Source: a virus
Lineage: Duplodnaviria; Caudoviricetes
IMG/VR virus record: IMGVR_UViG_2933073624_000001
Location: 1 to 64,000 of that record
DNA length: 64,000 nt
Strand: one strand, 5' to 3'
Part shown: piece by piece, positions 1-64,000 of the stretch
Layout of the letters: the number at the start of each line of letters is the position of its first letter
Position numbering within the stretch: position 1 is the first letter of the stretch
Notes under the pieces: model-generated
Seen by the model: the letters and a program-made list of their open reading frames with translations, nothing else
Database searches by the model: none
Told to the model about the DNA's origin: nothing
Position numbers and translations under genes: made by a program

Positions 1-1188
1 ATGAGCATCCGCGACGTCTACATCGTCGACGCCGTCCGCACCCCGATCGGGAAGTTCGGTGGCGCTCTCGCCCCCGTGCGCCCCGACGACCTCGCGGCCC
101 ATGTCGTACGGTCGCTCGTCGACCGCTCGCCCGCGCTCGACCCGGCCCGCGTCGACGACGTCTACTTCGGTGACGCCAACGGCGCGGGCGAGGACAACCG
201 GGACGTGGCGCGGATGGCCGTCCTGCTCGCCGGACTGCCCGTCACCGTCCCCGGCGTCACCCTCAACCGCCTCTGCGGCTCCGGCCTGGAGGCCGTGATC
301 CAGGCGGCCCGCGCCGTCGCCCTCGGGGACGCCTCCGTGGTGATCGCCGGCGGCGTCGAGTCGATGTCCCGCGCCCCCTGGGTCCTCCAGAAGCCCGAGC
401 GGGCCTTCCCCGCCGGCCACCAGCAGCTCCACTCCACGACGCTCGGCTGGCGCATGACCAACCCGCGGATGCCCGCCGAGTGGACGGTCTCCCTCGGCGA
501 GGGCGCCGAACTGGTCGCCGACAAGCACGGCATCACCCGCGAGCGGCAGGACGCCTTCGCCCTCGCCAGCCACCGCAAGGCCGCCGAGGCCTGGGCGAAG
601 GGCCTGTACGACGACGAGGTCGTGCCCTACCCCGGCGTGGACCTGACCCGCGACGAGTCGATCCGGGACAACACGTCCCCGGAGGCCCTGGCCCGGCTCA
701 AGCCCTCCTTCCGTCCCGAGGGCGGCACCGTCACGGCGGGCAACTCCTCCCCGCTCAACGACGGCGCGGCCGCCCTGCTCCTGGTGGACGAGGAGGGGTT
801 GCGCGAAACCGGCCGCGAACCGCTCGCCCGGATCCGCACCTCCGCCGTCACCGGCATCGAGCCGCAGCTCTTCGGCCTCGGCCCGGTCGAGGCGGCCCGC
901 CGGGCCCTGGGGAAGGCGGGGCGCTCCTTCGCCGACCTGAGGACCTTCGAGCTCAACGAGGCCTTCGCGGCCCAGGCCCTCGGCTGCCTCGCCGAGTGGC
1001 CGGAACTCGACCCGGAGATCGTCAACCCGCGCGGCGGGGCCGTCGCGATCGGCCACCCCCTCGGCGCGTCCGGCGCCCGCCTGGCCGGGTCCGTGGCGCA
1101 CCAGCTCGCGGCGGCCGGCTCGGGCACGGGCCTCGCCGCGCTCTGCATCGGCGTCGGCCAGGGCCTGGCGCTGGTCCTGGAGCGCTGA
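1..1188 (+). CDS. acetyl-CoA C-acyltransferase (thiolase), host gene
   Basis: Thiolase motifs NRLCGSG, NEAFA, GHPLGASG, LCIGVGQG. Confidence 0.95.
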   Translation: MSIRDVYIVDAVRTPIGKFGGALAPVRPDDLAAHVVRSLVDRSPALDPARVDDVYFGDANGAGEDNRDVARMAVLLAGLPVTVPGVTLNRLCGSGLEAVIQAARAVALGDASVVIAGGVESMSRAPWVLQKPERAFPAGHQQLHSTTLGWRMTNPRMPAEWTVSLGEGAELVADKHGITRERQDAFALASHRKAAEAWAKGLYDDEVVPYPGVDLTRDESIRDNTSPEALARLKPSFRPEGGTVTAGNSSPLNDGAAALLLVDEEGLRETGREPLARIRTSAVTGIEPQLFGLGPVEAARRALGKAGRSFADLRTFELNEAFAAQALGCLAEWPELDPEIVNPRGGAVAIGHPLGASGARLAGSVAHQLAAAGSGTGLAALCIGVGQGLALVLER

Positions 1189-1208
1189 GACCGCGCGGAC
1201 GTACGACG

Positions 1209-1238
1209 GAGGGGTACGGGAAGCCTCCCGTACCCCTC
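1209..1238. terminator. hairpin between convergent thiolase and thioredoxin genes
   Basis: GAGGGGTACGGGA-agcc-TCCCGTACCCCTC inverted repeat. Confidence 0.75.
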
Positions 1239-1257
1239 TCGCGTCCGCGCGGGACCC

Positions 1258-1632
1258 CTACTGCTGTGCGTTCCCCTGCGCGTCCGCGATGGACTTGCGG
1301 ACCTCGTCCATGTCCAGCTTCCGCGCCTGGCCGATGAGGTCCTCCAGGGCGGCCTCCGGCAGCGCGCCCGGCTGCGCGAACACGGCCACCTTGTCGCGCA
1401 CGATCATCAGGGTCGGGATCGACTGGATCTCGAACGCCGCCGCCAGCTCCTGCTGCGCCTCGGTGTCCACCTTGGCGAAGACGAGGTCCTCGTGGCGCTC
1501 GGACGCCGCCTCGAAGACCGGCCCGAACTGACGGCAGGGACCGCACCACGAAGCCCAGAAATCGATCAGAACGAACTCGTTGTCGCTCACGATCTCGTCG
1601 AAGTTGTCCTTGGTGAGTTCTACGGTGCTCAT
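1258..1632 (-). CDS. trxA: thioredoxin
   Basis: DFWASWCGPC active site; start MSTVELTK with GGAGG upstream. Confidence 0.93.
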   Translation of the reverse strand: MSTVELTKDNFDEIVSDNEFVLIDFWASWCGPCRQFGPVFEAASERHEDLVFAKVDTEAQQELAAAFEIQSIPTLMIVRDKVAVFAQPGALPEAALEDLIGQARKLDMDEVRKSIADAQGNAQQ

Positions 1633-1689
1633 GTCGTCCTGCCTCCGAGCTGCATGGATAGTGCCGTCTTGGCTGGTTTCCGAGACGCC

Positions 1690-1711
1690 GTGGGAACACT
1701 GTGGGAACACT
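1690..1711. repeat. tandem 11-bp direct repeat GTGGGAACACT x2, probable integrase arm-type sites near attL
   Basis: Exact tandem repeat just upstream of the integrase start; role inferred. Confidence 0.55.
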
Positions 1712-1719
1712 AGGGCCTC

Positions 1720-3456
1720 ATGGCGAGCCTAAACCCGCGCGTGAACAAAGACGGCATCGTTACCAGCCACCAGGTGAAGTGGCGCATGGATGGGGCGTGG
1801 CAGACGGAGACCTTCCTGCCCGAGGACGACGAAGCGGCGGAGATCTTCAAGGCCGCAGTCGAGGAGGCCGGAAATCGCTGGCCTGCCGGGTGGGTGAAGG
1901 GGCTCGGATACGTCAGCTCGCAGGAGCCGGACGAGTCGGCCTACCGCTTCGACAACTACGCCCGCCGCTCGATCGAGAACCGCATGGCCGGCGACTACCA
2001 CAAGCGCCTCCAGATCCGGGCGCTGGAGAACCACATCTTCCCGATCTTCGAGAACTGCGACGTTCGCTCCACGGAGCACTTCTCGAAGGAGACGATCGGC
2101 GCCTGGCTCAACGTGATGAGGAAGAAGAAGGTCCAGTACGGACGCGGGGCCCCGTACCGCCACATGAGCACGGGAACGCTCCGTGGTCTGCTCAAGACCC
2201 TCTCCTCGATCCTGAAAGAGGCCGTCGACGCCGATCCGCCGCTTCGGAGGCGGAACCCCTGCGACCTGGTCACGGTTCCTGACGGCGTCGGCCAGGACGA
2301 GGACTACGACGACGCGGCAGAGTTCATGACCCCGGAAGAGATCGCCGGCCTCATCGACTGCTTCCGCCGCCCCGTGGACCAGATGCTCGTGCGGCTCACG
2401 TACGGAACGGGGCTGCGCTGGGGCGAGGTGACCGCCCTGGCGGCACGGCACGTCCGTATCACCGAGCCCGGCCGGTACGAGGTGCGTGTCACCCGGGCCT
2501 GGAAGCGGCGCACGCCGACGCTGTTCTACCTCGGGCCGCCGAAGACGAAGGCGGGGCGCCGGAGCGTGGAGATCACCGCGGGCCTCTGGCAGGAGCTCCA
2601 GGACTTCGGGCTCGCCGAGCAGCGCCAGGACACGCTGATCTTCCACGACGGATATGGGCAGCGGATCAAGTACGGGACGTTCTACCGGCGTTGGAAGACG
2701 GCGGTCAAAAGGGCCAAGGCGAAGGGTGTCCTGCCGGAGTGGAAGAACCCCACCTTCCATGACCTCAGGCACTCGCATATCGCAGCGTTGATCTCCGACA
2801 GGAACAGCCTCACCTACATCCAGAGGCGCGTCGGCCACGAGTCGATCAAGACCACTAGCGACCGCTACGGCCATCTCCTGGACACGGCCCACCTCGCCGC
2901 CCTGGACACCCTGGACAGGATCCTGGGGACCGGGGGAGCACCGGCCAAGCCGACGCTCGCGGCGTCCGGCCTGGCAACCGCGGCGGTGTACGTGGCGACC
3001 CTCGCTCCGTACTTCGTCGCCTTCGAGTCCGAGGACGACGCGGAGAGGGTCGCAGAGCGCTGGGCGCGGGACCGCGGGGGAGCGGTGCGCATCGAGAAGA
3101 TGACGGAAGACGAGTGGGCCGGCAAGGAGCTGCCCGGCGCGGTGCGCCAGGGAGCAGCGCACCGGGCCTGGATCTGGGAGATGGGCCCGGTCTTCTACAC
3201 CGAGGACGGCTCCGAGGTTCTTACGGTCGCCACCACCGCCGAAATGCGGGCTGGCTGGCGCTGGGACTTCGAGGAGACCTACACGGACGAGCTGGCGCTC
3301 CAGGTGATCGGAAACGATGACGAGAAGGGTCCCCTGGTTCCCGTCCGGGCGTACGGAACGGACGAGGCCGCAGTCCACGAGGCCTTCCTTGCCGCCCGCG
3401 CCGTCGCGGTACAGGGGATGAACGCAGGGGAGGAGCTGTCGGCCGTCGGGCAGTGA
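1720..3456 (+). CDS. int: tyrosine recombinase/integrase with long C-terminal extension
   Basis: TGLRWGE, FHDLRHSH, VGHES, DRYGHL catalytic motifs. Confidence 0.93.
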   Translation: MASLNPRVNKDGIVTSHQVKWRMDGAWQTETFLPEDDEAAEIFKAAVEEAGNRWPAGWVKGLGYVSSQEPDESAYRFDNYARRSIENRMAGDYHKRLQIRALENHIFPIFENCDVRSTEHFSKETIGAWLNVMRKKKVQYGRGAPYRHMSTGTLRGLLKTLSSILKEAVDADPPLRRRNPCDLVTVPDGVGQDEDYDDAAEFMTPEEIAGLIDCFRRPVDQMLVRLTYGTGLRWGEVTALAARHVRITEPGRYEVRVTRAWKRRTPTLFYLGPPKTKAGRRSVEITAGLWQELQDFGLAEQRQDTLIFHDGYGQRIKYGTFYRRWKTAVKRAKAKGVLPEWKNPTFHDLRHSHIAALISDRNSLTYIQRRVGHESIKTTSDRYGHLLDTAHLAALDTLDRILGTGGAPAKPTLAASGLATAAVYVATLAPYFVAFESEDDAERVAERWARDRGGAVRIEKMTEDEWAGKELPGAVRQGAAHRAWIWEMGPVFYTEDGSEVLTVATTAEMRAGWRWDFEETYTDELALQVIGNDDEKGPLVPVRAYGTDEAAVHEAFLAARAVAVQGMNAGEELSAVGQ

Positions 3457-3471
3457 CTTCTTGAACGATGC

Positions 3472-3502
3472 AGAAGGGCCCCTGGAGACCAGGGGCCCTT
3501 CT
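3472..3502. terminator. bidirectional terminator hairpin
   Basis: AGAAGGGCCCCTGG-aga-CCAGGGGCCCTTCT between convergent genes. Confidence 0.85.
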
Positions 3503-3512
3503 CGGTTCTGTA

Positions 3513-4148
3513 CTACCTCGCGTCGCCGAGCTCGGCGCACGGGTGCTCGGTGTAGACGTGCTCGTGGTGCGGCTTGGATGGGGAGGCTTCGTCGCGAGGG
3601 CGGAGGCGGATGGGTACTACGCCTTCGTCCGTGTCCATGAGGCGGGCGCCAGACGCTGGGCGTCTGGCGAACAGGTTTGCTCTCTCCTGCATGACCGAGA
3701 TGACGAGCGCGTTGTGCTCTGCGGCGAGGTCGTCGAACTGTGTCTTGAGCTGAGTTCGCGCGAACCGCTCAGTTTCGAGGCGTCTGTTGGCTTCCTCGAG
3801 GCGTTCAGCCATGTTCGTGATCAGGACTCGCTGGCTCTCCGACGCGGCGGCGAGCTGCTGTTCCCTCTCGGCAAAGGCTCGCAGGCAGTTGGCGGAATCG
3901 GTGGCGAGGCTGATACGTGCTTCGGCGATCGCCGCGAGATCCGAGCGGGTGCGTTCGTGGTGGGCGGTGAACCACTTCTTCATCACGGCCAGCGCAACGA
4001 TCGTGATGACCAGGGCCGGGATGGCGTGCCCAGAGATGTCGAGGAGGACTTCACCTACGGCGTTGCGCGATTCTCGGGGCGCCAGCGTGGTGATCGTGAT
4101 GCCTCCTATGAGGCCACACAGAGATGCGATGGCGGTTTTCGCTGGCAT
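3513..4148 (-). CDS. hypothetical membrane-anchored coiled-coil protein
   Basis: Two hydrophobic N-terminal segments then a coiled-coil-like region; downstream of the repressor. Confidence 0.65.
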   Translation of the reverse strand: MPAKTAIASLCGLIGGITITTLAPRESRNAVGEVLLDISGHAIPALVITIVALAVMKKWFTAHHERTRSDLAAIAEARISLATDSANCLRAFAEREQQLAAASESQRVLITNMAERLEEANRRLETERFARTQLKTQFDDLAAEHNALVISVMQERANLFARRPASGARLMDTDEGVVPIRLRPRDEASPSKPHHEHVYTEHPCAELGDAR

Positions 4149-4171
4149 ATGTGCGGCCCCCTAGGTCGCTT

Positions 4172-4645
4172 CTACGGCCTCCCGGAGGAGGCTGTACCAA
4201 GCCCGGTGTCGGTTTCGTGCTGTAGGCGGATCGCCTGCTCGATGCTGTTGAGGAGCATCTGGCGAATCCTGGGGTCGGTGATGCCCCAGGCGGCTACAGC
4301 AGCTTCGGGAGAAAGCTGTGGCTGTTCGGTCACAGAGCGTACAGCCCAATAAGCGCCTTCTGGCCAGGAATCGGAGGAAATGACTCCTCCTTCGACGAGC
4401 AGCGTTCGAACGTCAACCCCCAGGACCTTGGCGATCGATTCGTACACGGACGGGGTGGGGAGGGTTTGCCCGTCCAGCATGCGACCGATGGCTGATGTGC
4501 TCATCCCGGTATCAATAGCTAGCTGTTTACGCCCGCCGGCGCGTGGTGTCAGGTCGTATCCCGCTTCCTCGGCGAGGCGTCTGACGAGAGCGCCGAAGCG
4601 TTCCGCAGGCGTGTCGCCCGGTGGGGTGGTGTCCATACTCCGCAT
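4172..4645 (-). CDS. XRE-family HTH repressor (CI-like)
   Basis: RKQLAIDTGMSTSAIGRMLDG HTH; divergent from a Cro-like gene; start uncertain (4636-4666). Confidence 0.85.
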   Translation of the reverse strand: MRSMDTTPPGDTPAERFGALVRRLAEEAGYDLTPRAGGRKQLAIDTGMSTSAIGRMLDGQTLPTPSVYESIAKVLGVDVRTLLVEGGVISSDSWPEGAYWAVRSVTEQPQLSPEAAVAAWGITDPRIRQMLLNSIEQAIRLQHETDTGLGTASSGRP

Positions 4646-4660
4646 GCCCATGAGGCTAGC

Positions 4661-4879
4661 GCGCATGCGTGCAACCTATGAACTGGTTGCACGCGTGCAA
4701 ACTCGCAGGTCGCGGGCCGCTTTGGGGCTGTGATCAGATTTCTCCAGGTCAGATGGGGGAGCACTACCGCGCACGCGGTACGAAATTCGCAACCACCGGT
4801 TCTCCCCGTGTCGTAACTTGCACGCATGCAAGCACGTCGCTATGTTCCTCCCATGCATCTACTTGCACGCATGCAAGCA
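4661..4879. promoter_or_regulatory. switch region with four TTGCACGC(A/G)TGCAA-type operators
   Basis: Copies at 4661-4674 (degenerate), 4687-4700 (perfect palindrome), and identical 19-mers at 4816-4834 and 4861-4879. Confidence 0.8.
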
Positions 4880-4913
4880 ACTCGGATGCGTGGACGTACG
4901 AAGGGAGAGGACC

Positions 4914-5144
4914 ATGACCAGGCTCCGGCTCAACGCCAGCGCGTTGAGCGAGCAGGCCGAGAAAGCCGGCGACACCACGAGCTACGCCATCGCGCTCCGT
5001 GCGGGCGTTCAGCCCTCGACGTTGTCGCGACTCCTCAACGGAACCACCACGCCCACCCTCGCGACGCTCGTCGCGTTGAAGACGGCGTACCGGATGGACA
5101 CGATCGACTCGCTCGTCCTGGTGCCCGAGCAGGCATCGGCATGA
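4914..5144 (+). CDS. Cro-like HTH protein
   Basis: SYAIALRAGVQPSTLSRLLNG HTH; GGGAGAGG RBS. Confidence 0.85.
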   Translation: MTRLRLNASALSEQAEKAGDTTSYAIALRAGVQPSTLSRLLNGTTTPTLATLVALKTAYRMDTIDSLVLVPEQASA

Positions 5145-5476
5145 GCCGTCCTGTTCTGGTGCAGCCGTCCGCCGTCGCCGCTCGGGCCGAGTACTGCCGG
5201 TGCACGACCGTGCAGAACTACGACTACGACGAGGCCGCAGCCAAGCTCCGCTGCAAGGCCCGCTTCCTCCAGGACCGGATCAGCAGCCTTCCGCATCAGC
5301 GGCTCGGTGAGTCCGTCTCGTTCTGCGACTGCGAACTCGCAATCATCCGGGCCCTTTTCAGCACCATGCCGAGCTGCATCAAGCCTGCGCTCGACGTCCA
5401 GGAGCAGCCGACGCCGGCGAATGTCCTCCGGTCGATCGCCCCTGCCAGGGCTCGACGGAACAAGACCGGCTCCTAG
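5141..5476 (+). CDS. excisionase-like DNA-binding protein
   Basis: YDYDEAAAKLRC...LPHQRLGESVSF resembles the Xis winged helix; ATGA overlap with Cro. Confidence 0.55.
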   Translation: MSRPVLVQPSAVAARAEYCRCTTVQNYDYDEAAAKLRCKARFLQDRISSLPHQRLGESVSFCDCELAIIRALFSTMPSCIKPALDVQEQPTPANVLRSIAPARARRNKTGS

Positions 5477-5712
5477 GCGACGCCGTCGGGAGCGACGGGC
5501 CTGGCCGGGCCTTAGTCGCCGCCCCCGACGTCGCCGGAACCTCAAGAACTCGCGAATCGAGGAACCGTGAACCAGCACTCTAGCCCCGACCACGACCCGC
5601 GGACCTGCCGACTGTGCGGTCCGCTGCGTCACCCCTCCCACGTGAAGACGCGCCGGGCCCTGGCCGCCCTGCCGCGCCAGGCGGCGCACGCGCCGAAGGG
5701 CGGTGCCCGCTG

Positions 5713-6327
5713 ATGAGGTCTCGCACGCGCATCGACCACGTCGCCGCCGCCACTGCGGCCCGCTGCGAGCCGGGCGTCTTCAAGCTGGTCGGCGTCTACC
5801 GCACCCGGGCGGCCGCCCTGAGCGGCACCGACCTGATCGCCTCGACGACGGCGCCGTTCTACCGGCCCGCCGAGGCGTACGAGGGGTACGTCGCCCCGCA
5901 CGAGGACGGCACGGCGCTGTGGGTCCGCTACGTCCAGGACGTCGCCGACCTGGAGCCGATGCCCCGGTCCATGACCTACCGGATCTGCGACCGGGGCACC
6001 GGGCGCGGCTACGAGGGCGTCAAGGTCGTCACCGTCGAGGTCGACCCCTGGTGCCCGCGCTGCGGCGGACCGCGCGGCACGGCGCGGCCGTCCCGCTTCT
6101 GCGAGGACGGTGAGTACTACAGCGTCCACGAGTGGGACAACCCGTGCGGGCACGTCGACATGTACTTCGAGGTCCTGGCCGAGGCCCGCAAGCGGACGGA
6201 GCGCCTGGAGGCGGCCGCCGCTCGTGCCGCGTGCTCGTGCGACGACGGCCTGATCGAGTACCAGGCGCGTGACGGCGAGTTCGTGACGCTGCGGTGCACC
6301 GAGTGCACGCCGGGCGGTGAGGCGTGA
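5713..6327 (+). CDS. hypothetical protein with Cys-rich zinc-binding motifs
   Basis: CPRCGG, NPCGH, CTEC motifs; coupled to next ORF. Confidence 0.65.
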   Translation: MRSRTRIDHVAAATAARCEPGVFKLVGVYRTRAAALSGTDLIASTTAPFYRPAEAYEGYVAPHEDGTALWVRYVQDVADLEPMPRSMTYRICDRGTGRGYEGVKVVTVEVDPWCPRCGGPRGTARPSRFCEDGEYYSVHEWDNPCGHVDMYFEVLAEARKRTERLEAAAARAACSCDDGLIEYQARDGEFVTLRCTECTPGGEA

Positions 6328-6818
6328 TGACGGATCGCCTGGGCCACTCCGCGTACATCGACCACGCCGCCACGGCGGCACGGGCCAAGCTGCACCCGGG
6401 GGAGTGGCTGTGCGCCGGGTCGTACGAGAACGGCAACTCGGCCGAGAAAGCCGCGCGCCGCATCCGCACGGGTGAGACCGGCTCCTACGCGCGGATCGGT
6501 GTCTTCGCGGCCACCGTCCGCCCGGCGGACGGCTTCCCCGAGGTGTGGGTGCGCTACCTGCGCGCGCCCGGCCAGCCGGCGAAGCCGCTGGACATGCGGC
6601 CCATCGAGGAGGTCGCGGCGCCGCGCGTCGCCCTGAGCGGGGACGCCGGCCGGTTCCAGGCCCTGGTGTCCAGTGCCCTGGCCCGGTACGCGTCCGGTGA
6701 GGACGTGGCCACCGAGCGGTGCACGTGGCACGACCCGGTTCGGGTGGCCGCCGACATCGAGGCGATGGCCGGCCTGCGTCGCCTGCGCCAGTTCCGTAAG
6801 GCCGGGGGTGCGGCATGA
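6324..6818 (+). CDS. hypothetical phage protein
   Basis: Overlapping start/stop coupling on both sides. Confidence 0.6.
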   Translation: MMTDRLGHSAYIDHAATAARAKLHPGEWLCAGSYENGNSAEKAARRIRTGETGSYARIGVFAATVRPADGFPEVWVRYLRAPGQPAKPLDMRPIEEVAAPRVALSGDAGRFQALVSSALARYASGEDVATERCTWHDPVRVAADIEAMAGLRRLRQFRKAGGAA

Positions 6819-7888
6819 CGGTGCTGACCCCTGCTCTGTTCGACCTGCCGGGCGAGGACGCGGTCATTCTGCGAGACGCCCCTGCCGCTCGGCTCCTCCT
6901 GCCCGCCAACGCCTCGCGCTGGGAGTGGGAGGCGGCTCGCCGCCTGGGCCTGGGCGGCTCGGACATCGCGGCGATCCTCGGGCTCGGCGGAGGGAAGTAC
7001 AGCTCCCCGCGCCACGTGTTCGAGGCGAAGCACGGCCGTGCCGAGAAGGTCACGTCCGAGGCCGCCGAGATCGGCACGGAGATCGAGGGCTTCATCGCCC
7101 GGATGTTCACGAAGCGGTCCGGGATCAGGGTGATGATGCCGCCCGGGACGCTGGCGAACGTCGAGCGGCCGTGGATGCTGGCCAACGTCGACCGATACGC
7201 CCTCGACTCCTTCGGCCACGTCGTCGGTCCGCTGGAGTGCAAGAACCGTTCGGCGTATCAGCTCTCCGACTGGGAGAACGGCCAGGTCCCGGACGCTCCG
7301 GCAATCCAGTGCCTCTGGTACATGGCGGTCGGGGGCTGGGACCACGGGTACGTGGCCGCGCTCGTCGGCGGTAACACGCTGCGCTGGCAGCGGATCGAGC
7401 GCGATGAGGAGATCATCGCGGACCTCATCGACTTCTGCGGGGTCTGGTTCGAGCGGCACGTCGTTGAGGGCTTCCCGCCGCCGGCCGACGGTTACGAGGC
7501 CACGACCAAGCTGCTCTCCAAGCTGTGGTCGGTGAAGGCCGAGACGGTCGCCCAGGTCGACCTGGCGCGGGCCAAGGAGCTGCGGGCGCGCCGCGCGGAC
7601 CTCAAGGACCAGGAGAAGGACCTCGCGCACCAGTTGCGGACCGTGGAGAACGAGATGCGGCTGATCGCCGCTGACGCCCCGGTCGTCGAGGCCAACGGCA
7701 AGGTCGCGTGGACCTGGAAGCCGGGGAACTTCGCCCCGAAGCAGTTCGCGGACGCGGAGCCGGAACTGGCCGCCAAGTACACGCGGATGGCGCCCGTGCT
7801 CGACCTCGACCGGCTCAAGGCCGAACGGCCCGAGATCTACGAGAAGTACCGCGGCCGCACCCTCAACGTCCCGAAGAAGGAGATCTGA
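6815..7888 (+). CDS. YqaJ-like viral recombinase exonuclease
   Basis: RRLGLGGSDIAAILG, LANVDR, LECKN, QCLWYM motifs. Confidence 0.92.
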   Translation: MTVLTPALFDLPGEDAVILRDAPAARLLLPANASRWEWEAARRLGLGGSDIAAILGLGGGKYSSPRHVFEAKHGRAEKVTSEAAEIGTEIEGFIARMFTKRSGIRVMMPPGTLANVERPWMLANVDRYALDSFGHVVGPLECKNRSAYQLSDWENGQVPDAPAIQCLWYMAVGGWDHGYVAALVGGNTLRWQRIERDEEIIADLIDFCGVWFERHVVEGFPPPADGYEATTKLLSKLWSVKAETVAQVDLARAKELRARRADLKDQEKDLAHQLRTVENEMRLIAADAPVVEANGKVAWTWKPGNFAPKQFADAEPELAAKYTRMAPVLDLDRLKAERPEIYEKYRGRTLNVPKKEI

Positions 7889-7890
7889 TC

Positions 7891-8964
7891 ATGGCGTTGA
7901 ACTCCCTGAGGGACCGGGTGCGTGCCGCCGTCACCCCTGCGGCCCCGACCGGCGGAACCGTGCAGGAACTCGCCGAGGACGTCCAGTCGGGTCCGTCGGA
8001 GCGGATGCACGAGGCCGCGCGAGGCGAGGCCGGGCCCGTCACGGATCACGCCGCTGCCTGGCTCGCCCGGTACGCCGACGAGTTCACCAAGGCGCTGCCG
8101 TCCCACATGGACGCCGGAGCGTTCCTCGCGGCCGTGCGGACGATCCTGCCGGACTTGGTGCAGTGCACCCCGGCGAGCCTGCTCCAGGCGCTCCTGGCGT
8201 GCGCCCGGTTCGGGCTCCTGCCCGACGGCCGGCACGCGGTCATCACCCGCGAGGGCTCGATCGCCTCGTTCGTGCCGATGGCGCAGGGCTACGTGGAGCT
8301 GATGTACCGCTCGGGCCGGGTCGGTTCGGTGCACGTCGGGATGATCCACGAGGCCGACGAGTGGAGCTACGAGCCGACGGCTCCGGCGCCTGCGGACTTC
8401 GTGCACAAGCCGGCCGTGGCCCTGCCGAAGGCACAGCGCGGCCCGGTGATCCTGGCCTACGCGTTCTGCTGGATGACGTCGGGTGCCCGCTCGCAGGTGA
8501 TCGTGCTGTCCCGGGAGGACGCCGAGGAGATCCGCGACGAGTACTCGGTGGCCTACCAGCGGGCGAAGGAGGCCGGGAGGACGGATTCCTTCTGGCACAC
8601 CGACTTCGACCGGATGTGGGCCAAGAGCGCGCTGCGCCGCCTGCACAAGGTCGTGCCGCTGTCGGCCGAGCTGGTCGCTCTGGAGAAGGCCGACGACGCC
8701 GGGGACGCCGGTGAGGTGCAGGTGATCCACGCCCCGGCCGACGACGTCCAGCTCCTGGCCGACGCGGTCGCCGCGCACCAGGCGGCCGAGGCCTCCCAGG
8801 AGCCGTCGGCCGCGCCGGTCTCGGCGCGGCTGATGCGCAAGCAGCCCCGGCGCACCAGCCGCGAGGGCCGCAAGCAGGAACGGGCCCGAAGCAGCCGGGA
8901 CGCCGCCAGGCGCGACCAGCCCAAGCACCTCGCCCGCAAGGGCCGCAGGAAGGGCCGCCGGTGA
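7891..8964 (+). CDS. recT: RecT-family single-strand annealing protein
   Basis: CTPASLLQALL, QGYVELMYRSG, WHTDFDRMWAKSALRRL; follows YqaJ. Confidence 0.9.
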   Translation: MALNSLRDRVRAAVTPAAPTGGTVQELAEDVQSGPSERMHEAARGEAGPVTDHAAAWLARYADEFTKALPSHMDAGAFLAAVRTILPDLVQCTPASLLQALLACARFGLLPDGRHAVITREGSIASFVPMAQGYVELMYRSGRVGSVHVGMIHEADEWSYEPTAPAPADFVHKPAVALPKAQRGPVILAYAFCWMTSGARSQVIVLSREDAEEIRDEYSVAYQRAKEAGRTDSFWHTDFDRMWAKSALRRLHKVVPLSAELVALEKADDAGDAGEVQVIHAPADDVQLLADAVAAHQAAEASQEPSAAPVSARLMRKQPRRTSREGRKQERARSSRDAARRDQPKHLARKGRRKGRR

Positions 8965-9299
8965 CGGCGGATTCCCGCCCCCTGCCCGTGGGGACGCGCC
9001 CTGGCCTTCGGGCCGGGGCCGTCCCCCGGGACCGGGGCACGACGGCGCGGAGGTGGGCCTCGTGACGGTCCTGTCCGCGCTCACGGCGGCCCTGGCCGCC
9101 ACCGCCCTGCTGATCCACGTGGCGCGCGGCCTGGCCGCCCGCGCCGCCGGGCCGGCCGCCGGATTCCGGCCCGGCCCGCTGTGGGTGTGGTGCCCCGCCG
9201 AGGAGCGCCCGACCCCGCATTCCGTCGACACCGGCGCCCGCCGGTGCCGCTCCTGCAAGACCACGAGTTCGACGACCCCGACGACAGAGGAGACGCGCG

Positions 9300-10091
9300 A
9301 TGCTGCATGAGCCGTTCGGACCCGAATACGTCCGGCCCCGGCAGGCCGACTGCCCCGACTGCGGGTGCTGCACGGCCGCCCTGTGCGACCGGGGCCGTAC
9401 CAGCGTGATGCGCTGCCACGGGCACGTCGACAACGACCACCACCTGATGGTGCGGGAGTGCCCGTGCTCGGCGGAGACGACCGCGCAGACGGCGGCCTGG
9501 CACATGGCCCGGGCCAACGCGACGCGCCTCGCGGTGGAGCGGCTGCTGCCGGCCGACGTCGAGGCGATGCTGCGGGCCCTGGCGGACGGCGTGGTCCCCG
9601 AGGACCCGGCGAACCTGTTCCCCCAGCTGTACCTCCGGGGCCTGGCGCGCGTCGTCGACGAGGTGCGGGCGATCACGGAGATGGGCCGCGTGTACCTGCG
9701 GGCCCGTGACGGGCAGCGGACGGTCACGCGCGTCCAGGTCGTCGCCGTGGACGAGAAGGCGGACCGGGCGGAGGTCGTGATCCCGGCGTGGCGGCCCGGC
9801 GAGCGGGTCGCCGTGCTGGGGCACCAGATCGTGAGCAACTCCGGCATCGCGAAGGACCTGCTGCCGGGCCTGTGGCTGGAGGCGGAGGTCAACTGCGACG
9901 CGGCGGGCGTGGAGGAGTTGGTCGTCACGCAGTTCCGCAGCCCGACGCCGCCGCCCGCCGAACCTGTCCCGCCCGCCGCGCCCGAGCCGGTTGCGCGGGT
10001 GCAGGCGGCCGCGCCCCTGCCGGCCATGGTGCCGGTCGACGAACCGGCGCTCGCGGTGCCGCTGTGGATGCGCGGCGGAGGTGCGTCGTGA
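9300..10091 (+). CDS. hypothetical protein with N-terminal Cys cluster
   Basis: GAGGAG RBS; CPDCGCC motif. Confidence 0.6.
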   Translation: MLHEPFGPEYVRPRQADCPDCGCCTAALCDRGRTSVMRCHGHVDNDHHLMVRECPCSAETTAQTAAWHMARANATRLAVERLLPADVEAMLRALADGVVPEDPANLFPQLYLRGLARVVDEVRAITEMGRVYLRARDGQRTVTRVQVVAVDEKADRAEVVIPAWRPGERVAVLGHQIVSNSGIAKDLLPGLWLEAEVNCDAAGVEELVVTQFRSPTPPPAEPVPPAAPEPVARVQAAAPLPAMVPVDEPALAVPLWMRGGGAS

Positions 10092-10633
10092 CGATCGTCC
10101 CCTCGCAGCGCGACGACGAGCCGGTCCTGCCGGTCGTCCGCGCCTCCAGCCTCCTGCCGCCCGGCGGGAACGACCAGGACCGGGCGCGGGCCCGGCTGCT
10201 TGCCGGTGCTCTGGCGCCGGGGGTGGCCGACTACAAGGTGGTCGTGATCCCAGGCGTCCCGCACGCCAAGGAACGGCCCCGGGCCGGTGAGGGCCGGGTC
10301 TACAAGAGCAGTGGGGACCAGAAGGCGGAGACGGCGACCGGGTGGCTGCTGCGGCCCTCGTTCCGCCAGCCGTGGGCCGGGAACCTCGCGATCGGCTGCG
10401 TGTTCTTCCGGCCGACGAAGCAGCACATCGACACCGACAACTTGCTCAAGCACGTGTGCGACGCGGGGAACGGCATCGCCTGGTTCGACGACGCGCAGAT
10501 CACCGCGAAGTACGGGGTGCTGGAGCTGGACGCGGCCACCCCGCGGACCCTGCTGGTCGTCACCCGGCACGTCTCCTCGATGGACCGCAGCGACGTCACC
10601 AAGGCCCGCCCGCCCCGCCGGAGGCCACGGTGA
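10088..10633 (+). CDS. rusA: RusA-family Holliday junction resolvase
   Basis: PHAKERPR, DTDNLLKHVCDAGNGIAWFDDAQI. Confidence 0.88.
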   Translation: MTIVPSQRDDEPVLPVVRASSLLPPGGNDQDRARARLLAGALAPGVADYKVVVIPGVPHAKERPRAGEGRVYKSSGDQKAETATGWLLRPSFRQPWAGNLAIGCVFFRPTKQHIDTDNLLKHVCDAGNGIAWFDDAQITAKYGVLELDAATPRTLLVVTRHVSSMDRSDVTKARPPRRRPR

Positions 10634-10998
10634 GCGTGACGCTGGAGGAGATCTCGGCCGCGCTCGATGCGGCCGCCGATGCCCGGCCGGTCGGGCGGGT
10701 CCCGGTACTGGCCTGTCGACGGCCGGCGGCCCGGACGCGGGAGCACGCCTTCCACCAGTGGGTCCTGTCCGTGGACGGCGGGCATCTGCACTGGACCGGC
10801 CAGACCGAGCACGGCAGCCCGGTCCTGTGGTTCCGCAGCGTGCGCGAGAGCGTCTACCGGCTCGCGTTCCGCCTGCACCACGGCCGCGCCCCGCACGGCC
10901 AGGTCCGGTGGTCGTGCGACTACCAGGGCTGCGTGGCCGGTGAGCACCTGACGGACCGCGTGATCCGCGCCCAGGCCGCCGCGGGGGCCCGGCCGTGA
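10630..10998 (+). CDS. HNH-like zinc-binding protein, possibly degenerate
   Basis: LHWTG...YRLAFRLHHG...SCDYQGCVAGEHL. Confidence 0.55.
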   Translation: MSVTLEEISAALDAAADARPVGRVPVLACRRPAARTREHAFHQWVLSVDGGHLHWTGQTEHGSPVLWFRSVRESVYRLAFRLHHGRAPHGQVRWSCDYQGCVAGEHLTDRVIRAQAAAGARP

Positions 10999-11293
10999 CC
11001 CTGTTCAGCGCGTTCCTGTACTACGGCGCGGCCGTCGACACGGTCCTGGACGCCGCCCCGGTGTGGGCGCCGTCGCTCCTCGCCGGCCTGGCGCTCGGCG
11101 CCGGTGTCCGCCGCGTCCCGAGGCCGGTCCGGACTCGTCCGGACCGGTCCGGACCCACCCCCCATCCCTGTCCGGACTGCCCGAGCAGGGAGGGCCGTTG
11201 ATCGGCTTTGACCTGCACGGACCCGAGTCCGGATTCGTCCGGCGGACGCATCCGGATACGCCCGCACTGTCCGAGTACCACGAGGAAGACCTG

Positions 11294-11632
11294 ATGTCCT
11301 TCATCCCCCGCCGCGAGGACCACACCACCCCCGAGCGGCCTTCGTCCTGGCGTGACGAGGCGGCCTGTGTCGGCTGGAATCCGGAGCTGTTCTTCCCCGT
11401 CGCCGAGAAGGGCGTCCCGGCCTCGTTGAAGACCCGCCCCGCGAAGGAGGTGTGCGGGGCCTGTCCGGTCGTCGCCGAGTGCCTGGCGCACGCCCTCCAG
11501 CGGCCGGAGGAGTACGGCGTGTGGGGCGGTCTCGACGAGTACGAGCGCGCCGACCTCCTGCGCAAGGCGCGCGTCGCCGCCGAGGAGAGCTACCGCCGGG
11601 CGAAGGAGCGGGCCGATGCCACGTGCTCGTAG
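11294..11632 (+). CDS. WhiB-family Fe-S transcription factor
   Basis: Four Cys (AAC, CGAC, C), ELFF, GVWGG turn. Confidence 0.92.
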   Translation: MSFIPRREDHTTPERPSSWRDEAACVGWNPELFFPVAEKGVPASLKTRPAKEVCGACPVVAECLAHALQRPEEYGVWGGLDEYERADLLRKARVAAEESYRRAKERADATCS

Positions 11633-11852
11633 ACCCGCTCCGCGCCGTACGCCGGCGCTGCCGCCCGGCGGCCTCCTGGACTGGTCCGCGCCCTGGCACT
11701 GGTCCGCCGAGGCCCGCCCGTGCCGGTACTGCGGCGCCCCCACCCACCTGCGGGACTCCAAGCGGCACCCCGCCGACAAGGTCTGCGCCGAGGGCGCCCT
11801 GGCCGACATCGACCAGATCGTCCGCGTCTACAGCGGCCAAGCCGAGCTGTGA
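11616..11852 (+). CDS. small zinc-finger hypothetical protein
   Basis: PCRYCG...KVCAE. Confidence 0.55.
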   Translation: MPRARRPAPRRTPALPPGGLLDWSAPWHWSAEARPCRYCGAPTHLRDSKRHPADKVCAEGALADIDQIVRVYSGQAEL

Positions 11853-11893
11853 CCCCCTACCCACCTGCACCACCGTACGAAGGAGCGTCACCC

Positions 11894-12154
11894 GTGAGCA
11901 CCGAACCCCAGAGCCCCGAGGGCGAGCATGGTCTGCCCATCGAGCCGGGCCGCCGCAAGCGGCTGCGCGGCCAGGAGCGCGCCGACATGCGCGCCAAGCT
12001 CGCCAAGCAGTACGCCGAGGAAGGGAAGTCGATCCGGGACCTGGCCGCCGAGCATGACCGCTCGTTCGGCCTGATCCGCGTCCTGCTCCAGGAGGCCGAC
12101 GTCGAGTTTCGCTCGCGCCGCCACCGCCGTCCGAAGGCGGAGGGCGAGGCGTGA
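11894..12154 (+). CDS. small HTH DNA-binding protein
   Basis: YAEEGKSIRDLAAEHDRSFGLIRVLL; AGGAG RBS. Confidence 0.8.
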   Translation: MSTEPQSPEGEHGLPIEPGRRKRLRGQERADMRAKLAKQYAEEGKSIRDLAAEHDRSFGLIRVLLQEADVEFRSRRHRRPKAEGEA

Positions 12155-12519
12155 GCACCGTCCAGTGGCGCGGCGCCGTCACCTTCACCGTCGGCGTGTT
12201 CCTCGTAGCGCTCCTGGCCGTGCTCCTCAGCGCGTGCGGCACGGACGACGACTACGACGACGGCGACGGGGAGTGGTTCGCCCTCGCGGCGGTCGCCAAG
12301 CCCGCGCCGCCGGCTCCCCGCCCGGCCGCCCCGGTGCCCCGGCCCCCGGCCCCGGCACCGAAGGCCCCGCGGCTGGACAAGGCCCCGGCGAGGAAGGTGC
12401 CGGTCGCTCCGGCTCCGGCCGTCCAGGGCCCGGCCGTCCAAGGGCCCGTCCCGGCCCCGTCACCCAGCAAGAAGAAGTCCGGCCGCAAGCACTGCGGCGA
12501 CGTCGACCTCTGCGACTGA
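12151..12519 (+). CDS. Pro-rich putative lipoprotein
   Basis: Hydrophobic signal ending LSAC lipobox. Confidence 0.6.
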   Translation: MSTVQWRGAVTFTVGVFLVALLAVLLSACGTDDDYDDGDGEWFALAAVAKPAPPAPRPAAPVPRPPAPAPKAPRLDKAPARKVPVAPAPAVQGPAVQGPVPAPSPSKKKSGRKHCGDVDLCD

Positions 12520-12589
12520 CCCGCCCGACCCCGCACAGCCGCCCCACCACCCGGTGGGGCGGCACGGCCAGTTCAGGAAGGAGCCCCGC

Positions 12590-12904
12590 GTGCCCCGGTA
12601 CCCGCGATGCGGACGCTGCGGCCTCGACGTGCTGTGGACCGTCACCGAGGCCGGGAACCGGCTCGCCGTCGACGCCACCCCGAACGAGCAGGGGAACGCG
12701 GCCGTGCGCCGTGACGGCACCGGCACCTACCGGTCCCGGCGCCCGTCCGACGAACTGCCGCTCATGGGCTGGGAGCGGCTGCACATGCCGCACGTGGCGA
12801 CGTGCGAGCCCTCGCGCCGCACGCCGGCTCCGGTCCGGCGCGGACCGCTGCCTCCGGGCGTCCTCGACCTCTCGGCGTACCGCCAGAAGCGGAGCCGGTC
12901 ATGA
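12590..12904 (+). CDS. hypothetical zinc-binding protein
   Basis: CGRCG...HVATC; AAGGAG RBS. Confidence 0.6.
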   Translation: MPRYPRCGRCGLDVLWTVTEAGNRLAVDATPNEQGNAAVRRDGTGTYRSRRPSDELPLMGWERLHMPHVATCEPSRRTPAPVRRGPLPPGVLDLSAYRQKRSRS

Positions 12905-12963
12905 GGGCCCGGGCAACGCGAGTAGGCCGTCCTCGGGGAGGGCGGCCTGGAGTGACGCGGCGC

Positions 12964-13188
12964 TCAGGCGTCCTGCTGCTTGCCGCCGTCCGGCACGGCC
13001 GGAACGGCGGTCTCGCCGAGGGCTTCCAGCGCACGGCGGTAGAAGTCCACGGGCACGACCACGGCGGCCTCAACGGTGCGGTTCAGCAGCAGCGTGACGT
13101 CACCGCCGTAGCGGGAACGGCCGACGACCTCGCCGAAGACGTTACGGGCCTCAGCGATGGTGGCTCGGTGCTCGGTGCGGGTGCTCAT
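12964..13188 (-). CDS. Phd/YefM-family antitoxin-like protein
   Basis: TIAEARNVFGEVVGRSRYGGDVTLLL...AAVVVP matches the Phd N-terminal pattern. Confidence 0.75.
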   Translation of the reverse strand: MSTRTEHRATIAEARNVFGEVVGRSRYGGDVTLLLNRTVEAAVVVPVDFYRRALEALGETAVPAVPDGGKQQDA

Positions 13189-13263
13189 GCGATCACTGTA
13201 GCTGATCGACACGGACGTCATGTGCAAGATGTGCAACTTAGGCAAAACAGCTACTATGGGCAC

Positions 13264-13776
13264 ATGATCAATGACCTCCTGTCGGGGGTGCTCATTGCTG
13301 CCCCGATGGCCCCGCCTGTGATCTGGCGGACCGACTACGGGCACCGCCGGAGGCCCGACCTGCTCTGTCCGCACGAGGGCTACGGCCTGACCTGCGACAC
13401 GTACGAGTCCATGCGCGACCGGGCGCAGGACCGCTGCGAGATCTGCGGGCTCCTCGACCGGGACACCCTGCGCGGCCAGATCGTCATCGACCACTTCCGG
13501 GGCGGAGGCGTGTTTTTCGTCCGGGGGCTCGTGTGCGACCGGTGCAACGCGCTGATGTCCCGCCACGACGGAACGGCCCTCTGGGGACCCAAGACGCTGC
13601 CCGGCAAGGCCGCCGCGCGCGCCTACCACCTCAGGGCCTTCGAGAAGCCCAGCCCCGAGGAACTGGAACGCGCCGATGGAGAGATCTTGCGCCGGAAGAC
13701 CCTCCTCCACATCGCGCGTAACTACCCGGAGCGGGCAGTCGGCCTCGGGGCGGCCCTCCGTGCCGCCAACTTCTGA
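13264..13776 (+). CDS. endonuclease VII-like protein
   Basis: YGLT...Q.RCEICG...IDH...VRGLVCDRCN. Confidence 0.78.
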   Translation: MINDLLSGVLIAAPMAPPVIWRTDYGHRRRPDLLCPHEGYGLTCDTYESMRDRAQDRCEICGLLDRDTLRGQIVIDHFRGGGVFFVRGLVCDRCNALMSRHDGTALWGPKTLPGKAAARAYHLRAFEKPSPEELERADGEILRRKTLLHIARNYPERAVGLGAALRAANF

Positions 13777-13902
13777 TCCACCACCCATCCAGCACGACCG
13801 AGAAGAGACCCCCATGAGCCACGAGGCAGTCACCCGGGCGGCATGTGCCGTGCCCGTGTCGATGCCCGAGCTGGGTGGCATTTCCCTCTCCGGCGGTGGC
13901 CG

Positions 13903-15372
13903 GTGAGCCTGTATCCGATCATCTGGGCCGCCGAGCACGCGCCCGTGGTGGACGCCGAGGAACGCGCCATCCTCATGGCCCTGGTGATGAAGGGCGACTT
14001 CGACGGCCTGAACTGCTTCCGCTCGTACAAGACGCTGGCGAAGGTGGCTCGGGTCGACGAGAAGACGGCCGGACGTCGCTGCCGGGCGCTGGAGTCCCGG
14101 GGCGTCCTCAAGCGCCAGGAGAAGCACTGCTCTCCGGTGTGGTCGGCGATCCCGGAGTCACAGCGGCCGGTGATCTGGGAGGCCATGATCCCGGCGGAGT
14201 GGTGGAGTGCCGCTCAGCTCGCGGACATCAACGAGCAGCGGGCGAACCTCGGCCGGGTGCCGATCACGCCGGAGAACCGGCCGGCTCTGGGAGAGGCCCC
14301 GCCGAAGAAGGAGCGGGCCGACAAGGGCACGAAGCGGCCGAAGAAGAAGCCGGTCAGCGAGGGGGAGGGGACTGCAAGTCCGGGGGGCGACCCGGGGACT
14401 ACAAGTCCCCACCCCCAGGACTACAAGTCCCCACCCCCCGGACTACAAGTCCCACAACCTTCTGAGTCACCTTCCGAGTCACCCTCTGAGAACAACCACG
14501 CGGTTGCTGACGCCGTAGGCAAGAGTGCGGGTGGTTTCGCGCGTGCGGACTCGGGCGCTTCTGCGGCTGGTGAAAGCGGCACGGCCGGTGGCGGCTCCGC
14601 CGCGTCGGAACCCCAGCTCCCTCCACAGCGAAAGTCCTCCCCGCGTCCACAGACGACGAAGACCCGGCCCCGGAAGGAGTCGGCCGGCTTCGAGATGGTC
14701 CGGGGCGCCGTTCCGGTTGCTGTGGCTCGTCCTGGCACGCGGCTGTACCCGGGGCTTCACCGGGCGATCAACGACCTGCTGGACGGCAACGCCGAGGCGG
14801 GCATCCCGCGCCGGACGCCCGAGCAGGTCATCGCCCGGATGAACCGGCGCTGGTACGGCGAGGACGCCGACGTGCGGGCCGCGAGCGACTACCGCGGCTG
14901 CGAGCGGTGCACCGCGACCGGCTGCACGTCTCCCCGCCGGGGCCCCGACGACGCGGACGGCTGCGACCGGATCAAGAACCCGTCGTCGTGGCTGGCTGCC
15001 GCTCTGATCGCCCAGGACTGCCCCGACCCCGGGTGCGAGGACGGGCAGATCATCGGCGCCGGTGCCTGCCAGGCGTGCCAGAAGCGCCGTGAGGAGCACC
15101 GGGAAGCCGCCCGCGTGGTCGCTGAGGCCCGCGCCCGCTGGGAGGTGGACACGGAGACCTACGGCGCCGCACGGGCCGCCCTGGACGCCTGGACGGCAGC
15201 CGAGACAGCCGAGGAACGGCGCCTTCGCCAGACCCTCGGGGCGACCGGTCTGTACGGCGCGAAGCTCGACCACCACGTGCAGCGCCACCTGTCCGGCTGG
15301 CGCGACCGGAACCCCAAGCCCGCCGCCCCGGCCCGGAGCGGATCTCACGAGCGGCGGGAGGCCACCGCGTGA
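13903..15372 (+). CDS. replication initiator protein (N-terminal winged HTH)
   Basis: ILMAL...CFRSYKTLAKVARVDEKTAGRRCRALESRG; internal iterons; C-terminal Cys cluster. Confidence 0.75.
   Translation: MSLYPIIWAAEHAPVVDAEERAILMALVMKGDFDGLNCFRSYKTLAKVARVDEKTAGRRCRALESRGVLKRQEKHCSPVWSAIPESQRPVIWEAMIPAEWWSAAQLADINEQRANLGRVPITPENRPALGEAPPKKERADKGTKRPKKKPVSEGEGTASPGGDPGTTSPHPQDYKSPPPGLQVPQPSESPSESPSENNHAVADAVGKSAGGFARADSGASAAGESGTAGGGSAASEPQLPPQRKSSPRPQTTKTRPRKESAGFEMVRGAVPVAVARPGTRLYPGLHRAINDLLDGNAEAGIPRRTPEQVIARMNRRWYGEDADVRAASDYRGCERCTATGCTSPRRGPDDADGCDRIKNPSSWLAAALIAQDCPDPGCEDGQIIGAGACQACQKRREEHREAARVVAEARARWEVDTETYGAARAALDAWTAAETAEERRLRQTLGATGLYGAKLDHHVQRHLSGWRDRNPKPAAPARSGSHERREATA
14369..14453. 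repeat. iteron-like repeats GGACTACAAGTCCC x3 (22-bp period) plus one degenerate copy; probable origin
   Basis: Copies start at 14396, 14418 and 14440, variant at 14369; inside the initiator gene as in lambdoid origins. Confidence 0.75.
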
Positions 15373-15809
15373 ACCCCGACTTCCTTCCCCCGCTGGCCGC
15401 GTCGCTGCGCGCGCTGGGCGCGTTCGCCGCCCGGCACGAGGTCAACGACGGCACCCTCGCGGAGATCGCCGACGAGCTCGACACCGCGCGCTCGCTGGTC
15501 GCCTCCGCGCGGGGAGTGGCACGGGCGAACCGGTGCGCACGGCACCCCGGGGCCCCGGTCGACCCCGACGTCCCCAACGGCTGCTTCTTCTGCGGCAAGT
15601 CCCAGGCCCGCCCCAGCCGGGGACTCCCCGACGACTTCGTGCCCGGCGAGGTCCTGCGGTTCATCGCCGAGCACGGCCACGACGCGGCCACCGAACGCTA
15701 CGGCGCCCGGGCAGTGACCCACGCCGTCGCGATCGGCAACCGCCACCCCGCAAGCCGGCGGCCGGTACCCCCGGCCCGACCGGACACCACCGAAGGAGAA
15801 CCCACGTGA
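15369..15809 (+). CDS. hypothetical protein
   Basis: GTGA coupling to the initiator; GGGAGG RBS. Confidence 0.6.
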   Translation: MNPDFLPPLAASLRALGAFAARHEVNDGTLAEIADELDTARSLVASARGVARANRCARHPGAPVDPDVPNGCFFCGKSQARPSRGLPDDFVPGEVLRFIAEHGHDAATERYGARAVTHAVAIGNRHPASRRPVPPARPDTTEGEPT

Positions 15810-16237
15810 AAGACCTGGACACCCCCGAGGAGACGCGGGAGTTCCTGCGCCTGTGCCTGGACCCGGGCCACGGGATCCAGCGGACCCCGGACAAGCTGGC
15901 CGAGATCATGCCGCCGCAGATGCGCGACCAGGTCGAGGCCTTCGCCCCGCACCTGACCTACCTGCGAGGCATCGCCGACATGGCCCAGGCCGGGGCCGAC
16001 GAGGCGCGCGCCGCGTACGCCGGGGCCCTGGCCGACTGGATCGACGGGAAGCCCGCCCCGGACCTCGCGCCGGACACCGAGCCCCGGCCCGTGGTCGACC
16101 TGGCCACCCTCGCCGAAGCGCTCATGGACTCCCACGACGGCTTCGTCCTCGACCTGTCGCCCGGCTGCGCCGACCTGATGGCCGGCCGCCTGCTCAAGCA
16201 GTTCCGCATCCAGCCCCTCCCCACCGAAGGGAACTGA
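15806..16237 (+). CDS. hypothetical protein
   Basis: AAGGAG RBS, GTG start. Confidence 0.6.
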   Translation: MKDLDTPEETREFLRLCLDPGHGIQRTPDKLAEIMPPQMRDQVEAFAPHLTYLRGIADMAQAGADEARAAYAGALADWIDGKPAPDLAPDTEPRPVVDLATLAEALMDSHDGFVLDLSPGCADLMAGRLLKQFRIQPLPTEGN

Positions 16238-16239
16238 CC

Positions 16240-16446
16240 ATGCCCGAGAGCACCCTCACCACCGCGGCGGCGTCCGCGCGGCGGCCGCTGCGCGAACGCG
16301 GCGAGTGCCCCGCCTGCCACATCCCCTACGCCCTGACGAAGAGCGGCCGCGTCGGCTGGCACCACGGCATCACCGAAGCCGGGTTCTCCACCGGCGAGAC
16401 GTGCGACGGCGTCGGCCGCCACCCGTTCATCCCGGCAGGTGCCTGA
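16240..16446 (+). CDS. small zinc-finger protein
   Basis: CPAC...H...C.G. Confidence 0.55.
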   Translation: MPESTLTTAAASARRPLRERGECPACHIPYALTKSGRVGWHHGITEAGFSTGETCDGVGRHPFIPAGA

Positions 16447-16952
16447 TGGCACCGAAGCGACCCCTGTCCGACCGCCCCGAGCTGGACGCCATCGAGCCCG
16501 GCTACTACGCGGTCCTCGACCCTGACGACCCGGGGACGGTCACGTACTGGCACCGCGTGCGGAACGCCAAGCGCGACGTGCTCCAGGCGTGGCCCCCGCG
16601 GGCCTCCTACGGGCCGCGCGCGCCCATGCGGCTCCCCGCCGACCCGCACGCCCGGTTCGAGGCCGCGAAGGAGTGGTGGGAGGAGCGCCGCGCGTACCTG
16701 GACCGGGTCGTCGCCGCGATCCACGAGGCGCCCGAGGCCGCCGCCCGCTGCTTCGCCGACCTGAACGTCCGCTGCTGGAACTGCGGCCGCGCACTTCGCG
16801 ACGAGACGTCGAAGGTCGTCGGCATCGGCCCGGACTGCCGCAGCGGCCTCGACCCGGCCACCCTCGCCCGCTACTGCACCCCCGAGGTCGGCCGTGCTCA
16901 CGCCGAGCACCTGGCCGCTCTGCGCGCCGCGAACGAGGTGACCGGCCGATGA
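16446..16952 (+). CDS. DUF6011-like zinc-finger protein
   Basis: CWNCGRALRDETSKVVGIGPDC. Confidence 0.7.
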   Translation: MAPKRPLSDRPELDAIEPGYYAVLDPDDPGTVTYWHRVRNAKRDVLQAWPPRASYGPRAPMRLPADPHARFEAAKEWWEERRAYLDRVVAAIHEAPEAAARCFADLNVRCWNCGRALRDETSKVVGIGPDCRSGLDPATLARYCTPEVGRAHAEHLAALRAANEVTGR

Positions 16953-17470
16953 GCGGGATCACTGTGGCCACGATCGTTGAGGACGCCATCGTGATCGGCG
17001 CAGGCGGAGGCCAGGACTGCGGCGTGAAACTCCTCAGCCTGATCATGGAGAACGGGCCGGATGCCACGTTCGAGGTCCTGATGGCGCTCGGTGCCGCCGC
17101 GACGCACCGGGTGAACGAGGACCCGGACCCCGTCGCCCTGCTCGCCCGGGTCGTCTTCGGGCCCGAACGGGCGGCCACGCCCGTCGACCAGGCGCCGCCG
17201 GCCCACCGGTTCGTCGCCGAGTTCCTGACCGCCGTGGCCCGCAACGACGCCGCCACGGCCCGGGAGCTGTTCGAGACGTTCGTCGCCGACCACTACCGGC
17301 CCGGCTATCAGCGCGTCGGGCTCGCGGTCGGCCTGGCCTACCGCGCGGCCCTGGCCGCCGCCGAACGCCTCGCAGCGCAAGGCGAGCCGGATGGACTGGC
17401 ACACCCGGGAGGGGACGCGGTCCGGCGCATGGCCCGCGTGCTCTGCGACGTGATCGGCGACGCCCGATGA
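16949..17470 (+). CDS. hypothetical protein (paralog of 18579..19028)
   Basis: Shared motif RF..eFL.A....D..tA..LF. Confidence 0.6.
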   Translation: MSGITVATIVEDAIVIGAGGGQDCGVKLLSLIMENGPDATFEVLMALGAAATHRVNEDPDPVALLARVVFGPERAATPVDQAPPAHRFVAEFLTAVARNDAATARELFETFVADHYRPGYQRVGLAVGLAYRAALAAAERLAAQGEPDGLAHPGGDAVRRMARVLCDVIGDAR

Positions 17471-17697
17471 CCGGCCGGAGCACGCCCCGAGGCGCGTACA
17501 CCGGCCGCCCGTGCCGGGGCTGCCGCACCCCGATCCCGTCACGGCTGTACCTGTGCGGCGACTGCTGGGACCAACTGCCGCCCGTCGCCCGCCGAGCCCT
17601 GAACCGGCGCGACGACCAGGCCACCGCCCGGCTCCGCCAGCTCTACGACCACGTCGACAGCGGGCGCCCGCTCGCAGAACTGGAGATCACCGCATGA
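17467..17697 (+). CDS. small zinc-finger protein
   Basis: CRGC...LCGDCW. Confidence 0.6.
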   Translation: MTGRSTPRGAYTGRPCRGCRTPIPSRLYLCGDCWDQLPPVARRALNRRDDQATARLRQLYDHVDSGRPLAELEITA

Positions 17698-18344
17698 TCC
17701 TGAGCAGCCGCCCCGACGTCGTCGAGGCACTGGAAAGCGCCGGATGGACCGGCGTCGCCGAAGACCCGAACGAGAAGTTGCGGCATCCCTCGGGCGCCGC
17801 GTGGGCGTTCCTCCCCGATGGCAGGTGCGGTCTGGTCTGCCCCAACGGGGTGATCGTCGAGATCCCTTGGGGGACCCCGGACTCGGTCGTCATCGCCGCG
17901 TGCCTCGCGGCCGCCGACCAGCTCCAGCCCACCCCGGCCGACATGCCGTGCGAGAAGTGCAAGCACCCGCAGCGCGGCCACGGGGAGGACGTGTGCGGGG
18001 CGGAGATCCTCGTCCAGGGCATCGTGTTCTTCTGCGGCTGCCCCTCGGACAACACCCAGCCCCAGCCCGCGCCCGAGGCGTCGGTCGTGGCCCCGACGGA
18101 GACGAGGGTGCCGGTGCGGGTGTCGCGGACGGCGATGGCCGCCTACAAGGTGCCCGCCCTGTCCCGCATCGAGGTCGACAAGGAGGCGCGCACGAACCCC
18201 CGGCCCGAGGACTGCCCGCAGTGCCAGGCCGGGAGCGCGGTCGGTCACTGGCCGAGCAGCCTGTGCGTGTCGGCCTTCGCCCGGGGCGCGTTCAACGCCG
18301 ACCGGCTCCTGCGCGTGCACTGCACCTGTGACCGCTGCTTCTGA
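17694..18344 (+). CDS. hypothetical Cys-rich protein
   Basis: ATGA coupling; several CxxC motifs. Confidence 0.55.
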   Translation: MILSSRPDVVEALESAGWTGVAEDPNEKLRHPSGAAWAFLPDGRCGLVCPNGVIVEIPWGTPDSVVIAACLAAADQLQPTPADMPCEKCKHPQRGHGEDVCGAEILVQGIVFFCGCPSDNTQPQPAPEASVVAPTETRVPVRVSRTAMAAYKVPALSRIEVDKEARTNPRPEDCPQCQAGSAVGHWPSSLCVSAFARGAFNADRLLRVHCTCDRCF

Positions 18345-18352
18345 GCCGACGG

Positions 18353-18389
<37 letters not shown>

Positions 18390-18578
18390 CGGGCGGGGCG
18401 GGGGGGGGGGCGCGCCCGGCAACAGACAGCGCCGCCCCCCCCCCGCCGGGGGGGCGGGGGGGGCGCGCCGGTGGGGCGCGGGGGGGCGGGGGGGGGGGGG
18501 GGGGGGCCCGCCGCGGGCCCCCCCCCCCCCCCCCCCCCCGGCCTGGCCGACATCCCATCACGAAGGACCGCCCCGACC

Positions 18579-19028
18579 GTGATCCACCCCCATGTGAGTG
18601 TCGTCTCCCGAGCGCTCTCCCACGCCGTCGTCGGCGACCGCGAACAGGGCCTCGCCCTGCTGCGGCCCCTGGTCGACGACAGCCTGGAATCGGCGTACGC
18701 GGTGCTGCGCACCCTCGCCCAGGTCGTCGTCTACCGCTCCTCCCAGGCCGGGCCGGTCACCGTCACGATCCACGGTCTCGGCGAAGCCGAAGGCCTCGAC
18801 GGCCTCCCGGCGCCGCTGCGGTTCACCGTCCGGTTCCTCGCGGCCTGCACGGAGCAGGACGACACCACGGCGACCGCCCTGTTCTGGTCGGCCGCCGAAC
18901 CCGCCGACGGCACCCCGCTCCTCACTGACGCCGTCGGCACCCTGTTCGACCTGGCGACCGCCAGCACCCGCGACGCCGTCCGCGAGCACCTGGCCCGCCG
19001 CCCACATTCCGGAGAGGACACCCCGTGA
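18579..19028 (+). CDS. hypothetical protein (paralog of 16949..17470)
   Basis: AAGGA RBS; shared motif. Confidence 0.6.
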   Translation: MIHPHVSVVSRALSHAVVGDREQGLALLRPLVDDSLESAYAVLRTLAQVVVYRSSQAGPVTVTIHGLGEAEGLDGLPAPLRFTVRFLAACTEQDDTTATALFWSAAEPADGTPLLTDAVGTLFDLATASTRDAVREHLARRPHSGEDTP

Positions 19029-19360
19029 TCCCTGCACGCAACGCGGTCGCCGGCCTGTACGCCGCCGCCTACATGGGCGCCTCGTACGCCGCCGTCCGTG
19101 CCGTCGACGACGGCCAGGGCTTCTACGCCGCCGCCCTGTTCGCCCTGTCGGCGGTCCTCCTGATCGGGATACGGCACGAGTACCGCAACGCCGCCCGCAT
19201 GATCCACCTCGCCGCCTCCTACCGGCACCACCAGATGCCCGGCGCCCCGGACATCGAGTGCGCCACGGCGCTGCCGCCCGGCTGCCGGTGCGAGACCTGG
19301 TGGACCAGCCTCGGCGCCCGCCACGACACCCACTGCCCCGCCCGGAAGGACCACACGTGA
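19025..19360 (+). CDS. small membrane protein
   Basis: Two hydrophobic helices, C-terminal Cys/His. Confidence 0.6.
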   Translation: MIPARNAVAGLYAAAYMGASYAAVRAVDDGQGFYAAALFALSAVLLIGIRHEYRNAARMIHLAASYRHHQMPGAPDIECATALPPGCRCETWWTSLGARHDTHCPARKDHT

Positions 19361-19818
19361 TGGACCTGTTCCCCGACGGTGTCCGCAAGATCCTGCCGTT
19401 CCTGACCCCGGTGTGCGCCCAGGACGGCGGCGAGTCCCCATTCGGCTGGACCTCCTCGTCCCTGCCGTGCAGCGGCATCTACGGCGACCCAGCCACCTGG
19501 CACGAAGTACCGCCCGAGCTGACTGCCGAGACCGTCGCCGAACTCGCCGCCTGCGGCTGGCCCCGGGCGTACGCCACCGAGCACAGCATCGTCGTCCCCC
19601 TCGACGACCGCGCCACAGGCCTACCCGACCAGGCCGCCCGAGGAGAGCACCTGTACGCCATGTGGGGCTGGCCCCGGCCCGAATGGGCGTGGGGCACCGC
19701 CCACCCCCACGCGCCCGCCGGCGGAACCCTCGCCCAGCTCCTCGCCCCACCGGACGACCCCCACGAGGTCGCCGCCCAGATCGTGCGCGTCCTGCACACC
19801 GGAAGGGCCCTGCCGTGA
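19360..19818 (+). CDS. hypothetical protein
   Basis: TGATG coupling. Confidence 0.55.
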   Translation: MDLFPDGVRKILPFLTPVCAQDGGESPFGWTSSSLPCSGIYGDPATWHEVPPELTAETVAELAACGWPRAYATEHSIVVPLDDRATGLPDQAARGEHLYAMWGWPRPEWAWGTAHPHAPAGGTLAQLLAPPDDPHEVAAQIVRVLHTGRALP

Positions 19819-20045
19819 GCGCCCGGATCACCCTGCGCTGCGACCGGGAATGGCGCGACGGCTCCTGCCCCCGCCAGCTCCCCACCCTCGCCGCCACCGT
19901 CGACGACGCCCGCCAGTACGGCGCCCTGGAGCACTGGACCCACCACGGCGGCCGCGACTACTGCCCCCTGCACGGCGGACCCACCGGCCGCACCGCCACC
20001 GTCCGCCTCGACATCGCCCCCCAGAACGGAGACACCCCCTCGTGA
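19815..20045 (+). CDS. small zinc-binding protein
   Basis: LRCD...C...DYCPLH. Confidence 0.55.
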   Translation: MSARITLRCDREWRDGSCPRQLPTLAATVDDARQYGALEHWTHHGGRDYCPLHGGPTGRTATVRLDIAPQNGDTPS

Positions 20046-20677
20046 GCACCCCGACCACCACCCCCGTGCCGGCCACCGGCCCCGAAGCCGCCGCCCACGT
20101 CCACTACACCGACCCGCGCACCGCAGCCCTCTCCCGGGCCGCGCACGCCGCCTACCCCGACGACGACCGCCAGTGGTGGGCCCTGGACCAGCACGAGCAG
20201 CACGTATGGCGCACCGGCGCCCGCGACATGCTCCGCGCGGCCGTCACCGTCGGCCTCCTGCCCCGCGTCGTGCCCTCCACCGGCCGCGCCCTGGCCGCCG
20301 TCCCCCTCGACGTCCGCCCCGGCGACGGCCTGCCCCGCCTCGGGACCCGCGGGCGCGGCGCCACGTTCCGCGAAGCCGCCGCCCTCATCGCCCCCGACAC
20401 CTACGGCTGGGGCGGACCCGACCACTACGACGCGTGGAAGACCGCGCAGGCAACGCTCCTCGAGCGCGCCGCCGCCGAAGACGAAGCCGACGACGGCACC
20501 GCCACCCACCGCAGCCCCGAAGCACTCGCGGCCGCCCTCGCCCGCGTCGAGGCCTGGGCCGACCAGCTCGACGACACCGCCCAGCGCAAGGCAGGCCGCC
20601 TGTCGGCGACCGACCCGACCGCCGACATCATCCGCGGCCTGCTCGACGGCTCCCGCCACGGCGAAGCCCCCCACTGA
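20042..20677 (+). CDS. hypothetical protein
   Basis: GTGA coupling, high GC at third codon positions. Confidence 0.55.
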   Translation: MSTPTTTPVPATGPEAAAHVHYTDPRTAALSRAAHAAYPDDDRQWWALDQHEQHVWRTGARDMLRAAVTVGLLPRVVPSTGRALAAVPLDVRPGDGLPRLGTRGRGATFREAAALIAPDTYGWGGPDHYDAWKTAQATLLERAAAEDEADDGTATHRSPEALAAALARVEAWADQLDDTAQRKAGRLSATDPTADIIRGLLDGSRHGEAPH

Positions 20678-20740
20678 CCCCGCCCACCGGCCCGGCCGCC
20701 CGCGCGCGGCCGTGCCCAACCCACCGGAAGGAGGCCCCTC

Positions 20741-20992
20741 ATGGGATGGGGCTCCGCAGGAATCAAGATCTTTGACCCCGTCGCCCGAGTGCTCATCAAC
20801 GCTGGCGTCGATGAGGACACCCAGGTGAAGGCCCTCGGCGACATCATCGAAGCGCTCCGGACGGAGGACTGGGACACCGAGCAGGACTCCCTCGACCAGT
20901 TCCTCGACCACCCCGGCGTAGTGAGGGCGTTCGCCCGCCACGGCATCACCGCACCCTCGGCCGCCCACCGCGAGGAGGCCCGTCGTGTGTAA
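20741..20992 (+). CDS. small hypothetical protein
   Basis: AAGGAGG RBS. Confidence 0.65.
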   Translation: MGWGSAGIKIFDPVARVLINAGVDEDTQVKALGDIIEALRTEDWDTEQDSLDQFLDHPGVVRAFARHGITAPSAAHREEARRV

Positions 20993-21698
20993 GATCCCGA
21001 CACTCTTCCTCCGCGACCCCGACGACCGCCGGTACGTGCTCCCGGAGGTGAACCCGGAGTGTGCCTGGGTCCTCGAAGGCGAAGGCGTGGCCACTCGGAA
21101 GTGGGACGGCACCTGCACCCGCCTCGACGAGGGCGGCGCCTGGTGGGCCCGCCGCGAGGTCAAACCCGGTAAGACGGCCCCCGATGGCTTCCAGCTCGTC
21201 CAGGAGGACCCGGTCACCGGCAAGAAGGTCGGCTGGGAGCCCGTCGCCCAGTCGGCGTTCGCGAAGTACCACGCCCAGGCGCTGGCCATCGGCAACGACT
21301 ACTTCCGCCGCGGCACGTACGAACTCCTCGGCCCCAAGGTCAACGGCAACCCCGACGGGTTCGAGCAGCACATCCTCATCGGTCGTGGCTGGGCCCCGTT
21401 CAGCGACCGCCTCGCCTACGACAAGGCCCCGCGCGATTACGAAGCCCTGCGGACCTGGCTCCACGCCCGCCCCCACGAGGGCATCGTCTGGCACCGCGAC
21501 CCGCACGCCCCGGACGCTGGCATGGCCAAGCTCAAGGCCCGCGACTTCCCCCGCACCCGCCGCGAACTGACCCCGGAGAAGCGCTCATGCACCACTACCC
21601 GAATCCCATCTACGACGAGCACTGGCAGGGCGAAGAACTCGCCGTCGACGCCACCCACCACTATCTGTGGATCTGGCATGGCTTCAACATCCGCCTGA
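20985..21698 (+). CDS. RNA ligase-like nucleotidyltransferase (DUF5565/RLIG1-like)
   Basis: ATRKWDGT (KxDG adenylation motif), GTYELLGPKVNGNP, EGIVWH, AKLKARDF. Confidence 0.7.
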   Translation: MCKIPTLFLRDPDDRRYVLPEVNPECAWVLEGEGVATRKWDGTCTRLDEGGAWWARREVKPGKTAPDGFQLVQEDPVTGKKVGWEPVAQSAFAKYHAQALAIGNDYFRRGTYELLGPKVNGNPDGFEQHILIGRGWAPFSDRLAYDKAPRDYEALRTWLHARPHEGIVWHRDPHAPDAGMAKLKARDFPRTRRELTPEKRSCTTTRIPSTTSTGRAKNSPSTPPTTICGSGMASTSA

Positions 21699-21982
21699 TC
21701 GCCGTCCCGGCCGGCGAAGCCCGATCCGGGGGCTACGACCACGGCTGGTGCTACCCGCGCGACCCTGAGCTGGTGAAGGCCGCCGTTGCCGCCTGGAACT
21801 CCGACATCCAGGACGAGCCCCACCAGTGGCACAAGCGGCCCACCACACCCGCGCGGCGGGCACCCCGCCGCGCGGAACAGCCGCACTACAACCGGCCCCG
21901 ATGCCACCACGGCCACTACATCGCCGAGGGCTGTCGAACCTACAACTGCCCGGACGGTGCCCCACACCTAGCCATTGACTGA
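21587..21982 (+). CDS. hypothetical protein
   Basis: GGAG RBS; YDHGWCYP motif. Confidence 0.55.
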   Translation: MHHYPNPIYDEHWQGEELAVDATHHYLWIWHGFNIRLIAVPAGEARSGGYDHGWCYPRDPELVKAAVAAWNSDIQDEPHQWHKRPTTPARRAPRRAEQPHYNRPRCHHGHYIAEGCRTYNCPDGAPHLAID

Positions 21983-21997
21983 CCGAAGGAGACGACG

Positions 21998-22594
<597 letters not shown>

Positions 22595-23166
22595 CCGGCA
22601 CCCAGGACAGCCCGGACAAGGGTTCGGACAGCCCCGAGGACTGTCCGGACACCCGGGGCGGGATTGTCCGGACACCCCCGGGCATTGGCGAGACGATCGA
22701 CTGCGGCCCCCTCCCCACCAGCACGGACGCCGTCCGGACACGACGGTCCGCCCGTACAGGCGGTGTCCGCGTCGAGTACACCGCCAGCGTCCCCCGTCAC
22801 CTCCTCGAGGTGGCCATTGCCGACGCGTTCACCACCATCGACGCCGCCCGCCGCCCCGGCCCCGCTGACGAAGAGGAGTCCCCGGCGTGCCCCCCGAACA
22901 AGCCCAGGCCTGCGCCGCCCTCGTCGTCATCGGCCGACTGGTGAAGCACCACGGCCTGACCGCCGAGGAAGCTGCTACCGCCCTTGCCCAGCATCGCCGC
23001 CACGAGACCGGCCCCCACACCGACCTCGTCGCCGCCGAGGCCCGCGCCTTCCTCGCCGAAGCCCTAGGACCCCTACGGGCCGCACCACACAACGCGAAGC
23101 CTCAACCACCCCAGCGGCCCACCTGAGCCTCGTGCCGCGCGAGCAGGGCTGAGAACGACACCACGG

Positions 23167-23202
23167 CGAAGCCTCCGGGACCAGTAGGTCCCGGAGGCTT
23201 CG
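23167..23202. terminator. 16-bp perfect hairpin ending the early operon, left of the umb cassette
   Basis: CGAAGCCTCCGGGACC-agta-GGTCCCGGAGGCTTCG. Confidence 0.85.
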
Positions 23203-23528
23203 TTCATGCTCCGCACCACTTCCAACGACCGCGCAACCCCAGCGTCACGCGGTTGCTGGCTGCGGCTCCTGCAGTACCGAGGTGACCTCCACGCCATCTC
23301 CGCGACGTGCGGCGGAAGGTAGTCGCCCAGGGGGCCACGTCGTCGCTCAGCCGGGCACGCAGCCCGTGAGGGCGCGCCCCGGTAAACAGTTTCTGTGGGT
23401 CTTCCTCCGGCCTTCCGGCCTCCTTCGCTAGCCTCTGCCCGCTGTAGAACTGCATGCTGGGCCACGTCTGAGGCACCGTCGCGCTGGCCGGAGCTTCCTC
23501 GCTCAGCAGGTCGAGAGGCTGCTACAGG

Positions 23529-23954
23529 TTATGCAACCGGCTGCCATTTAACACATCGAGGCAGCTCGCCACCCGAGAAGACAAATTCCTTCACTGCCTT
23601 CCGAATGAAAGCTACAGGAATCTCTGCATCCTCAGGGAAGAATGCCTCATGCCCCGCTACGTGATAGAAGAGCTCGTCATCGCTTTCCCTATCACCTACG
23701 GTCGCGAGATTATGGTCGCCGGAGCCGAAGGTGATAGCCCCCATCTGATTTCCCGGGTTAACACCAACGATGAATTGATGGTCTGGGTGCCCAGACGGGA
23801 GCGTCTGACGCTTCAGGGACTGAAACATTGCCGCCGAATGATATTCTTTCTCTGATGAAAGAAGGAAGTCGATCACTCGGTCCACATCCTCAGGCGTCAC
23901 TATTTCCTGCCAGGCGGACGCATGCTCCGACTTATAGTAAGCCTCGGCTTTCAT
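23529..23954 (-). CDS. orphan Imm1-like immunity protein (paralog of UmbD)
   Basis: Aligns by eye with 24396..24833 (PSG..DH...VGVN...GAITF; FP...EI....R.AVKEF..SGG..PRCV.W). Confidence 0.8.
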   Translation of the reverse strand: MKAEAYYKSEHASAWQEIVTPEDVDRVIDFLLSSEKEYHSAAMFQSLKRQTLPSGHPDHQFIVGVNPGNQMGAITFGSGDHNLATVGDRESDDELFYHVAGHEAFFPEDAEIPVAFIRKAVKEFVFSGGELPRCVKWQPVA

Positions 23955-24344
23955 TTTCACATCAACCCGCCTTCGAATATTGCTCCGAGCGCCAAATTCC
24001 ATCATTTCCTTTCCAGTGCACTGTGTGCGCTCTCTCGGTTTCGTGGTAGCGGGGTGAGAGACAGTGGCGAGACGGCGCATTGTCGCAGGTAAAACGAGTT
24101 TCCTGAGTGGAATGCACTTTCATAGATGTGGGAGATCGCGGTGATTGTACTGCCATGGGGCTGTACCTGTGCAGATGGTGCACTGACATGAAACCGAAAG
24201 ATCGCACCGCGCCCGATACGGACCGTCGACTGCGTTGGTCCCTCTGGTGCCGCCACCAGGCCCGATTCAGAACCAGCCGCTACCACCAACAAGCCGTCGA
24301 TCAGGAATAAAGATCACGATCTACAGCTAGAGTATTAGTTGAAC

Positions 24345-24386
24345 CACAAAATACCCACGGCCGAAACCGGCCGTGGGTATTTTGTG
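24345..24386. terminator. 19-bp perfect hairpin downstream of umbD
   Basis: CACAAAATACCCACGGCCG-aaac-CGGCCGTGGGTATTTTGTG. Confidence 0.88.
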
Positions 24387-24395
24387 AATTTCACA

Positions 24396-24833
24396 CTACC
24401 ATTCCATGGGCTTCCATGCGACACACCTTGGCCGCTGCCCACCGGATGAAATAAATTCCTTCACGGCTTCCCGAACAAGAGCGATGGAGATCTCGCATTC
24501 CGCCGGAAACTCTCTCCTGTGTCCCATGAGATGATATACAGGATCCTCGCGACTTCCAGGTTCTCCAACCGTCACATGGTTTCCGGTTTCATCCATGAAG
24601 GTGATGGCGCCCACCTGAAGGTCTGAATTAACGCCGACCATGAGTTCGTGATCGAAGAATCCGGATGGCATCTTACTACGCTCCATTGAATGAACCATAG
24701 CAAGGTTGTGGTATTTGGGGCCTGCCAGGAGCGCGTCAATCATGACATCGACGTCGCCCGACGTTGAGATGAATTCCGGATTGCAATTATGATCGCGCCG
24801 GTATGCAGCTTGAGCCCTAGCAATTTCTGTCAT
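24396..24833 (-). CDS. umbD: Imm1-family immunity protein cognate to UmbC
   Basis: Overlaps the toxin stop codon; Imm1-like C-terminus AVKEFISSGGQRPRCVAW. Confidence 0.82.
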   Translation of the reverse strand: MTEIARAQAAYRRDHNCNPEFISTSGDVDVMIDALLAGPKYHNLAMVHSMERSKMPSGFFDHELMVGVNSDLQVGAITFMDETGNHVTVGEPGSREDPVYHLMGHRREFPAECEISIALVREAVKEFISSGGQRPRCVAWKPMEW

Positions 24834-27800
24834 TTGGGTCCCCATACTTTCTGCAATCCCACTTGCCATTCTCTTTCCAGCGAACCTTCAGGTGTCCGAC
24901 ACCATCGAGCAACAAGTCTAGGACGCGGTCATTGCAGCCCAGATTGGGTGCGCCACACGGCCCGGTCGGGAAATTAATCACGAGCTCGCCGTTCTTGACT
25001 CCTCGATTTGCCATCATTGCAATGAACTTCTGTTCAACATGATCGGCAAACCCTGACACCGATGCACCCGGGAGGGCTCCATTTTTCTGAAGCTTTGAGT
25101 TGACCCAGTTTATCAGAGACGCATCCGTTCTTCTTGCGCCACTAACTATGTCCCAGGAATGCCCGTTGTCCGCAGAGGCGCCAATTCCAGAGGTCGGCCC
25201 ACCGTCAAACTCTGGGAGCGCATTCCACATTTCCTCGTAATCAAAACAGATGGATTCGAGATCATCTGAACTGAGCGAGGAAGCCAAGAAACTTCGCCGA
25301 ACGGGGCAAGTGGTAGAAACACCATCCCGCCTCTTCTCCTTTCGGTACCCATTGACGATATCTTCAATTTTGTCGGAAGCTTTTCCGAGGAGTTTGAGCT
25401 TTCCTACCGGAAGGAGCCCGGCAAGCGCCATGGCGCAGTCGCCAGCTGCGGGGTCCTGGGCACACTTAAGCGCATCCGGCCCCCCGCCCACTTCCCAGAG
25501 AAGCGAACCTAGGAGTTCAAAGAACTTTCCCATCTCTCGGTTCTGTGCCTCAACCTTGTCGCAGTCTTCCCACTTATATGTGCGCGGAACGAGCATCACG
25601 CACTTGTCGTTGTCGCGCTTTCCGTTACCTCCCGTCTCCTGTTCTCGCTTCTTTCTTTCTTCTTCAGCCTTCTCGAGTTCTTCGGCTATCTCCATTTCCA
25701 GCTTGGATATGACCTGTTCCCAAGCGGCGGAGGCCATCTTTTGCGCGTCTTCGGCGTTCTTGCCGGCTTGGACAGCGGAGGCTTTAGCGGCGTCAGCGGC
25801 ATCGCCTGCGGAAGCAGCAGACTTGCGTGCGTAAGCTGCGGAGGCCTCGGCCTGGTTGGCGGAGGCTTCTGCGGCGTCTGCGTCCTGGTCGGCGCGGTTG
25901 GCGGCGTCACGTGCAGTGGTGGCCGACTGCTTGGCCTGGGTGGCGCTGGTTTCCGCTGAGTCGGCTGCCTTATCTGCTTCGGCTGCATGGACCTCTGCTT
26001 GGTCTGCCGAAGCTTTTGCGTTGTTCGAGGCGTTCGTCGCGTCGGTGGAGGCGTTGTTGGCGCGGGCGGCTGCTGCAGCGGCGAGCCAGCGGTTCTTGTT
26101 CGCGTTTGCCGCGATCAGTGATGCTTCAGCAATGAGGCGTGTGACCTGTGCCTCGTGCTGTTTGGCAAGTTTGTCCTTGCGGTCTGCGGTGTAGCGGCCG
26201 ACCGCCATGAACTGGTGCAGTTCGTCGGCGGTGCTGGCGAGGGCGATGTCGGCGGCTGCCTTGAGTTCCGGGCCTGTAGTGGTGTTGCTGTAGATCTGGG
26301 TTGCGGCCACGGATTCGTCGGCGAGCCGTGCTGAGTGCTGTGTGACCTCGAGGAAGCGGGCCAGGGCTTTACCGCTGCCGTCGTCGAGGGCGGCTCGGGC
26401 GGCTTCTTTTACGCCGGTTCCGCCCTTGTTGTAGATGGCGGTGGTGGCTACGGCCATGTCGGCCGCTCCGGCCGTGTACTGGCCGGTGGTGTAGAAGGCT
26501 TCGATTTGGTCCAGGGTGCCCTTGAGTGCTTCGGTCGCTGCGTTGCGGACTGAGGGGTAGGGGCTCAGATGGGCCAGTTGGACGACGCGTTCACGGGTCT
26601 CCCGCTTTCCCGCCTCCTTCCAGCCCGAGCGCAGGTACTCGACGACGTCCTGGTCGGTACCGGCCAGAGCGCGGGCAGCGGCGTCCTGAGCGGCAGGACT
26701 GCGGAGTTTGAGGGCCTGGAAGGCCAGCTGGCGTCCCTTGTCTGCCAAAGTGGTGATGTCGGCATCAGGCTTGCCGGCTTCGGCGGCCAGGGTGGCTGCG
26801 GTGGTGTCGAGGGAGCGTCGTTCCGTCTCCTGCTTGGCAGCGGCCGAGACAGCGCCGTAGAGGAGTCCTTGGCGAGTGCGAGCCCGTTCGATGGCCGCAT
26901 CCTTGCGAGCGGCAAGTTCGTCGGCCTCGGTCTGGCGGGCCAGGTTGAATGTTGTTTTCGCTGTCTTGGCTGCGGCGTCTGCGGTTTCCCATGCCTTCTT
27001 CGCGGCTTCTGCATGGGTTTTCGCTATGCCTGCCTGTTCGGCTGCTTCTCCCGCGTGCTGTGCGGCCTGTTCTGCGGCTGCGGCAGAGTTGCGGGCATGT
27101 GTGGCTGCGTTGTTGGCGGCGGTGCGTGCCGCGTAGGCGGCTGTGGCCGACTGGTCGGCGAAGGCTGCGGCCTTGTTGGCGGCGGCGTTCGCGGCGTTGG
27201 CGTGCCGGCGGGCCTCGTTGGCCGCGGCACGGGCGTCGGCGGAATGACCTCCGGCGGCAGTGGCGTAGTCGGCGGCCTGATCGGCCGCGTTGGCGGCGGC
27301 GATGGCGTTGTTACCCGCGCTGGCGGCGGCGCGCACCGCAGTGGCTGCGGCGGCCGAGGCCTTGCCTGCCATCTCTGCTGCCTTGGCGGAGTCCTCCGCC
27401 AAGGTCGCGGCCATCAGCGCTGTTGCTGCGGCTGTCTTTGCCTCGGCGGACTTGGTGGCGTCCTGGCCAGCGGCAATGGCAGCGTTGTAGGCCTTGTTGG
27501 CAGCGTCAGCTGCTGCAGCTGCCGCTGCGGCGGTCTGAGCTGCCGCGAAGGCGGCAGTGCGGGCAGCTCGGTTGGCTGCGTTGGACGAAGTGACTGCCTG
27601 CTGGGCTGCTTCTCCTGCGGCCCGGGCGGCGTCCGCCGCGTTCTGAGCCTGGTCCGAGGCCTTTTGCGCATCGTTCTTGGCTGCTGCGGTCTCCTGCGCG
27701 GCCGTCTCCGCCAGCTTTTTGGCGGCTTCGGATGCGTCGATGGCGCGCTTGGAGGCTTCCTGGGCGCCCTTAGTGGCGTCTTCTGCCTGCTTGCCGGCCT

Positions 27801-28581
27801 TCTTGGCCTGCTGAGCAAGCTGGGAGATCGTGAGGTGTTCCTGATCACGGTTGCGCGCGACGTGCTGTCCGATGGCGAGGAACTCGGAGACGTCAGCAGG
27901 GGTCCCGTCGAGGGCCAGCAGTGCCGCGGCCTTTACGTTGGGGCCACCCTTGGCGTAGATCTGCGTCGCCTCGACTTGGTCGTCGGCCTGCTGCGCGGTG
28001 TACTGGCCCTCGGCCAGGAACTTCTCACGGTCCTCACGACTGCCATCGAGCGCGGCAATGCCGGCTTCCCGGACGCTGACCCCGCCTGCGGCAATGATGC
28101 GGGTGATCTCGACCTGCCGGTCGGCGTCCAGCGGACCTTGCCAACCGGACAGCAGGAAGGTTTCGAGTTGTTCTGACGTTCCGTCAAGCGCCTTGATCGC
28201 GGCTGCGCGTACACCAGGGCCACCGACTGCGATCATCCGGGTGACCGCAACCGAATTGTCGGCAAATTCTTCCGTATTGACGGTTTCGAAGAACTTCTCG
28301 ACGTCCTGGTCGGTCCCGAGGAGGGCTCTCTCTGCGGATCTTCTGACCCCGTTGCCTCCCTCTTCCCAGTAGTTGACCACTGCCATACGGGACCAGTAGC
28401 GCTGTTCAGCTACTGCGATCTGTTCTGCCGGATCCTCGGCGGCTGCTGGTGACGAGCCCAGGAGGCCAGCTGTCAGAGCAGTCGGCAGTACCAGGCCGAC
28501 GGCTGCTCTTCGCAGCAACAGCCCTCGAGCGCCACTTCGCGTTCTACGAGGTTTTTGCCCGAATAGGGCACGGAATCTCAT
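24817..28581 (-). CDS. umbC: umbrella toxin UmbC: signal peptide, ALF repeats, Ala-rich coiled coil, C-terminal SCP1.201/DddA-like cytidine deaminase
   Basis: RR-containing signal; repeated GG.GV..AA..AL.G....FL..G units in two blocks; HVEQK...INFPTGPCG...GC tip. Confidence 0.88.
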   Translation of the reverse strand: MRFRALFGQKPRRTRSGARGLLLRRAAVGLVLPTALTAGLLGSSPAAAEDPAEQIAVAEQRYWSRMAVVNYWEEGGNGVRRSAERALLGTDQDVEKFFETVNTEEFADNSVAVTRMIAVGGPGVRAAAIKALDGTSEQLETFLLSGWQGPLDADRQVEITRIIAAGGVSVREAGIAALDGSREDREKFLAEGQYTAQQADDQVEATQIYAKGGPNVKAAALLALDGTPADVSEFLAIGQHVARNRDQEHLTISQLAQQAKKAGKQAEDATKGAQEASKRAIDASEAAKKLAETAAQETAAAKNDAQKASDQAQNAADAARAAGEAAQQAVTSSNAANRAARTAAFAAAQTAAAAAAAADAANKAYNAAIAAGQDATKSAEAKTAAATALMAATLAEDSAKAAEMAGKASAAAATAVRAAASAGNNAIAAANAADQAADYATAAGGHSADARAAANEARRHANAANAAANKAAAFADQSATAAYAARTAANNAATHARNSAAAAEQAAQHAGEAAEQAGIAKTHAEAAKKAWETADAAAKTAKTTFNLARQTEADELAARKDAAIERARTRQGLLYGAVSAAAKQETERRSLDTTAATLAAEAGKPDADITTLADKGRQLAFQALKLRSPAAQDAAARALAGTDQDVVEYLRSGWKEAGKRETRERVVQLAHLSPYPSVRNAATEALKGTLDQIEAFYTTGQYTAGAADMAVATTAIYNKGGTGVKEAARAALDDGSGKALARFLEVTQHSARLADESVAATQIYSNTTTGPELKAAADIALASTADELHQFMAVGRYTADRKDKLAKQHEAQVTRLIAEASLIAANANKNRWLAAAAAARANNASTDATNASNNAKASADQAEVHAAEADKAADSAETSATQAKQSATTARDAANRADQDADAAEASANQAEASAAYARKSAASAGDAADAAKASAVQAGKNAEDAQKMASAAWEQVISKLEMEIAEELEKAEEERKKREQETGGNGKRDNDKCVMLVPRTYKWEDCDKVEAQNREMGKFFELLGSLLWEVGGGPDALKCAQDPAAGDCAMALAGLLPVGKLKLLGKASDKIEDIVNGYRKEKRRDGVSTTCPVRRSFLASSLSSDDLESICFDYEEMWNALPEFDGGPTSGIGASADNGHSWDIVSGARRTDASLINWVNSKLQKNGALPGASVSGFADHVEQKFIAMMANRGVKNGELVINFPTGPCGAPNLGCNDRVLDLLLDGVGHLKVRWKENGKWDCRKYGDPNDRNC

Positions 28582-28792
28582 ATCGGATGTTTCACTTTCG
28601 TTCAAAGCCCGATGCAACCGAGCCCCTGGCGACATGACCAGGAGGCACAAAGAAGCGGAGCAGCAAGGCAACCGCTGCCCAACAGGCATGACTGCTCGTC
28701 ACGCCTCTTTGCGTGATCCTTACATATGCTTTACTGCGTGGACACGGGCGGGTCGAACACCTGTCCGAATTGATCATTCTTGGGAGTCTTTC

Positions 28793-29305
28793 GTGTCCAC
28801 ACACCGTGCCCGCCTGGCACTCGTCTCCTGCCTCACGGCAGCAGCCGCAGCGGTCGCCGGGTTCACCATGAACAGCACCGCCAGCGCGACACCGTCGGCC
28901 GCGCCCGCCACCACGACCACCGAGGAGACAGGGCCTCCGCCGGCCGTCGAGACCCTCAACTACCCGAACGCGGCCGCCATCCAGCAGGCACAGGGAATCC
29001 TGCTGAAGAGGGGGGACGGAAACATCCTGCTCGTCACCTGCGACGGAACCAATGACATCGTGGTCAAGAACCGTGTCTCGCCCTCGACCCAGTTCTGCTT
29101 CGACGTCCGGTCCAAGCCCGGCTTCCTCACCCTCGAATTGAACGACGCCTTCGGCCTGCGCACACGGGACTACCCCGTGACCGCCACCATCACGGCCAAC
29201 GGACAGCAAACCGTCATCAAGGCCGCGGCCGACGACTACAAGCCCTTCGGCGAAGGAGTCGAAGGCCCTCGGTCCGCACTCGTCGAACTCCGCGTCACCG
29301 GCTGA
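28793..29305 (+). CDS. umbB: umbrella particle protein UmbB
   Basis: Signal peptide; AVETLNYPNAA, LKRGDGNILLVTC, FCF, GFLTLEL, LVELRV; divergent from umbC. Confidence 0.8.
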   Translation: MSTHRARLALVSCLTAAAAAVAGFTMNSTASATPSAAPATTTTEETGPPPAVETLNYPNAAAIQQAQGILLKRGDGNILLVTCDGTNDIVVKNRVSPSTQFCFDVRSKPGFLTLELNDAFGLRTRDYPVTATITANGQQTVIKAAADDYKPFGEGVEGPRSALVELRVTG

Positions 29306-29413
29306 GACACGAAGAACGACGTTCGCTCCTCTCCCGGCATCTCCACGCCCGAGCTCGGTCCTCTCGCACTACAGCTCTGAGGCGTACCTCTTCTTCACCA
29401 TCAAGGAACACTC

Positions 29414-30928
29414 ATGACCGCAAAGCGTTCGCGCTTCGTGTGGGCCGTCGGCGCCGCTACCGTGCTCGCCACTGCTGCTACCGTCCTCCCCGCCAGTGCC
29501 CTCAACGGCCCCGACGCCCCGGCGCAGTTGAACTTCACCGCGAAGATCAACATCGGAGAGAAGACCGCCTGCACCGGCGCGCTCGTCTCGCCCCGGTGGG
29601 TCCTGACCGCGAAGAGCTGCTTCAGCGCCGCCGGGATTCCCGTCACGGGCAAGCCCGCCATCGCCACCACCGTCACCGTCGGCCGTACCGACCTGACGCA
29701 GACCACGCTCGGGGCTACCCGGGCCGCCGCCGAGCTGGTCCCGCACGCCGACCGGGACCTGGTCCTGGTCAAGCTCACGACCGGTGTGGCCGGCGTGAAG
29801 CCGGTCGCCCTGGCCTCCACCCCGGTGACCGCCGACCAGGCCGTCACCGCCGCCGGCTTCGGCCGCACGAAGACCGAGTGGGTTCCCGACAAGCTGCACA
29901 CCGGCGCGTTCACCGCAACCGGCGACAGCTCGGCGGACGTGGCCCTGACCGTCACCGGCGAGGCCGTGATCTGCCAGGGCGACACCGGCGGGCCGGTCCT
30001 GCGCACCAACGGCACCACCCAGGAACTGGTCGCCGTCGCCGGCCGGTCGTGGCAGGGCGGCTGTCTCGGCACCGACCCCGCCGAGACCCGCACCGGAGCC
30101 GTGGCCACCCGCGTCGACGACATACACACCTGGATCACCGACACCGCCACCCTCGTCCTCGGTGACATGAGCGGCGACAACAAGCCCGACCTCGTCGCGG
30201 TCGACGAGGACGGCAAGCTGTGGCTGTACCCCGGCACCGGCACCGGCGCGCTCGGCACCCGGATCCAGATCGGCACCGGCGGCTGGGGCGGCGCCTCGGT
30301 GGCGCACCGCGGCGACTGGACCGGTGACGGTGTGGAGGACATCGTCGCCGTCGTCACCGGCCAGCTGCTGGTCTACGCCAACCGCGGCGACGGCACCCTC
30401 GCGGCCCCGGTCAAGATCGGCACCGTGCCCACCACGGCCCAGATCGTCGTCCCCGGCGACGTCAACCGTGACGGGCACCCCGACGTCGTCGCCACCTATG
30501 ACGGCAAGCTCTACCTGTACACGGGCACCAGCGGCGCCAAGCCAGCCGTCTCCACCCCCATCATGATCGGCACCGGCGGCTGGGGCGTCATGGACCTCGC
30601 CGCTCCCGGCGACGCCAACAAGGACGGCCGCGTCGACCTGCTGGCCCGGGACACCCGTGACGGCATCCTGTACCACTACGCCGGACTGCCCGACGGAAAG
30701 AACTTCGGCGAGCGCACCGAGTACGGGCGCGGCTATACCACCTCCTTCCGGCCCCTGATCGCCGGCGCCGCCGACGCCGACCGCAATGGCGTCGCCGACA
30801 CCTGGACCACCGCGAGCGACGGCACCCTGAAGTTCTACAAGGGTGGCACCAACATTCACGGCCCCATCGACGGCCCGAGCATCCAGGTCGGCACCGGCGG
30901 TTGGCAGACCATCAAGTCCATCAGCTAG
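29414..30928 (+). CDS. umbA: UmbA: degenerate trypsin-like domain plus FG-GAP/VCBS-type repeats
   Basis: CTGALVSPRWVLTAKSC and GDTGGP (catalytic His and Ser replaced); GD.SGD.KPDL-type repeats. Confidence 0.85.
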   Translation: MTAKRSRFVWAVGAATVLATAATVLPASALNGPDAPAQLNFTAKINIGEKTACTGALVSPRWVLTAKSCFSAAGIPVTGKPAIATTVTVGRTDLTQTTLGATRAAAELVPHADRDLVLVKLTTGVAGVKPVALASTPVTADQAVTAAGFGRTKTEWVPDKLHTGAFTATGDSSADVALTVTGEAVICQGDTGGPVLRTNGTTQELVAVAGRSWQGGCLGTDPAETRTGAVATRVDDIHTWITDTATLVLGDMSGDNKPDLVAVDEDGKLWLYPGTGTGALGTRIQIGTGGWGGASVAHRGDWTGDGVEDIVAVVTGQLLVYANRGDGTLAAPVKIGTVPTTAQIVVPGDVNRDGHPDVVATYDGKLYLYTGTSGAKPAVSTPIMIGTGGWGVMDLAAPGDANKDGRVDLLARDTRDGILYHYAGLPDGKNFGERTEYGRGYTTSFRPLIAGAADADRNGVADTWTTASDGTLKFYKGGTNIHGPIDGPSIQVGTGGWQTIKSIS

Positions 30929-31249
30929 TGCTGTGACCACATAGGTTCACCAGGTTGCTCGTTGTGCTGGTTGGAAGCGATGTCGCTTCCAACCAGCAGG
31001 GGAGGCGGGATGGCACCACCGGTCAAGGTCCGGAGGCTGACGGAGCAGAAGGGGCAGAAGCTCCAGCAGATTGTTCGGCGGGGCAGTACGAGCTCGGTGC
31101 GGTTTCGGCGGGCGATGATGCTGCTGGCCTCGGCCGGCGGCAGCACGGTCCCGGTGATCGCGCGGCTGGTCCAGGCGGACGAGGACACCGTCCGTGACGT
31201 GATCCACCGCTTCAACGAGACCGGGCTTGCCTGCCTCAACCCTCAGTAA
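30926..31249 (+). mobile_element. IS630-family remnant (left end plus N-terminal transposase HTH)
   Basis: Begins TAGTGCTGTGACC at the umbA stop; VRRLTEQ...RRAMMLLASAGG...DEDTVRDVIHRFN then stop. Confidence 0.8.
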
Positions 31250-31577
31250 GGATCTTCAGAGTGGTCACCGATCGGGTGACGGCCGTCTACGGATAGCAGA
31301 CGAGGCCTTCGGGCAGTGATTCGAGATGTCTGACGTTTCATCCGCTTTGACCGGCGGCCTCGTTGGTCCCCTACCCTGCCGCACTTGACCTGCCGCACGC
31401 GCTCGTGGAGTAGGTGACGATGCTGAACGTTACCCGTGAAGGTGACCGTCGGTGCAAGCTGCCGCCCTCGCAACTTCCCAATGACGACTGTCAAGTCTGT
31501 GCGGCAGGCAGACACGGCTCGGGGTGTCCCATCCAGTACCTGGATGGGACACCCCGAGCCGTGGTGAAGGGGAGGTG

Positions 31578-31916
31578 TCAGGCTCCCGTGTGTTCGCCTG
31601 CGAAGGCCCATAGGGCGTCTGCGTCCTGTTCTTCGTCGGGTAGCTCGCCCTGGGGGCCCAGACCGTCGACGAGGGCAGGAAGTTCCTCGGCGAGATAGTC
31701 GGCGTACTCCTGTTCGGAGAGCTCCATCTCGGCCGCGAGGTCACTCAGGGCGCCTTCGGGTAGGGCGTTGAGGAGTTGGCGGCCGGTGACCGGCAGATTG
31801 GTGACCTCCCGGCTCAGCCAGGAGCCCACCTGGTCGCTGTAACCGTAGTCGGCCAGGTGCAGGAGGAGGACTTCGATCTCGTCGGGGGCCGACGCCCCGG
31901 TATTGTCGGCGGTCAC
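31578..31916 (-). CDS. YidB/DUF937-like protein
   Basis: DQVGSW...LPVTGRQL...LAEELPALVDGLGPQGELP. Confidence 0.65.
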   Translation of the reverse strand: MTADNTGASAPDEIEVLLLHLADYGYSDQVGSWLSREVTNLPVTGRQLLNALPEGALSDLAAEMELSEQEYADYLAEELPALVDGLGPQGELPDEEQDADALWAFAGEHTGA

Positions 31917-32046
31917 TTGTTTGCCCCCTTCTCCGTGGCGGCGCGGCCCAGCGCGCTCAGCCGCTGGCGTGCTTCCTGGGCCGTGCCATGCTTCCCGAGA
32001 CGAAGCCCCCGCACCTAGACCAGTGCAGGGGCCTCGGCGACACGCG

Positions 32047-32541
32047 TCAGGACACGTCGCCGCGCACACCCTCGCCGATCAGGCCATCGGTGTACGTCAC
32101 GTACTTCGCCGTGAACGAGCCCTTCGCGGTGACCGTCCCGCTCACGTTCTCCCCGGGCGCCAGCTTCACGGTGCCGATCTGGTCCTTGTCCATCCCCAGC
32201 TCGACCGTGTGCTTGCTGCCGCTGGTGTCGGTGATGGTGAAGAACAGCGGGTTGACGTTGATCTCCTCGTCACCGCCGTTCGTGACGGTGACGGACACGC
32301 TGGTGAAGTCGCTGCCGTCGTGCAGAACGGTCGGCTTGAACTCCACCCGCTTGGCCGTGACCTTCACCCCAGCGTCATCGGCCGGCTCCTCCCTCTCGGC
32401 GGCCTCGCTGCTCTTCGCGGGAGCCGCCGAGGCGGTGCCGCTCTTCGCCGCCCCCGAGGTGCTGCCGTCGGTCCCCGTGCAGCCGGTCAGCATCCCCGCG
32501 GCAACAGCCGCCGCGAGCACCGAAAGCATCAGCTTGCGCAT
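32047..32541 (-). CDS. DUF4352-like lipoprotein
   Basis: LTGC lipobox; VTVTNGG...VNPLFFTITD..G.K; LAPGE. Confidence 0.75.
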   Translation of the reverse strand: MRKLMLSVLAAAVAAGMLTGCTGTDGSTSGAAKSGTASAAPAKSSEAAEREEPADDAGVKVTAKRVEFKPTVLHDGSDFTSVSVTVTNGGDEEINVNPLFFTITDTSGSKHTVELGMDKDQIGTVKLAPGENVSGTVTAKGSFTAKYVTYTDGLIGEGVRGDVS

Positions 32542-32778
32542 GTCGTCCTCTCTCCAGTCGTGACCGGCCGACCGTACGAGGGACATCCGGCACCCGCCCC
32601 CGACAATCAGGGGCAACCACTCTCACCGGCTACACCTCGCTCGCCGGTCCGGACACGTCCGCAGCCCTGTCCGGACCGGCGATCCGAAAGAGCGAACAGC
32701 CCTGACCAGCACGGACCCCGCCCGGACACGACGACGGCCCCCTCCCGCACGAAGCGGGCAAGGGGCCGTTCGCTGGCG

Positions 32779-33594
32779 TTATGCCTCAGGCCGGTCCTTC
32801 ACTGTGGCGTCCTTCTTGCGGCGCGCACCGCTGAGGCCCTTACCGATCTGCTGTGCGCGTGCCGAGGTCACGTCACCGATGATCTCGGCGATCCGCTGCC
32901 AGCTCAGTTCCCGGTCGTACCGCAGGGAGTTGACCCGATCCTCCCTGAGCTGCCGCAGGCTGGACCCGAGATCCGGCCACTGCCGCAGGACGACGGAGAC
33001 GGCGTATGTGCAGGCGGCGTCGTCCTCGATCTCCGCCAGGGCGGCGAAGGCCTCCAGCAGCCGGGTTACCTCCGGCGGAACCTCCTCTTGACCGTCTGAC
33101 GCTCCTCGCTCCAACTGGGCGCGCAGCTTCGCGGCGTAGTCGGGCAGCAGGCCGGACGCCTCCAGGTGCTCGACCTCTGCCCACCCGCCGGCCAGCCGCG
33201 CTTCCTCCCGGGACGCTCCGGAGCCGAGAGCGGCGTAGGTCGCACACCAGCGAGCCTCGGCCGCCTCGCGCTGGGCCCTGCCGCGCTCGGCCGGGCCGGT
33301 ATGCCGGGGAGTGCCGAACACATTGTGAGCAGGATGCTCCCGGCGGATCGCCGCCCTCTCCGCCTTGTAGGCGTCCTCCCGGGAGGCGTGCCACTCCTCA
33401 GCGCGCGAGGCGACGAGCGGCCACCACGACTTGCTCTGGTGTCCTTTGCAGCGCACATTCGGCTCGTACGCCGACCCGATGTAGAGCAGCGTGCCGTCTT
33501 CCGCGTAGAGGCGGTAGACGGCAGCCGGCATCCCGAGCTGCTGTTCGGAGCTACCCGCCGACCTGGCCGCCCTCGCGGGCTCCGTTGTCGTCAT
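32779..33594 (-). CDS. GIY-YIG nuclease domain fused to a C-terminal HTH
   Basis: VYRLY...LLYIG...E..AI..E.P.HN; LSWQRIAEIIGDVTSARAQQI. Confidence 0.78.
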   Translation of the reverse strand: MTTTEPARAARSAGSSEQQLGMPAAVYRLYAEDGTLLYIGSAYEPNVRCKGHQSKSWWPLVASRAEEWHASREDAYKAERAAIRREHPAHNVFGTPRHTGPAERGRAQREAAEARWCATYAALGSGASREEARLAGGWAEVEHLEASGLLPDYAAKLRAQLERGASDGQEEVPPEVTRLLEAFAALAEIEDDAACTYAVSVVLRQWPDLGSSLRQLREDRVNSLRYDRELSWQRIAEIIGDVTSARAQQIGKGLSGARRKKDATVKDRPEA

Positions 33595-33913
33595 CCTTCA
33601 CCTTCCGTGGCCGGGTCTTCCCTGATCCGGAGTACCCGCGCTCGATGTCTTGGACAGTGGAGGGATGGACGCCGAGCTTCGCCGCGAGCGCTCGGACTGA
33701 GGTCTTCTGGACCCGCTGGTCCAACACGTAGGCCCGTCGGATATCGCTGAGTTCCTTGATCCGGGGACCGTACTCCCGGAGGAACTTGCTGATCTCGCGG
33801 GCGCGGGCCTCTTCGTCCTCGATGTCCTTGAGGGCGTCCAGAGCGTCAAACACGCGCTGCGCCTCCTCCCCGTCACCTGCCAGTTCCTCGGCCATTCGGT
33901 TCCTATCCGCCAT
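33551..33913 (-). CDS. HTH regulator (paralog of the C-terminal half of 32779..33594)
   Basis: SVRALAAKLGVHPSTVQDIERG; alternative start at 33895. Confidence 0.75.
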   Translation of the reverse strand: MADRNRMAEELAGDGEEAQRVFDALDALKDIEDEEARAREISKFLREYGPRIKELSDIRRAYVLDQRVQKTSVRALAAKLGVHPSTVQDIERGYSGSGKTRPRKVKDDDNGAREGGQVGG

Positions 33914-33916
33914 AGC

Positions 33917-33959
33917 CGCTTGCCCGACCGTATGGGGCTCCCATACAGTCGGGCAAGCG
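33917..33959. promoter_or_regulatory. 20-bp inverted repeat (19/20 match), probable operator of the divergent HTH pair
   Basis: CGCTTGCCCGACCGTATGGG-gct-CCCATACAGTCGGGCAAGCG, 3 bp from the HTH start. Confidence 0.7.
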
Positions 33960-34054
33960 ACACCACGTTGCACGTACAAGTCGGCCCCCAGCCAGGGCCT
34001 CAGAAACGCTGGCTGGGGGCCGCGCCAGACACCTGCCACACAGGAGCTGACGCT

Positions 34055-34651
34055 GTGAGTAACTGTACTGATCGAAACTTGGGGCGCCTCGTGGCGTACC
34101 CGAATGTCCGGAAGGACATGGCGCGCGTCCTGTTCGCGGTCGCGGAGCACTTCGCGTCGACGACGCCGAGTGCGCCGCTGGACCCGATGTCGCTGCCGGT
34201 CGCGGTGGACGCGGAGTCGTACCGGCTGCACGGCCGGAGCGTCAGGGGCCGGGCTGCGGCGTTCGGGACGATCGTGTCGAAGACGATCCCGAAGGGCGCG
34301 GTGTCGGAGGGTGCGACGCGCGGTGAGTGCGCGGCGATCGTCCGGGGGCTGGCGGAGCGCGTGGAGCGCGCGTCGGAGAGGGGCGCGGAGCACGAGCGGG
34401 CTGGGGACGAGCAGGACGTCCCGGGTCGGTCGCACCCGGAGCTGGTGGGGGGCGGGTCTGATGACGCTTCTCCTCGACCGGGTCGTGGGTCTGTCCTTGG
34501 GGGCGGACGACGAGGACCTGAACGCGCCGTGGTTGCCGAGGATTCCGAGGCCGCGTCCGGCGGAGCGGCCGGTGAAGATTCCGGCGAAGGTGCCGGAGCA
34601 GCCGACGGGTTCGGCGGGTCCGTCGTGCTGTGGGCGTCCGATGCGGCGTGA
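34055..34651 (+). CDS. hypothetical protein, first gene of the spread-like operon (3' end overlaps next ORF, uncertain)
   Basis: AGGAG RBS and GTG start. Confidence 0.45.
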   Translation: MSNCTDRNLGRLVAYPNVRKDMARVLFAVAEHFASTTPSAPLDPMSLPVAVDAESYRLHGRSVRGRAAAFGTIVSKTIPKGAVSEGATRGECAAIVRGLAERVERASERGAEHERAGDEQDVPGRSHPELVGGGSDDASPRPGRGSVLGGGRRGPERAVVAEDSEAASGGAAGEDSGEGAGAADGFGGSVVLWASDAA

Positions 34652-34850
34652 CGGCGCGCAGTTCGTGTGCGGCCGCTGCGGCAGCTGGAGCGACCTGGGG
34701 GTTGCGCTGGTCACGGCCGGCCCGGTCGCGGGCCAGTCGTGCGGCACGTGCCAGGGCCGGGGCGGCAAGGAGGTCGACACGTCGTCGGGCGGGGTGACCC
34801 GCAAGTCCTGGCAGACGTGCTCGGACTGCCGTGGAACGGGGTCCCGCTGA
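34461..34850 (+). CDS. hypothetical protein with zinc ribbon and DnaJ-type CxxCxGxG motifs
   Basis: CGTCQGRG, CSDCRGTG. Confidence 0.55.
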   Translation: MTLLLDRVVGLSLGADDEDLNAPWLPRIPRPRPAERPVKIPAKVPEQPTGSAGPSCCGRPMRRDGAQFVCGRCGSWSDLGVALVTAGPVAGQSCGTCQGRGGKEVDTSSGGVTRKSWQTCSDCRGTGSR

Positions 34851-35405
34851 TGAGCAGCAGCGAGGAGCTCCGGAAGGCCGCCGAGGCGTACCGCGCCGGT
34901 GCCGCGCAGCACGACCTGCGCGCCGTGGCCGCCGGGGACGCGAAGACGAAGGCGAACGCGAAGGCGGCGGCGAAGGCGAGGCGGTCCTGATGTGGAGGGC
35001 GAAGCCGAGCAAGGAGACCGTCGAGGCCGCCCGTCGGGACTTCGAGGAGGCCGAGGAAGCCCGGCGCGCGAACAGCAACCGGGACGACATCGACGCCGAG
35101 ACGGACCGGACGCTGATGAACGGAGGCCACCTGTGAAGGGCCTCGCCTGGCTGAGGGGCGGTAACGACCGCGACCTGGCCGCCACCCACTACGCGGACCG
35201 TACGTCCGCGACCGAGCAGGCCGCCGAGGCTCGGCGAGCCAAGGAGCGCGCCAGGCGGGCGCGGGACGCCGACAAGGCGGGCCGGGCCGGTCAGGCGTGG
35301 CAGGAAGCCGATCGTCGCCGCTTCCACGGCTGACGGCGGTACTGGCCGACCCGTCCTCTCCGGGGCGGGTCGGCCTTCCCGTGTCACGACAGAAAGGACA
35401 GGACC

Positions 35406-36734
35406 GTGGAGCAGGAGCAGCAGGCGCGGATCCCCGGTTTCCGGTATCGGCGGGTCACCCGGTACAGGACCGAGACGACCACGATCAACGGCATCCCCGA
35501 GACGGAGGAAGTGCCGTACGAGGCGTGGGAGCTCGTTCCGCCGCGTGACTGGGACGGGGTGATTCTGCGGGGGATCACGGTCGGGGCTTGCGCTGTGACG
35601 GTCCTGGCCGCCGGCGCGACGTCGGCGAGTATCGGCGGGTTGTTGAGCCGTCTGGTCTGGGAGCCGGTCGCGTACTCCAGTGCCGTGGTGCTGACGGTCC
35701 CGTGGCTCGCGTGCCAGGCTGCCGAGTACTACCTGCGCCGCGAGCCCGAGCGTGCCAGGAGGGCCCGTATCGGGGGCTGGTTCCTCCTCCTGCTGTCCAT
35801 GGGCGCGGTGTTCACGTACGGCGCCACCAAGGGGGAACCGGCCGCTGGTGCGATCGGCGCGACGATCGACCTGGCCTCCAAGGGCATGTGGGTGCTGGTG
35901 CACACGCTGCACCACGTGCCGTTGTCGCGGGGCGTGGCGAACTGGCTGCGGCGCCGGAAGGAGGAGCTGGCCGCCGACGCGGTCCTGGCCGCCGACACGC
36001 GGCGCCTGAACGAGTACGAGGCGTACCTGCTCGCGGCCTACCCCGAGCACGGTGCGACGCGCGTGATCACGACCGCGCCGGAGGCTCCCGCGCTCCAGTT
36101 CGGCGCGGTGTCCGGTCAGGTGCCGGTCGCGGCCGCTCCGGCGCGCGAGCCCGCCGCCGTGCAGGAGCCTGCCTCAGTCCCCGCGGCCCCGCAGGTGTCC
36201 GGACCGGATCCCCGGACGGTGTCCGCGCCGGTCGCAGCCACCGTCGCGGCCCCGGCCCCGACATCCGATCCGGTCGCCCCGCACGCGGCCGGACCGGTCG
36301 TCTGGACGATGTCCGCGCCGGTCAGCACCCCTGTCGCAGCTCCGGTGCCGCCGGTGTCCGCCCCGGTCCCGGCGGCGCCCGCCGTCCCCCCGGTGGCGGC
36401 TCCGGTCCCGGTGGTGCAGCTCAACAAGGCTGAGGTTTCGGCCCCGTTGGTCCCGTCGTCGGACTCGTCCGCTTCGGTCCCTTCGGTCCCTGTAGCCCCT
36501 CCTGCTGACCCGGCCGACGGCCAGGAGGAGCCCGAGCCCCCGGCGGTCGCCTACATCAGCCTGCCGACGATCTCGAAGGTCTGCCGCGACGAGATCAAGA
36601 AGAACCGCGCGGTCACGGATGACGAGCTGTTCGAGGCCGTTGTCGCCGCCGGGCACGACCGCGCGCGGCTGAACCCGGACACGATCCGGCGGACCGCCCA
36701 GAAGATCGATCCGGGCCGGAAGAAGGCGTCGTGA
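35406..36734 (+). CDS. SpdB-like multi-pass membrane protein with Pro/Ala linker and C-terminal helical domain
   Basis: About four hydrophobic helices and a long P/A/V region; architecture resembles Streptomyces plasmid spread proteins. Confidence 0.6.
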   Translation: MEQEQQARIPGFRYRRVTRYRTETTTINGIPETEEVPYEAWELVPPRDWDGVILRGITVGACAVTVLAAGATSASIGGLLSRLVWEPVAYSSAVVLTVPWLACQAAEYYLRREPERARRARIGGWFLLLLSMGAVFTYGATKGEPAAGAIGATIDLASKGMWVLVHTLHHVPLSRGVANWLRRRKEELAADAVLAADTRRLNEYEAYLLAAYPEHGATRVITTAPEAPALQFGAVSGQVPVAAAPAREPAAVQEPASVPAAPQVSGPDPRTVSAPVAATVAAPAPTSDPVAPHAAGPVVWTMSAPVSTPVAAPVPPVSAPVPAAPAVPPVAAPVPVVQLNKAEVSAPLVPSSDSSASVPSVPVAPPADPADGQEEPEPPAVAYISLPTISKVCRDEIKKNRAVTDDELFEAVVAAGHDRARLNPDTIRRTAQKIDPGRKKAS

Positions 36735-37387
36735 CGCTCGTCTTCGTCCTCGTCGTGGCTGCTGCCGTCGCCTGGTACCTCCAGGCGCGGCAGCGGCCCG
36801 GCGCGGGCTCCTCCGCCGCCGCGAAGGCCCGTCGCCTCCGCAGCCCCCTCGTACGCCTCGCCGACCTGCTCGGCGTCGAGACCGCGCGCGGTCGCCGGGC
36901 GGACCAGTGGGCTGCCGGGGCTGCGGGCGAGCGAGCCACCGCTGCCCGCCTCGCCCCTCTGGCCCGCTCGGGCTGGACCGTCTTGCACGACCGCGCCCTG
37001 CCGACAGGCCGGGCCAACGTCGATCACCTGCTCGTCTCGCCGTCCGGCGTCGTCATCGTCGTCGACTCCAAGCGCTGGTCGGCCCGTTACCCGCTGAGCG
37101 TCACCGGCGGCCGGCTCATGCACGGCGACCGCGACGTCACCGCCCGGCTGAACGGCGTGCGGCACGAGGCCGCGACCGTCGCCCGGGTCCTGGGCTGCCG
37201 CGTCATCCCGCTCGTCTCCATGGACGGCCCGGCGATGCCCCCCGAGCTCGTGCTCGACGGCGTCCGGATCGTCCCCGCGGACCAGGCCGTGCCCGTCCTG
37301 CGCGTCCTCGGCCGCCGCTACCGCGCGACCGGCCCGCACCCCGGCGCCCGCGCCACCCAACTCTTCGCCCCGTACCGGAAGAAGTAA
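36731..37387 (+). CDS. membrane-anchored NERD nuclease-domain protein
   Basis: GAAGER, VLHDR, ANVDHLLVSPSGV.VVDSK. Confidence 0.85.
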   Translation: MTLVFVLVVAAAVAWYLQARQRPGAGSSAAAKARRLRSPLVRLADLLGVETARGRRADQWAAGAAGERATAARLAPLARSGWTVLHDRALPTGRANVDHLLVSPSGVVIVVDSKRWSARYPLSVTGGRLMHGDRDVTARLNGVRHEAATVARVLGCRVIPLVSMDGPAMPPELVLDGVRIVPADQAVPVLRVLGRRYRATGPHPGARATQLFAPYRKK

Positions 37388-37709
37388 CCCCCGATGATCT
37401 ACGGATACCTGGCCCTGGGCCTGTTTGGCATGCTGATCGACCTGTTCGGGCGCGGGGACAACCTCCGCGAGTTCGGCCGCCTGTGCGCTGCCGGAGCCTT
37501 CGTCCTCATCGCCTTGAACTGGGACGTGCAGTGAGCGCCGCCCCCGGGGCCGACGAGCTCCAGATCCGCACCCTCCTCCTCGACCTCGGCCTGGACTGGA
37601 ACCCGCTGGGCGCCCCGGCCGCCGAGGACGACCAGGCCGACGACGAGACCGGCCAGACCCGCGGCCGCCTGGCCGCCCGCCTCTCCCGCCTGCTGCACCG
37701 GAGCACCCG

Positions 37710-38756
37710 ATGAGCGACACCACCCGAGAGAACGAAGAGACCGAGGACACGCCGGCGTTCCGCTTCCGGGACGTCCTCCAGTTCCTGCGTCCCGTTCAGG
37801 ACGACCAGGACGAGGACGCCGACGGCGGAGACGGACTCGAGGACGCGGGGGAGGAGCGGCCGGTGTTCCGGGTCCGCGACGTCTTCCAGTTCCGCCGCCC
37901 CGCCGCCGAGGACGACACCGACGACGACCAGGAGGAAACCGTCCCCGAGGCGCCCGTGGCCGCTCCTGCCTCCGTGAGGGTGCCGCAGGCGCGGCCGGTC
38001 GACGCGAGCGGCCACCGGATGCCGAACTGGTGGGAGACGGACAAGAGTGACCTGGCCCCGCGGACTCCTCCGGCGCCGAAGGTGACCGACGGGGTGAACT
38101 GGGTCGGGCGCGTCCCGCACCACGTCCCTGCCGCGACGCTGTGCTCCCACCCCGCCCCGCACGCCGTCCGCGCGCAGCCGACGAACAAGCTGGTGGCGTT
38201 CTGGTGCGAGGACTGTGCGACACAGCTCGAAGTGCCCCCGGGCTACGACGAGCTGGAAGAGGTGACCGCCGGTCCGGAGAAGGCCGCAGACGGCGAGGAA
38301 GAGGCCGAGGAGGACGACAGGGGAGAGCAGGGCGGCAAGGGCATCGCGAAGGTCCCGGCCGCCATCCGCGCCCGCTGGAACGGCAGCTTCGGCGGGAGGG
38401 TCTACAGCCGCCCCGCCTACCGCTCGGGCCCGGCGCCCAAGCTGTCGCTCATCCAGATCTGGGGCCGGACGTCCCCGAAGACCCGGCACCTGCTCTACAA
38501 CGGCACCGCCCTCGGCGTCGGTTTCTGGTTCGGCGTCCCGCAGTGGTTCACCGCAGAAGTTGCCTACCTGGACGCCACGTACGACTCGTGGACCGAGCCG
38601 TACGTGTGCCTCTGGTACGGCATCGCCGTCGGCATCTGGGCCATCGACCACCGCACCGGCCGCTGGCTCCCGCCCTTCGCCCTGATCGGCCGCATCCCCC
38701 TCATCTCGATGATCTTCGGCGTCCTGCTGTACGGCACGCCGGCGCTCGTCTCCTAG
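37710..38756 (+). CDS. hypothetical membrane protein with acidic N-terminus
   Basis: C-terminal hydrophobic helices; duplicated FR.RDV.QF motif. Confidence 0.6.
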   Translation: MSDTTRENEETEDTPAFRFRDVLQFLRPVQDDQDEDADGGDGLEDAGEERPVFRVRDVFQFRRPAAEDDTDDDQEETVPEAPVAAPASVRVPQARPVDASGHRMPNWWETDKSDLAPRTPPAPKVTDGVNWVGRVPHHVPAATLCSHPAPHAVRAQPTNKLVAFWCEDCATQLEVPPGYDELEEVTAGPEKAADGEEEAEEDDRGEQGGKGIAKVPAAIRARWNGSFGGRVYSRPAYRSGPAPKLSLIQIWGRTSPKTRHLLYNGTALGVGFWFGVPQWFTAEVAYLDATYDSWTEPYVCLWYGIAVGIWAIDHRTGRWLPPFALIGRIPLISMIFGVLLYGTPALVS

Positions 38757-38776
38757 CCAGAACGGAACACCCGCAC

Positions 38777-39199
38777 ATGTCTGTCATCAGCGGCCTCGGC
38801 ACCCTCGGCGTCAGCCTCGCCCTCGTCCTGGTCCTCTGGTTCGGTACCGGCAAGAACGCCGGTAGCGGGAAGATGCCCGCGCTCGGCTGGGGCGCGACGT
38901 TCTTCCTCGCCCTCCTCGCCGGAAGCGGCCTCGCGGTCTCCGGCGACCCCCTCAAGTTCCGGGGCGCGGTCCAGGACCTCCTGAGCTTCCTCAACAAGAT
39001 CGGCTCGAGCCTCCAGGCCGGCGGGGTCACCATGGCCGGTCTCGCGGTCCTGATCCTGGTGATCGTCCTGTACAAGAAGATGACCACCCGGATCCTGGCC
39101 GTCCTCGGCATCCTGCTCTTCTTCGCGGCCGGGTCCGCCGGGGGCACGATGGGCACCCTGTCCGGCGCACTGACCTCGATCGTCAACGAGTTCGCGTGA
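38777..39199 (+). CDS. small multi-pass membrane protein
   Basis: Four hydrophobic segments. Confidence 0.7.
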   Translation: MSVISGLGTLGVSLALVLVLWFGTGKNAGSGKMPALGWGATFFLALLAGSGLAVSGDPLKFRGAVQDLLSFLNKIGSSLQAGGVTMAGLAVLILVIVLYKKMTTRILAVLGILLFFAAGSAGGTMGTLSGALTSIVNEFA

Positions 39200-40497
39200 T
39201 GAGCGCCGCCCACCTGCACGCCGTCCCCGACCCCGACCCCGAGACCGACCAGGCTCCGGGCCCGGGGGAGGGGCTGGCCCTTGCCCCGACCGTCGTCGCC
39301 CCGCGGCCCCCGCTCGACGACGAGCTGCCGGACGACGACCAGGACGACGCCGACGAGGACCTGGCCGACGAGGACGACGCCGACGACATCGAGAAGCGGC
39401 CCGGCCTGTTGCGCGAGCTCCAGCCGTACTACGACCCGCGGCCCCTGGCCGAACTCGGCCCGCTCGCCGTCGAAGTCGGCAAGGCGGCCGGCCCCCCGCT
39501 GCTGCGGGGCATTGCCCGGCTCCTGCGCGGCCTGGTCCGTGCCGCCGTCTGGTACGGCCGGGGGATCGGCGTACTCCTGGCCGCACTGACCGGCTGGCTC
39601 GGCAAGAGCGGCGAGGCGCGCGCCCGGCTCGGCGGCGCCGTCGCCGTCCTGTACGGGCTCGTGCACCTGTCGGGGGAGTACCCCTACGTCTGGCCGCTCG
39701 CCGCCGCCGCTCTGGCCCTTGCCGTCCTCCTCGCGGCTGCCGGGCTCATCAAGGTCCCCAAGGCCAAGCCGGAGAAGAAGGACGCCAAGAAGACCAGCGA
39801 CGCTAAGAAGGGCGCCCCCGAAAGCGAGACGGAAGCCCCTTCGGAGAAGGGCTCTGGAAAGCCGGAGGAAGAGCCCTCCGAGGCCCCCCGTAAAGGCCTG
39901 TTCGCCCGCCTCCTTAAGGAGCAGAAAGAGACGGAAGAAGCCCCCGAGGAAGACGACGAGAAAACCCCGGAAGAGGCCCCGGAAGGAGGCTCCGAGAACG
40001 CCCCCGAAGAGGCGCCGGAGACGGCCGGAAAAGAGACTCCCGAGCGCCCTGTGGAAGACCCCCTGACGGCCCTCATCCGGAAGGAGATCGGCACCGAGAA
40101 TGGGGTCCATTTGCGGGACCTCCGCCCGGCCATGCGCAGGGCCCTCCCCGGCCTGGCCGAGGCCGGTGACAAGGAGTTGCGGGCCCTCCTGGTGAAGGCC
40201 GGCTGGGACCCCACCCGTACCTTCCGCGCCCGGGGGGTCGCTGGAAGGGCTGGAGTCCACCGGAATCAGCTTCCACCACGGCACTCCCCCGAGAGTGGCC
40301 CCGCCCCCTCTCCGCGCCTCTCTCCGGCACCTGGAGAGGGGCCCCGACCTGTGAACTCTCCGGTCCTCTCCGCTCCTCTCCAGGGCGGCGGAGAGTGGAG
40401 CGAAGAGGAGAAGGCCCGCGGCTTCCGGTCCGCCCCTGACCCCGAAAACGGCCCGTCGGCCTCGCGGATCGAGCACTATGGGGGTGATCGGAAGTGA
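39196..40497 (+). CDS. membrane protein with Glu/Pro-rich linker and C-terminal domain
   Basis: TM segments, EEAPE repeats, GVHL.DL...RAGVH. Confidence 0.6.
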   Translation: MMSAAHLHAVPDPDPETDQAPGPGEGLALAPTVVAPRPPLDDELPDDDQDDADEDLADEDDADDIEKRPGLLRELQPYYDPRPLAELGPLAVEVGKAAGPPLLRGIARLLRGLVRAAVWYGRGIGVLLAALTGWLGKSGEARARLGGAVAVLYGLVHLSGEYPYVWPLAAAALALAVLLAAAGLIKVPKAKPEKKDAKKTSDAKKGAPESETEAPSEKGSGKPEEEPSEAPRKGLFARLLKEQKETEEAPEEDDEKTPEEAPEGGSENAPEEAPETAGKETPERPVEDPLTALIRKEIGTENGVHLRDLRPAMRRALPGLAEAGDKELRALLVKAGWDPTRTFRARGVAGRAGVHRNQLPPRHSPESGPAPSPRLSPAPGEGPRPVNSPVLSAPLQGGGEWSEEEKARGFRSAPDPENGPSASRIEHYGGDRK

Positions 40498-40754
40498 CGA
40501 AGGGGCGCCCGATGAGCTACCAGTACCGGTGTGAGCAGTGCCGCACGACGTCACCGCCCGTCCTGACGCGCTCGGGGCTGGTCGAGGAGCAGGACAAGCA
40601 CCGGCGGCTGTTCCACGGCGGGCACATTCCCGATGGGGAAATGGTCATCCAGCCCGAGCCGTTCCACTACACCGACATTCCCCGGGGGCAGTGGATCATC
40701 GGCTCGTTGATGGTCCTCACCCTCATCGTCGCCGCCCTGTACCGGATTTCTTAG
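40494..40754 (+). CDS. small zinc-binding membrane protein
   Basis: YRCEQC...H...H; C-terminal TM. Confidence 0.6.
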   Translation: MTKGRPMSYQYRCEQCRTTSPPVLTRSGLVEEQDKHRRLFHGGHIPDGEMVIQPEPFHYTDIPRGQWIIGSLMVLTLIVAALYRIS

Positions 40755-40765
40755 AGGCTCAAACA

Positions 40766-40801
40766 CGAAGGGGCCCCGTACGCTTCGTGCAGGGCCCTTC
40801 G
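40766..40801. terminator. hairpin between convergent genes
   Basis: CGAAGGGGCCC...GGGCCCTTCG. Confidence 0.7.
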
Positions 40802-40833
40802 CATTTCCGGCGGTGGAATGCGACCGTCCTGCC

Positions 40834-41349
40834 TCAGTCCTTGATGGATCGGACGGTCGGCGCCCGCAGACCGGGCACGTCGTACTCCTTGGCAATGTTG
40901 GTGATCGTGCCTTCGGTCCATGGGGTGTGCGGGACGATCTTTGCCCGGGACACCTGGGATGTGCGCAGCTCCTCGGCGACAGTGGCACGGGCCGCCGTCC
41001 ACGCCTCCTTGGTCCGGGCTTCTGCCTGGCGCAGCGCCTCGAAGGCGTCGGCGAGGGTCTTGAGGACAGCCGGGCTGGGGTCATACGGGGGAGGGGAGCC
41101 GCCCGGCGACTTGGGCGGGATGCCGAACTCGTTGGCGATGGTCCGCACGGTCTCCTCGGTCCACGGCGTGTGCTCGGCGACGCGAGCGTTGGACTGCTGG
41201 GAGGAGCGCAGCTCGTCCGCGACGACCCGGCGGGCTTCCTGCCGCGCGTCCGCCTCTGCCTGCTCGGCCTGCTCCAGGGCGGCGAATGCGTCCTTGAACG
41301 GCTGGCTCGGCTCGTAGGGGGCGCGGGATCGCTTCTTCGGGGTGGTCAT
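40834..41349 (-). CDS. internally duplicated (tandem) HTH-like regulator
   Basis: Two repeats PY.PS...DAF.AL.QAE...VA.ELR.SQ.S.A....HTPWTE.T...IA.E. Confidence 0.75.
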   Translation of the reverse strand: MTTPKKRSRAPYEPSQPFKDAFAALEQAEQAEADARQEARRVVADELRSSQQSNARVAEHTPWTEETVRTIANEFGIPPKSPGGSPPPYDPSPAVLKTLADAFEALRQAEARTKEAWTAARATVAEELRTSQVSRAKIVPHTPWTEGTITNIAKEYDVPGLRAPTVRSIKD

Positions 41350-41436
41350 GCGGAGGAGTCTTCCACAAGCCGGTTGCGGCAAACGGCCTGCCCATGAGGG
41401 GTGTGCGATTCACCTGCGAAAACTTAAACCCAACTT

Positions 41437-41465
41437 GGTTATCCATAAGTCACTTGGGTATGGTG
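41437..41465 (+). promoter_or_regulatory. family-B promoter/operator, copy 1
   Basis: 29-mer GGTTATCCATAAGTCACTTGGGTATGGTG, identical at 43226-43254; TATGGT -10-like. Confidence 0.75.
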
Positions 41466-41502
41466 GATGTTGTACCACCCACCACCACCCGAAAGGCCCG
41501 AG

Positions 41503-42561
41503 ATGACCGACAAGCGCGCGCTTCACCAGCTGGCCGGAGTCACCCCGGTCAACGGCGCCACCGGCAAGCTCCCCCACTACCTCGCCGAAGGCGCCCCCCT
41601 GGCACTGTGCAAGCGCCGCACCGGCTCCCCCCTCACCACCGAGGAACTGGAAGCGGCCGACCGGTTCTGCTCCCACTGCGTGAAGGCCGCCGAGAAACTG
41701 GCCGCCGACCGCCCCGCGGCCGACAAGCCGGAGACCGTCCAGGGCGCCGCCGCCCGCGACTTCGCCGACAGCATCGCTTCCCGCGAGGACCGCAACACCG
41801 AGATCCGCGCGCTCGCCGACGCGGCCGGCCTCGCCCTGGCCCACGGATGGGACGACCTCGACCCGCACTTCGCCCACCCGGACGCCGGGGAGACCATGTG
41901 CGACCGGGCGGTCACCCGCTGGCTGTCCGAGGAACTGGCCGCCCGGGTCTCCATCCTGTGCCCGAAGTGCGAACGGGCCGCCCGGCTGCGCAGGGACCGC
42001 CGGATCTCCGAGGCCCGCCAGGCGTGCCAGGAGGCCGGTCCCCGGGTCCGGACCAACCCGGACCCGAAGGACCCCGAGTGGATCGAGGCCCTGGACCGGC
42101 TCGGTAGCGCCCTGGACTACCTGGAGAAGCACGACTCCGTGACGGCCGAGGGCATCCGCAAGGGCGCTGCCGAAGCCGGGGCCGCCCTGGAGCTGATCGG
42201 TCTGGACGAGGGCGTCACCGAGGGAGACCTGCTGATTGCCGAACTGGCCAAGCTCGGCCGCGAGGCCGGCCTGACCCGTGAGGGCGGGGTCTCGTGCGTG
42301 GTCATGGCCGCCGCCTCCGACGCTCCGCCGTTCCCGTACGACCGGCCGCACGTCCTGATGTACGCGGGCGAGCGCGCCGACCGGCCCGCGACCGACCGTG
42401 AAGAGCCGTGGTCCGCTCACCTGTACGGCGCGGACGGCGAGTACATCACCGACATCGGCTCGACCTCCCCGACCCCGCTCGGGCCCCTGTCCGACGCCGC
42501 CCGCTGCGCCCGTGAGGTCGTCGAGTGGCTGGACGCCTTCTGGGGCGCCCCTCAGGCCTGA
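41503..42561 (+). CDS. hypothetical protein with Cys/His motifs
   Basis: GAAAGG RBS; CSHC, CPKC. Confidence 0.65.
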   Translation: MTDKRALHQLAGVTPVNGATGKLPHYLAEGAPLALCKRRTGSPLTTEELEAADRFCSHCVKAAEKLAADRPAADKPETVQGAAARDFADSIASREDRNTEIRALADAAGLALAHGWDDLDPHFAHPDAGETMCDRAVTRWLSEELAARVSILCPKCERAARLRRDRRISEARQACQEAGPRVRTNPDPKDPEWIEALDRLGSALDYLEKHDSVTAEGIRKGAAEAGAALELIGLDEGVTEGDLLIAELAKLGREAGLTREGGVSCVVMAAASDAPPFPYDRPHVLMYAGERADRPATDREEPWSAHLYGADGEYITDIGSTSPTPLGPLSDAARCAREVVEWLDAFWGAPQA

Positions 42562-42628
42562 CCCGCACCACCCCTGGGGCGGGCCGACCGGCCCGCCCCG
42601 ACCACCCGCACACCCAGGAGAGACGCCC

Positions 42629-43120
42629 ATGTACGAGGTCACCATCCAGCACCCCTCCATCGAGGAGAAGACCTTCACGGCCAAGGACGGCGGCGAGCTG
42701 CGCACCCTGGTCTACAGGGTCGCCCGAGCCCAGGGCAACGAGATCAGCGTCGGCGACCTGATCGCCGAGGCCGGGGCGGTCCGCTCGCGCGCCGACATCG
42801 AGGGCGTCGGGCTGATCGAGGTCCACGACCTGACCGTGGAGGTCAGGCCGGCGGAGAACGAGAGCGACTACGCCTGCGAGGGTCACGAGAGCCTCTACAC
42901 CGGCTTCGGGGAAACGGCTTACTGCGACGGGTCGTGCGTGAAGCGCGCGACGTTCGACCGCGTGGCCTTGCTGGAACTGTCGGCGGCGCTCGACGACGAG
43001 GACCTGGAGGAGTCCGGCGGCTGCCCCGACTGCGGCCTGGAGGCCGACGACAAGTGCGCGGCCTGCGGGCTGTGCAACTGCGACCGGCACGACAACTGCA
43101 AGCGGCCGCAGGGTCAGTAG
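42629..43120 (+). CDS. hypothetical Cys-rich protein
   Basis: CEGHESL...YCDGSC; C-terminal Cys cluster. Confidence 0.65.
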   Translation: MYEVTIQHPSIEEKTFTAKDGGELRTLVYRVARAQGNEISVGDLIAEAGAVRSRADIEGVGLIEVHDLTVEVRPAENESDYACEGHESLYTGFGETAYCDGSCVKRATFDRVALLELSAALDDEDLEESGGCPDCGLEADDKCAACGLCNCDRHDNCKRPQGQ

Positions 43121-43225
43121 CGAGCGGCACGGCGCCCCGTCCCCGGCCTCGGGGACGGGGCGCCGTGGTACCCCCCCGGGGTCCGCCCCTTTGCCAACCC
43201 TTTGCCATACCCGGAACCCCAAGTC

Positions 43226-43254
43226 GGTTATCCATAAGTCACTTGGGTATGGTG
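43226..43254 (+). promoter_or_regulatory. family-B promoter/operator, copy 2
   Basis: Identical 29-mer; lies downstream of a terminator-like hairpin at ~43129-43167. Confidence 0.75.
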
Positions 43255-43300
43255 AAGGTGTCACCACAAACCACCACCCACCGGGCGAAAGAGGGCCACC

Positions 43301-43660
43301 ATGCGCGCCAAGACCGCACAGAACCAGGTCCGTTGCCTCAAGTGCGGCCGCACCCTGCGGTCCCCCTCGCCCGACGGCTACGGCCCCAAGTGCAGGCGCA
43401 AGGTCCGCCGCGCCACCAAGACCGCCGAACTGGCCCAGCACAAGCCGCACCTGGTCGAGAAGGCCGTGGAGCTCCTGGAGCAGGGCGGCGTCATCCCTCT
43501 GCGCGACACCCGGAAGAACCAGGTCTTCCTGGTCGTCAGCAGCGACGGGAGCGAGACCTACCGCACCGCCCGCGCCGCCTGCACCTGCCCGGCCGGCCTG
43601 CGCGCCCTGCACATGTGCGCCCACCGCATCGCCGTCCACGCGCTCGACCTGGCGAGCTGA
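43301..43660 (+). CDS. DUF6011-like zinc finger plus SWIM zinc finger
   Basis: CLKCGRTL...GYGPKC; CTCPAG...CAH. Confidence 0.75.
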   Translation: MRAKTAQNQVRCLKCGRTLRSPSPDGYGPKCRRKVRRATKTAELAQHKPHLVEKAVELLEQGGVIPLRDTRKNQVFLVVSSDGSETYRTARAACTCPAGLRALHMCAHRIAVHALDLAS

Positions 43661-43692
43661 CCCCCCTTCACCACCGAGAGAGGACCGACGAC

Positions 43693-44340
43693 ATGACCGA
43701 GTACGACCACGACAAGGCCGCCACCCGGGCCCGCCTCCTCGCGCGCCTCATCCGCAGCCGTGCCAAGGGCCACCCCGACGCCGCCGCCCTGCGGTCCGTC
43801 GCCCGCGGCCTGGTCCGCGTCGCCCGCCACCTCGCCGACGACGGCCACGACACGGCCGACCGCGTAACCCGCGCTCTCTGGCACATCCGCCGGTCCGCAC
43901 CCCACTCCTTCCCAGTCGACGTCATCGCCTACGTCTCCGCACCCCTCAGCGGCGGCCGCGCCCCGGGCCTGCACGACCTGATGCCCGCCAACCCCGAGCA
44001 CGCCCACCGTGAGGCCCAGCTGCGGGCCCGGCTCCTCGAACTCACCGAGGCCGGACACCTCGACAGCACCGAGGAGGACATCGTCGCCGCCACCCTGGCC
44101 GCCCTCCTCGACCTGCACACCGGGCACGCCGCCCTCGCCGAGGACGTCGCCGCCCACGGCCGGGCCGACGCCCAGCCCACCCTCTTCCACCCGCACCGCA
44201 GCGAGCTGACCGGCACGCACCTGCCCGGCCGCCTGACGGTCTCCCACCACGGCCGGCTCATCGCCGAACTCCAGGTCCCCTACGGGATCACCCCCGACGG
44301 GATCTGGCAGATCCTCCGCACCTTCCAGCTCGCCGCCTGA
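43693..44340 (+). CDS. hypothetical protein
   Basis: GAGAGGA RBS. Confidence 0.6.
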   Translation: MTEYDHDKAATRARLLARLIRSRAKGHPDAAALRSVARGLVRVARHLADDGHDTADRVTRALWHIRRSAPHSFPVDVIAYVSAPLSGGRAPGLHDLMPANPEHAHREAQLRARLLELTEAGHLDSTEEDIVAATLAALLDLHTGHAALAEDVAAHGRADAQPTLFHPHRSELTGTHLPGRLTVSHHGRLIAELQVPYGITPDGIWQILRTFQLAA

Positions 44341-44372
44341 TCCGACCATCCCGAGGAACGGAGCCACCCGCC

Positions 44373-45122
44373 ATGGCCAACTACGCCACCGCCCACCGCA
44401 TCGGCACCGAGGACGCCCAGTACGACGCGGTCGCCGTGCACACCGCCCCCGACGGCGCCCGCGCCTACGCCCTCCTGGACGGGTACGTCCACCGGCCCGC
44501 CACCGCCCAGTGGGTCGCCCGCGAGGTCCGCCGCGTCGCCCGCGCCGCCTCCCGCCGGGCCGACGCCGCGGCCGGGCTGCGCCACATCTACCAGCAGCAC
44601 GCCACCGACCCCGCCCGGCAGATGCTCGACGACCGGCTGCGCATGCCCAAGGCCGCCGCGACGGTCGCCGTCTCCGTCCCCGGCGGCCCGCTGACCATCG
44701 CCTGGTGCGGCGACGTCCGCGCCTACCTCCTCCAGGACGGCACGGTCCGGCGCCTGACCGAGGACCACAACATGCGCCGCGCCCAGCCCGCGAACCCGCG
44801 CTTCCCCAAGGGCGGCAGCCGGGACTTCCTCACCAGCTACCTCGGCAACGTCCACAGCGGCGAGGAGATGCTGCGCAGCTTCATGCGCCACCGCGCGGTC
44901 GACTCCGTGACCGTCACCCCCGACGGGCCCTGCCGCCTCCTCCTGGCCACCGACGGCGCCTACGAGCCCCACGAGGAAGCCGGACACGACCTGTACGAGC
45001 AGCTCGGCCACGGCTCGCTCATCCCGGCCGTCCGCGACTTCGTCATCGGCGCGTACGAGACGTCCATGACCGCCACCTGCACCGCCGGGAACGGGACCGC
45101 CCTCCTGGCCGAACTCGGCTGA
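44373..45122 (+). CDS. PP2C/PPM-type phosphatase-like protein
   Basis: EDA, LLDG, AWCGDVRAY, LTEDH, LLLATDG. Confidence 0.75.
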   Translation: MANYATAHRIGTEDAQYDAVAVHTAPDGARAYALLDGYVHRPATAQWVAREVRRVARAASRRADAAAGLRHIYQQHATDPARQMLDDRLRMPKAAATVAVSVPGGPLTIAWCGDVRAYLLQDGTVRRLTEDHNMRRAQPANPRFPKGGSRDFLTSYLGNVHSGEEMLRSFMRHRAVDSVTVTPDGPCRLLLATDGAYEPHEEAGHDLYEQLGHGSLIPAVRDFVIGAYETSMTATCTAGNGTALLAELG

Positions 45123-45252
45123 CCACCGGCCCCGGACCGCGTCCGGACCGTGCCCGGACCACGTCCGGACACGGTCCGGGCGACCGGCCCGCACCCCCCG
45201 CCACCTGCCCGGACTGCGTCCGGACACCCCGCCCCACGAGAGGACCAGCGAC

Positions 45253-45951
45253 ATGAGCACCACCGCCAGCCCCAGCGGCCCCCGACGCCTCGTCCACGTC
45301 CGCACCGGCACCTTCCGCAAGGCCTACCACCCGAACCCCGCCTGCCCGTCCCTGAACGGCAAGCCGGAGACCTACAGCGGCCAGGAGGCCATCACCGAGG
45401 CCCAGGCGCAGCGGCTCGGGCTGACCGAGTGCGGCAACTGCCCGCCCGCCCCGGCGCAGCCCGCCGAGACCGAGTTCGCCACCGCCCCCCTGTACGAGAT
45501 CGCCTACGACTACCGGGCGAACGCGCGCCCCTTCACCGTGTCCGTCGCCGGCCCCGGCCGCCACGACGGCGAGCCGCCCGCCCTGTTCGTCGTCGAGGCC
45601 CACAAGACCGAGGAGGCCTGGGCCAAGGTCCTCGCCTGGTACATGGTCGAGCACGAGACGGTCGACGCGATCGTGGTCGCCGGCGAGTCCTTCCAGGGCG
45701 TCCCCGCCGGACGCGCCTGGTTCTGGCTCGACCTGCGCCCCGAGTACGTGCGACGGGAAGCCCTCGACGACCTCGCCGACCAGGCCGCCGAACTGATCGG
45801 GGCGTTCGAGGAGGAAACCGGCCCGCTCCTCGGCGAGGAGGGCGAGCCGCTGCCCCAGGAGCAGAGCACCTACGAGACCGCCCTCGGTGACGCGGCTTTC
45901 TCCGCCTGGCCGCTCGTCCTGGAGCTCGCGGGCAACGACGGCCGGGACTGA
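45253..45951 (+). CDS. hypothetical protein
   Basis: YH....C..L...C..C N-terminal motif. Confidence 0.6.
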   Translation: MSTTASPSGPRRLVHVRTGTFRKAYHPNPACPSLNGKPETYSGQEAITEAQAQRLGLTECGNCPPAPAQPAETEFATAPLYEIAYDYRANARPFTVSVAGPGRHDGEPPALFVVEAHKTEEAWAKVLAWYMVEHETVDAIVVAGESFQGVPAGRAWFWLDLRPEYVRREALDDLADQAAELIGAFEEETGPLLGEEGEPLPQEQSTYETALGDAAFSAWPLVLELAGNDGRD

Positions 45952-46031
45952 CCGGCACACGCAAGCAGCCCCGACCCACCCGGGCCCGGCGGAGATCCAC
46001 CGGGCCCGGCACCCGCACCCGAAGGAGAGCC

Positions 46032-46730
46032 ATGTTCCGCGAGACCGTCACCCACGCCGGCGGCGACACCGAAGGCACCGCCAGCGAGGCCCACGCCCTC
46101 ATGCTGCTCCGCAGGGCCGCCCGACGCGGCTACGCCATCGAGGCCACCGCCCCCGGAGGCGCCCTCATCACCTGGACCTGCCACCAGCTCGGCGGCGTCG
46201 AGCACCGCTCCATCAGTCTCGTCCCCCAGATGCCCGTCGGCACGCTCACCGACGCCGTCACCCGCGACCTCGGGCTGATCGCCGACCTGCGCCCCGTCGA
46301 GTACGTCTTCAACGACCACGGGCGCCGGATCATCCTCGCCGGGCTCACCGAGATCAGCGCCATGATGACCGCGACCCTCCGCGCCCGCCAGCTCGTCACC
46401 GAGCACCGCGGTACGGTCCGCCTCACCCTGACCGCCCGCCTCGGGCTGCTCGCCGCCGCGCACCGCACGACGACCACCGAGCCCGACAGCTGGTCCCGCC
46501 CCGCCGACGCCGGAATGGCCGCCCTCACGGCAGGGCTGAACCGGCCCGGCCGCCGCGCCGGGATGATCAACCGCACCGCCAGTGCCGCCACGTGCTCCTG
46601 CGGCCGACTCCGCGCCTTCGGCGGCGACCGCGCCGACGCCCGACGCCTCGCCCGCGCCCACCGCCGCGACGCGGCCGCCTCGTTCGTCGAGGCCCTGCCC
46701 GTCAGCTTCACCACCGCCGTCACCGCCTGA
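46032..46730 (+). CDS. hypothetical protein
   Basis: AAGGAG RBS; CSCG motif. Confidence 0.6.
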   Translation: MFRETVTHAGGDTEGTASEAHALMLLRRAARRGYAIEATAPGGALITWTCHQLGGVEHRSISLVPQMPVGTLTDAVTRDLGLIADLRPVEYVFNDHGRRIILAGLTEISAMMTATLRARQLVTEHRGTVRLTLTARLGLLAAAHRTTTTEPDSWSRPADAGMAALTAGLNRPGRRAGMINRTASAATCSCGRLRAFGGDRADARRLARAHRRDAAASFVEALPVSFTTAVTA

Positions 46731-46942
46731 CCGAGTGAAAGGACCGACCCGTGATCGACGAGCGCAAGCGTCCCAGCAGGCCCGCCGGCGAGTGGAGCAC
46801 CAAGCGGTGCGAGAAGTGCGGCGAACAGGTCGAGGTCAGCCGCCACGGACTGCGCACGCTCTGCTCCTGCGACGCGGCCAAGTGACCCCCGGGCAGCGTC
46901 CGGACGACCTCCGTCCGGACGCTGCTCGACCGTCCGGACAAG

Positions 46943-47021
46943 CCCTGACCTGCGGCTTTTCAGTCCGGACACCCGAAACCTCAGCGGGTCACACGCGTTG
47001 GACATAGTGACTACCCACTAA
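46943..47021 (+). promoter_or_regulatory. family-A module copy 1 (degenerate -35)
   Basis: CTGACCTGC...GAAAC-N17-GTTGGACATAGTGACTACCCACTAA. Confidence 0.8.
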
Positions 47022-47064
47022 TCACCCCGGACGGTGTCCGGACAGCCCACAGGAGCTACCAGGG

Positions 47065-48243
47065 ATGACGACCCTCCCCCCTCCCAAGACCCCGACCGTG
47101 GCCATCGCGCGCGTCCTGCGCGGCCTCGGCCTCACCCAAGGACGCGGCTGCGACTTCCGCGTCGAAGGCGACTACCGCAACGGCGAGCGGATCGGCACCT
47201 ACGTCCTGGTCCTCACCCGCCACGCCGACGAGACGATCGCGGCCCACGCCGACGACATCGAGCGCCTGACCGGTGAGTCCGGCTGGGCGTTCCGCGTCTC
47301 CATCCGCTACCTGAGCGACACCGGCCGCCCGACGACCAGCGTCGCCAACTACGGCGACCGCGTCCGCCAAGAGCCCCCGGCCGCGGCACCCGAGCCCGAG
47401 CCGGTCGCGGCGGCCGACCCCGAGCCCACCCCGGACACCGCCGACGAGCCCCCGGCCCCCGAAGTCCCCGAGCCCGGCTCCCCCTCGGCCGGCTACTTCG
47501 CGGGCGCCCGCGTGCGGGCCTGGGGGCGCCAGCGCGCGAACGCGCTTCACTGGTCCGGCTCCCAGGCGTACCTGGTCGCCGCAGCGGCCACCGCCGGACT
47601 CAGCTACGACAAGAACGGAGTGCTCCGCGACCGGCCCCGGCCCGGCTGGACCGGAACCCCCGTCGACGAGACACGCCTCGCCCCGCTCGTGAAGGCCGGG
47701 TTCATCGCCGTCACCGAGCCCTACGGCCCCGGCTCCAAGCAGGTCGGCATCACCCGGGACGGCGCCGAGGCCCTGCACCTGTGGAGGATCTACCGGCCCA
47801 CCCCCGTGGACAAGGACCGCAAGCAGGAACGCGAACCGCTCCGCCCGCTCCTCGGCGGCGAGTACGCCGCTCGCCGCGACCAGGCCGCCGCCGAGGACCA
47901 GCGGCGCCGCGAAGCCGAACGCGAAGCCCTGTACGCCGCCCTGGAGGAGCTGCACGCCTGGGAGGCCTGGGAGGACGCACGCTGGAAGGTGTGGGCCACC
48001 GTCAACGGCATCACCCACCGCCTCGGCCGCCGCGCCCCGTCCGGCTGGATGCCCACCGCCGAGGAGATCGAACTCCACCGCCTGGCCCCCGACGTCGTCG
48101 CCGGCCTCCACGCGGACGCCCTACGGCCCCGGCGCAAGCCCGAACTGCCCAAGACCACCCCGGCCCGGCCGCTCGACGTGACCCCGCTCCCAGCGATCCC
48201 CGCCGAGGCCGAGCAGCTCGACCTCTTCGGCGCCACCGCGTGA
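47065..48243 (+). CDS. hypothetical protein ending in a QLDLF motif
   Basis: AGGAG RBS; C-terminus EQLDLFGATA. Confidence 0.65.
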   Translation: MTTLPPPKTPTVAIARVLRGLGLTQGRGCDFRVEGDYRNGERIGTYVLVLTRHADETIAAHADDIERLTGESGWAFRVSIRYLSDTGRPTTSVANYGDRVRQEPPAAAPEPEPVAAADPEPTPDTADEPPAPEVPEPGSPSAGYFAGARVRAWGRQRANALHWSGSQAYLVAAAATAGLSYDKNGVLRDRPRPGWTGTPVDETRLAPLVKAGFIAVTEPYGPGSKQVGITRDGAEALHLWRIYRPTPVDKDRKQEREPLRPLLGGEYAARRDQAAAEDQRRREAEREALYAALEELHAWEAWEDARWKVWATVNGITHRLGRRAPSGWMPTAEEIELHRLAPDVVAGLHADALRPRRKPELPKTTPARPLDVTPLPAIPAEAEQLDLFGATA

Positions 48244-48311
48244 GCCCCGACACGCGCAAGCGCCCGTCGGCCTCCACTGCGGAGGCGGGCGGGCGCTCGT
48301 CGTCGCGTCCG

Positions 48312-48914
48312 TCAGCTGGCGTCCGTCGCCCTGGCCTTCCGTGCCAGGTCCTTTGCACTCTGGTGGCCGCCGGCGATGTCGTAGACACGCTGGCGCCCGA
48401 CCCCCAGGTGGGGCGCCAGCTCCTCCGCTGTGTGCCCGGCGTCGAGGAGCGCTCGGGTCACGCGCTCCCGGGACTCGCGCAGCCACTTCTGGGCGGCGGG
48501 CGCATCCTTGAGTGTTCGGGTGAGCTTCTTCACCTGTGGGATCGAAGGCAGGCCTTCGTCGAGTTCGGCGAGAGAGGCGAGGGGGCCGAACGACTCGGGG
48601 AGCTGGGTGGGGGCCTGCGCTCCGGCTCCTGCCTTCTTCGCGCGGGCCAGGGCCGCCGAGGTCAGGTGGCCGCTGGCGATGTCGGATACCCGCTGGACGC
48701 TGACCTCCATGTGGGGGGCCAGCTCCTTCCTGGTGACGGTTCCGGAGTCGAGCAGTGCCCGGGTGGTGTCCCTCCGTGTGTCGCGCAGCCATTTCATGAG
48801 GGTCGGCACGTCCTTGAGCGCGCGGGTCAGATCCTTCGCTTGCGAGACGGTGGGCTCGCCGGTCCCGAGAGGGGCGAGCCAGTCGAACGTGTCGGGGAGG
48901 GGTGTGCGGTCCAT
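48312..48914 (-). CDS. tandem-HTH regulator, candidate repressor of family-A promoters
   Basis: Two repeats LTR.LKD.P...KWLR..R...TRALLD.G....ELAPH..V..QRV.DIA.GH; leaderless (TAGGCT-6 nt-ATG). Confidence 0.8.
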   Translation of the reverse strand: MDRTPLPDTFDWLAPLGTGEPTVSQAKDLTRALKDVPTLMKWLRDTRRDTTRALLDSGTVTRKELAPHMEVSVQRVSDIASGHLTSAALARAKKAGAGAQAPTQLPESFGPLASLAELDEGLPSIPQVKKLTRTLKDAPAAQKWLRESRERVTRALLDAGHTAEELAPHLGVGRQRVYDIAGGHQSAKDLARKARATDAS

Positions 48915-48924
48915 ACCCGAAGCC

Positions 48925-48942
48925 TAGTGGGTGGACACTATG
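48925..48942 (-). promoter_or_regulatory. reverse-oriented family-A operator on the tandem-HTH gene promoter
   Basis: Minus strand CATAGTGTCCACCCACTA versus consensus CATAGTGACTACCCACTA. Confidence 0.75.
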
Positions 48943-48982
48943 CCTTCGGGGGTCGCCCTGGCGATGGAGTGTGATAGTGGGG

Positions 48983-49079
48983 CCCTGACCTGCGGCTTTC
49001 TCGAAAAACTCCGATCTCTGGGCGTCAACCCGGAACCACATGGCCCGTACATGCGTTGTATATAGTGACTACCCAATAA
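48983..49079 (+). promoter_or_regulatory. family-A module copy 2
   Basis: GGAAC(49032)-N18-GTT(49055); TATAGTGACTACCCAATAA. Confidence 0.85.
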
Positions 49080-49101
49080 CCTCCCATTCAAGGAGAACGC
49101 A

Positions 49102-49734
49102 ATGACCGCCACCGAGACCATCGCCATGTACACCGCCCGGGCCCTCAGCAAGGCCGCCACTGCCCGCGAGCGGCTGACCGAAGGCCTCGCCAACCGCAGC
49201 GTCCACCTGACCACCCTCATGGAGGCCGTCCTGATCGGCGAGGCCGAGGCCGCCCCCTGGGAGAAGCTCGCGAAGCGCATCGAGCGCCACGGCGTCCGCG
49301 AAGGCCTCGCCCAGCAGCGCGAAGAGGCCCTGGCGATCCTGCTCCAGTACGGCGGCCTCGGCGCGAGCACCAGCCTGGTCGTCAACGCGGCCCGCAACGC
49401 CGAGCACGACGGCCTGCGGCGCTTCCTCGCCCACACCGAGGGCCTCGAAGCCCAGGGCGAGCCCACCCCGGAGCCCGCGCCCGCCACCCCGGAGGCGACC
49501 GAGCTGGAGAAGTGCGGGCTGAGGGTCATCCGGGACACCTTCGTGGACCGCGTCGGCTACAAGAGCCGGGACGGCTGGCGCTACGCCACCAGCGTCCAGG
49601 GCATCAGGCTCGACACGAGCCTCGGCGACCTCCTGATCGGCCGCGGCTGGGCCGAGGTCGACGAGGGCAAGCCGCTCGCCCAGGGCCAGCGAGTCACTCT
49701 CACGGCCATCGGCCGCCACATCCTCGCCGACTGA
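49102..49734 (+). CDS. hypothetical protein
   Basis: AAGGAG RBS directly after the module. Confidence 0.7.
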   Translation: MTATETIAMYTARALSKAATARERLTEGLANRSVHLTTLMEAVLIGEAEAAPWEKLAKRIERHGVREGLAQQREEALAILLQYGGLGASTSLVVNAARNAEHDGLRRFLAHTEGLEAQGEPTPEPAPATPEATELEKCGLRVIRDTFVDRVGYKSRDGWRYATSVQGIRLDTSLGDLLIGRGWAEVDEGKPLAQGQRVTLTAIGRHILAD

Positions 49735-49795
49735 CCACCCCCGCCCCGGGCGGGACCAACCGGCCCCGCCCCGCCCCTCTGTCGAGGAGAACCCC

Positions 49796-50065
49796 GTGGA
49801 CCCCATCACCACCCCCGCCCCGGAGCGCCCCGCCTGGCAGGTCGGCGACTACATCACCTGGCCCGGAAACCCGGACTGCTACCGGCTCGTCCACGTCGGC
49901 CGGTTCGCCATCACCTACGAGGCCCGCGACGGCGTACGCCAGGAGGCGGAGGAGACGGCCCTCCGGACCCTGGCCCAGGACACGGCCGACTGGCGGCCCG
50001 CCACCCCTGAGCAGATCGCCCGGCACCAGCGGCTCTACCGGCCCGCCCCGAGTAACTGGGAGTAG
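49796..50065 (+). CDS. small hypothetical protein
   Basis: GAGGAG RBS. Confidence 0.6.
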   Translation: MDPITTPAPERPAWQVGDYITWPGNPDCYRLVHVGRFAITYEARDGVRQEAEETALRTLAQDTADWRPATPEQIARHQRLYRPAPSNWE

Positions 50066-50074
50066 GCGCACCGC

Positions 50075-50162
50075 CTCTGACCTGCAACTTTCTCCGATCC
50101 CCCGGGATCCTCCCGGAACCACAAGGCCCCCACACGCGTTGTACATAGTGACTACCCACTAA
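50075..50162 (+). promoter_or_regulatory. family-A module copy 3
   Basis: GGAAC(50115)-N18-GTT(50138); CATAGTGACTACCCACTAA. Confidence 0.85.
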
Positions 50163-50188
50163 CTCCACTCCTCACGGAAGGCCCACCC

Positions 50189-50770
50189 ATGTCCGTCCCC
50201 ACCCGCTACGTCATCCCCGCCCGCGACATCCGCGAAGGCGACGTCCTGCGCGGCTACTACCGGCCGGGCATCACCCTCGCCACCGCCGCCCGCCCCGGCG
50301 CCTACGCCGAGGACTGGTCGGACCTCGACCGGCGCCCCGACCTCCTCCCCATCCCCGACCGCGCGGCCCGCCCCGGCCCGGCCGCCTTCGACGAGTACGC
50401 CGTCACGCACATCACCGACGACAGCCCGGTGGTCGTCACCCGCGAGCCGATCTCGTACGTCCGCCGCGGCCACCTGCCCACCCCCGAGCAGAAGGAGGAG
50501 TTCACCGACGCCATCGGCAGGATCGCCGGATACGCGGCGGGCTCCCTCCACAAGACCTTCCCGGACCTCGACCTGGACGAGCTGATCCAGCGGTTCACCG
50601 GACCGGCCGCCTTCAACATGATCGGCACCCGCTACCTCAACGGCCTCCGCCGCGGCCTGACCCCCGCCGAGGCCGCCAGCGAGGCCGGGACCGCCCTGAT
50701 CGACGGCTGGGCCGACGCCCGCCTGGAAGCGCGCGCCCTGCTCAACAGCCAGACGGCCGCCACCGCCTGA
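50189..50770 (+). CDS. hypothetical protein
   Basis: GGAAGG RBS after the module. Confidence 0.65.
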   Translation: MSVPTRYVIPARDIREGDVLRGYYRPGITLATAARPGAYAEDWSDLDRRPDLLPIPDRAARPGPAAFDEYAVTHITDDSPVVVTREPISYVRRGHLPTPEQKEEFTDAIGRIAGYAAGSLHKTFPDLDLDELIQRFTGPAAFNMIGTRYLNGLRRGLTPAEAASEAGTALIDGWADARLEARALLNSQTAATA

Positions 50771-50823
50771 CCCTCACCCCGGGCGGGGCCACCCGGCCCC
50801 GCCCCTCCAAGGAAGGAACCCGC

Positions 50824-51123
50824 GTGACCACCACCGACACCCTGCCCCTGGCCCTCGCGGCCGTCACCCACACCCTCAGGACCGTCACCCCGGACGCCCC
50901 GCTCACCGCCGGCGACCTGGAGGAGATCGCCTTCACCGAGGCCTGGAAGCTCGATGACCCCGAGGCCGGGATCTACGGCCACGACCTCGCGCGCGCCGTC
51001 CTTGAGGCCCTGCCCCCTCTGGCGGCCGGTATCTCCCGGCACCGGTACGCGGTGATGGCGGCCGGTGTCCCCGACTGCCTGATCGCTTCCCCGCCCCTGC
51101 ACCTCGACTGGTCCGCCGCCTGA
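50824..51123 (+). CDS. small hypothetical protein
   Basis: AAGGAAGGA RBS. Confidence 0.6.
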   Translation: MTTTDTLPLALAAVTHTLRTVTPDAPLTAGDLEEIAFTEAWKLDDPEAGIYGHDLARAVLEALPPLAAGISRHRYAVMAAGVPDCLIASPPLHLDWSAA

Positions 51124-51158
51124 CCCGCCCACCCACCACCCGGAAGGAAGGCCACAGC

Positions 51159-54100
51159 ATGGCCGACATCACGATCACCCACACACGGCCCGACGGCACG
51201 ACCCTGGGCGGCTCCAGCAAGGGAGACGGCGTCTACGAGATCGTCCGGCAGCACGGCTTCAAGTACTCCAGGAATGTCGGCATCTACATCCGAGGCTCCC
51301 GCGACAAGGAGGCGCAGCACTGGAGGATCAACGGCGCGGCCGAAGCCCTGCGCGCGGCCGGCCACACGGTCGAGGTCGAGATCAACGAGGAGGACGAGCG
51401 CTCGTTCGCCGAGATCGAGGCCGCCCGCGAGGAACGCGCCGAGGACCGCGCCGAGCGGTTCGCCGACCGCGCGGACCGGGCCTCCGCCGAGTCCAACGCC
51501 CGATACGAGCGGGCAAAGGACATCGGCCGCCGCTTCGAGTTCGGGCAGCCGATCCTCGTCGGCCACCACTCGGAGCGCCGCGCCCGCCGGGACCAGGAGC
51601 GTATGCACGACAACATGCGCAAGTCGATCGAAGAGCAGGACAAGGCCGGGTACTGGTCCGACCGGGCCGAGGCCGCCGGCTCGTACAAGGAGCGCCGGAA
51701 CGACACGTACGTCACCCTGCGGCGCCTGGAGAAGCTGGGCGCCGACCTCCGCAGGCAGCAGCGGTACCACGCGGAAGCTGTCGCGAAAGGCTGCGACTCC
51801 GCCGACCGGCACGCGCGCGAGATCCGGGACCTGGAGAAGGAGATCGCGCACTGGGAGGAGGTCGTCGAGAAGGCGAAGGGGGATGGCGTGAAGGTCTGGG
51901 GCCCGGAGGACTTCGCCCCGGGCGACTACGTCATGTACTACGGCACGTCCTGGTATCAGGTGTCACGGGTCAACCCGAAGACGCTGAGCGTCGCGTGGAA
52001 CCTGCGGCTTGAGCCCAAGGCGGTGATGAGCCTGGAGGACGCCACCGACGGTGGCCGGACCTGGACGCACTCGGCCAGCTACACCAACGTTCATGCCCGC
52101 TGCCCCGAGGAAGCGATGAACGCCTTCCTGGCCGACGGGAAGGTCCCCGGCCGCAAGGCGGCCCACGCCGCCTCGGAGAAGCAGCCAGCGGCAGCGGTAC
52201 GCGAGGCCCAGGCCGCGAAGCCGAAGCCGAAGAAGCCGACCAGCGACCCGAAGGTGCCGAAGAAGCTGCTGGTGGCGTTCCAGCAGCTGGGCACCGTGGC
52301 CGAGGTGACGTGGCTCAACGGCGGCAGCCGCCCGCACAAGGACTTCCAGCAGGTGACGATCGCGCCGCCCGACGGAAAGCAGTTCCCCCGCTCGGTCTGG
52401 TCCCCGGCCCTCCAGGAGGAGTTGGCCCGCATCCTCGGGGAGCAGGGCTACGAGCTGCACGGCAGCGACTGGGAGTGGAACCGCAGCCGACAGGGCTACA
52501 TCCGAGCGCTGAGGCCCAAGCCGCAGAAGACGCCCGAGCCGGAGCAGCCGACCACACCGACCGAGGAGCAGCCGGCTCCGCCCGCCAGCGAAGAGCCCCC
52601 GGCCACCGGCCCGGAGGGGAAGCCGGAGCCGGAGGAGTCGACCGCCCCGGCCGAGGAGCCCCCGGCCGACGAGCCGGGGGAGACCCCGGAAGGGGGCGGA
52701 GAGCCCCAGCAAGGGGGCGAAAACACCGCCCTGACCTGCGATTCTTCCGGATCCACCCGGAACCACAAGATCGCCTCACGCGTTGGTAATAGTGACTACC
52801 CACTAACACCATCCACCCAGGAGGCCCCGGTGACCGAGACCGAAAAGTACGGACGCCCCCTCACCCCTCGCGAGCGCAAGGCCGCCCAAGCGGCCGAGCT
52901 GCGTGAGCGCGCCGCCCAGCGAGAGGAGGTCGAGCGCACGGCCGAACTGGACACGGCCTACCGGGCGTACGTGGACGAGGGCATCGCCATGACCGACGGT
53001 GTTTACGTCCCGCTCGACTTCCAGGCCTGGGCCGCCACCCTGGGCGCCCCCCTGGTTGCAGCCGCGGCCGCCGAAGAGCCGACCGCCGACCAGGAGCAGG
53101 AGACGACCGCGCCCCCCGAGGTCGCCGAGGTCGCCGCCGAGCCCCAGCCGGAGGAGAAGGCCCCGGCCCAGGAGGCGCCCGCCAAGAAGGCTCCGGCCGA
53201 GAAGAGGCCCGCCCGGAAGGCCCCGGCGAAGAAGGCGCCGGCGAAGAAGACCCCGGCCCCGAAGGAGACGGCCGCCCCGCAGAAGGCCGCCGGGCTCAAG
53301 ACCGTCCACAAGCGGGTGCCGGTCGACCGGATCGACCGCGACCCCTCCCAGCCGCGCCAGGTCTTCGACCAGGAGAAGCTGGAGGAACTGGCCGGTTCGA
53401 TGAAGCGGCTCGGCCAGCTCCAGCCGGTCAGCGTCCGCTACGTCCCCTCGACCAAGCGCTACGTGCTCGTCATGGGCGAGCGCCGGTGGCGGGCCGCCCA
53501 GCTCGCCGAGATCGTCGAACTCGACGCGGTCGTTACCCACGGCTTCGAGGAAGGGGACCGCGAGATCCTGGCCCGTCAGGTCGCCGAGAACGTCGGCCGG
53601 GCGGACATGACCCCGATGGAGGAGGCCGAGTCGTTCAAGCGGCTGGTCGACGCCGAGTACACCATCGACCAGGTCTCCGAGATGGTCGGCAAGTCGGCGA
53701 GCTACATCGGCTGGCGCATCGATCTCCTGCGACTGTGCGACTCCGCCCGCGAGGCCGTGAGCAAGGGGCACCTGACCGTCGGCCTCGCCTGGTACGTGTC
53801 CCTGCTCAACACCGACAACCAGATGCGGTTCCTCGTCCGGCACACCCGGGGCGAGTTCAAGAGCGTCCGGGACGCCGAGGCCTTCGCCCAGGCCGCTCGC
53901 GCGGAGGAGAAGCGAGTGGAGGAGCAGGGCTCCTTCTTCGTCCTCTCCGAGGAGGCCGCCACCGACAGGGGCGGGCAGGACGCGCTGCCCGGCTCCCTGG
54001 ACATCCCGGAGTCGGAGCGCGAGAAGATCATGGGCGATCGCGCCAAGCTCGTCGGCCGGATCGACAAGCTGAGCATCGCCGGCGAGATCCTGTCCGAGCT

Positions 54101-54302
54101 GGCGAACGCCGACCCGGAGACCCTGGCGCTCCTGCTCGCCGGTACCCCCGGCGGAGTCCCCGGGCACGCGCAGCGGATCGAGCACCTGCGGGAGCTGACC
54201 CTGCGGGCCACGAAGAACCTCCGCCAGGCCCAGGCCATCGCGGCCGTACGGGCCTCGGGCATTCAGATCGACCCGGAGGCCGTCGCCATGCCCGCCGCAT
54301 AG
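51159..54302 (+). CDS. DUF3560-like domain in one frame with a ParB/Spo0J-like protein (internal start at 52830)
   Basis: FGQPILVGHHSERRARRD; DPSQPRQVFD, GQLQPV, GERRWRAA, ENVGRADMTPMEEA. Confidence 0.85.
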   Translation: MADITITHTRPDGTTLGGSSKGDGVYEIVRQHGFKYSRNVGIYIRGSRDKEAQHWRINGAAEALRAAGHTVEVEINEEDERSFAEIEAAREERAEDRAERFADRADRASAESNARYERAKDIGRRFEFGQPILVGHHSERRARRDQERMHDNMRKSIEEQDKAGYWSDRAEAAGSYKERRNDTYVTLRRLEKLGADLRRQQRYHAEAVAKGCDSADRHAREIRDLEKEIAHWEEVVEKAKGDGVKVWGPEDFAPGDYVMYYGTSWYQVSRVNPKTLSVAWNLRLEPKAVMSLEDATDGGRTWTHSASYTNVHARCPEEAMNAFLADGKVPGRKAAHAASEKQPAAAVREAQAAKPKPKKPTSDPKVPKKLLVAFQQLGTVAEVTWLNGGSRPHKDFQQVTIAPPDGKQFPRSVWSPALQEELARILGEQGYELHGSDWEWNRSRQGYIRALRPKPQKTPEPEQPTTPTEEQPAPPASEEPPATGPEGKPEPEESTAPAEEPPADEPGETPEGGGEPQQGGENTALTCDSSGSTRNHKIASRVGNSDYPLTPSTQEAPVTETEKYGRPLTPRERKAAQAAELRERAAQREEVERTAELDTAYRAYVDEGIAMTDGVYVPLDFQAWAATLGAPLVAAAAAEEPTADQEQETTAPPEVAEVAAEPQPEEKAPAQEAPAKKAPAEKRPARKAPAKKAPAKKTPAPKETAAPQKAAGLKTVHKRVPVDRIDRDPSQPRQVFDQEKLEELAGSMKRLGQLQPVSVRYVPSTKRYVLVMGERRWRAAQLAEIVELDAVVTHGFEEGDREILARQVAENVGRADMTPMEEAESFKRLVDAEYTIDQVSEMVGKSASYIGWRIDLLRLCDSAREAVSKGHLTVGLAWYVSLLNTDNQMRFLVRHTRGEFKSVRDAEAFAQAARAEEKRVEEQGSFFVLSEEAATDRGGQDALPGSLDIPESEREKIMGDRAKLVGRIDKLSIAGEILSELANADPETLALLLAGTPGGVPGHAQRIEHLRELTLRATKNLRQAQAIAAVRASGIQIDPEAVAMPAA
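52729..52806 (+). promoter_or_regulatory. family-A module copy 4, inside the ORF ahead of the ParB start
   Basis: GGAAC(52759)-N18-GTT(52782); AATAGTGACTACCCACTAA; AGGAGG RBS and in-frame GTG at 52830. Confidence 0.85.
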
Positions 54303-54314
54303 TGACTACCCACC
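54298..54314 (+). promoter_or_regulatory. partial family-A operator overlapping the ParB stop codon
   Basis: CATAGTGACTACCCACC; its TAG is the stop codon. Confidence 0.7.
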
Positions 54315-54461
54315 AAGGGGTCGCTCCCGGGAGATGAGCGGCCCCGACCCCCTACCACCCCCCGGGGCCCCGCGGCCGCCACAGCGCCCCTCACGGCCAC
54401 CGCGACAGCCGCCAGGGCCCCGGGCCCCATCCCACCCGTCACGCAACCCCAGGAGGAACCC

Positions 54462-55286
54462 GTGCGCTTCCACCCGACCGTCCTCGCCACCCTCGCCGAC
54501 CCCCGCACCGAGATCCGCGGCGACCTCGTGCGCGTCCCCTTCGAGCTCGACCGCGACGTCTACGAGCGGATGAACCAGACCCTCAAGGACATGGGCGGCC
54601 ACTGGGACGGCCGCAAGGCTGTCCGCGCGCACGTCTTCCCGCACCGGATCGAAGAGCACCTGCGCCAGTGCCTCGCCGCCGGCGAGTACCCCTCCCGCTA
54701 CGACACCGGCTGGTTCCCCACCCCGCCCGCCCTCGCCGTCCAGGTCTGCGACCTGGCGGGCATCCGGACCGGGGACACCGTCCTGGAGCCCTCGGCCGGC
54801 TCCGGCGCCCTCACCGCCGAGATCGCCCGCCGCGGCGGCGTCATCGACGCCGTCGAGTCCGACGAGTTCCGCGCGGACATGCTCCGCCAGCAGGGCGACT
54901 GCCGCCGCGTCTATGCCGCCGACTTCCTCACGCTGGACCCGCTGGAGTACGAGGAGGGCTTCGACCGGGTCGTCATGAACCCGCCCTTCACCGGCGGCCT
55001 GGACCACATCCTTCACGCGCTCCAGTTCATGAAGGACGACGGCGTCCTGGTCTCCATCATGACCGCGGGGCTCATGTGGTGGAGCGACAGGAAGAGCGAG
55101 GACTTCCGCAGCGCGGTCGAGGAGGTCGGCGGCGAGATCGAGGCCCTGCCCGACGACTCGTTCGCCGTCTGCGGCACGAACGTCCGGACCTGCCTGCTGT
55201 TCCTCCCGGGCTACGCCGGGGGGCCGCTCCGGACTCACGACTGGCTGATGCGGCAGCCCCGGCAGCTCGACCTGTTCGCCGCGTAG
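54462..55286 (+). CDS. SAM-dependent amino-type DNA methyltransferase-like protein
   Basis: WFPTP, LEPSAGSG, VMNPPF; ends QLDLFAA. Confidence 0.82.
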   Translation: MRFHPTVLATLADPRTEIRGDLVRVPFELDRDVYERMNQTLKDMGGHWDGRKAVRAHVFPHRIEEHLRQCLAAGEYPSRYDTGWFPTPPALAVQVCDLAGIRTGDTVLEPSAGSGALTAEIARRGGVIDAVESDEFRADMLRQQGDCRRVYAADFLTLDPLEYEEGFDRVVMNPPFTGGLDHILHALQFMKDDGVLVSIMTAGLMWWSDRKSEDFRSAVEEVGGEIEALPDDSFAVCGTNVRTCLLFLPGYAGGPLRTHDWLMRQPRQLDLFAA

Positions 55287-55288
55287 GC

Positions 55289-55376
55289 CTCTGACCTGCA
55301 ACTTTCTCCGATTCCCCGGGATCAACCCGGAACCACACGGGTCTCACCAGCGTTGGACATAGTGACTACCCACTAA
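55289..55376 (+). promoter_or_regulatory. family-A module copy 5
   Basis: GGAAC(55329)-N18-GTT(55352). Confidence 0.85.
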
Positions 55377-55405
55377 CTCAACACCTCACCAGAGAGGCCC
55401 ACACC

Positions 55406-55693
55406 ATGACCAACCAGACCACCCCCACCCCCCTCAACCCCTCCACCCCCACCACCGAAGAGGAGTACGTCTACAACCCCTTCCCCCCGGCCTTCATCTC
55501 CGACGAGCCCATGGAGATCTCCGGCCGGGACATGGGCTACCTCATCCCCTGGATGCAGGCCCAGCTCAAGGCCCAGACCAGGGACCACGACAACTCCGAC
55601 CTGTGCCAGGCCCTCAGCTCGATCCTGCGCCAGGCCAACAAGGTCTACGGCACCGAGTCCGAGACCCGGGAGACCTGCATCTGCTACGGCTGA
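55406..55693 (+). CDS. small hypothetical protein
   Basis: GAGAGG RBS after the module. Confidence 0.6.
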   Translation: MTNQTTPTPLNPSTPTTEEEYVYNPFPPAFISDEPMEISGRDMGYLIPWMQAQLKAQTRDHDNSDLCQALSSILRQANKVYGTESETRETCICYG

Positions 55694-55754
55694 CCGACTC
55701 CGGCCGGGCCACCAGGCCCGGCCGGTACCCCAACCCTGAAAGGAACCGACCCCG

Positions 55755-56192
55755 ATGAGCGAACTCCCCAAGCTCGCCACCTGCACCTACCAGGAGTTCA
55801 AGCCGGACATGGGCACCCCCGTGCGCACCACGGTCGGCCACCCCCGGTTCGCCCTCTCCTACCAGCTCGCCGGCCACGCCCGGCTCGTCACGCCGACCCG
55901 GCCCCTCCTCAAGATCGAGGCCCGCGACGCCTACGAGTTCAGCTACCGGCGCATGCTCGAAGGCCACGTCTTCGGCAACATCCAGCGCGAACTCCTCCGC
56001 ATCGCCGGCGCCTACGACCTGGACAGCCCCGTCGTCCTGCTCTGCTTCGACCGCCTGAACGTCCCGGGCAACTGGTGCCACCGCACCATGTTCGCCGCCT
56101 GGTGGACCGAGCAGACCGGCGACGAGGTCCCCGAACTCGGCGCCCAGCTCAAGGCGGCCCCGACGCCGCCCCCCACCCTGTTCGACTTCTGA
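55755..56192 (+). CDS. DUF488-like protein
   Basis: VVLLCFD......WCHRTM.A.W; ends TLFDF. Confidence 0.65.
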   Translation: MSELPKLATCTYQEFKPDMGTPVRTTVGHPRFALSYQLAGHARLVTPTRPLLKIEARDAYEFSYRRMLEGHVFGNIQRELLRIAGAYDLDSPVVLLCFDRLNVPGNWCHRTMFAAWWTEQTGDEVPELGAQLKAAPTPPPTLFDF

Positions 56193-56278
56193 CCCCACCG
56201 GCCCGGGTGGGCGGGGGCGGGAATCCCCGCCCACCCGGGCCCCAACCGAAACCACCTCGCAACCACAGGAGCACGACC

Positions 56279-57214
56279 ATGCGCGACGAGATGACCGAAA
56301 CCCGAGTGAGCCTGGACGGCATCCTCGGCCCGTACGACTGCAAGCTCGACCTCCACCACCGGTGGAACGGCTGGATGAGCCCCCACTTCACCCTGGACAC
56401 CGTCCGCGAACTGTCCGCCGAGACCATCGCCACCGCCAACGACTACGGCTGGCGCGAGACCGACACGATCCACGTGATCGAGGGCCGGGCCGACAGTCCG
56501 GACACCGTCCACGTCATCGACACCGGCCTGACCTACGAGATCAACGAGGACGGTGACACCGCCCCCCTGGCGATCACCGTACGGATCCCCTGGCGGAAGC
56601 TGGACCGCGGCGGCAAGGCCACGATCGGAAAGCTCACCCCGGACGCCCGCAAGGCCGCCCGTCGATCCAAGCCCGGCGGCCGGGGCGCGGCCCGCGCGGT
56701 CGTCGTCCATGCCCGCTGGATGTACTTCGAGGAGACCGGCCAGGGCGCGGACATCGTCGAGCCCGACACCGAAGGCCTCTTCCCGGTCGGTGGTTTCGAG
56801 TGGTGCTGGTCGATCCACCACTGGTGGTGCGTCTGCGGGGCTGACCGCCGGTGGCACGAGACCGAGTGCCTGTGCGGCCAGACCCGAGACAACCAGCCGC
56901 CCCTCGCGGAGGGAGCCGTCCAGGAAGTCGCCCGCCTCCTGCGCACCCTGGTCCCCAAAGCCACCTCCGCCCTGGTCGACTTCGGCTCGGGCCTCGCCCG
57001 GGTCACCGACGTGTTCGCCGGCGACACCGAAGTGGACATGGCCGACGACACCGGCCCGTTCGACACCGAGACCCTCGGCGAGGCCGACGAGGTCCTGCGC
57101 AAGGCCGTGGACCGGGCCGACTGCCTGAACGACCTGGTCGCCGACTGGGAGCGCATCCCCCACAAGCGGACCCCCCACCTCTACCGGATCGCCTTCCCGG
57201 CCGTCGGCCAGTAG
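56279..57214 (+). CDS. hypothetical protein (N-terminal domain paralogous to 57823..58272)
   Basis: RWNGWMSPHFTLDTV; GLFPVGGFEWCW. Confidence 0.65.
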   Translation: MRDEMTETRVSLDGILGPYDCKLDLHHRWNGWMSPHFTLDTVRELSAETIATANDYGWRETDTIHVIEGRADSPDTVHVIDTGLTYEINEDGDTAPLAITVRIPWRKLDRGGKATIGKLTPDARKAARRSKPGGRGAARAVVVHARWMYFEETGQGADIVEPDTEGLFPVGGFEWCWSIHHWWCVCGADRRWHETECLCGQTRDNQPPLAEGAVQEVARLLRTLVPKATSALVDFGSGLARVTDVFAGDTEVDMADDTGPFDTETLGEADEVLRKAVDRADCLNDLVADWERIPHKRTPHLYRIAFPAVGQ

Positions 57215-57285
57215 CCACCACAGCGGATCTCCCGGGCGATCACCCGGGCCCGAACCCTTCCCGCTCAACGAAACGAGGACGTCTC

Positions 57286-57723
57286 ATGACCGCTCAGCCC
57301 CGCCAGACCTACCCCGTGCCCGACCTTGGCGGCCAGGCACACGAAGCCCTTGAGGCCCTGCGCCTCGCTCAGGAGCGGATCGGCCGTGTGATGGCCGCCG
57401 TCACCGCCGTCGCCGTCGTCGACGTCCTCACCGACCACCACCGGGAAGCCGAGTTCGACGCCGCGCACGCTGAGCTGATCGAGGCGGCCGACGGCTCCCT
57501 GCACGCCACCGGCCGGTACTGGACGGCCGCCGGCGAGGAGAAGGCCCTCGCCGAGGCCCACGGCGACCGCTGGGTGGTGCACGAGATGAACGAGTGGGTG
57601 CCCTACATGGACTACGACAACGAGCACGTCTGGAAGCCCCTCGTGGAGCCCCTGGAGGACCGGAACGGCCAGCGGGTCTACCGCCTCGACCTGCGCAAGG
57701 CCGCAGCCCTGCCCCTCGACTGA
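57286..57723 (+). CDS. hypothetical protein
   Basis: GAGGA RBS. Confidence 0.6.
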   Translation: MTAQPRQTYPVPDLGGQAHEALEALRLAQERIGRVMAAVTAVAVVDVLTDHHREAEFDAAHAELIEAADGSLHATGRYWTAAGEEKALAEAHGDRWVVHEMNEWVPYMDYDNEHVWKPLVEPLEDRNGQRVYRLDLRKAAALPLD

Positions 57724-57822
57724 CCCCCTGACACACCTGGCCCCGGGACGGGCGAGGGCGGGAATCCCCGCCCGCCCCGGGGCCGACCCCTGCCCAGCCG
57801 GAACCCTCGCAAGGAGAAACCG

Positions 57823-58272
57823 ATGATCGAAGTCATGGTGTGCTGCAACGACCGCGACCGCTACCCGGCCTGGATCGACCCCACCGACCACCGCGACGGA
57901 TTCGTGAAGCCCTGGTTCGATCTGGAGACCGTCCAGCGCATCGCAGAGGACAGCCAGGCGGAAGCCGCCGAGTTCGGACACGGCGGCGTCGACACCGTCC
58001 ACGTCATCACCGGCCAGATCGACGGCCAGGACCGGCCGCTGGTCCTGAACATCTGCTGGATGTACCTGGACGGCGAGAAGCACCAGAAGGCTGTTGAGAA
58101 CGTCGAGCGCAACGCGGACGGCCTGTACGCGGTCGGCGGCTACGACTGGAACTGGTACATGCTCGACGACCTGTTGAACCCGGTGATCCCGCCTCGGGTC
58201 GACCCGGCGATCCCGACGCAGGTGAAGCGGGAGATCCTGCCGCCCTTCCCCGGCCAGCGCACCAACGGATGA
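57823..58272 (+). CDS. hypothetical protein (paralog of the N-terminus of 56279..57214)
   Basis: RDGFVKPWFDLETV; GLYAVGGYDWNW. Confidence 0.65.
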   Translation: MIEVMVCCNDRDRYPAWIDPTDHRDGFVKPWFDLETVQRIAEDSQAEAAEFGHGGVDTVHVITGQIDGQDRPLVLNICWMYLDGEKHQKAVENVERNADGLYAVGGYDWNWYMLDDLLNPVIPPRVDPAIPTQVKREILPPFPGQRTNG

Positions 58273-58319
58273 CCCCCACACCCCTCCATCACCCCGACCC
58301 GACCGTACGAGGACGTCAC

Positions 58320-59252
58320 ATGACCATTCAGCCCGTCCAGGCCCCGCCCCTCCTGACCTCCGGTGGCCCACAGGGCCTGTGCGAGGGAGCGCTGATCCTC
58401 ACCCGCCGCGGCATCGTCCCCATCGAGGACATCGCCGCCGGCGAGGAGGTGTTCACCCACCGGCGCCGCTGGCGGCCGGTCGTGGCCGTCACCTCGCAGA
58501 CCGCCCCGACGGTGAAGGTCCACTGCGTCACCCTGCCCGGCGGCCTGCCGGTCACCGCCGACCAGTGGCTGCTCACCCGGAACGCCCGCGTCCTGCTCGA
58601 AAGCGACGCCACCGCAGGGATGTCGAGCGCCCGGTGGACCAAGGCCCGGGATCTGGTCGAAGGCGACCGGGTCGCCTCGCCGCTCGACTTCGGGCAGCCG
58701 CTCCCGCTGCCCGAACTGCCCGCCGCCCTCGCCGGGACCGACCCGGCCGACATCATTCGCATCGCGGCGCAGATGATCGGCCTCAAGGGCAAGGCGGGCA
58801 CGGCCCTGTGCCCGGAGCTGGCCGGCTGGCTGGAAACGCACTTCGGACCGTACGGCGCCGGGCGCCACTTCCCGGCCTGGGCGGTCACGATGCCCGAGGA
58901 GCTTCGCCGAGCCTTCCTCGGCGGCCTGGTCGACCTCTCCCCGGAACGCCAGAAGTGCGCGGTGGCCATGCACTCCAAGAGGTTCATGACCGGCCTGCGG
59001 CTGCTGGTCTGCTCCCTCGGCTACGCCGCCGGGCTCGCCTCCGCCAAGGGGAAGGGAGGAAGCCGGGCGTGGCCGCTGAGCTGGGCGCCGACCGGCGGCC
59101 GGCGCCCCGACTATAACGGGTCGCGGTGGCACTCGGTGGCCCGGGTCGAACGGGGCCCGGTGTCCACGGTGTTCCAGCTGCACGTCATTGAGGACGAGTC
59201 CTGCGTCGCCGACGGCCTCACGGTCGCGGCCCCTCTCCCGCCGGGCAGGTAG
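58320..59252 (+). CDS. stand-alone intein-like protein (Hint plus degenerate LAGLIDADG-type region)
   Basis: GALILTRRGIVPIEDIAAGEEVFTH; W..A.DL..GD; RRAFLGGLVD; VFQLHVIEDES.VADG. Confidence 0.72.
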   Translation: MTIQPVQAPPLLTSGGPQGLCEGALILTRRGIVPIEDIAAGEEVFTHRRRWRPVVAVTSQTAPTVKVHCVTLPGGLPVTADQWLLTRNARVLLESDATAGMSSARWTKARDLVEGDRVASPLDFGQPLPLPELPAALAGTDPADIIRIAAQMIGLKGKAGTALCPELAGWLETHFGPYGAGRHFPAWAVTMPEELRRAFLGGLVDLSPERQKCAVAMHSKRFMTGLRLLVCSLGYAAGLASAKGKGGSRAWPLSWAPTGGRRPDYNGSRWHSVARVERGPVSTVFQLHVIEDESCVADGLTVAAPLPPGR

Positions 59253-59257
59253 CAGGG

Positions 59258-59345
59258 CTCTGACCTGCAACTTTCTCGAAAACCTCGGGGGTGCCCCGGA
59301 ACCACCAAGATCGTTCACGCGTTGTACATAGTGACTACCCACTAA
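59258..59345 (+). promoter_or_regulatory. family-A module copy 6
   Basis: GGAAC(59298)-N18-GTT(59321). Confidence 0.85.
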
Positions 59346-59426
59346 GTCACTGTCCGGCCCGGTGGGCGGAGGCGGGAATCTCCGCCCACCGGGCCAGCAC
59401 CGACCGACCTCGCGAGGAGATCCGGC

Positions 59427-61313
59427 ATGGCCGCCATCGACCCCACATCCCGAGCCTGGGAGGCCTCCTCCCGGGCCGCCAACGCCCCCAGGCGGATCCG
59501 CGCCTACAAGCACGACGGTGGCGACTTGTCCGTCATGGACTGGTTCTGCGGGGCAGGCGGCAGCGGCCAGGGCGCCGAGGCGGTCCCCGGCCTGCGCGTC
59601 TACCTCGCCGCGAACCACTGGAAGCAGGCGATCAAGACCCACCAGATGAACTTCCCCGGAGTGGCCCACTACATGGGCGACATCCGCAAGGCCCCCGTCT
59701 GGGCCTGGCCCACCAGCGACGTGTTCTGGTCCTCGCCGGAATGCACCAACTGGAGTATCGCCAAGGGCAGGAAGCGCTCGTTCGCGAAGGCCGTGCAGGG
59801 CGACCTCATGAGCCTGTACGCGGACGCGGAGGAAGCGAAGTTCAAGACGGGCGCCGACCCCGACAACGAGCCCACGGCCGAAGAGGAGGCCTCGCGCGCC
59901 CTGATGGAGGAGATCCCGCTCTACCTGCGCGGTGTGATCGAGCGCGGCGGCCTGATCAAGGCCGGGGTGGTCGAGAACGTGATCGACGTCCGCGCGTGGG
60001 CCGAGTGGGACGCCTGGCGCGGTGAGTTCCACAAGCTCGGGTACTTCACGAAGCTCGTGGCGCTGAACTCGATGCACGCCGACCCGCGCAGCGTGCACAA
60101 GGCCCCGCAGTCCCGTGACCGGCTCTACCTCGTCTACTGGCACAAGAGCCTGGGGCGCACGCCGGACTGGGACAAGTGGATCCGGCCCCGCGCGTACTGC
60201 CACGGCTGCGACGAGGTCGTGGCCGCCCGCCAGGTCTTCCGCAAGCCCGGCCAGGACATGGGCCGGTACAAGAGCAGCTACGACTACCGGTGCCCCCGGA
60301 AGTCCTGCCGGGCGCTCGTCGAGCCCGACACCCTGCCCGCCGCCGCGGCGATCGACTTCTCGATCAAGGGCACGCCGATCGGCAGCCGGCCCAAGAGCGA
60401 GGAAGCCCCCGAGGGCCTGGCCCCGAACACGATGGCCCGCATCCGCGCGGGCGTCGCCAAGTACTGGCCCAAGCCCGGCGGCCCGGCCGACGAGGACGAC
60501 ACGCTGTTCGGCGACACCGGCCAGAGCGCGGCCAGGACGGCGCCGCTCCTCGTCCCGACCGGCGGGACCTGGCGGAACACCGCCAGCAGCACCGAGGTTC
60601 CGATGCCCACCCGCACGACCGTCGAGAGCGACGGGCTCGTGATCCCCCCGATCCTGATCCCCTGCGAGGGCCGCGAGGGCAAGCAGCCGATGCCGGTCGA
60701 CCAGCCCCTGCGGACCCAGACGACCCGCCTGGAAACGGCCGTCGCCTACGCCCCGTTCGTGGTCCCCATGCGAGGAGGTGGCGACAAGGAGAAGGCCCGG
60801 CACATCAGCCAGCCGCTCCACACCGTCTCGGCCGGCGGCAACCACCACGGCCTGGTCACCGGGCCCGTCCCGCTGGTCATGCGGAACAACACCCCCAAGG
60901 GCGACCCGGCCCAGATGTGCACGACCGCCGGCGAACCGCTGCGGACGATGACGGCGGCCGGGCACCAGTCGCTCATCACCCCCGGGGACGGGCTCCTCGT
61001 CCCGTACTACGGCACCGGCCAGGCCCGGCCGGTCTCCGAGCCGGTCGGCACCCTGCCCACCCGGGACCGGTACGCGCTCCTCGACGCGAACGGCGAGTAC
61101 GACCTGTCCAAGGTGCTTTTCAGGATGCTCCAGCCCAAGGAGATCGGCAGGGCGATGGCCTTCGGTGACGACTACAGGGTCCTCGGGTCGAAGCGCGACC
61201 GGATCAGGCAGTACGGCAACGCGGTCACCCCGAACGTCGCCGAGGTCTTGCTGTGCGCGCTCGTCGAGTGCATCACCGGGGAGCCGATCAGCCGCTACGC
61301 GCTGGCCGCCTGA
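59427..61313 (+). CDS. DNA (cytosine-5)-methyltransferase
   Basis: DWFCGAGG, SPEC, VENV, QSRDR, YGNAVTP; long repetitive variable region. Confidence 0.92.
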   Translation: MAAIDPTSRAWEASSRAANAPRRIRAYKHDGGDLSVMDWFCGAGGSGQGAEAVPGLRVYLAANHWKQAIKTHQMNFPGVAHYMGDIRKAPVWAWPTSDVFWSSPECTNWSIAKGRKRSFAKAVQGDLMSLYADAEEAKFKTGADPDNEPTAEEEASRALMEEIPLYLRGVIERGGLIKAGVVENVIDVRAWAEWDAWRGEFHKLGYFTKLVALNSMHADPRSVHKAPQSRDRLYLVYWHKSLGRTPDWDKWIRPRAYCHGCDEVVAARQVFRKPGQDMGRYKSSYDYRCPRKSCRALVEPDTLPAAAAIDFSIKGTPIGSRPKSEEAPEGLAPNTMARIRAGVAKYWPKPGGPADEDDTLFGDTGQSAARTAPLLVPTGGTWRNTASSTEVPMPTRTTVESDGLVIPPILIPCEGREGKQPMPVDQPLRTQTTRLETAVAYAPFVVPMRGGGDKEKARHISQPLHTVSAGGNHHGLVTGPVPLVMRNNTPKGDPAQMCTTAGEPLRTMTAAGHQSLITPGDGLLVPYYGTGQARPVSEPVGTLPTRDRYALLDANGEYDLSKVLFRMLQPKEIGRAMAFGDDYRVLGSKRDRIRQYGNAVTPNVAEVLLCALVECITGEPISRYALAA

Positions 61314-61351
61314 CCCGAGACCCCGGGGCGGTTCCCAGCGGGCCGCCCCGG

Positions 61352-61439
61352 CTCTGACCTGCAACTTCCCTCGATCTCCCGGGATTCACCCGGAACCACA
61401 AGACCCCCACAAGCGTTGTACATAGTGACTACCCACTAA
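61352..61439 (+). promoter_or_regulatory. family-A module copy 7
   Basis: GGAAC(61392)-N18-GTT(61415). Confidence 0.85.
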
Positions 61440-61462
61440 CTCCTACCCCTCCGGAGGAAGCC

Positions 61463-61981
61463 ATGGCCGACACCGCCACCGCCCGCGCGCACACCACCTC
61501 CGCCCGCGGCCCCATCGTCGTCACCGCCACCATCACCCCCGGCCCGGACTCGTTCACGATCACCGGCGCCCACGCCTACGACACGAGCAGGCACGGCCGC
61601 ATCCAGGGCGGCCTGACCCGGGGCGGGTTCTCCTTCCCGGCCGGCGAGGTCGACGTCCGCATCGACAAGCACTGGAACCTGACCGACACCCTCGACCTCG
61701 CGGTCGCCTGCGCCATCCTCGCCGCCGGCGGCCAGATCGACCCCGGCATCCTGGACCGCGTCGTCCTCCTCGGCGGCATGGGCTGGACTGGCCACCTCGA
61801 CCCCGTCATGGGCGTCGCTGACTGCGCCCACATGGCCCGGCAGGGCGACCGGCGCACCATCCTGGTCCCCGCCGAGCAGTCCATGCGCGTCCACCGGCTC
61901 GACTTCGGCCTCGACGTCGTCGGCGTCCGCAGCGTCCGCGAGGCCGCCGACTTCCTCAACCGCCAGGCCGACCGGGCCTGA
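61463..61981 (+). CDS. stand-alone YifB/ComM N-terminal-like domain (no AAA+)
   Basis: GFSFP...LDLAVACAILAA...LLG.MG..G.L.PV.G...ILVP...VVGV.S..E. Confidence 0.68.
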   Translation: MADTATARAHTTSARGPIVVTATITPGPDSFTITGAHAYDTSRHGRIQGGLTRGGFSFPAGEVDVRIDKHWNLTDTLDLAVACAILAAGGQIDPGILDRVVLLGGMGWTGHLDPVMGVADCAHMARQGDRRTILVPAEQSMRVHRLDFGLDVVGVRSVREAADFLNRQADRA

Positions 61982-62063
61982 CCTGCGGCTTTCCTCGAAA
62001 CCCCCGGAGTCAACCCGGAACCCCGCGGGTAGTCACGCGTTGGACATAGTGACTACCCACTAA
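61977..62063 (+). promoter_or_regulatory. family-A module copy 8; its TGA is the upstream gene's stop
   Basis: GGAAC(62017)-N17-GTT(62039). Confidence 0.85.
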
Positions 62064-62084
62064 GTCCCCTTCCTGGAGGAACCC

Positions 62085-62477
62085 ATGATCGGCAAGCTCA
62101 TCCCCGAAGCCCTCGCCCAGGCCATCACCGCCGAGGCCATGCGCCACGAGGCCGACCCCGTCCGCCAAGCCCAGGTCCTCAACGTCCTGGCCGCCGCGAA
62201 CTACACGGTCAACGAGATCGCCGAACTCGCCGGCACGACCTGGCACGAGATCGAGACGACCATCGGCCTGCTCGCCCTGGTCGACCTCGGCAAGGACGCC
62301 CTCGACCAGGGCCTCCTCTACGTCAGCCTCGCCCGGCACATCGCCCAGCTCAGCGAGGCCAACCAGAACGTCGTCCTCATTCGCTGGATTCGCGGCGACT
62401 TCAAGAACGAGGCGCACGCCACCCGCTACGTCCAGGCCCTCATCGAGGACGAGGGAACCGTCCTCGGCCTGAACTAG
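62085..62477 (+). CDS. truncated ParB paralog (HTH/central domain only)
   Basis: Aligns by eye with the ParB central region (YT...I/V.E..G; LL.L; G.L...LA; NQ; RG.FK). Confidence 0.72.
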   Translation: MIGKLIPEALAQAITAEAMRHEADPVRQAQVLNVLAAANYTVNEIAELAGTTWHEIETTIGLLALVDLGKDALDQGLLYVSLARHIAQLSEANQNVVLIRWIRGDFKNEAHATRYVQALIEDEGTVLGLN

Positions 62478-62609
62478 CGCAGCGCGGCCGGTGGGGCGCG
62501 AAAGCACTGGGAATCCCACCGGCCGCCACGCCCAGCACCGATGGGCCTCGCAACCCGACCAGGCGCGTGAGGCCCACCGTACCCCCCTTCCAGATCACAG
62601 GAGGAACGC

Positions 62610-63557
62610 GTGAGCACCAACACCACCACCCCCGCCGGGCTCGCCCCCGAGGCCCGCGAGTTCATCATCGTCGGCCAGGACCAGGGCACCGGCTACACCT
62701 TGTGGGACATCGCCCCCGCCCCCACCGACCCCACCCGCCGGTCGGTCGTCCTCGAGGAGCTCGGCGTCGAGGCCATGGACGCCTTCGGGTCGGTCACCCT
62801 TGAGTGGGCCACCACCCCCCGCGCGGCCGTGAACCAGCTCCTCACCGCCCGGCGCGACTCCTCCGGCCTGGATGACTACGGCCTCACCCCGGACAGCCGC
62901 ACCGAGAACCTCGGCGCCGAGGAGCCCCTGCCCGCCACCGCCAGCGAGACCCTGCGCCGCGCCCTCGCGGCAGCCGGCCTCGACAGCGAGACCGACGGCG
63001 ACCTCCACGGCACGTGGGTGATCGTCGACCTGCCCTGCGGCGCGGAGATCTGGATCACCGGCACCCGCACCCACCGCGTCGGCCACCCTGCCACCCGCCA
63101 CCACGGCTGGACCGCGCACTTCTACTCCACCGGCGGTGACAGCAGCGTCCGCCGCGAGCTGTACTCCTCGGACGCCACCGACCTCGACGCCGACACCACG
63201 GCCCTGGTCGCCCTGGTCGCCGCCGAGGCCCGCGCCGACCACCACGGGACCCCGCTGCCCCTGGCGCCCCACGTCCTCGCGGACATCGCCGGAAAGGTCC
63301 GCCCGCACCTGCCCGGCGCGCAATTCCTCACGATCGACGCCACCGACGGCACCCTCCGCGCCGTCCTGGACGCCGACCACCGAACCCTCTGGTACGCGCC
63401 CGCCAGCCCCACCGGCCTGCCCGACACCGTCGCCGACGAGGTCGCCCGCCTGGCCGACCTCCTGCTCTACCCGACGGTGAACGGCGACAAGCCCGGCGAC
63501 CGCACCCCCCTCGCCGGCCACGACGACACGTGCCTGATCACCCTGCCCCGCCCCTGA
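62610..63557 (+). CDS. hypothetical protein
   Basis: AGGAGG RBS, GTG start. Confidence 0.65.
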   Translation: MSTNTTTPAGLAPEAREFIIVGQDQGTGYTLWDIAPAPTDPTRRSVVLEELGVEAMDAFGSVTLEWATTPRAAVNQLLTARRDSSGLDDYGLTPDSRTENLGAEEPLPATASETLRRALAAAGLDSETDGDLHGTWVIVDLPCGAEIWITGTRTHRVGHPATRHHGWTAHFYSTGGDSSVRRELYSSDATDLDADTTALVALVAAEARADHHGTPLPLAPHVLADIAGKVRPHLPGAQFLTIDATDGTLRAVLDADHRTLWYAPASPTGLPDTVADEVARLADLLLYPTVNGDKPGDRTPLAGHDDTCLITLPRP

Positions 63558-63647
63558 CCCGACCCCGGACATGAAGGTGCCGGGTGGGCCCCGCACGAAC
63601 CCACCCGGCACCTGACCACCACCCGAACTGCGATGGAAGGCCCCACA

Positions 63648-64000
63648 ATGAGCGACACCACTCCGAATGTCCAGTACACCCCGTACGCGGAAGGGCGCTT
63701 CGCCCCGGTCCTGCCCTACGCCCCGACCGGCTACCTGTTCACCGTCCCCGGCAGCTTCCCCGACGACACTCCCTCCCACCTGAACCTGACCGACCGGGAC
63801 ATGGCGGTCTACTGGACGTACGGACAGTGGGAGGTCCGCGACCTCACCGCCGAACGCCGAGTCTGGGGCATCGGCCGAAGCCGCAGGACCGCCGTCGGCC
63901 TCGCCTTCCTGGAGATCGCCCGCAAGCGCCGCCAGGAAGCCCGGGAGGCCGCCGAACGGCGCCTGGCCGTCGGCCTGGAGGCCGTCCCCCCGTACGCGGT
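63648..64000 (+). CDS. hypothetical protein, truncated by the window end
   Basis: GGAAGG RBS and ATG; no stop noticed before the end. Confidence 0.5.
   Translation, partial: MSDTTPNVQYTPYAEGRFAPVLPYAPTGYLFTVPGSFPDDTPSHLNLTDRDMAVYWTYGQWEVRDLTAERRVWGIGRSRRTAVGLAFLEIARKRRQEAREAAERRLAVGLEAVPPYA

Follow-up and report, generated by a model that had tools for sequence, protein, structure and literature searches.

A repeated putative promoter-operator module and a candidate autoregulated repressor in the gene array of Streptomycetaceae phages or phage-plasmids

The window analyzed in this study is a 64,000-nt stretch (positions 1 to 64,000) of the IMG/VR virus record IMGVR_UViG_2933073624_000001. 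It contains a gene array punctuated by eight full modules of ~85 nt, one lone operator and one reversed operator, and a scan of the whole record (100,642 bp, or 100.6 kb) showed that modules and operators were confined to 46.9-62.1 kb. Between 5.4 and 99.6 kb, the record is collinear with pSITFR-21c, a circular plasmid whose annotation includes genes for major capsid and minor head proteins, an amidase, an exonuclease and RecT. Thus, the exonuclease/RecT pair that had been proposed for the element is present by homology. The IMG/VR class of the record is provirus, and relatives of the element were found within chromosomes. With virion, lysis and recombination genes and an occurrence as plasmid or prophage, the element has the features of a phage-plasmid or temperate tailed phage, and the 15-kb array is the middle region of such a Streptomycetaceae element of roughly 95 kb, placed between the recombination and the virion genes. 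The lineage comprises phage-plasmids and prophages of about 95-110 kb in Streptomyces, Kitasatospora and Embleya. Comparison with 50,697 phage records yielded no cultured member of it and no match to either the module or the regulator. In the literature searched, none of the four operator 16-mers was found, and publications on Streptomyces phage early promoters, CIRs and phage-plasmids yielded nothing on this module system.

A repeated module in the gene array

The features of the array are listed in Table 1. From 5' to 3', the module consists of CTGACCTGC, N28 (or N18), CGGAAC, N17/16, CGTTG, N3 and ATAGTGnnnACCCACTAA.

Table 1. Features of the array in window coordinates; each module begins with the first letter of its CTGACCTGC box
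Feature	Position	Strand	Operator site	Description
Module 1	46945..47021	+	47005	Ahead of ORF 47065-48243; box CTGACCTGC, GAAAC, N16, CGTTG, operator
Regulator gene	48312..48914	-		Candidate repressor; 200 aa, two tandem ~95-aa helix-turn-helix copies
Candidate autoregulatory site	48921..48940	-	48925-48940	Palindrome TAGTGTCCACCCACTA
Module 2	48985..49079	+	49063	Ahead of ORF 49102-49734; box-to--35 gap 37 nt
Module 3	50077..50162	+	50146	Ahead of ORF 50189-50770; GGAAC-N17-CGTTG
DUF3560-ParB ORF	51159..54302	+		1047 codons; DUF3560, acidic/proline-rich linker, module 4, ParB_N, HTH_ParB
Module 4	52731..52806	+	52790	In frame inside DUF3560-ParB ORF; box-to--35 gap 18 nt
Lone operator	54299..54316	+	54300	ATAGTGACTACCCACCAA; without promoter boxes; at ParB ORF stop
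Module 5	55291..55376	+	55360	Ahead of ORFs 55406-55693, 55755-56192 and subsequent ORFs
Hint-domain ORF	58269..59252	+		Pfam Hint_2; found in window element only
Module 6	59260..59345	+	59329	Ahead of C5 cytosine methyltransferase ORF 59427-61313
Module 7	61354..61439	+	61423	Ahead of short ChlI-like ORF 61463-61981
Cassette-like segment	61440..61975	+		Short ChlI-like gene; between modules 7 and 8
Module 8	61978..62063	+	62047	Ahead of HTH_ParB-only ORF 62085-62477; GGAAC-N16-CGTTG

With up to three mismatches, the 16-mer TAGTGACTACCCACTA occurred at 10 sites in the window (0.05 expected from shuffles), and the whole record contained the same 10 sites and no more. The box was found nine times (0.95 expected), eight of them within modules, and GGAAC-N16/17-CGTTG eight times (0.27 expected), seven of them within modules. 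The -35 was GGAAC in seven of the eight full modules and GAAAC in module 1, and the operator of module 2 carried one change (CCCAATA). Nine operator sites were located on the + strand and one on the - strand, nine of the ten having the same orientation as the genes, and in five of the six starts directly following a module the operator lay 21-29 nt from the start codon. A previous sequence-only reading had reported eight full copies, and the box starts determined here agreed with it to within 2 nt; its N18 or N17 between GGAAC and CGTTG should be corrected to 17 nt (six copies) and 16 nt (two copies). The CCGG-type inverted repeat that it had placed upstream of the -35 fell in weakly conserved columns. 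As for the claim that modules can overlap the preceding stop codon, two stops were indeed inside module elements (TGA 61979-61981 in the box of module 8, which ends ORF 61463-61981, and TAG 54300-54302 in the lone operator, which ends ORF 51159-54302), whereas module 4 followed no stop at all. Two further observations concern the surroundings: module 1 sits within a cluster of GTCCGGAC palindromes, and a strong hairpin (59357-59402) is present in the leader after module 6.

Methyltransferases, ParB and DUF3560 were present as expected, but none of the 20 ORFs scanned matched DUF488 (E <= 0.01), which had also been anticipated. The nine non-regulator array proteins scanned against PHROGs matched only families of 'unknown function', and the first protein of the array (ORF 47065-48243) had no sequence relative in the PDB. 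The DUF3560-ParB ORF is annotated as one CDS in pSITFR-21c and exceeded 990 codons in six elements; after module 4, AGGAGG followed by GTG at 52829 could be an internal start from which a ParB-like protein is made separately. The lone operator lies 145 nt ahead of a methyltransferase ORF (54462-55286), and a lone palindrome was found at the equivalent position in five relatives (L001, L024, L071, L142 and L108).

The regulator gene and its own putative operator

The only operator in reverse orientation is located at the divergent regulator gene. The last TA of its palindrome opens a -10 hexamer, TAGGCT (48921-48926), which is separated by six nt from the ATG at 48914, and therefore a leaderless mRNA is implied. 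Counted from the ATG, a TAnnnT hexamer was placed at -12 or -13 and the palindrome at -26 to -11 (-27 in one) in the regulator genes of 11 of 11 elements, so that the earlier proposal of a palindrome on the leaderless promoter of this gene holds throughout. Such overlap of a palindrome with the regulator's -10 is, as far as sequence can tell, a classic mark of autoregulation, and the occurrence of the same site at the target promoters and at the regulator's own promoter is the arrangement of phage repressors and their operators. A separate divergent pair of HTH regulators is located at the left end of the element, according to the annotation of a relative; thus, the array regulator need not be the lysogeny repressor.

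The regulator matched Pfam HTH_3 marginally (25.6 bits vs a cut-off of 23, E 1.3e-5), and its best PHROG family was named 'late transcriptional activator' (E 5.5e-10), with only ~50 HTH residues covered. Profile comparison with the PDB gave only weak HTH matches to sigma region 4 and the Lac headpiece (E 0.1-0.5); a stronger match to the 8vd6 'CAP repeat' (E 1.8e-10) was rejected, as five weak alignments to a repeat protein had been added up in it. With an alignment as input, AF2 gave a model (pLDDT 90.7, pTM 0.78) in which each half consisted of a long helix and then the HTH, while that from the single sequence was poor (pLDDT 55.5). Fold searches named no relative: the best Foldseek match in the PDB had an E of 0.56, and the wide VIA-align search reached at best a Z of 6.7, to generic antiparallel coiled coils.

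The internal repeat of the regulator corresponds to family D6, and its halves align with single-domain relatives. In eight relatives the regulator was a single protein of 89-99 aa, and the tandem form was found in the window and in pSITFR-21c. Thus, the tandem-HTH gene described earlier does exist in the window, but as a derived form of an ancestral single protein of ~95 aa. Phylogenetic analysis placed the two window halves as sisters (support 95/93) and grouped the halves of pSITFR-21c with L024/L085 (100/99), and a tree with a joint origin of the two tandem regulators was rejected (p-AU 0.0003). These trees indicate that the tandem single-chain regulator arose twice, independently, and a dimer acting on a two-fold site would be the simplest reason for such repeated fusion.

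Conservation and gene turnover among relatives

The architecture was retained in a total of 53 modules, 51 of them distinct, which came from the window and from 20 loci and belonged to 13 Streptomycetaceae elements among the matches listed; the lineage as a whole has at least 13 members. Many single pattern-scan matches in unrelated low-GC contigs were set aside as chance. Conservation at the positions constrained by the regular expression of the 53-module search follows in part from the expression itself. With this caveat, the gap after the -10 was 3 nt in all 53 modules, the -35/-10 spacer 16 nt in 36 and 17 nt in 17, and the box-to--35 gap 28 nt in 25 and 18 nt in 10; the two latter classes probably reflect just about two ancestral events. 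Information peaked at the box, -35, -10 and palindrome, with valleys in between, which bears out the conserved length and variable sequence of the spacers suggested before. Within one element, all modules shared the -35 type and the operator centre: GGAAC/ACT in 7/7 window modules and GGTAC/TCC in 8/8 modules of strain A1136. Across elements, GGTAC was the -35 of 36 of the 53 modules.

Module positions were mostly the same across the 13 elements, and gene content varied at their edges. The Hint insertion of the window ends at the 5' edge of module 6, relatives skipping from ~58199 to 59259/59260 over 41-42 nt of their own sequence. The ChlI-like segment was present in the window and L034 and absent in L082, L103 and L142, where a single module aligned with both window modules 7 and 8. 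Thus two gains or losses ended exactly at modules, in agreement with the repeat-bounded variation that had been predicted. In addition, genes of one family (F5) occupied different slots in different elements.

Promoter class, proposed mechanism and known systems

The promoter class was analyzed by both sequence form and distribution. First, the consensus of sigmaH/sigmaE promoters in C. glutamicum is GGAAC-N17-18-cGTT and is stated in PMC10012870 to be the same as that of mycobacterial sigmaE; the -35 and -10 of the window modules equal this actinobacterial consensus by sequence form, both in the 'AAC' core of the -35 and, with the gaps given above, in the spacing to the -10. Second, in three host genomes of GGAAC-type elements, CGGAAC-N17-CGTTG occurred outside the prophage at 7, 9 and 5 sites, against 2, 1 and 1 sites for the reversed control pattern, and the former included an orthologous pair, which in two genomes preceded the same ~248-aa ORF by ~240-260 nt. 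However, the GGTAC -35 with a 16-nt spacer, used by many sister elements, departs from the ECF '-35 AAC' rule, and in three host genomes the GGTAC-type motif was present solely inside the prophage (7/7, 2/2 and 8/8 matches). It is therefore no host regulon promoter in those genomes, and 'ECF' here describes form only. Finally, no Sigma70_r2 match and no TIGR02937 match above the cut-off was found in the record and four related records, where the matches under the cut-off were all to HTHs resembling sigma region 4, and hence the sigma has to be host-encoded or an unrecognised factor. The protein encoded by 33641-34180 (-) matched TIGR02937 under the cut-off (E 5e-6) but was rejected as a candidate, being small and having no more of a sigma than an HTH similar to region 4. 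The proposed assignment to ECF promoters thus stands for the -35 and -10 of the window, but is weakened by the lack of an encoded sigma and by the prophage-private GGTAC variant. A simple consensus scan of 46.5-63 kb gave no sigma-70-type promoters, although it also missed the regulator's own promoter. A sigma-70 reading of the modules was rejected as well: CATAGT resembles a -10, but no -35 is conserved 17 nt upstream, GGAAC being 23-24 nt away.

Taken together, the small regulator gene within the array appears, on sequence grounds, to control all module-headed genes, and we consider it probable that an autoregulated repressor gates a battery of ECF-type promoters. From the arrangement of the module, we infer the transcription start, sigma factor, binding and direction of regulation as follows. 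Array genes or short operons would each be headed by the same composite switch, composed of the upstream box CTGACCTGC with a T-rich tract (possibly an activator or alpha-CTD site), the putative -35 ACCCGGAACC, a 17-nt spacer of free sequence, and the putative -10 CGTTG, followed after 3 nt by the 16-bp site TAGTGnnn.ACCCACTA with the two-fold core TAGTG-N6-CACTA. Polymerase with a host group-4 sigma (ECF-type, sigmaE/sigmaH/sigmaR-like) would start in the left half of the site, and a dimer of the divergent small HTH protein, in the window element a fused single-chain pseudo-dimer, would cover about +1 to +17 and block initiation. Bound sites may also stop read-through from upstream, for example at the promoter-less site at 54300. 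The regulator itself would be made from a leaderless housekeeping-type promoter, and the overlap of its -10 with the same palindrome would hold its own level steady. When the regulator is absent or titrated, for example upon entry into a naive cell or replication, the whole battery could fire together, including two DNA methyltransferases, DUF3560-ParB, small ParB-HTH and ChlI-like proteins and unknowns. As the same ~85 bp are present in every slot, recombination between modules could add or remove genes with control kept.

Several other explanations were evaluated. It is unlikely that a ParB-family protein of the array, be it the 130-aa HTH_ParB protein or the ParB portion of ORF 51159-54302, binds the palindromes as a KorB-like global repressor, with another role for the small HTH protein. 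The array does encode ParB_N and HTH_ParB domains that could bind a 16-bp palindrome, the usual parS format of ParB and KorB; parS sites are often near parB, and the lone palindrome is found at the end of the ParB ORF here and in five relatives. However, in 11/11 elements the small HTH gene has the palindrome across its -10, the two independent tandem fusions of the HTH protein fit a dimer on a two-fold site, and no parA was detected beside the ParB ORF among the array ORFs scanned. We also regard as improbable that the small HTH protein is a middle or late gene activator and that the modules are activator-dependent phage promoters whose GGAAC/GGTAC and CGTT boxes contact a phage-modified polymerase. 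The name of the best PHROG family, the GGTAC-type motif private to the prophage in 3/3 host genomes, the location of the array between recombination and virion genes, and the conserved upstream box, which suggests that an extra factor is needed, would all fit an activator, but the PHROG match covers the HTH only, and GGAAC-N17-CGTTG in the window is a perfect host-type ECF form. Moreover, the operator is directly downstream of the -10-like box, where a protein would hinder polymerase, and it is so close to most starts that no promoter would fit between operator and gene. A role of the conserved unit as RNA, as a shared 5' leader hairpin or a processing site setting mRNA stability or translation, is very doubtful. 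The palindrome would be at the 5' end of the transcript and could form a 5-bp hairpin (-4.1 kcal/mol, z = -3.5), but RNAalifold of 22 of the 53 modules (the majority of those having the 28-nt gap) gave only these five pairs, none of them with a compensatory change, and a covariation term of 0.05; the site is also reversed on the regulator promoter, and the upstream box, -35 and -10 are fixed in spacing without a pairing partner. It is likewise hardly credible that the repeats are primarily integron-like cassette recombination sites with secondary promoter activity: gene content does vary at module edges and F5 genes change slots, but the scan of 20 array ORFs detected neither an integrase nor a recombinase domain, and the modules, located ahead of genes and equipped with promoter-like boxes, are unlike attC sites, which come after cassettes that lack promoters. 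Moreover, most modules keep their positions in 13 elements, and ordinary homologous recombination, with RecT present, suffices for the indels.

The preferred reading of an autoregulated repressor and its promoter battery may be extended, tentatively and with the balance against it, to modules that serve as standard 'expression sockets'. RecT-type recombination between slots would then gain, lose or move DNA-modification and anti-defence genes with promoter and repressor wiring pre-supplied, the GGTAC class being phage-private and the repressor twice single-chain. GGTAC promoters could be read with the aid of a phage protein or other factor, as yet unrecognised, bound at the CTGACCTGC box, and the halves of a single-chain repressor would be freed to follow an asymmetric operator.

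To our knowledge, gene regulation in Streptomyces phages is understood in detail for very few phages. If our reading is true, actinomycete genetics would gain a compact portable promoter-operator unit together with a repressor of 95 aa. The array would then also illustrate how a phage has borrowed a stress-sigma promoter class for its DNA-modification genes and how, in two natural instances, a dimeric repressor was turned into a single chain, and it would give a clear view of repeated control elements guiding phage gene turnover.

By analogy, the module system may work similarly to three known systems. The first is that of phiC31 (AJ006589), also a temperate phage of Streptomyces, in which the early genes are interspersed with ~8 copies of the palindrome CCTACTCACGTGAGTAGG and ~9 promoter-like repeats CCGGGTTGCCGACTCCCTTAC that are almost identical to one another and not of the sigma-70 type. 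These repeats are reportedly early promoters, and the palindromes (CIRs) sites of the c repressor. The phiC31 elements show no sequence likeness to the module, and promoter repeat and palindrome are separate there but form one fixed composite here; in addition, the annotated repressor ORF of phiC31 (2,052 nt) is far larger than the 95-200-aa regulator, and the promoters of the array look ECF-class.

The second is that of the stoperators of cluster A mycobacteriophages, where L5 gp71-type repressors bind many same-orientation sites, some at promoters and others between genes, the latter stopping elongation. One polypeptide with two domains recognizes an asymmetric site (PMC9283540). Similarly, 9/10 sites here follow gene direction, and the site at 54300 is without a promoter. 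In contrast with the genome-wide asymmetric 13-14-bp sites, those here have a palindromic core and belong to one 15-kb array (46.9-62.1 kb); the regulator is set apart by Pfam, matching generic HTH families only, and the trees suggest that a dimer-forming protein was duplicated in tandem to give its two-domain form.

The third is that of the CUP elements in the leading region of IncN plasmids (pKM101/R46), repeats which, according to PMC6289460 (citing Delver and Belogurov 1997), bind the small plasmid-encoded, autorepressing ArdK ahead of anti-restriction and establishment genes. Upstream repeats and one small self-repressing repressor are also what we propose here. CUP elements, however, belong to a Gram-negative conjugative plasmid with another sequence and protein and sigma-70 promoters, whereas the array is part of a phage or phage-plasmid with virion genes. 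Integrons differ in having an adjacent tyrosine integrase, for which the 20 array ORFs gave no domain match, and in attC sites located 3' in cassettes without promoters, the repeats here being 5' of genes. Finally, sigmaE/sigmaH (sigmaR-type) ECF promoters differ in that no cognate sigma/anti-sigma pair is nearby here and sister elements carry GGTAC-N16, but their GGAAC-N17-CGTT is identical to that of the window, with similar sites in the host genomes of related elements.

Anatomy and distribution of the repeated module

In this analysis, we searched the window for the 16-mer TAGTGACTACCCACTA with up to three mismatches and found 10 matches against 0.05 expected, with no site of this type elsewhere across the 100,642-bp record. 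Nine copies of the palindrome were co-oriented on the plus strand, from 47005 to 62047, and one was on the minus strand at 48925-48940. Alignment revealed that eight of the nine plus-strand copies form the 3' end of a longer unit with the order CTGACCTGC, gap, ACCCGGAACC, spacer, (G)CGTTG, 3 nt and ATAGTGACTACCCACTAA; the ninth (54299-54316) is a palindrome without the other module parts. The upstream box CTGACCTGC occurred 9 times (0.95 expected), 8 of them within modules, and GGAAC-N16/17-CGTTG 8 times (0.27 expected), 7 of them within modules, the first module having GAAAC at the -35 position. Thus, the repeat array described in a sequence-only reading was confirmed (10 palindromes, 8 full modules), and its N18/N17 spacer proved one nucleotide too long: we measured 17 nt between GGAAC and CGTTG in six copies and 16 nt in two.

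The record is classified as a provirus and has an estimated CheckV completeness of 100%, and its 5.4-99.6 kb region is collinear, at 65-80% DNA identity, with pSITFR-21c, a circular 103.5-kb plasmid of Streptomyces sp. ITFR-21. Because this plasmid bears virion (major capsid, minor head), lysis (amidase) and recombination (lambda-exonuclease, RecT) genes and a divergent HTH regulator pair, the element is a temperate phage or phage-plasmid. Within the element, the array occupies the interval between the recombination/small-gene region and the virion genes (see table); a scan of 20 ORFs did not return the DUF488 gene named earlier. No pSITFR-21c counterpart was seen for window 1-5.4 kb, which opens with a thiolase-like ORF (1-1188), or for much of 23-36 kb. 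Homology to the plasmid begins at ~5.4 kb, close to where its HTH regulator pair lies, and positions 1-5400 are probably host flank or cargo. The 23000-36000 stretch, where GC content falls to 0.55 at 24-26 kb and where the sole GGAAC-N17-CGTTG match outside the array is located (25586), is likely an insertion or accessory island.

Array genes and neighboring repeats (window coordinates unless stated)
Feature	Position	Strand	Remark
ORF	47065-48243		phrog_15616; function not assigned
HTH gene (regulator)	48312-48914	-	divergent
Several small ORFs in array			no assigned function
1047-codon ORF (DUF3560-ParB)			DUF3560 N-terminal; ParB_N and HTH_ParB C-terminal
Small-domain methyltransferase-like ORF			weak matches, every one below Pfam cut-offs
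Hint-domain ORF	58269-59252		array member; window only
C5 cytosine methyltransferase ORF			array member
ChlI-like ORFs			array members; one short, plus full-length paralogue
HTH_ParB-only ORF			array member
GTCCGGAC clusters	46898-47043; 11127-11177; 22643-22739; 32647-32676; 45141-45225; record 81449-81602		
GC-rich hairpin GGGTGGGCGG..GCGGGAATCCCCGC..	56202-56247; 57743-57788; 59357-59402		dG -41 to -46 kcal/mol

Many of the matches to ATAGTGNNNACCCACTAA were isolated chance hits; multi-copy clusters, among the matches listed, appeared only in high-GC Streptomycetaceae DNA, from at least four IMG/VR proviruses and at least 11 Streptomyces, Kitasatospora and Embleya genomes, two of the cluster-bearing relatives sitting within complete chromosomes. 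After duplicates were merged, 13 elements were studied, and more exist. A structured pattern identified 53 modules (51 distinct) in the window and 20 loci. The gap between -10 and palindrome was 3 nt in all 53, and the -35/-10 spacer was 16 nt in 36 and 17 nt in 17. The gap between box and -35 was more variable (28 nt in 25 modules, 29-31 nt in 15, 18-19 nt in 12 and 37 nt in one); the 18-nt class is mostly one orthologous module within the DUF3560-ParB ORF, so the one-helical-turn difference between 18 and 28 nt rests on few events. Column information peaked on the box, -35, -10 and palindrome and dropped in between, and such fixed length with free sequence in the spacers is the pattern predicted for protein contacts on DNA. 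An RNA element received no support from RNAalifold, which returned for 22 modules the 5-bp palindrome stem alone, with zero compensatory changes and a covariation term of 0.05. Neither the module nor the regulator had a match in 50,697 phage records, and both matched one of 72,556 plasmids; the operator strings did not occur in the literature text searched.

The reading frame of the DUF3560-ParB ORF continues through module 4, staying open over a dip in third-position GC. This ORF exceeds 990 codons in six elements and is annotated by NCBI as one CDS in pSITFR-21c. The open frame, together with AGGAGG and GTG 3' of module 4, suggests that both a fusion product and a ParB-like protein with its own start may be made. 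The linker before the ParB domain contains a 15-nt-period array (53126-53288) encoding a lysine/alanine/proline-rich repeat with a weak match to the Pfam histone-like HC2.

Two other repeats were noted. The 8-bp palindrome GTCCGGAC is present in 30 copies in the record (vs. ~4 expected) with six tight clusters, one of which surrounds module 1, and relatives hold TGTCCGGACA copies round their first module. These are probably the operators of another regulator, in which case module 1 would have dual control. Two copies of the GC-rich hairpin are 3' of genes and one is in the leader that separates module 6 from the C5 methyltransferase, an arrangement kept in four relatives; the hairpin is a possible terminator or attenuator.

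Candidate operator and regulator

The palindrome begins 3 nt 3' of the -10. With transcription starting 5-9 nt after CGTT, as inferred from the promoter class, it would span approximately +1 to +17, a repressing position. On the opposite strand, the palindrome lies at -26 to -11 from the regulator ATG in 11 of 11 elements (-27 in one), and its last TA opens a TAnnnT hexamer at -12 (ten elements) or -13 (one). Judged from sequence, this is the geometry of a putative leaderless housekeeping-type promoter overlapped by an operator, which supports the earlier proposal of a leaderless, autoregulated gene. A fully symmetric palindrome, TAGTGGGT.ACCCACTA, was found in relatives; in the module palindromes the right half is invariant and three positions of the left half vary. 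Other Streptomyces DNA (L116:5833-5850 and L067:4377-4394) also has lone palindromes without a module, each just 5' of the ATG of a small, unrelated gene, and this operator-plus-leaderless-start design may have a wider use.

The regulator belongs to a rare family: a search of 1.84 billion proteins gave 17 representative clusters at E <= 0.001. Eight relatives have it as a single 89-99-aa protein, and the window (200 aa) and pSITFR-21c (184 aa) have it as two tandem copies. In the tree, the two window halves were sisters (95/93) and the plasmid halves grouped with the regulators of two relatives' loci, L024 and L085 (100/99); a forced common origin of both tandem forms was rejected (p-AU 0.0003). 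Thus, the tandem fusion arose twice, which would be expected of a protein acting as a dimer at a two-fold site, and the tandem HTH noted before is present in the window without being the ancestral form. An AF2 model from a 20-row alignment (pLDDT 90.7, pTM 0.78) predicted for each half a short helix, a ~35-residue helix, the HTH and a C-terminal helix; solved structures gave no match beyond generic coiled coils and HTH pieces.

Promoter class

According to an excerpt of PMC10012870, the C. glutamicum sigmaH/sigmaE consensus is GGAAC-N17-18-cGTT, stated there to be identical to mycobacterial sigmaE promoters. The GGAAC-N17-CGTT of the window modules fits the consensus given in that excerpt exactly. 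Outside the prophage, three host genomes of GGAAC-type elements contained 7, 9 and 5 additional matches, vs. 2, 1 and 1 for a reversed control. In two Streptomyces host genomes, CGGAACTGACT..CGTTG (L217:1501-1528, L236:1501-1528) is conserved ahead of one and the same ~248-aa ORF, at a distance of ~240-260 nt; the ORF product, judged from the printed sequence, is probably a ribosome hibernation factor, and the site is a candidate host promoter of the module's class. The extra matches, including this orthologous pair, suggest that such promoters probably exist in these hosts.

However, several observations count against simple reading of the modules by a host ECF sigma factor. No sigma gene was found in this record or four relatives. 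In many sister elements the -35 is GGTAC and the spacer 16 nt, and CGGTAC-N16-VGTTAG was prophage-only in three host genomes (7/7, 2/2 and 8/8 matches inside). Some elements carry both -35 forms, which must then be read by one cell. A helper protein may be required, as the conserved upstream box could indicate. The ECF promoter form proposed previously stands, and the sigma claim has to be corrected. Separately, two small ORFs, 33551-33900(-), which has a counterpart in pSITFR-21c, and 32779-33594(-), have a C-terminal sigma-region-4-like HTH (TIGR02937 E 5e-6, below cut-off) and were rejected as full sigma factors.

Gene turnover and known systems

The -35 type and three central operator bases are shared element-wide: 7/7 GGAAC/ACT in the window and, in the sister elements of A1136 and K. 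cinereorecta, 8/8 GGTAC/TCC and 7/7 GGTAC with 6 TCC and 1 CCC, respectively. Recombination may keep the modules alike, or the modules may track factors that the element encodes. When gene families were arranged by slot, the backbone was kept and the small genes between modules were variable, family F5 occupying different slots in different elements. Two relatives (L024, L129) lack the Hint-domain ORF: their alignment to the window breaks off at 58199 and resumes at 59260/59259, the first base of module 6, with 41-42 nt of element-specific sequence in between. Between modules 7 and 8, the window and L034 carry the segment 61440-61975 with the short ChlI-like gene, and three other relatives (L082, L103, L142) have a single module aligning with both window modules 7 and 8. 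The repeat-bounded gene-content variation anticipated from the sequence was therefore observed, with two exact module-edge junctions. As RecT is present, ordinary homologous recombination is enough for this turnover; no integron-like features were found in the array.

Overall, the interpretation offered by the sequence-only reading is largely reasonable but unproven, with corrections to the sigma factor, spacer count, ancestral form of the regulator and DUF488. The phiC31 early region, with about 9 promoter-like repeats and about 8 palindromes, follows the same principle with other sequences; there the repeats are promoters and the palindromes are repressor sites. In the parts of the sources consulted, the cluster A stoperators (PMC9283540) offer a functional parallel to the array sites, and the IncN CUP/ArdK system (PMC6289460) to the modules and regulator together.
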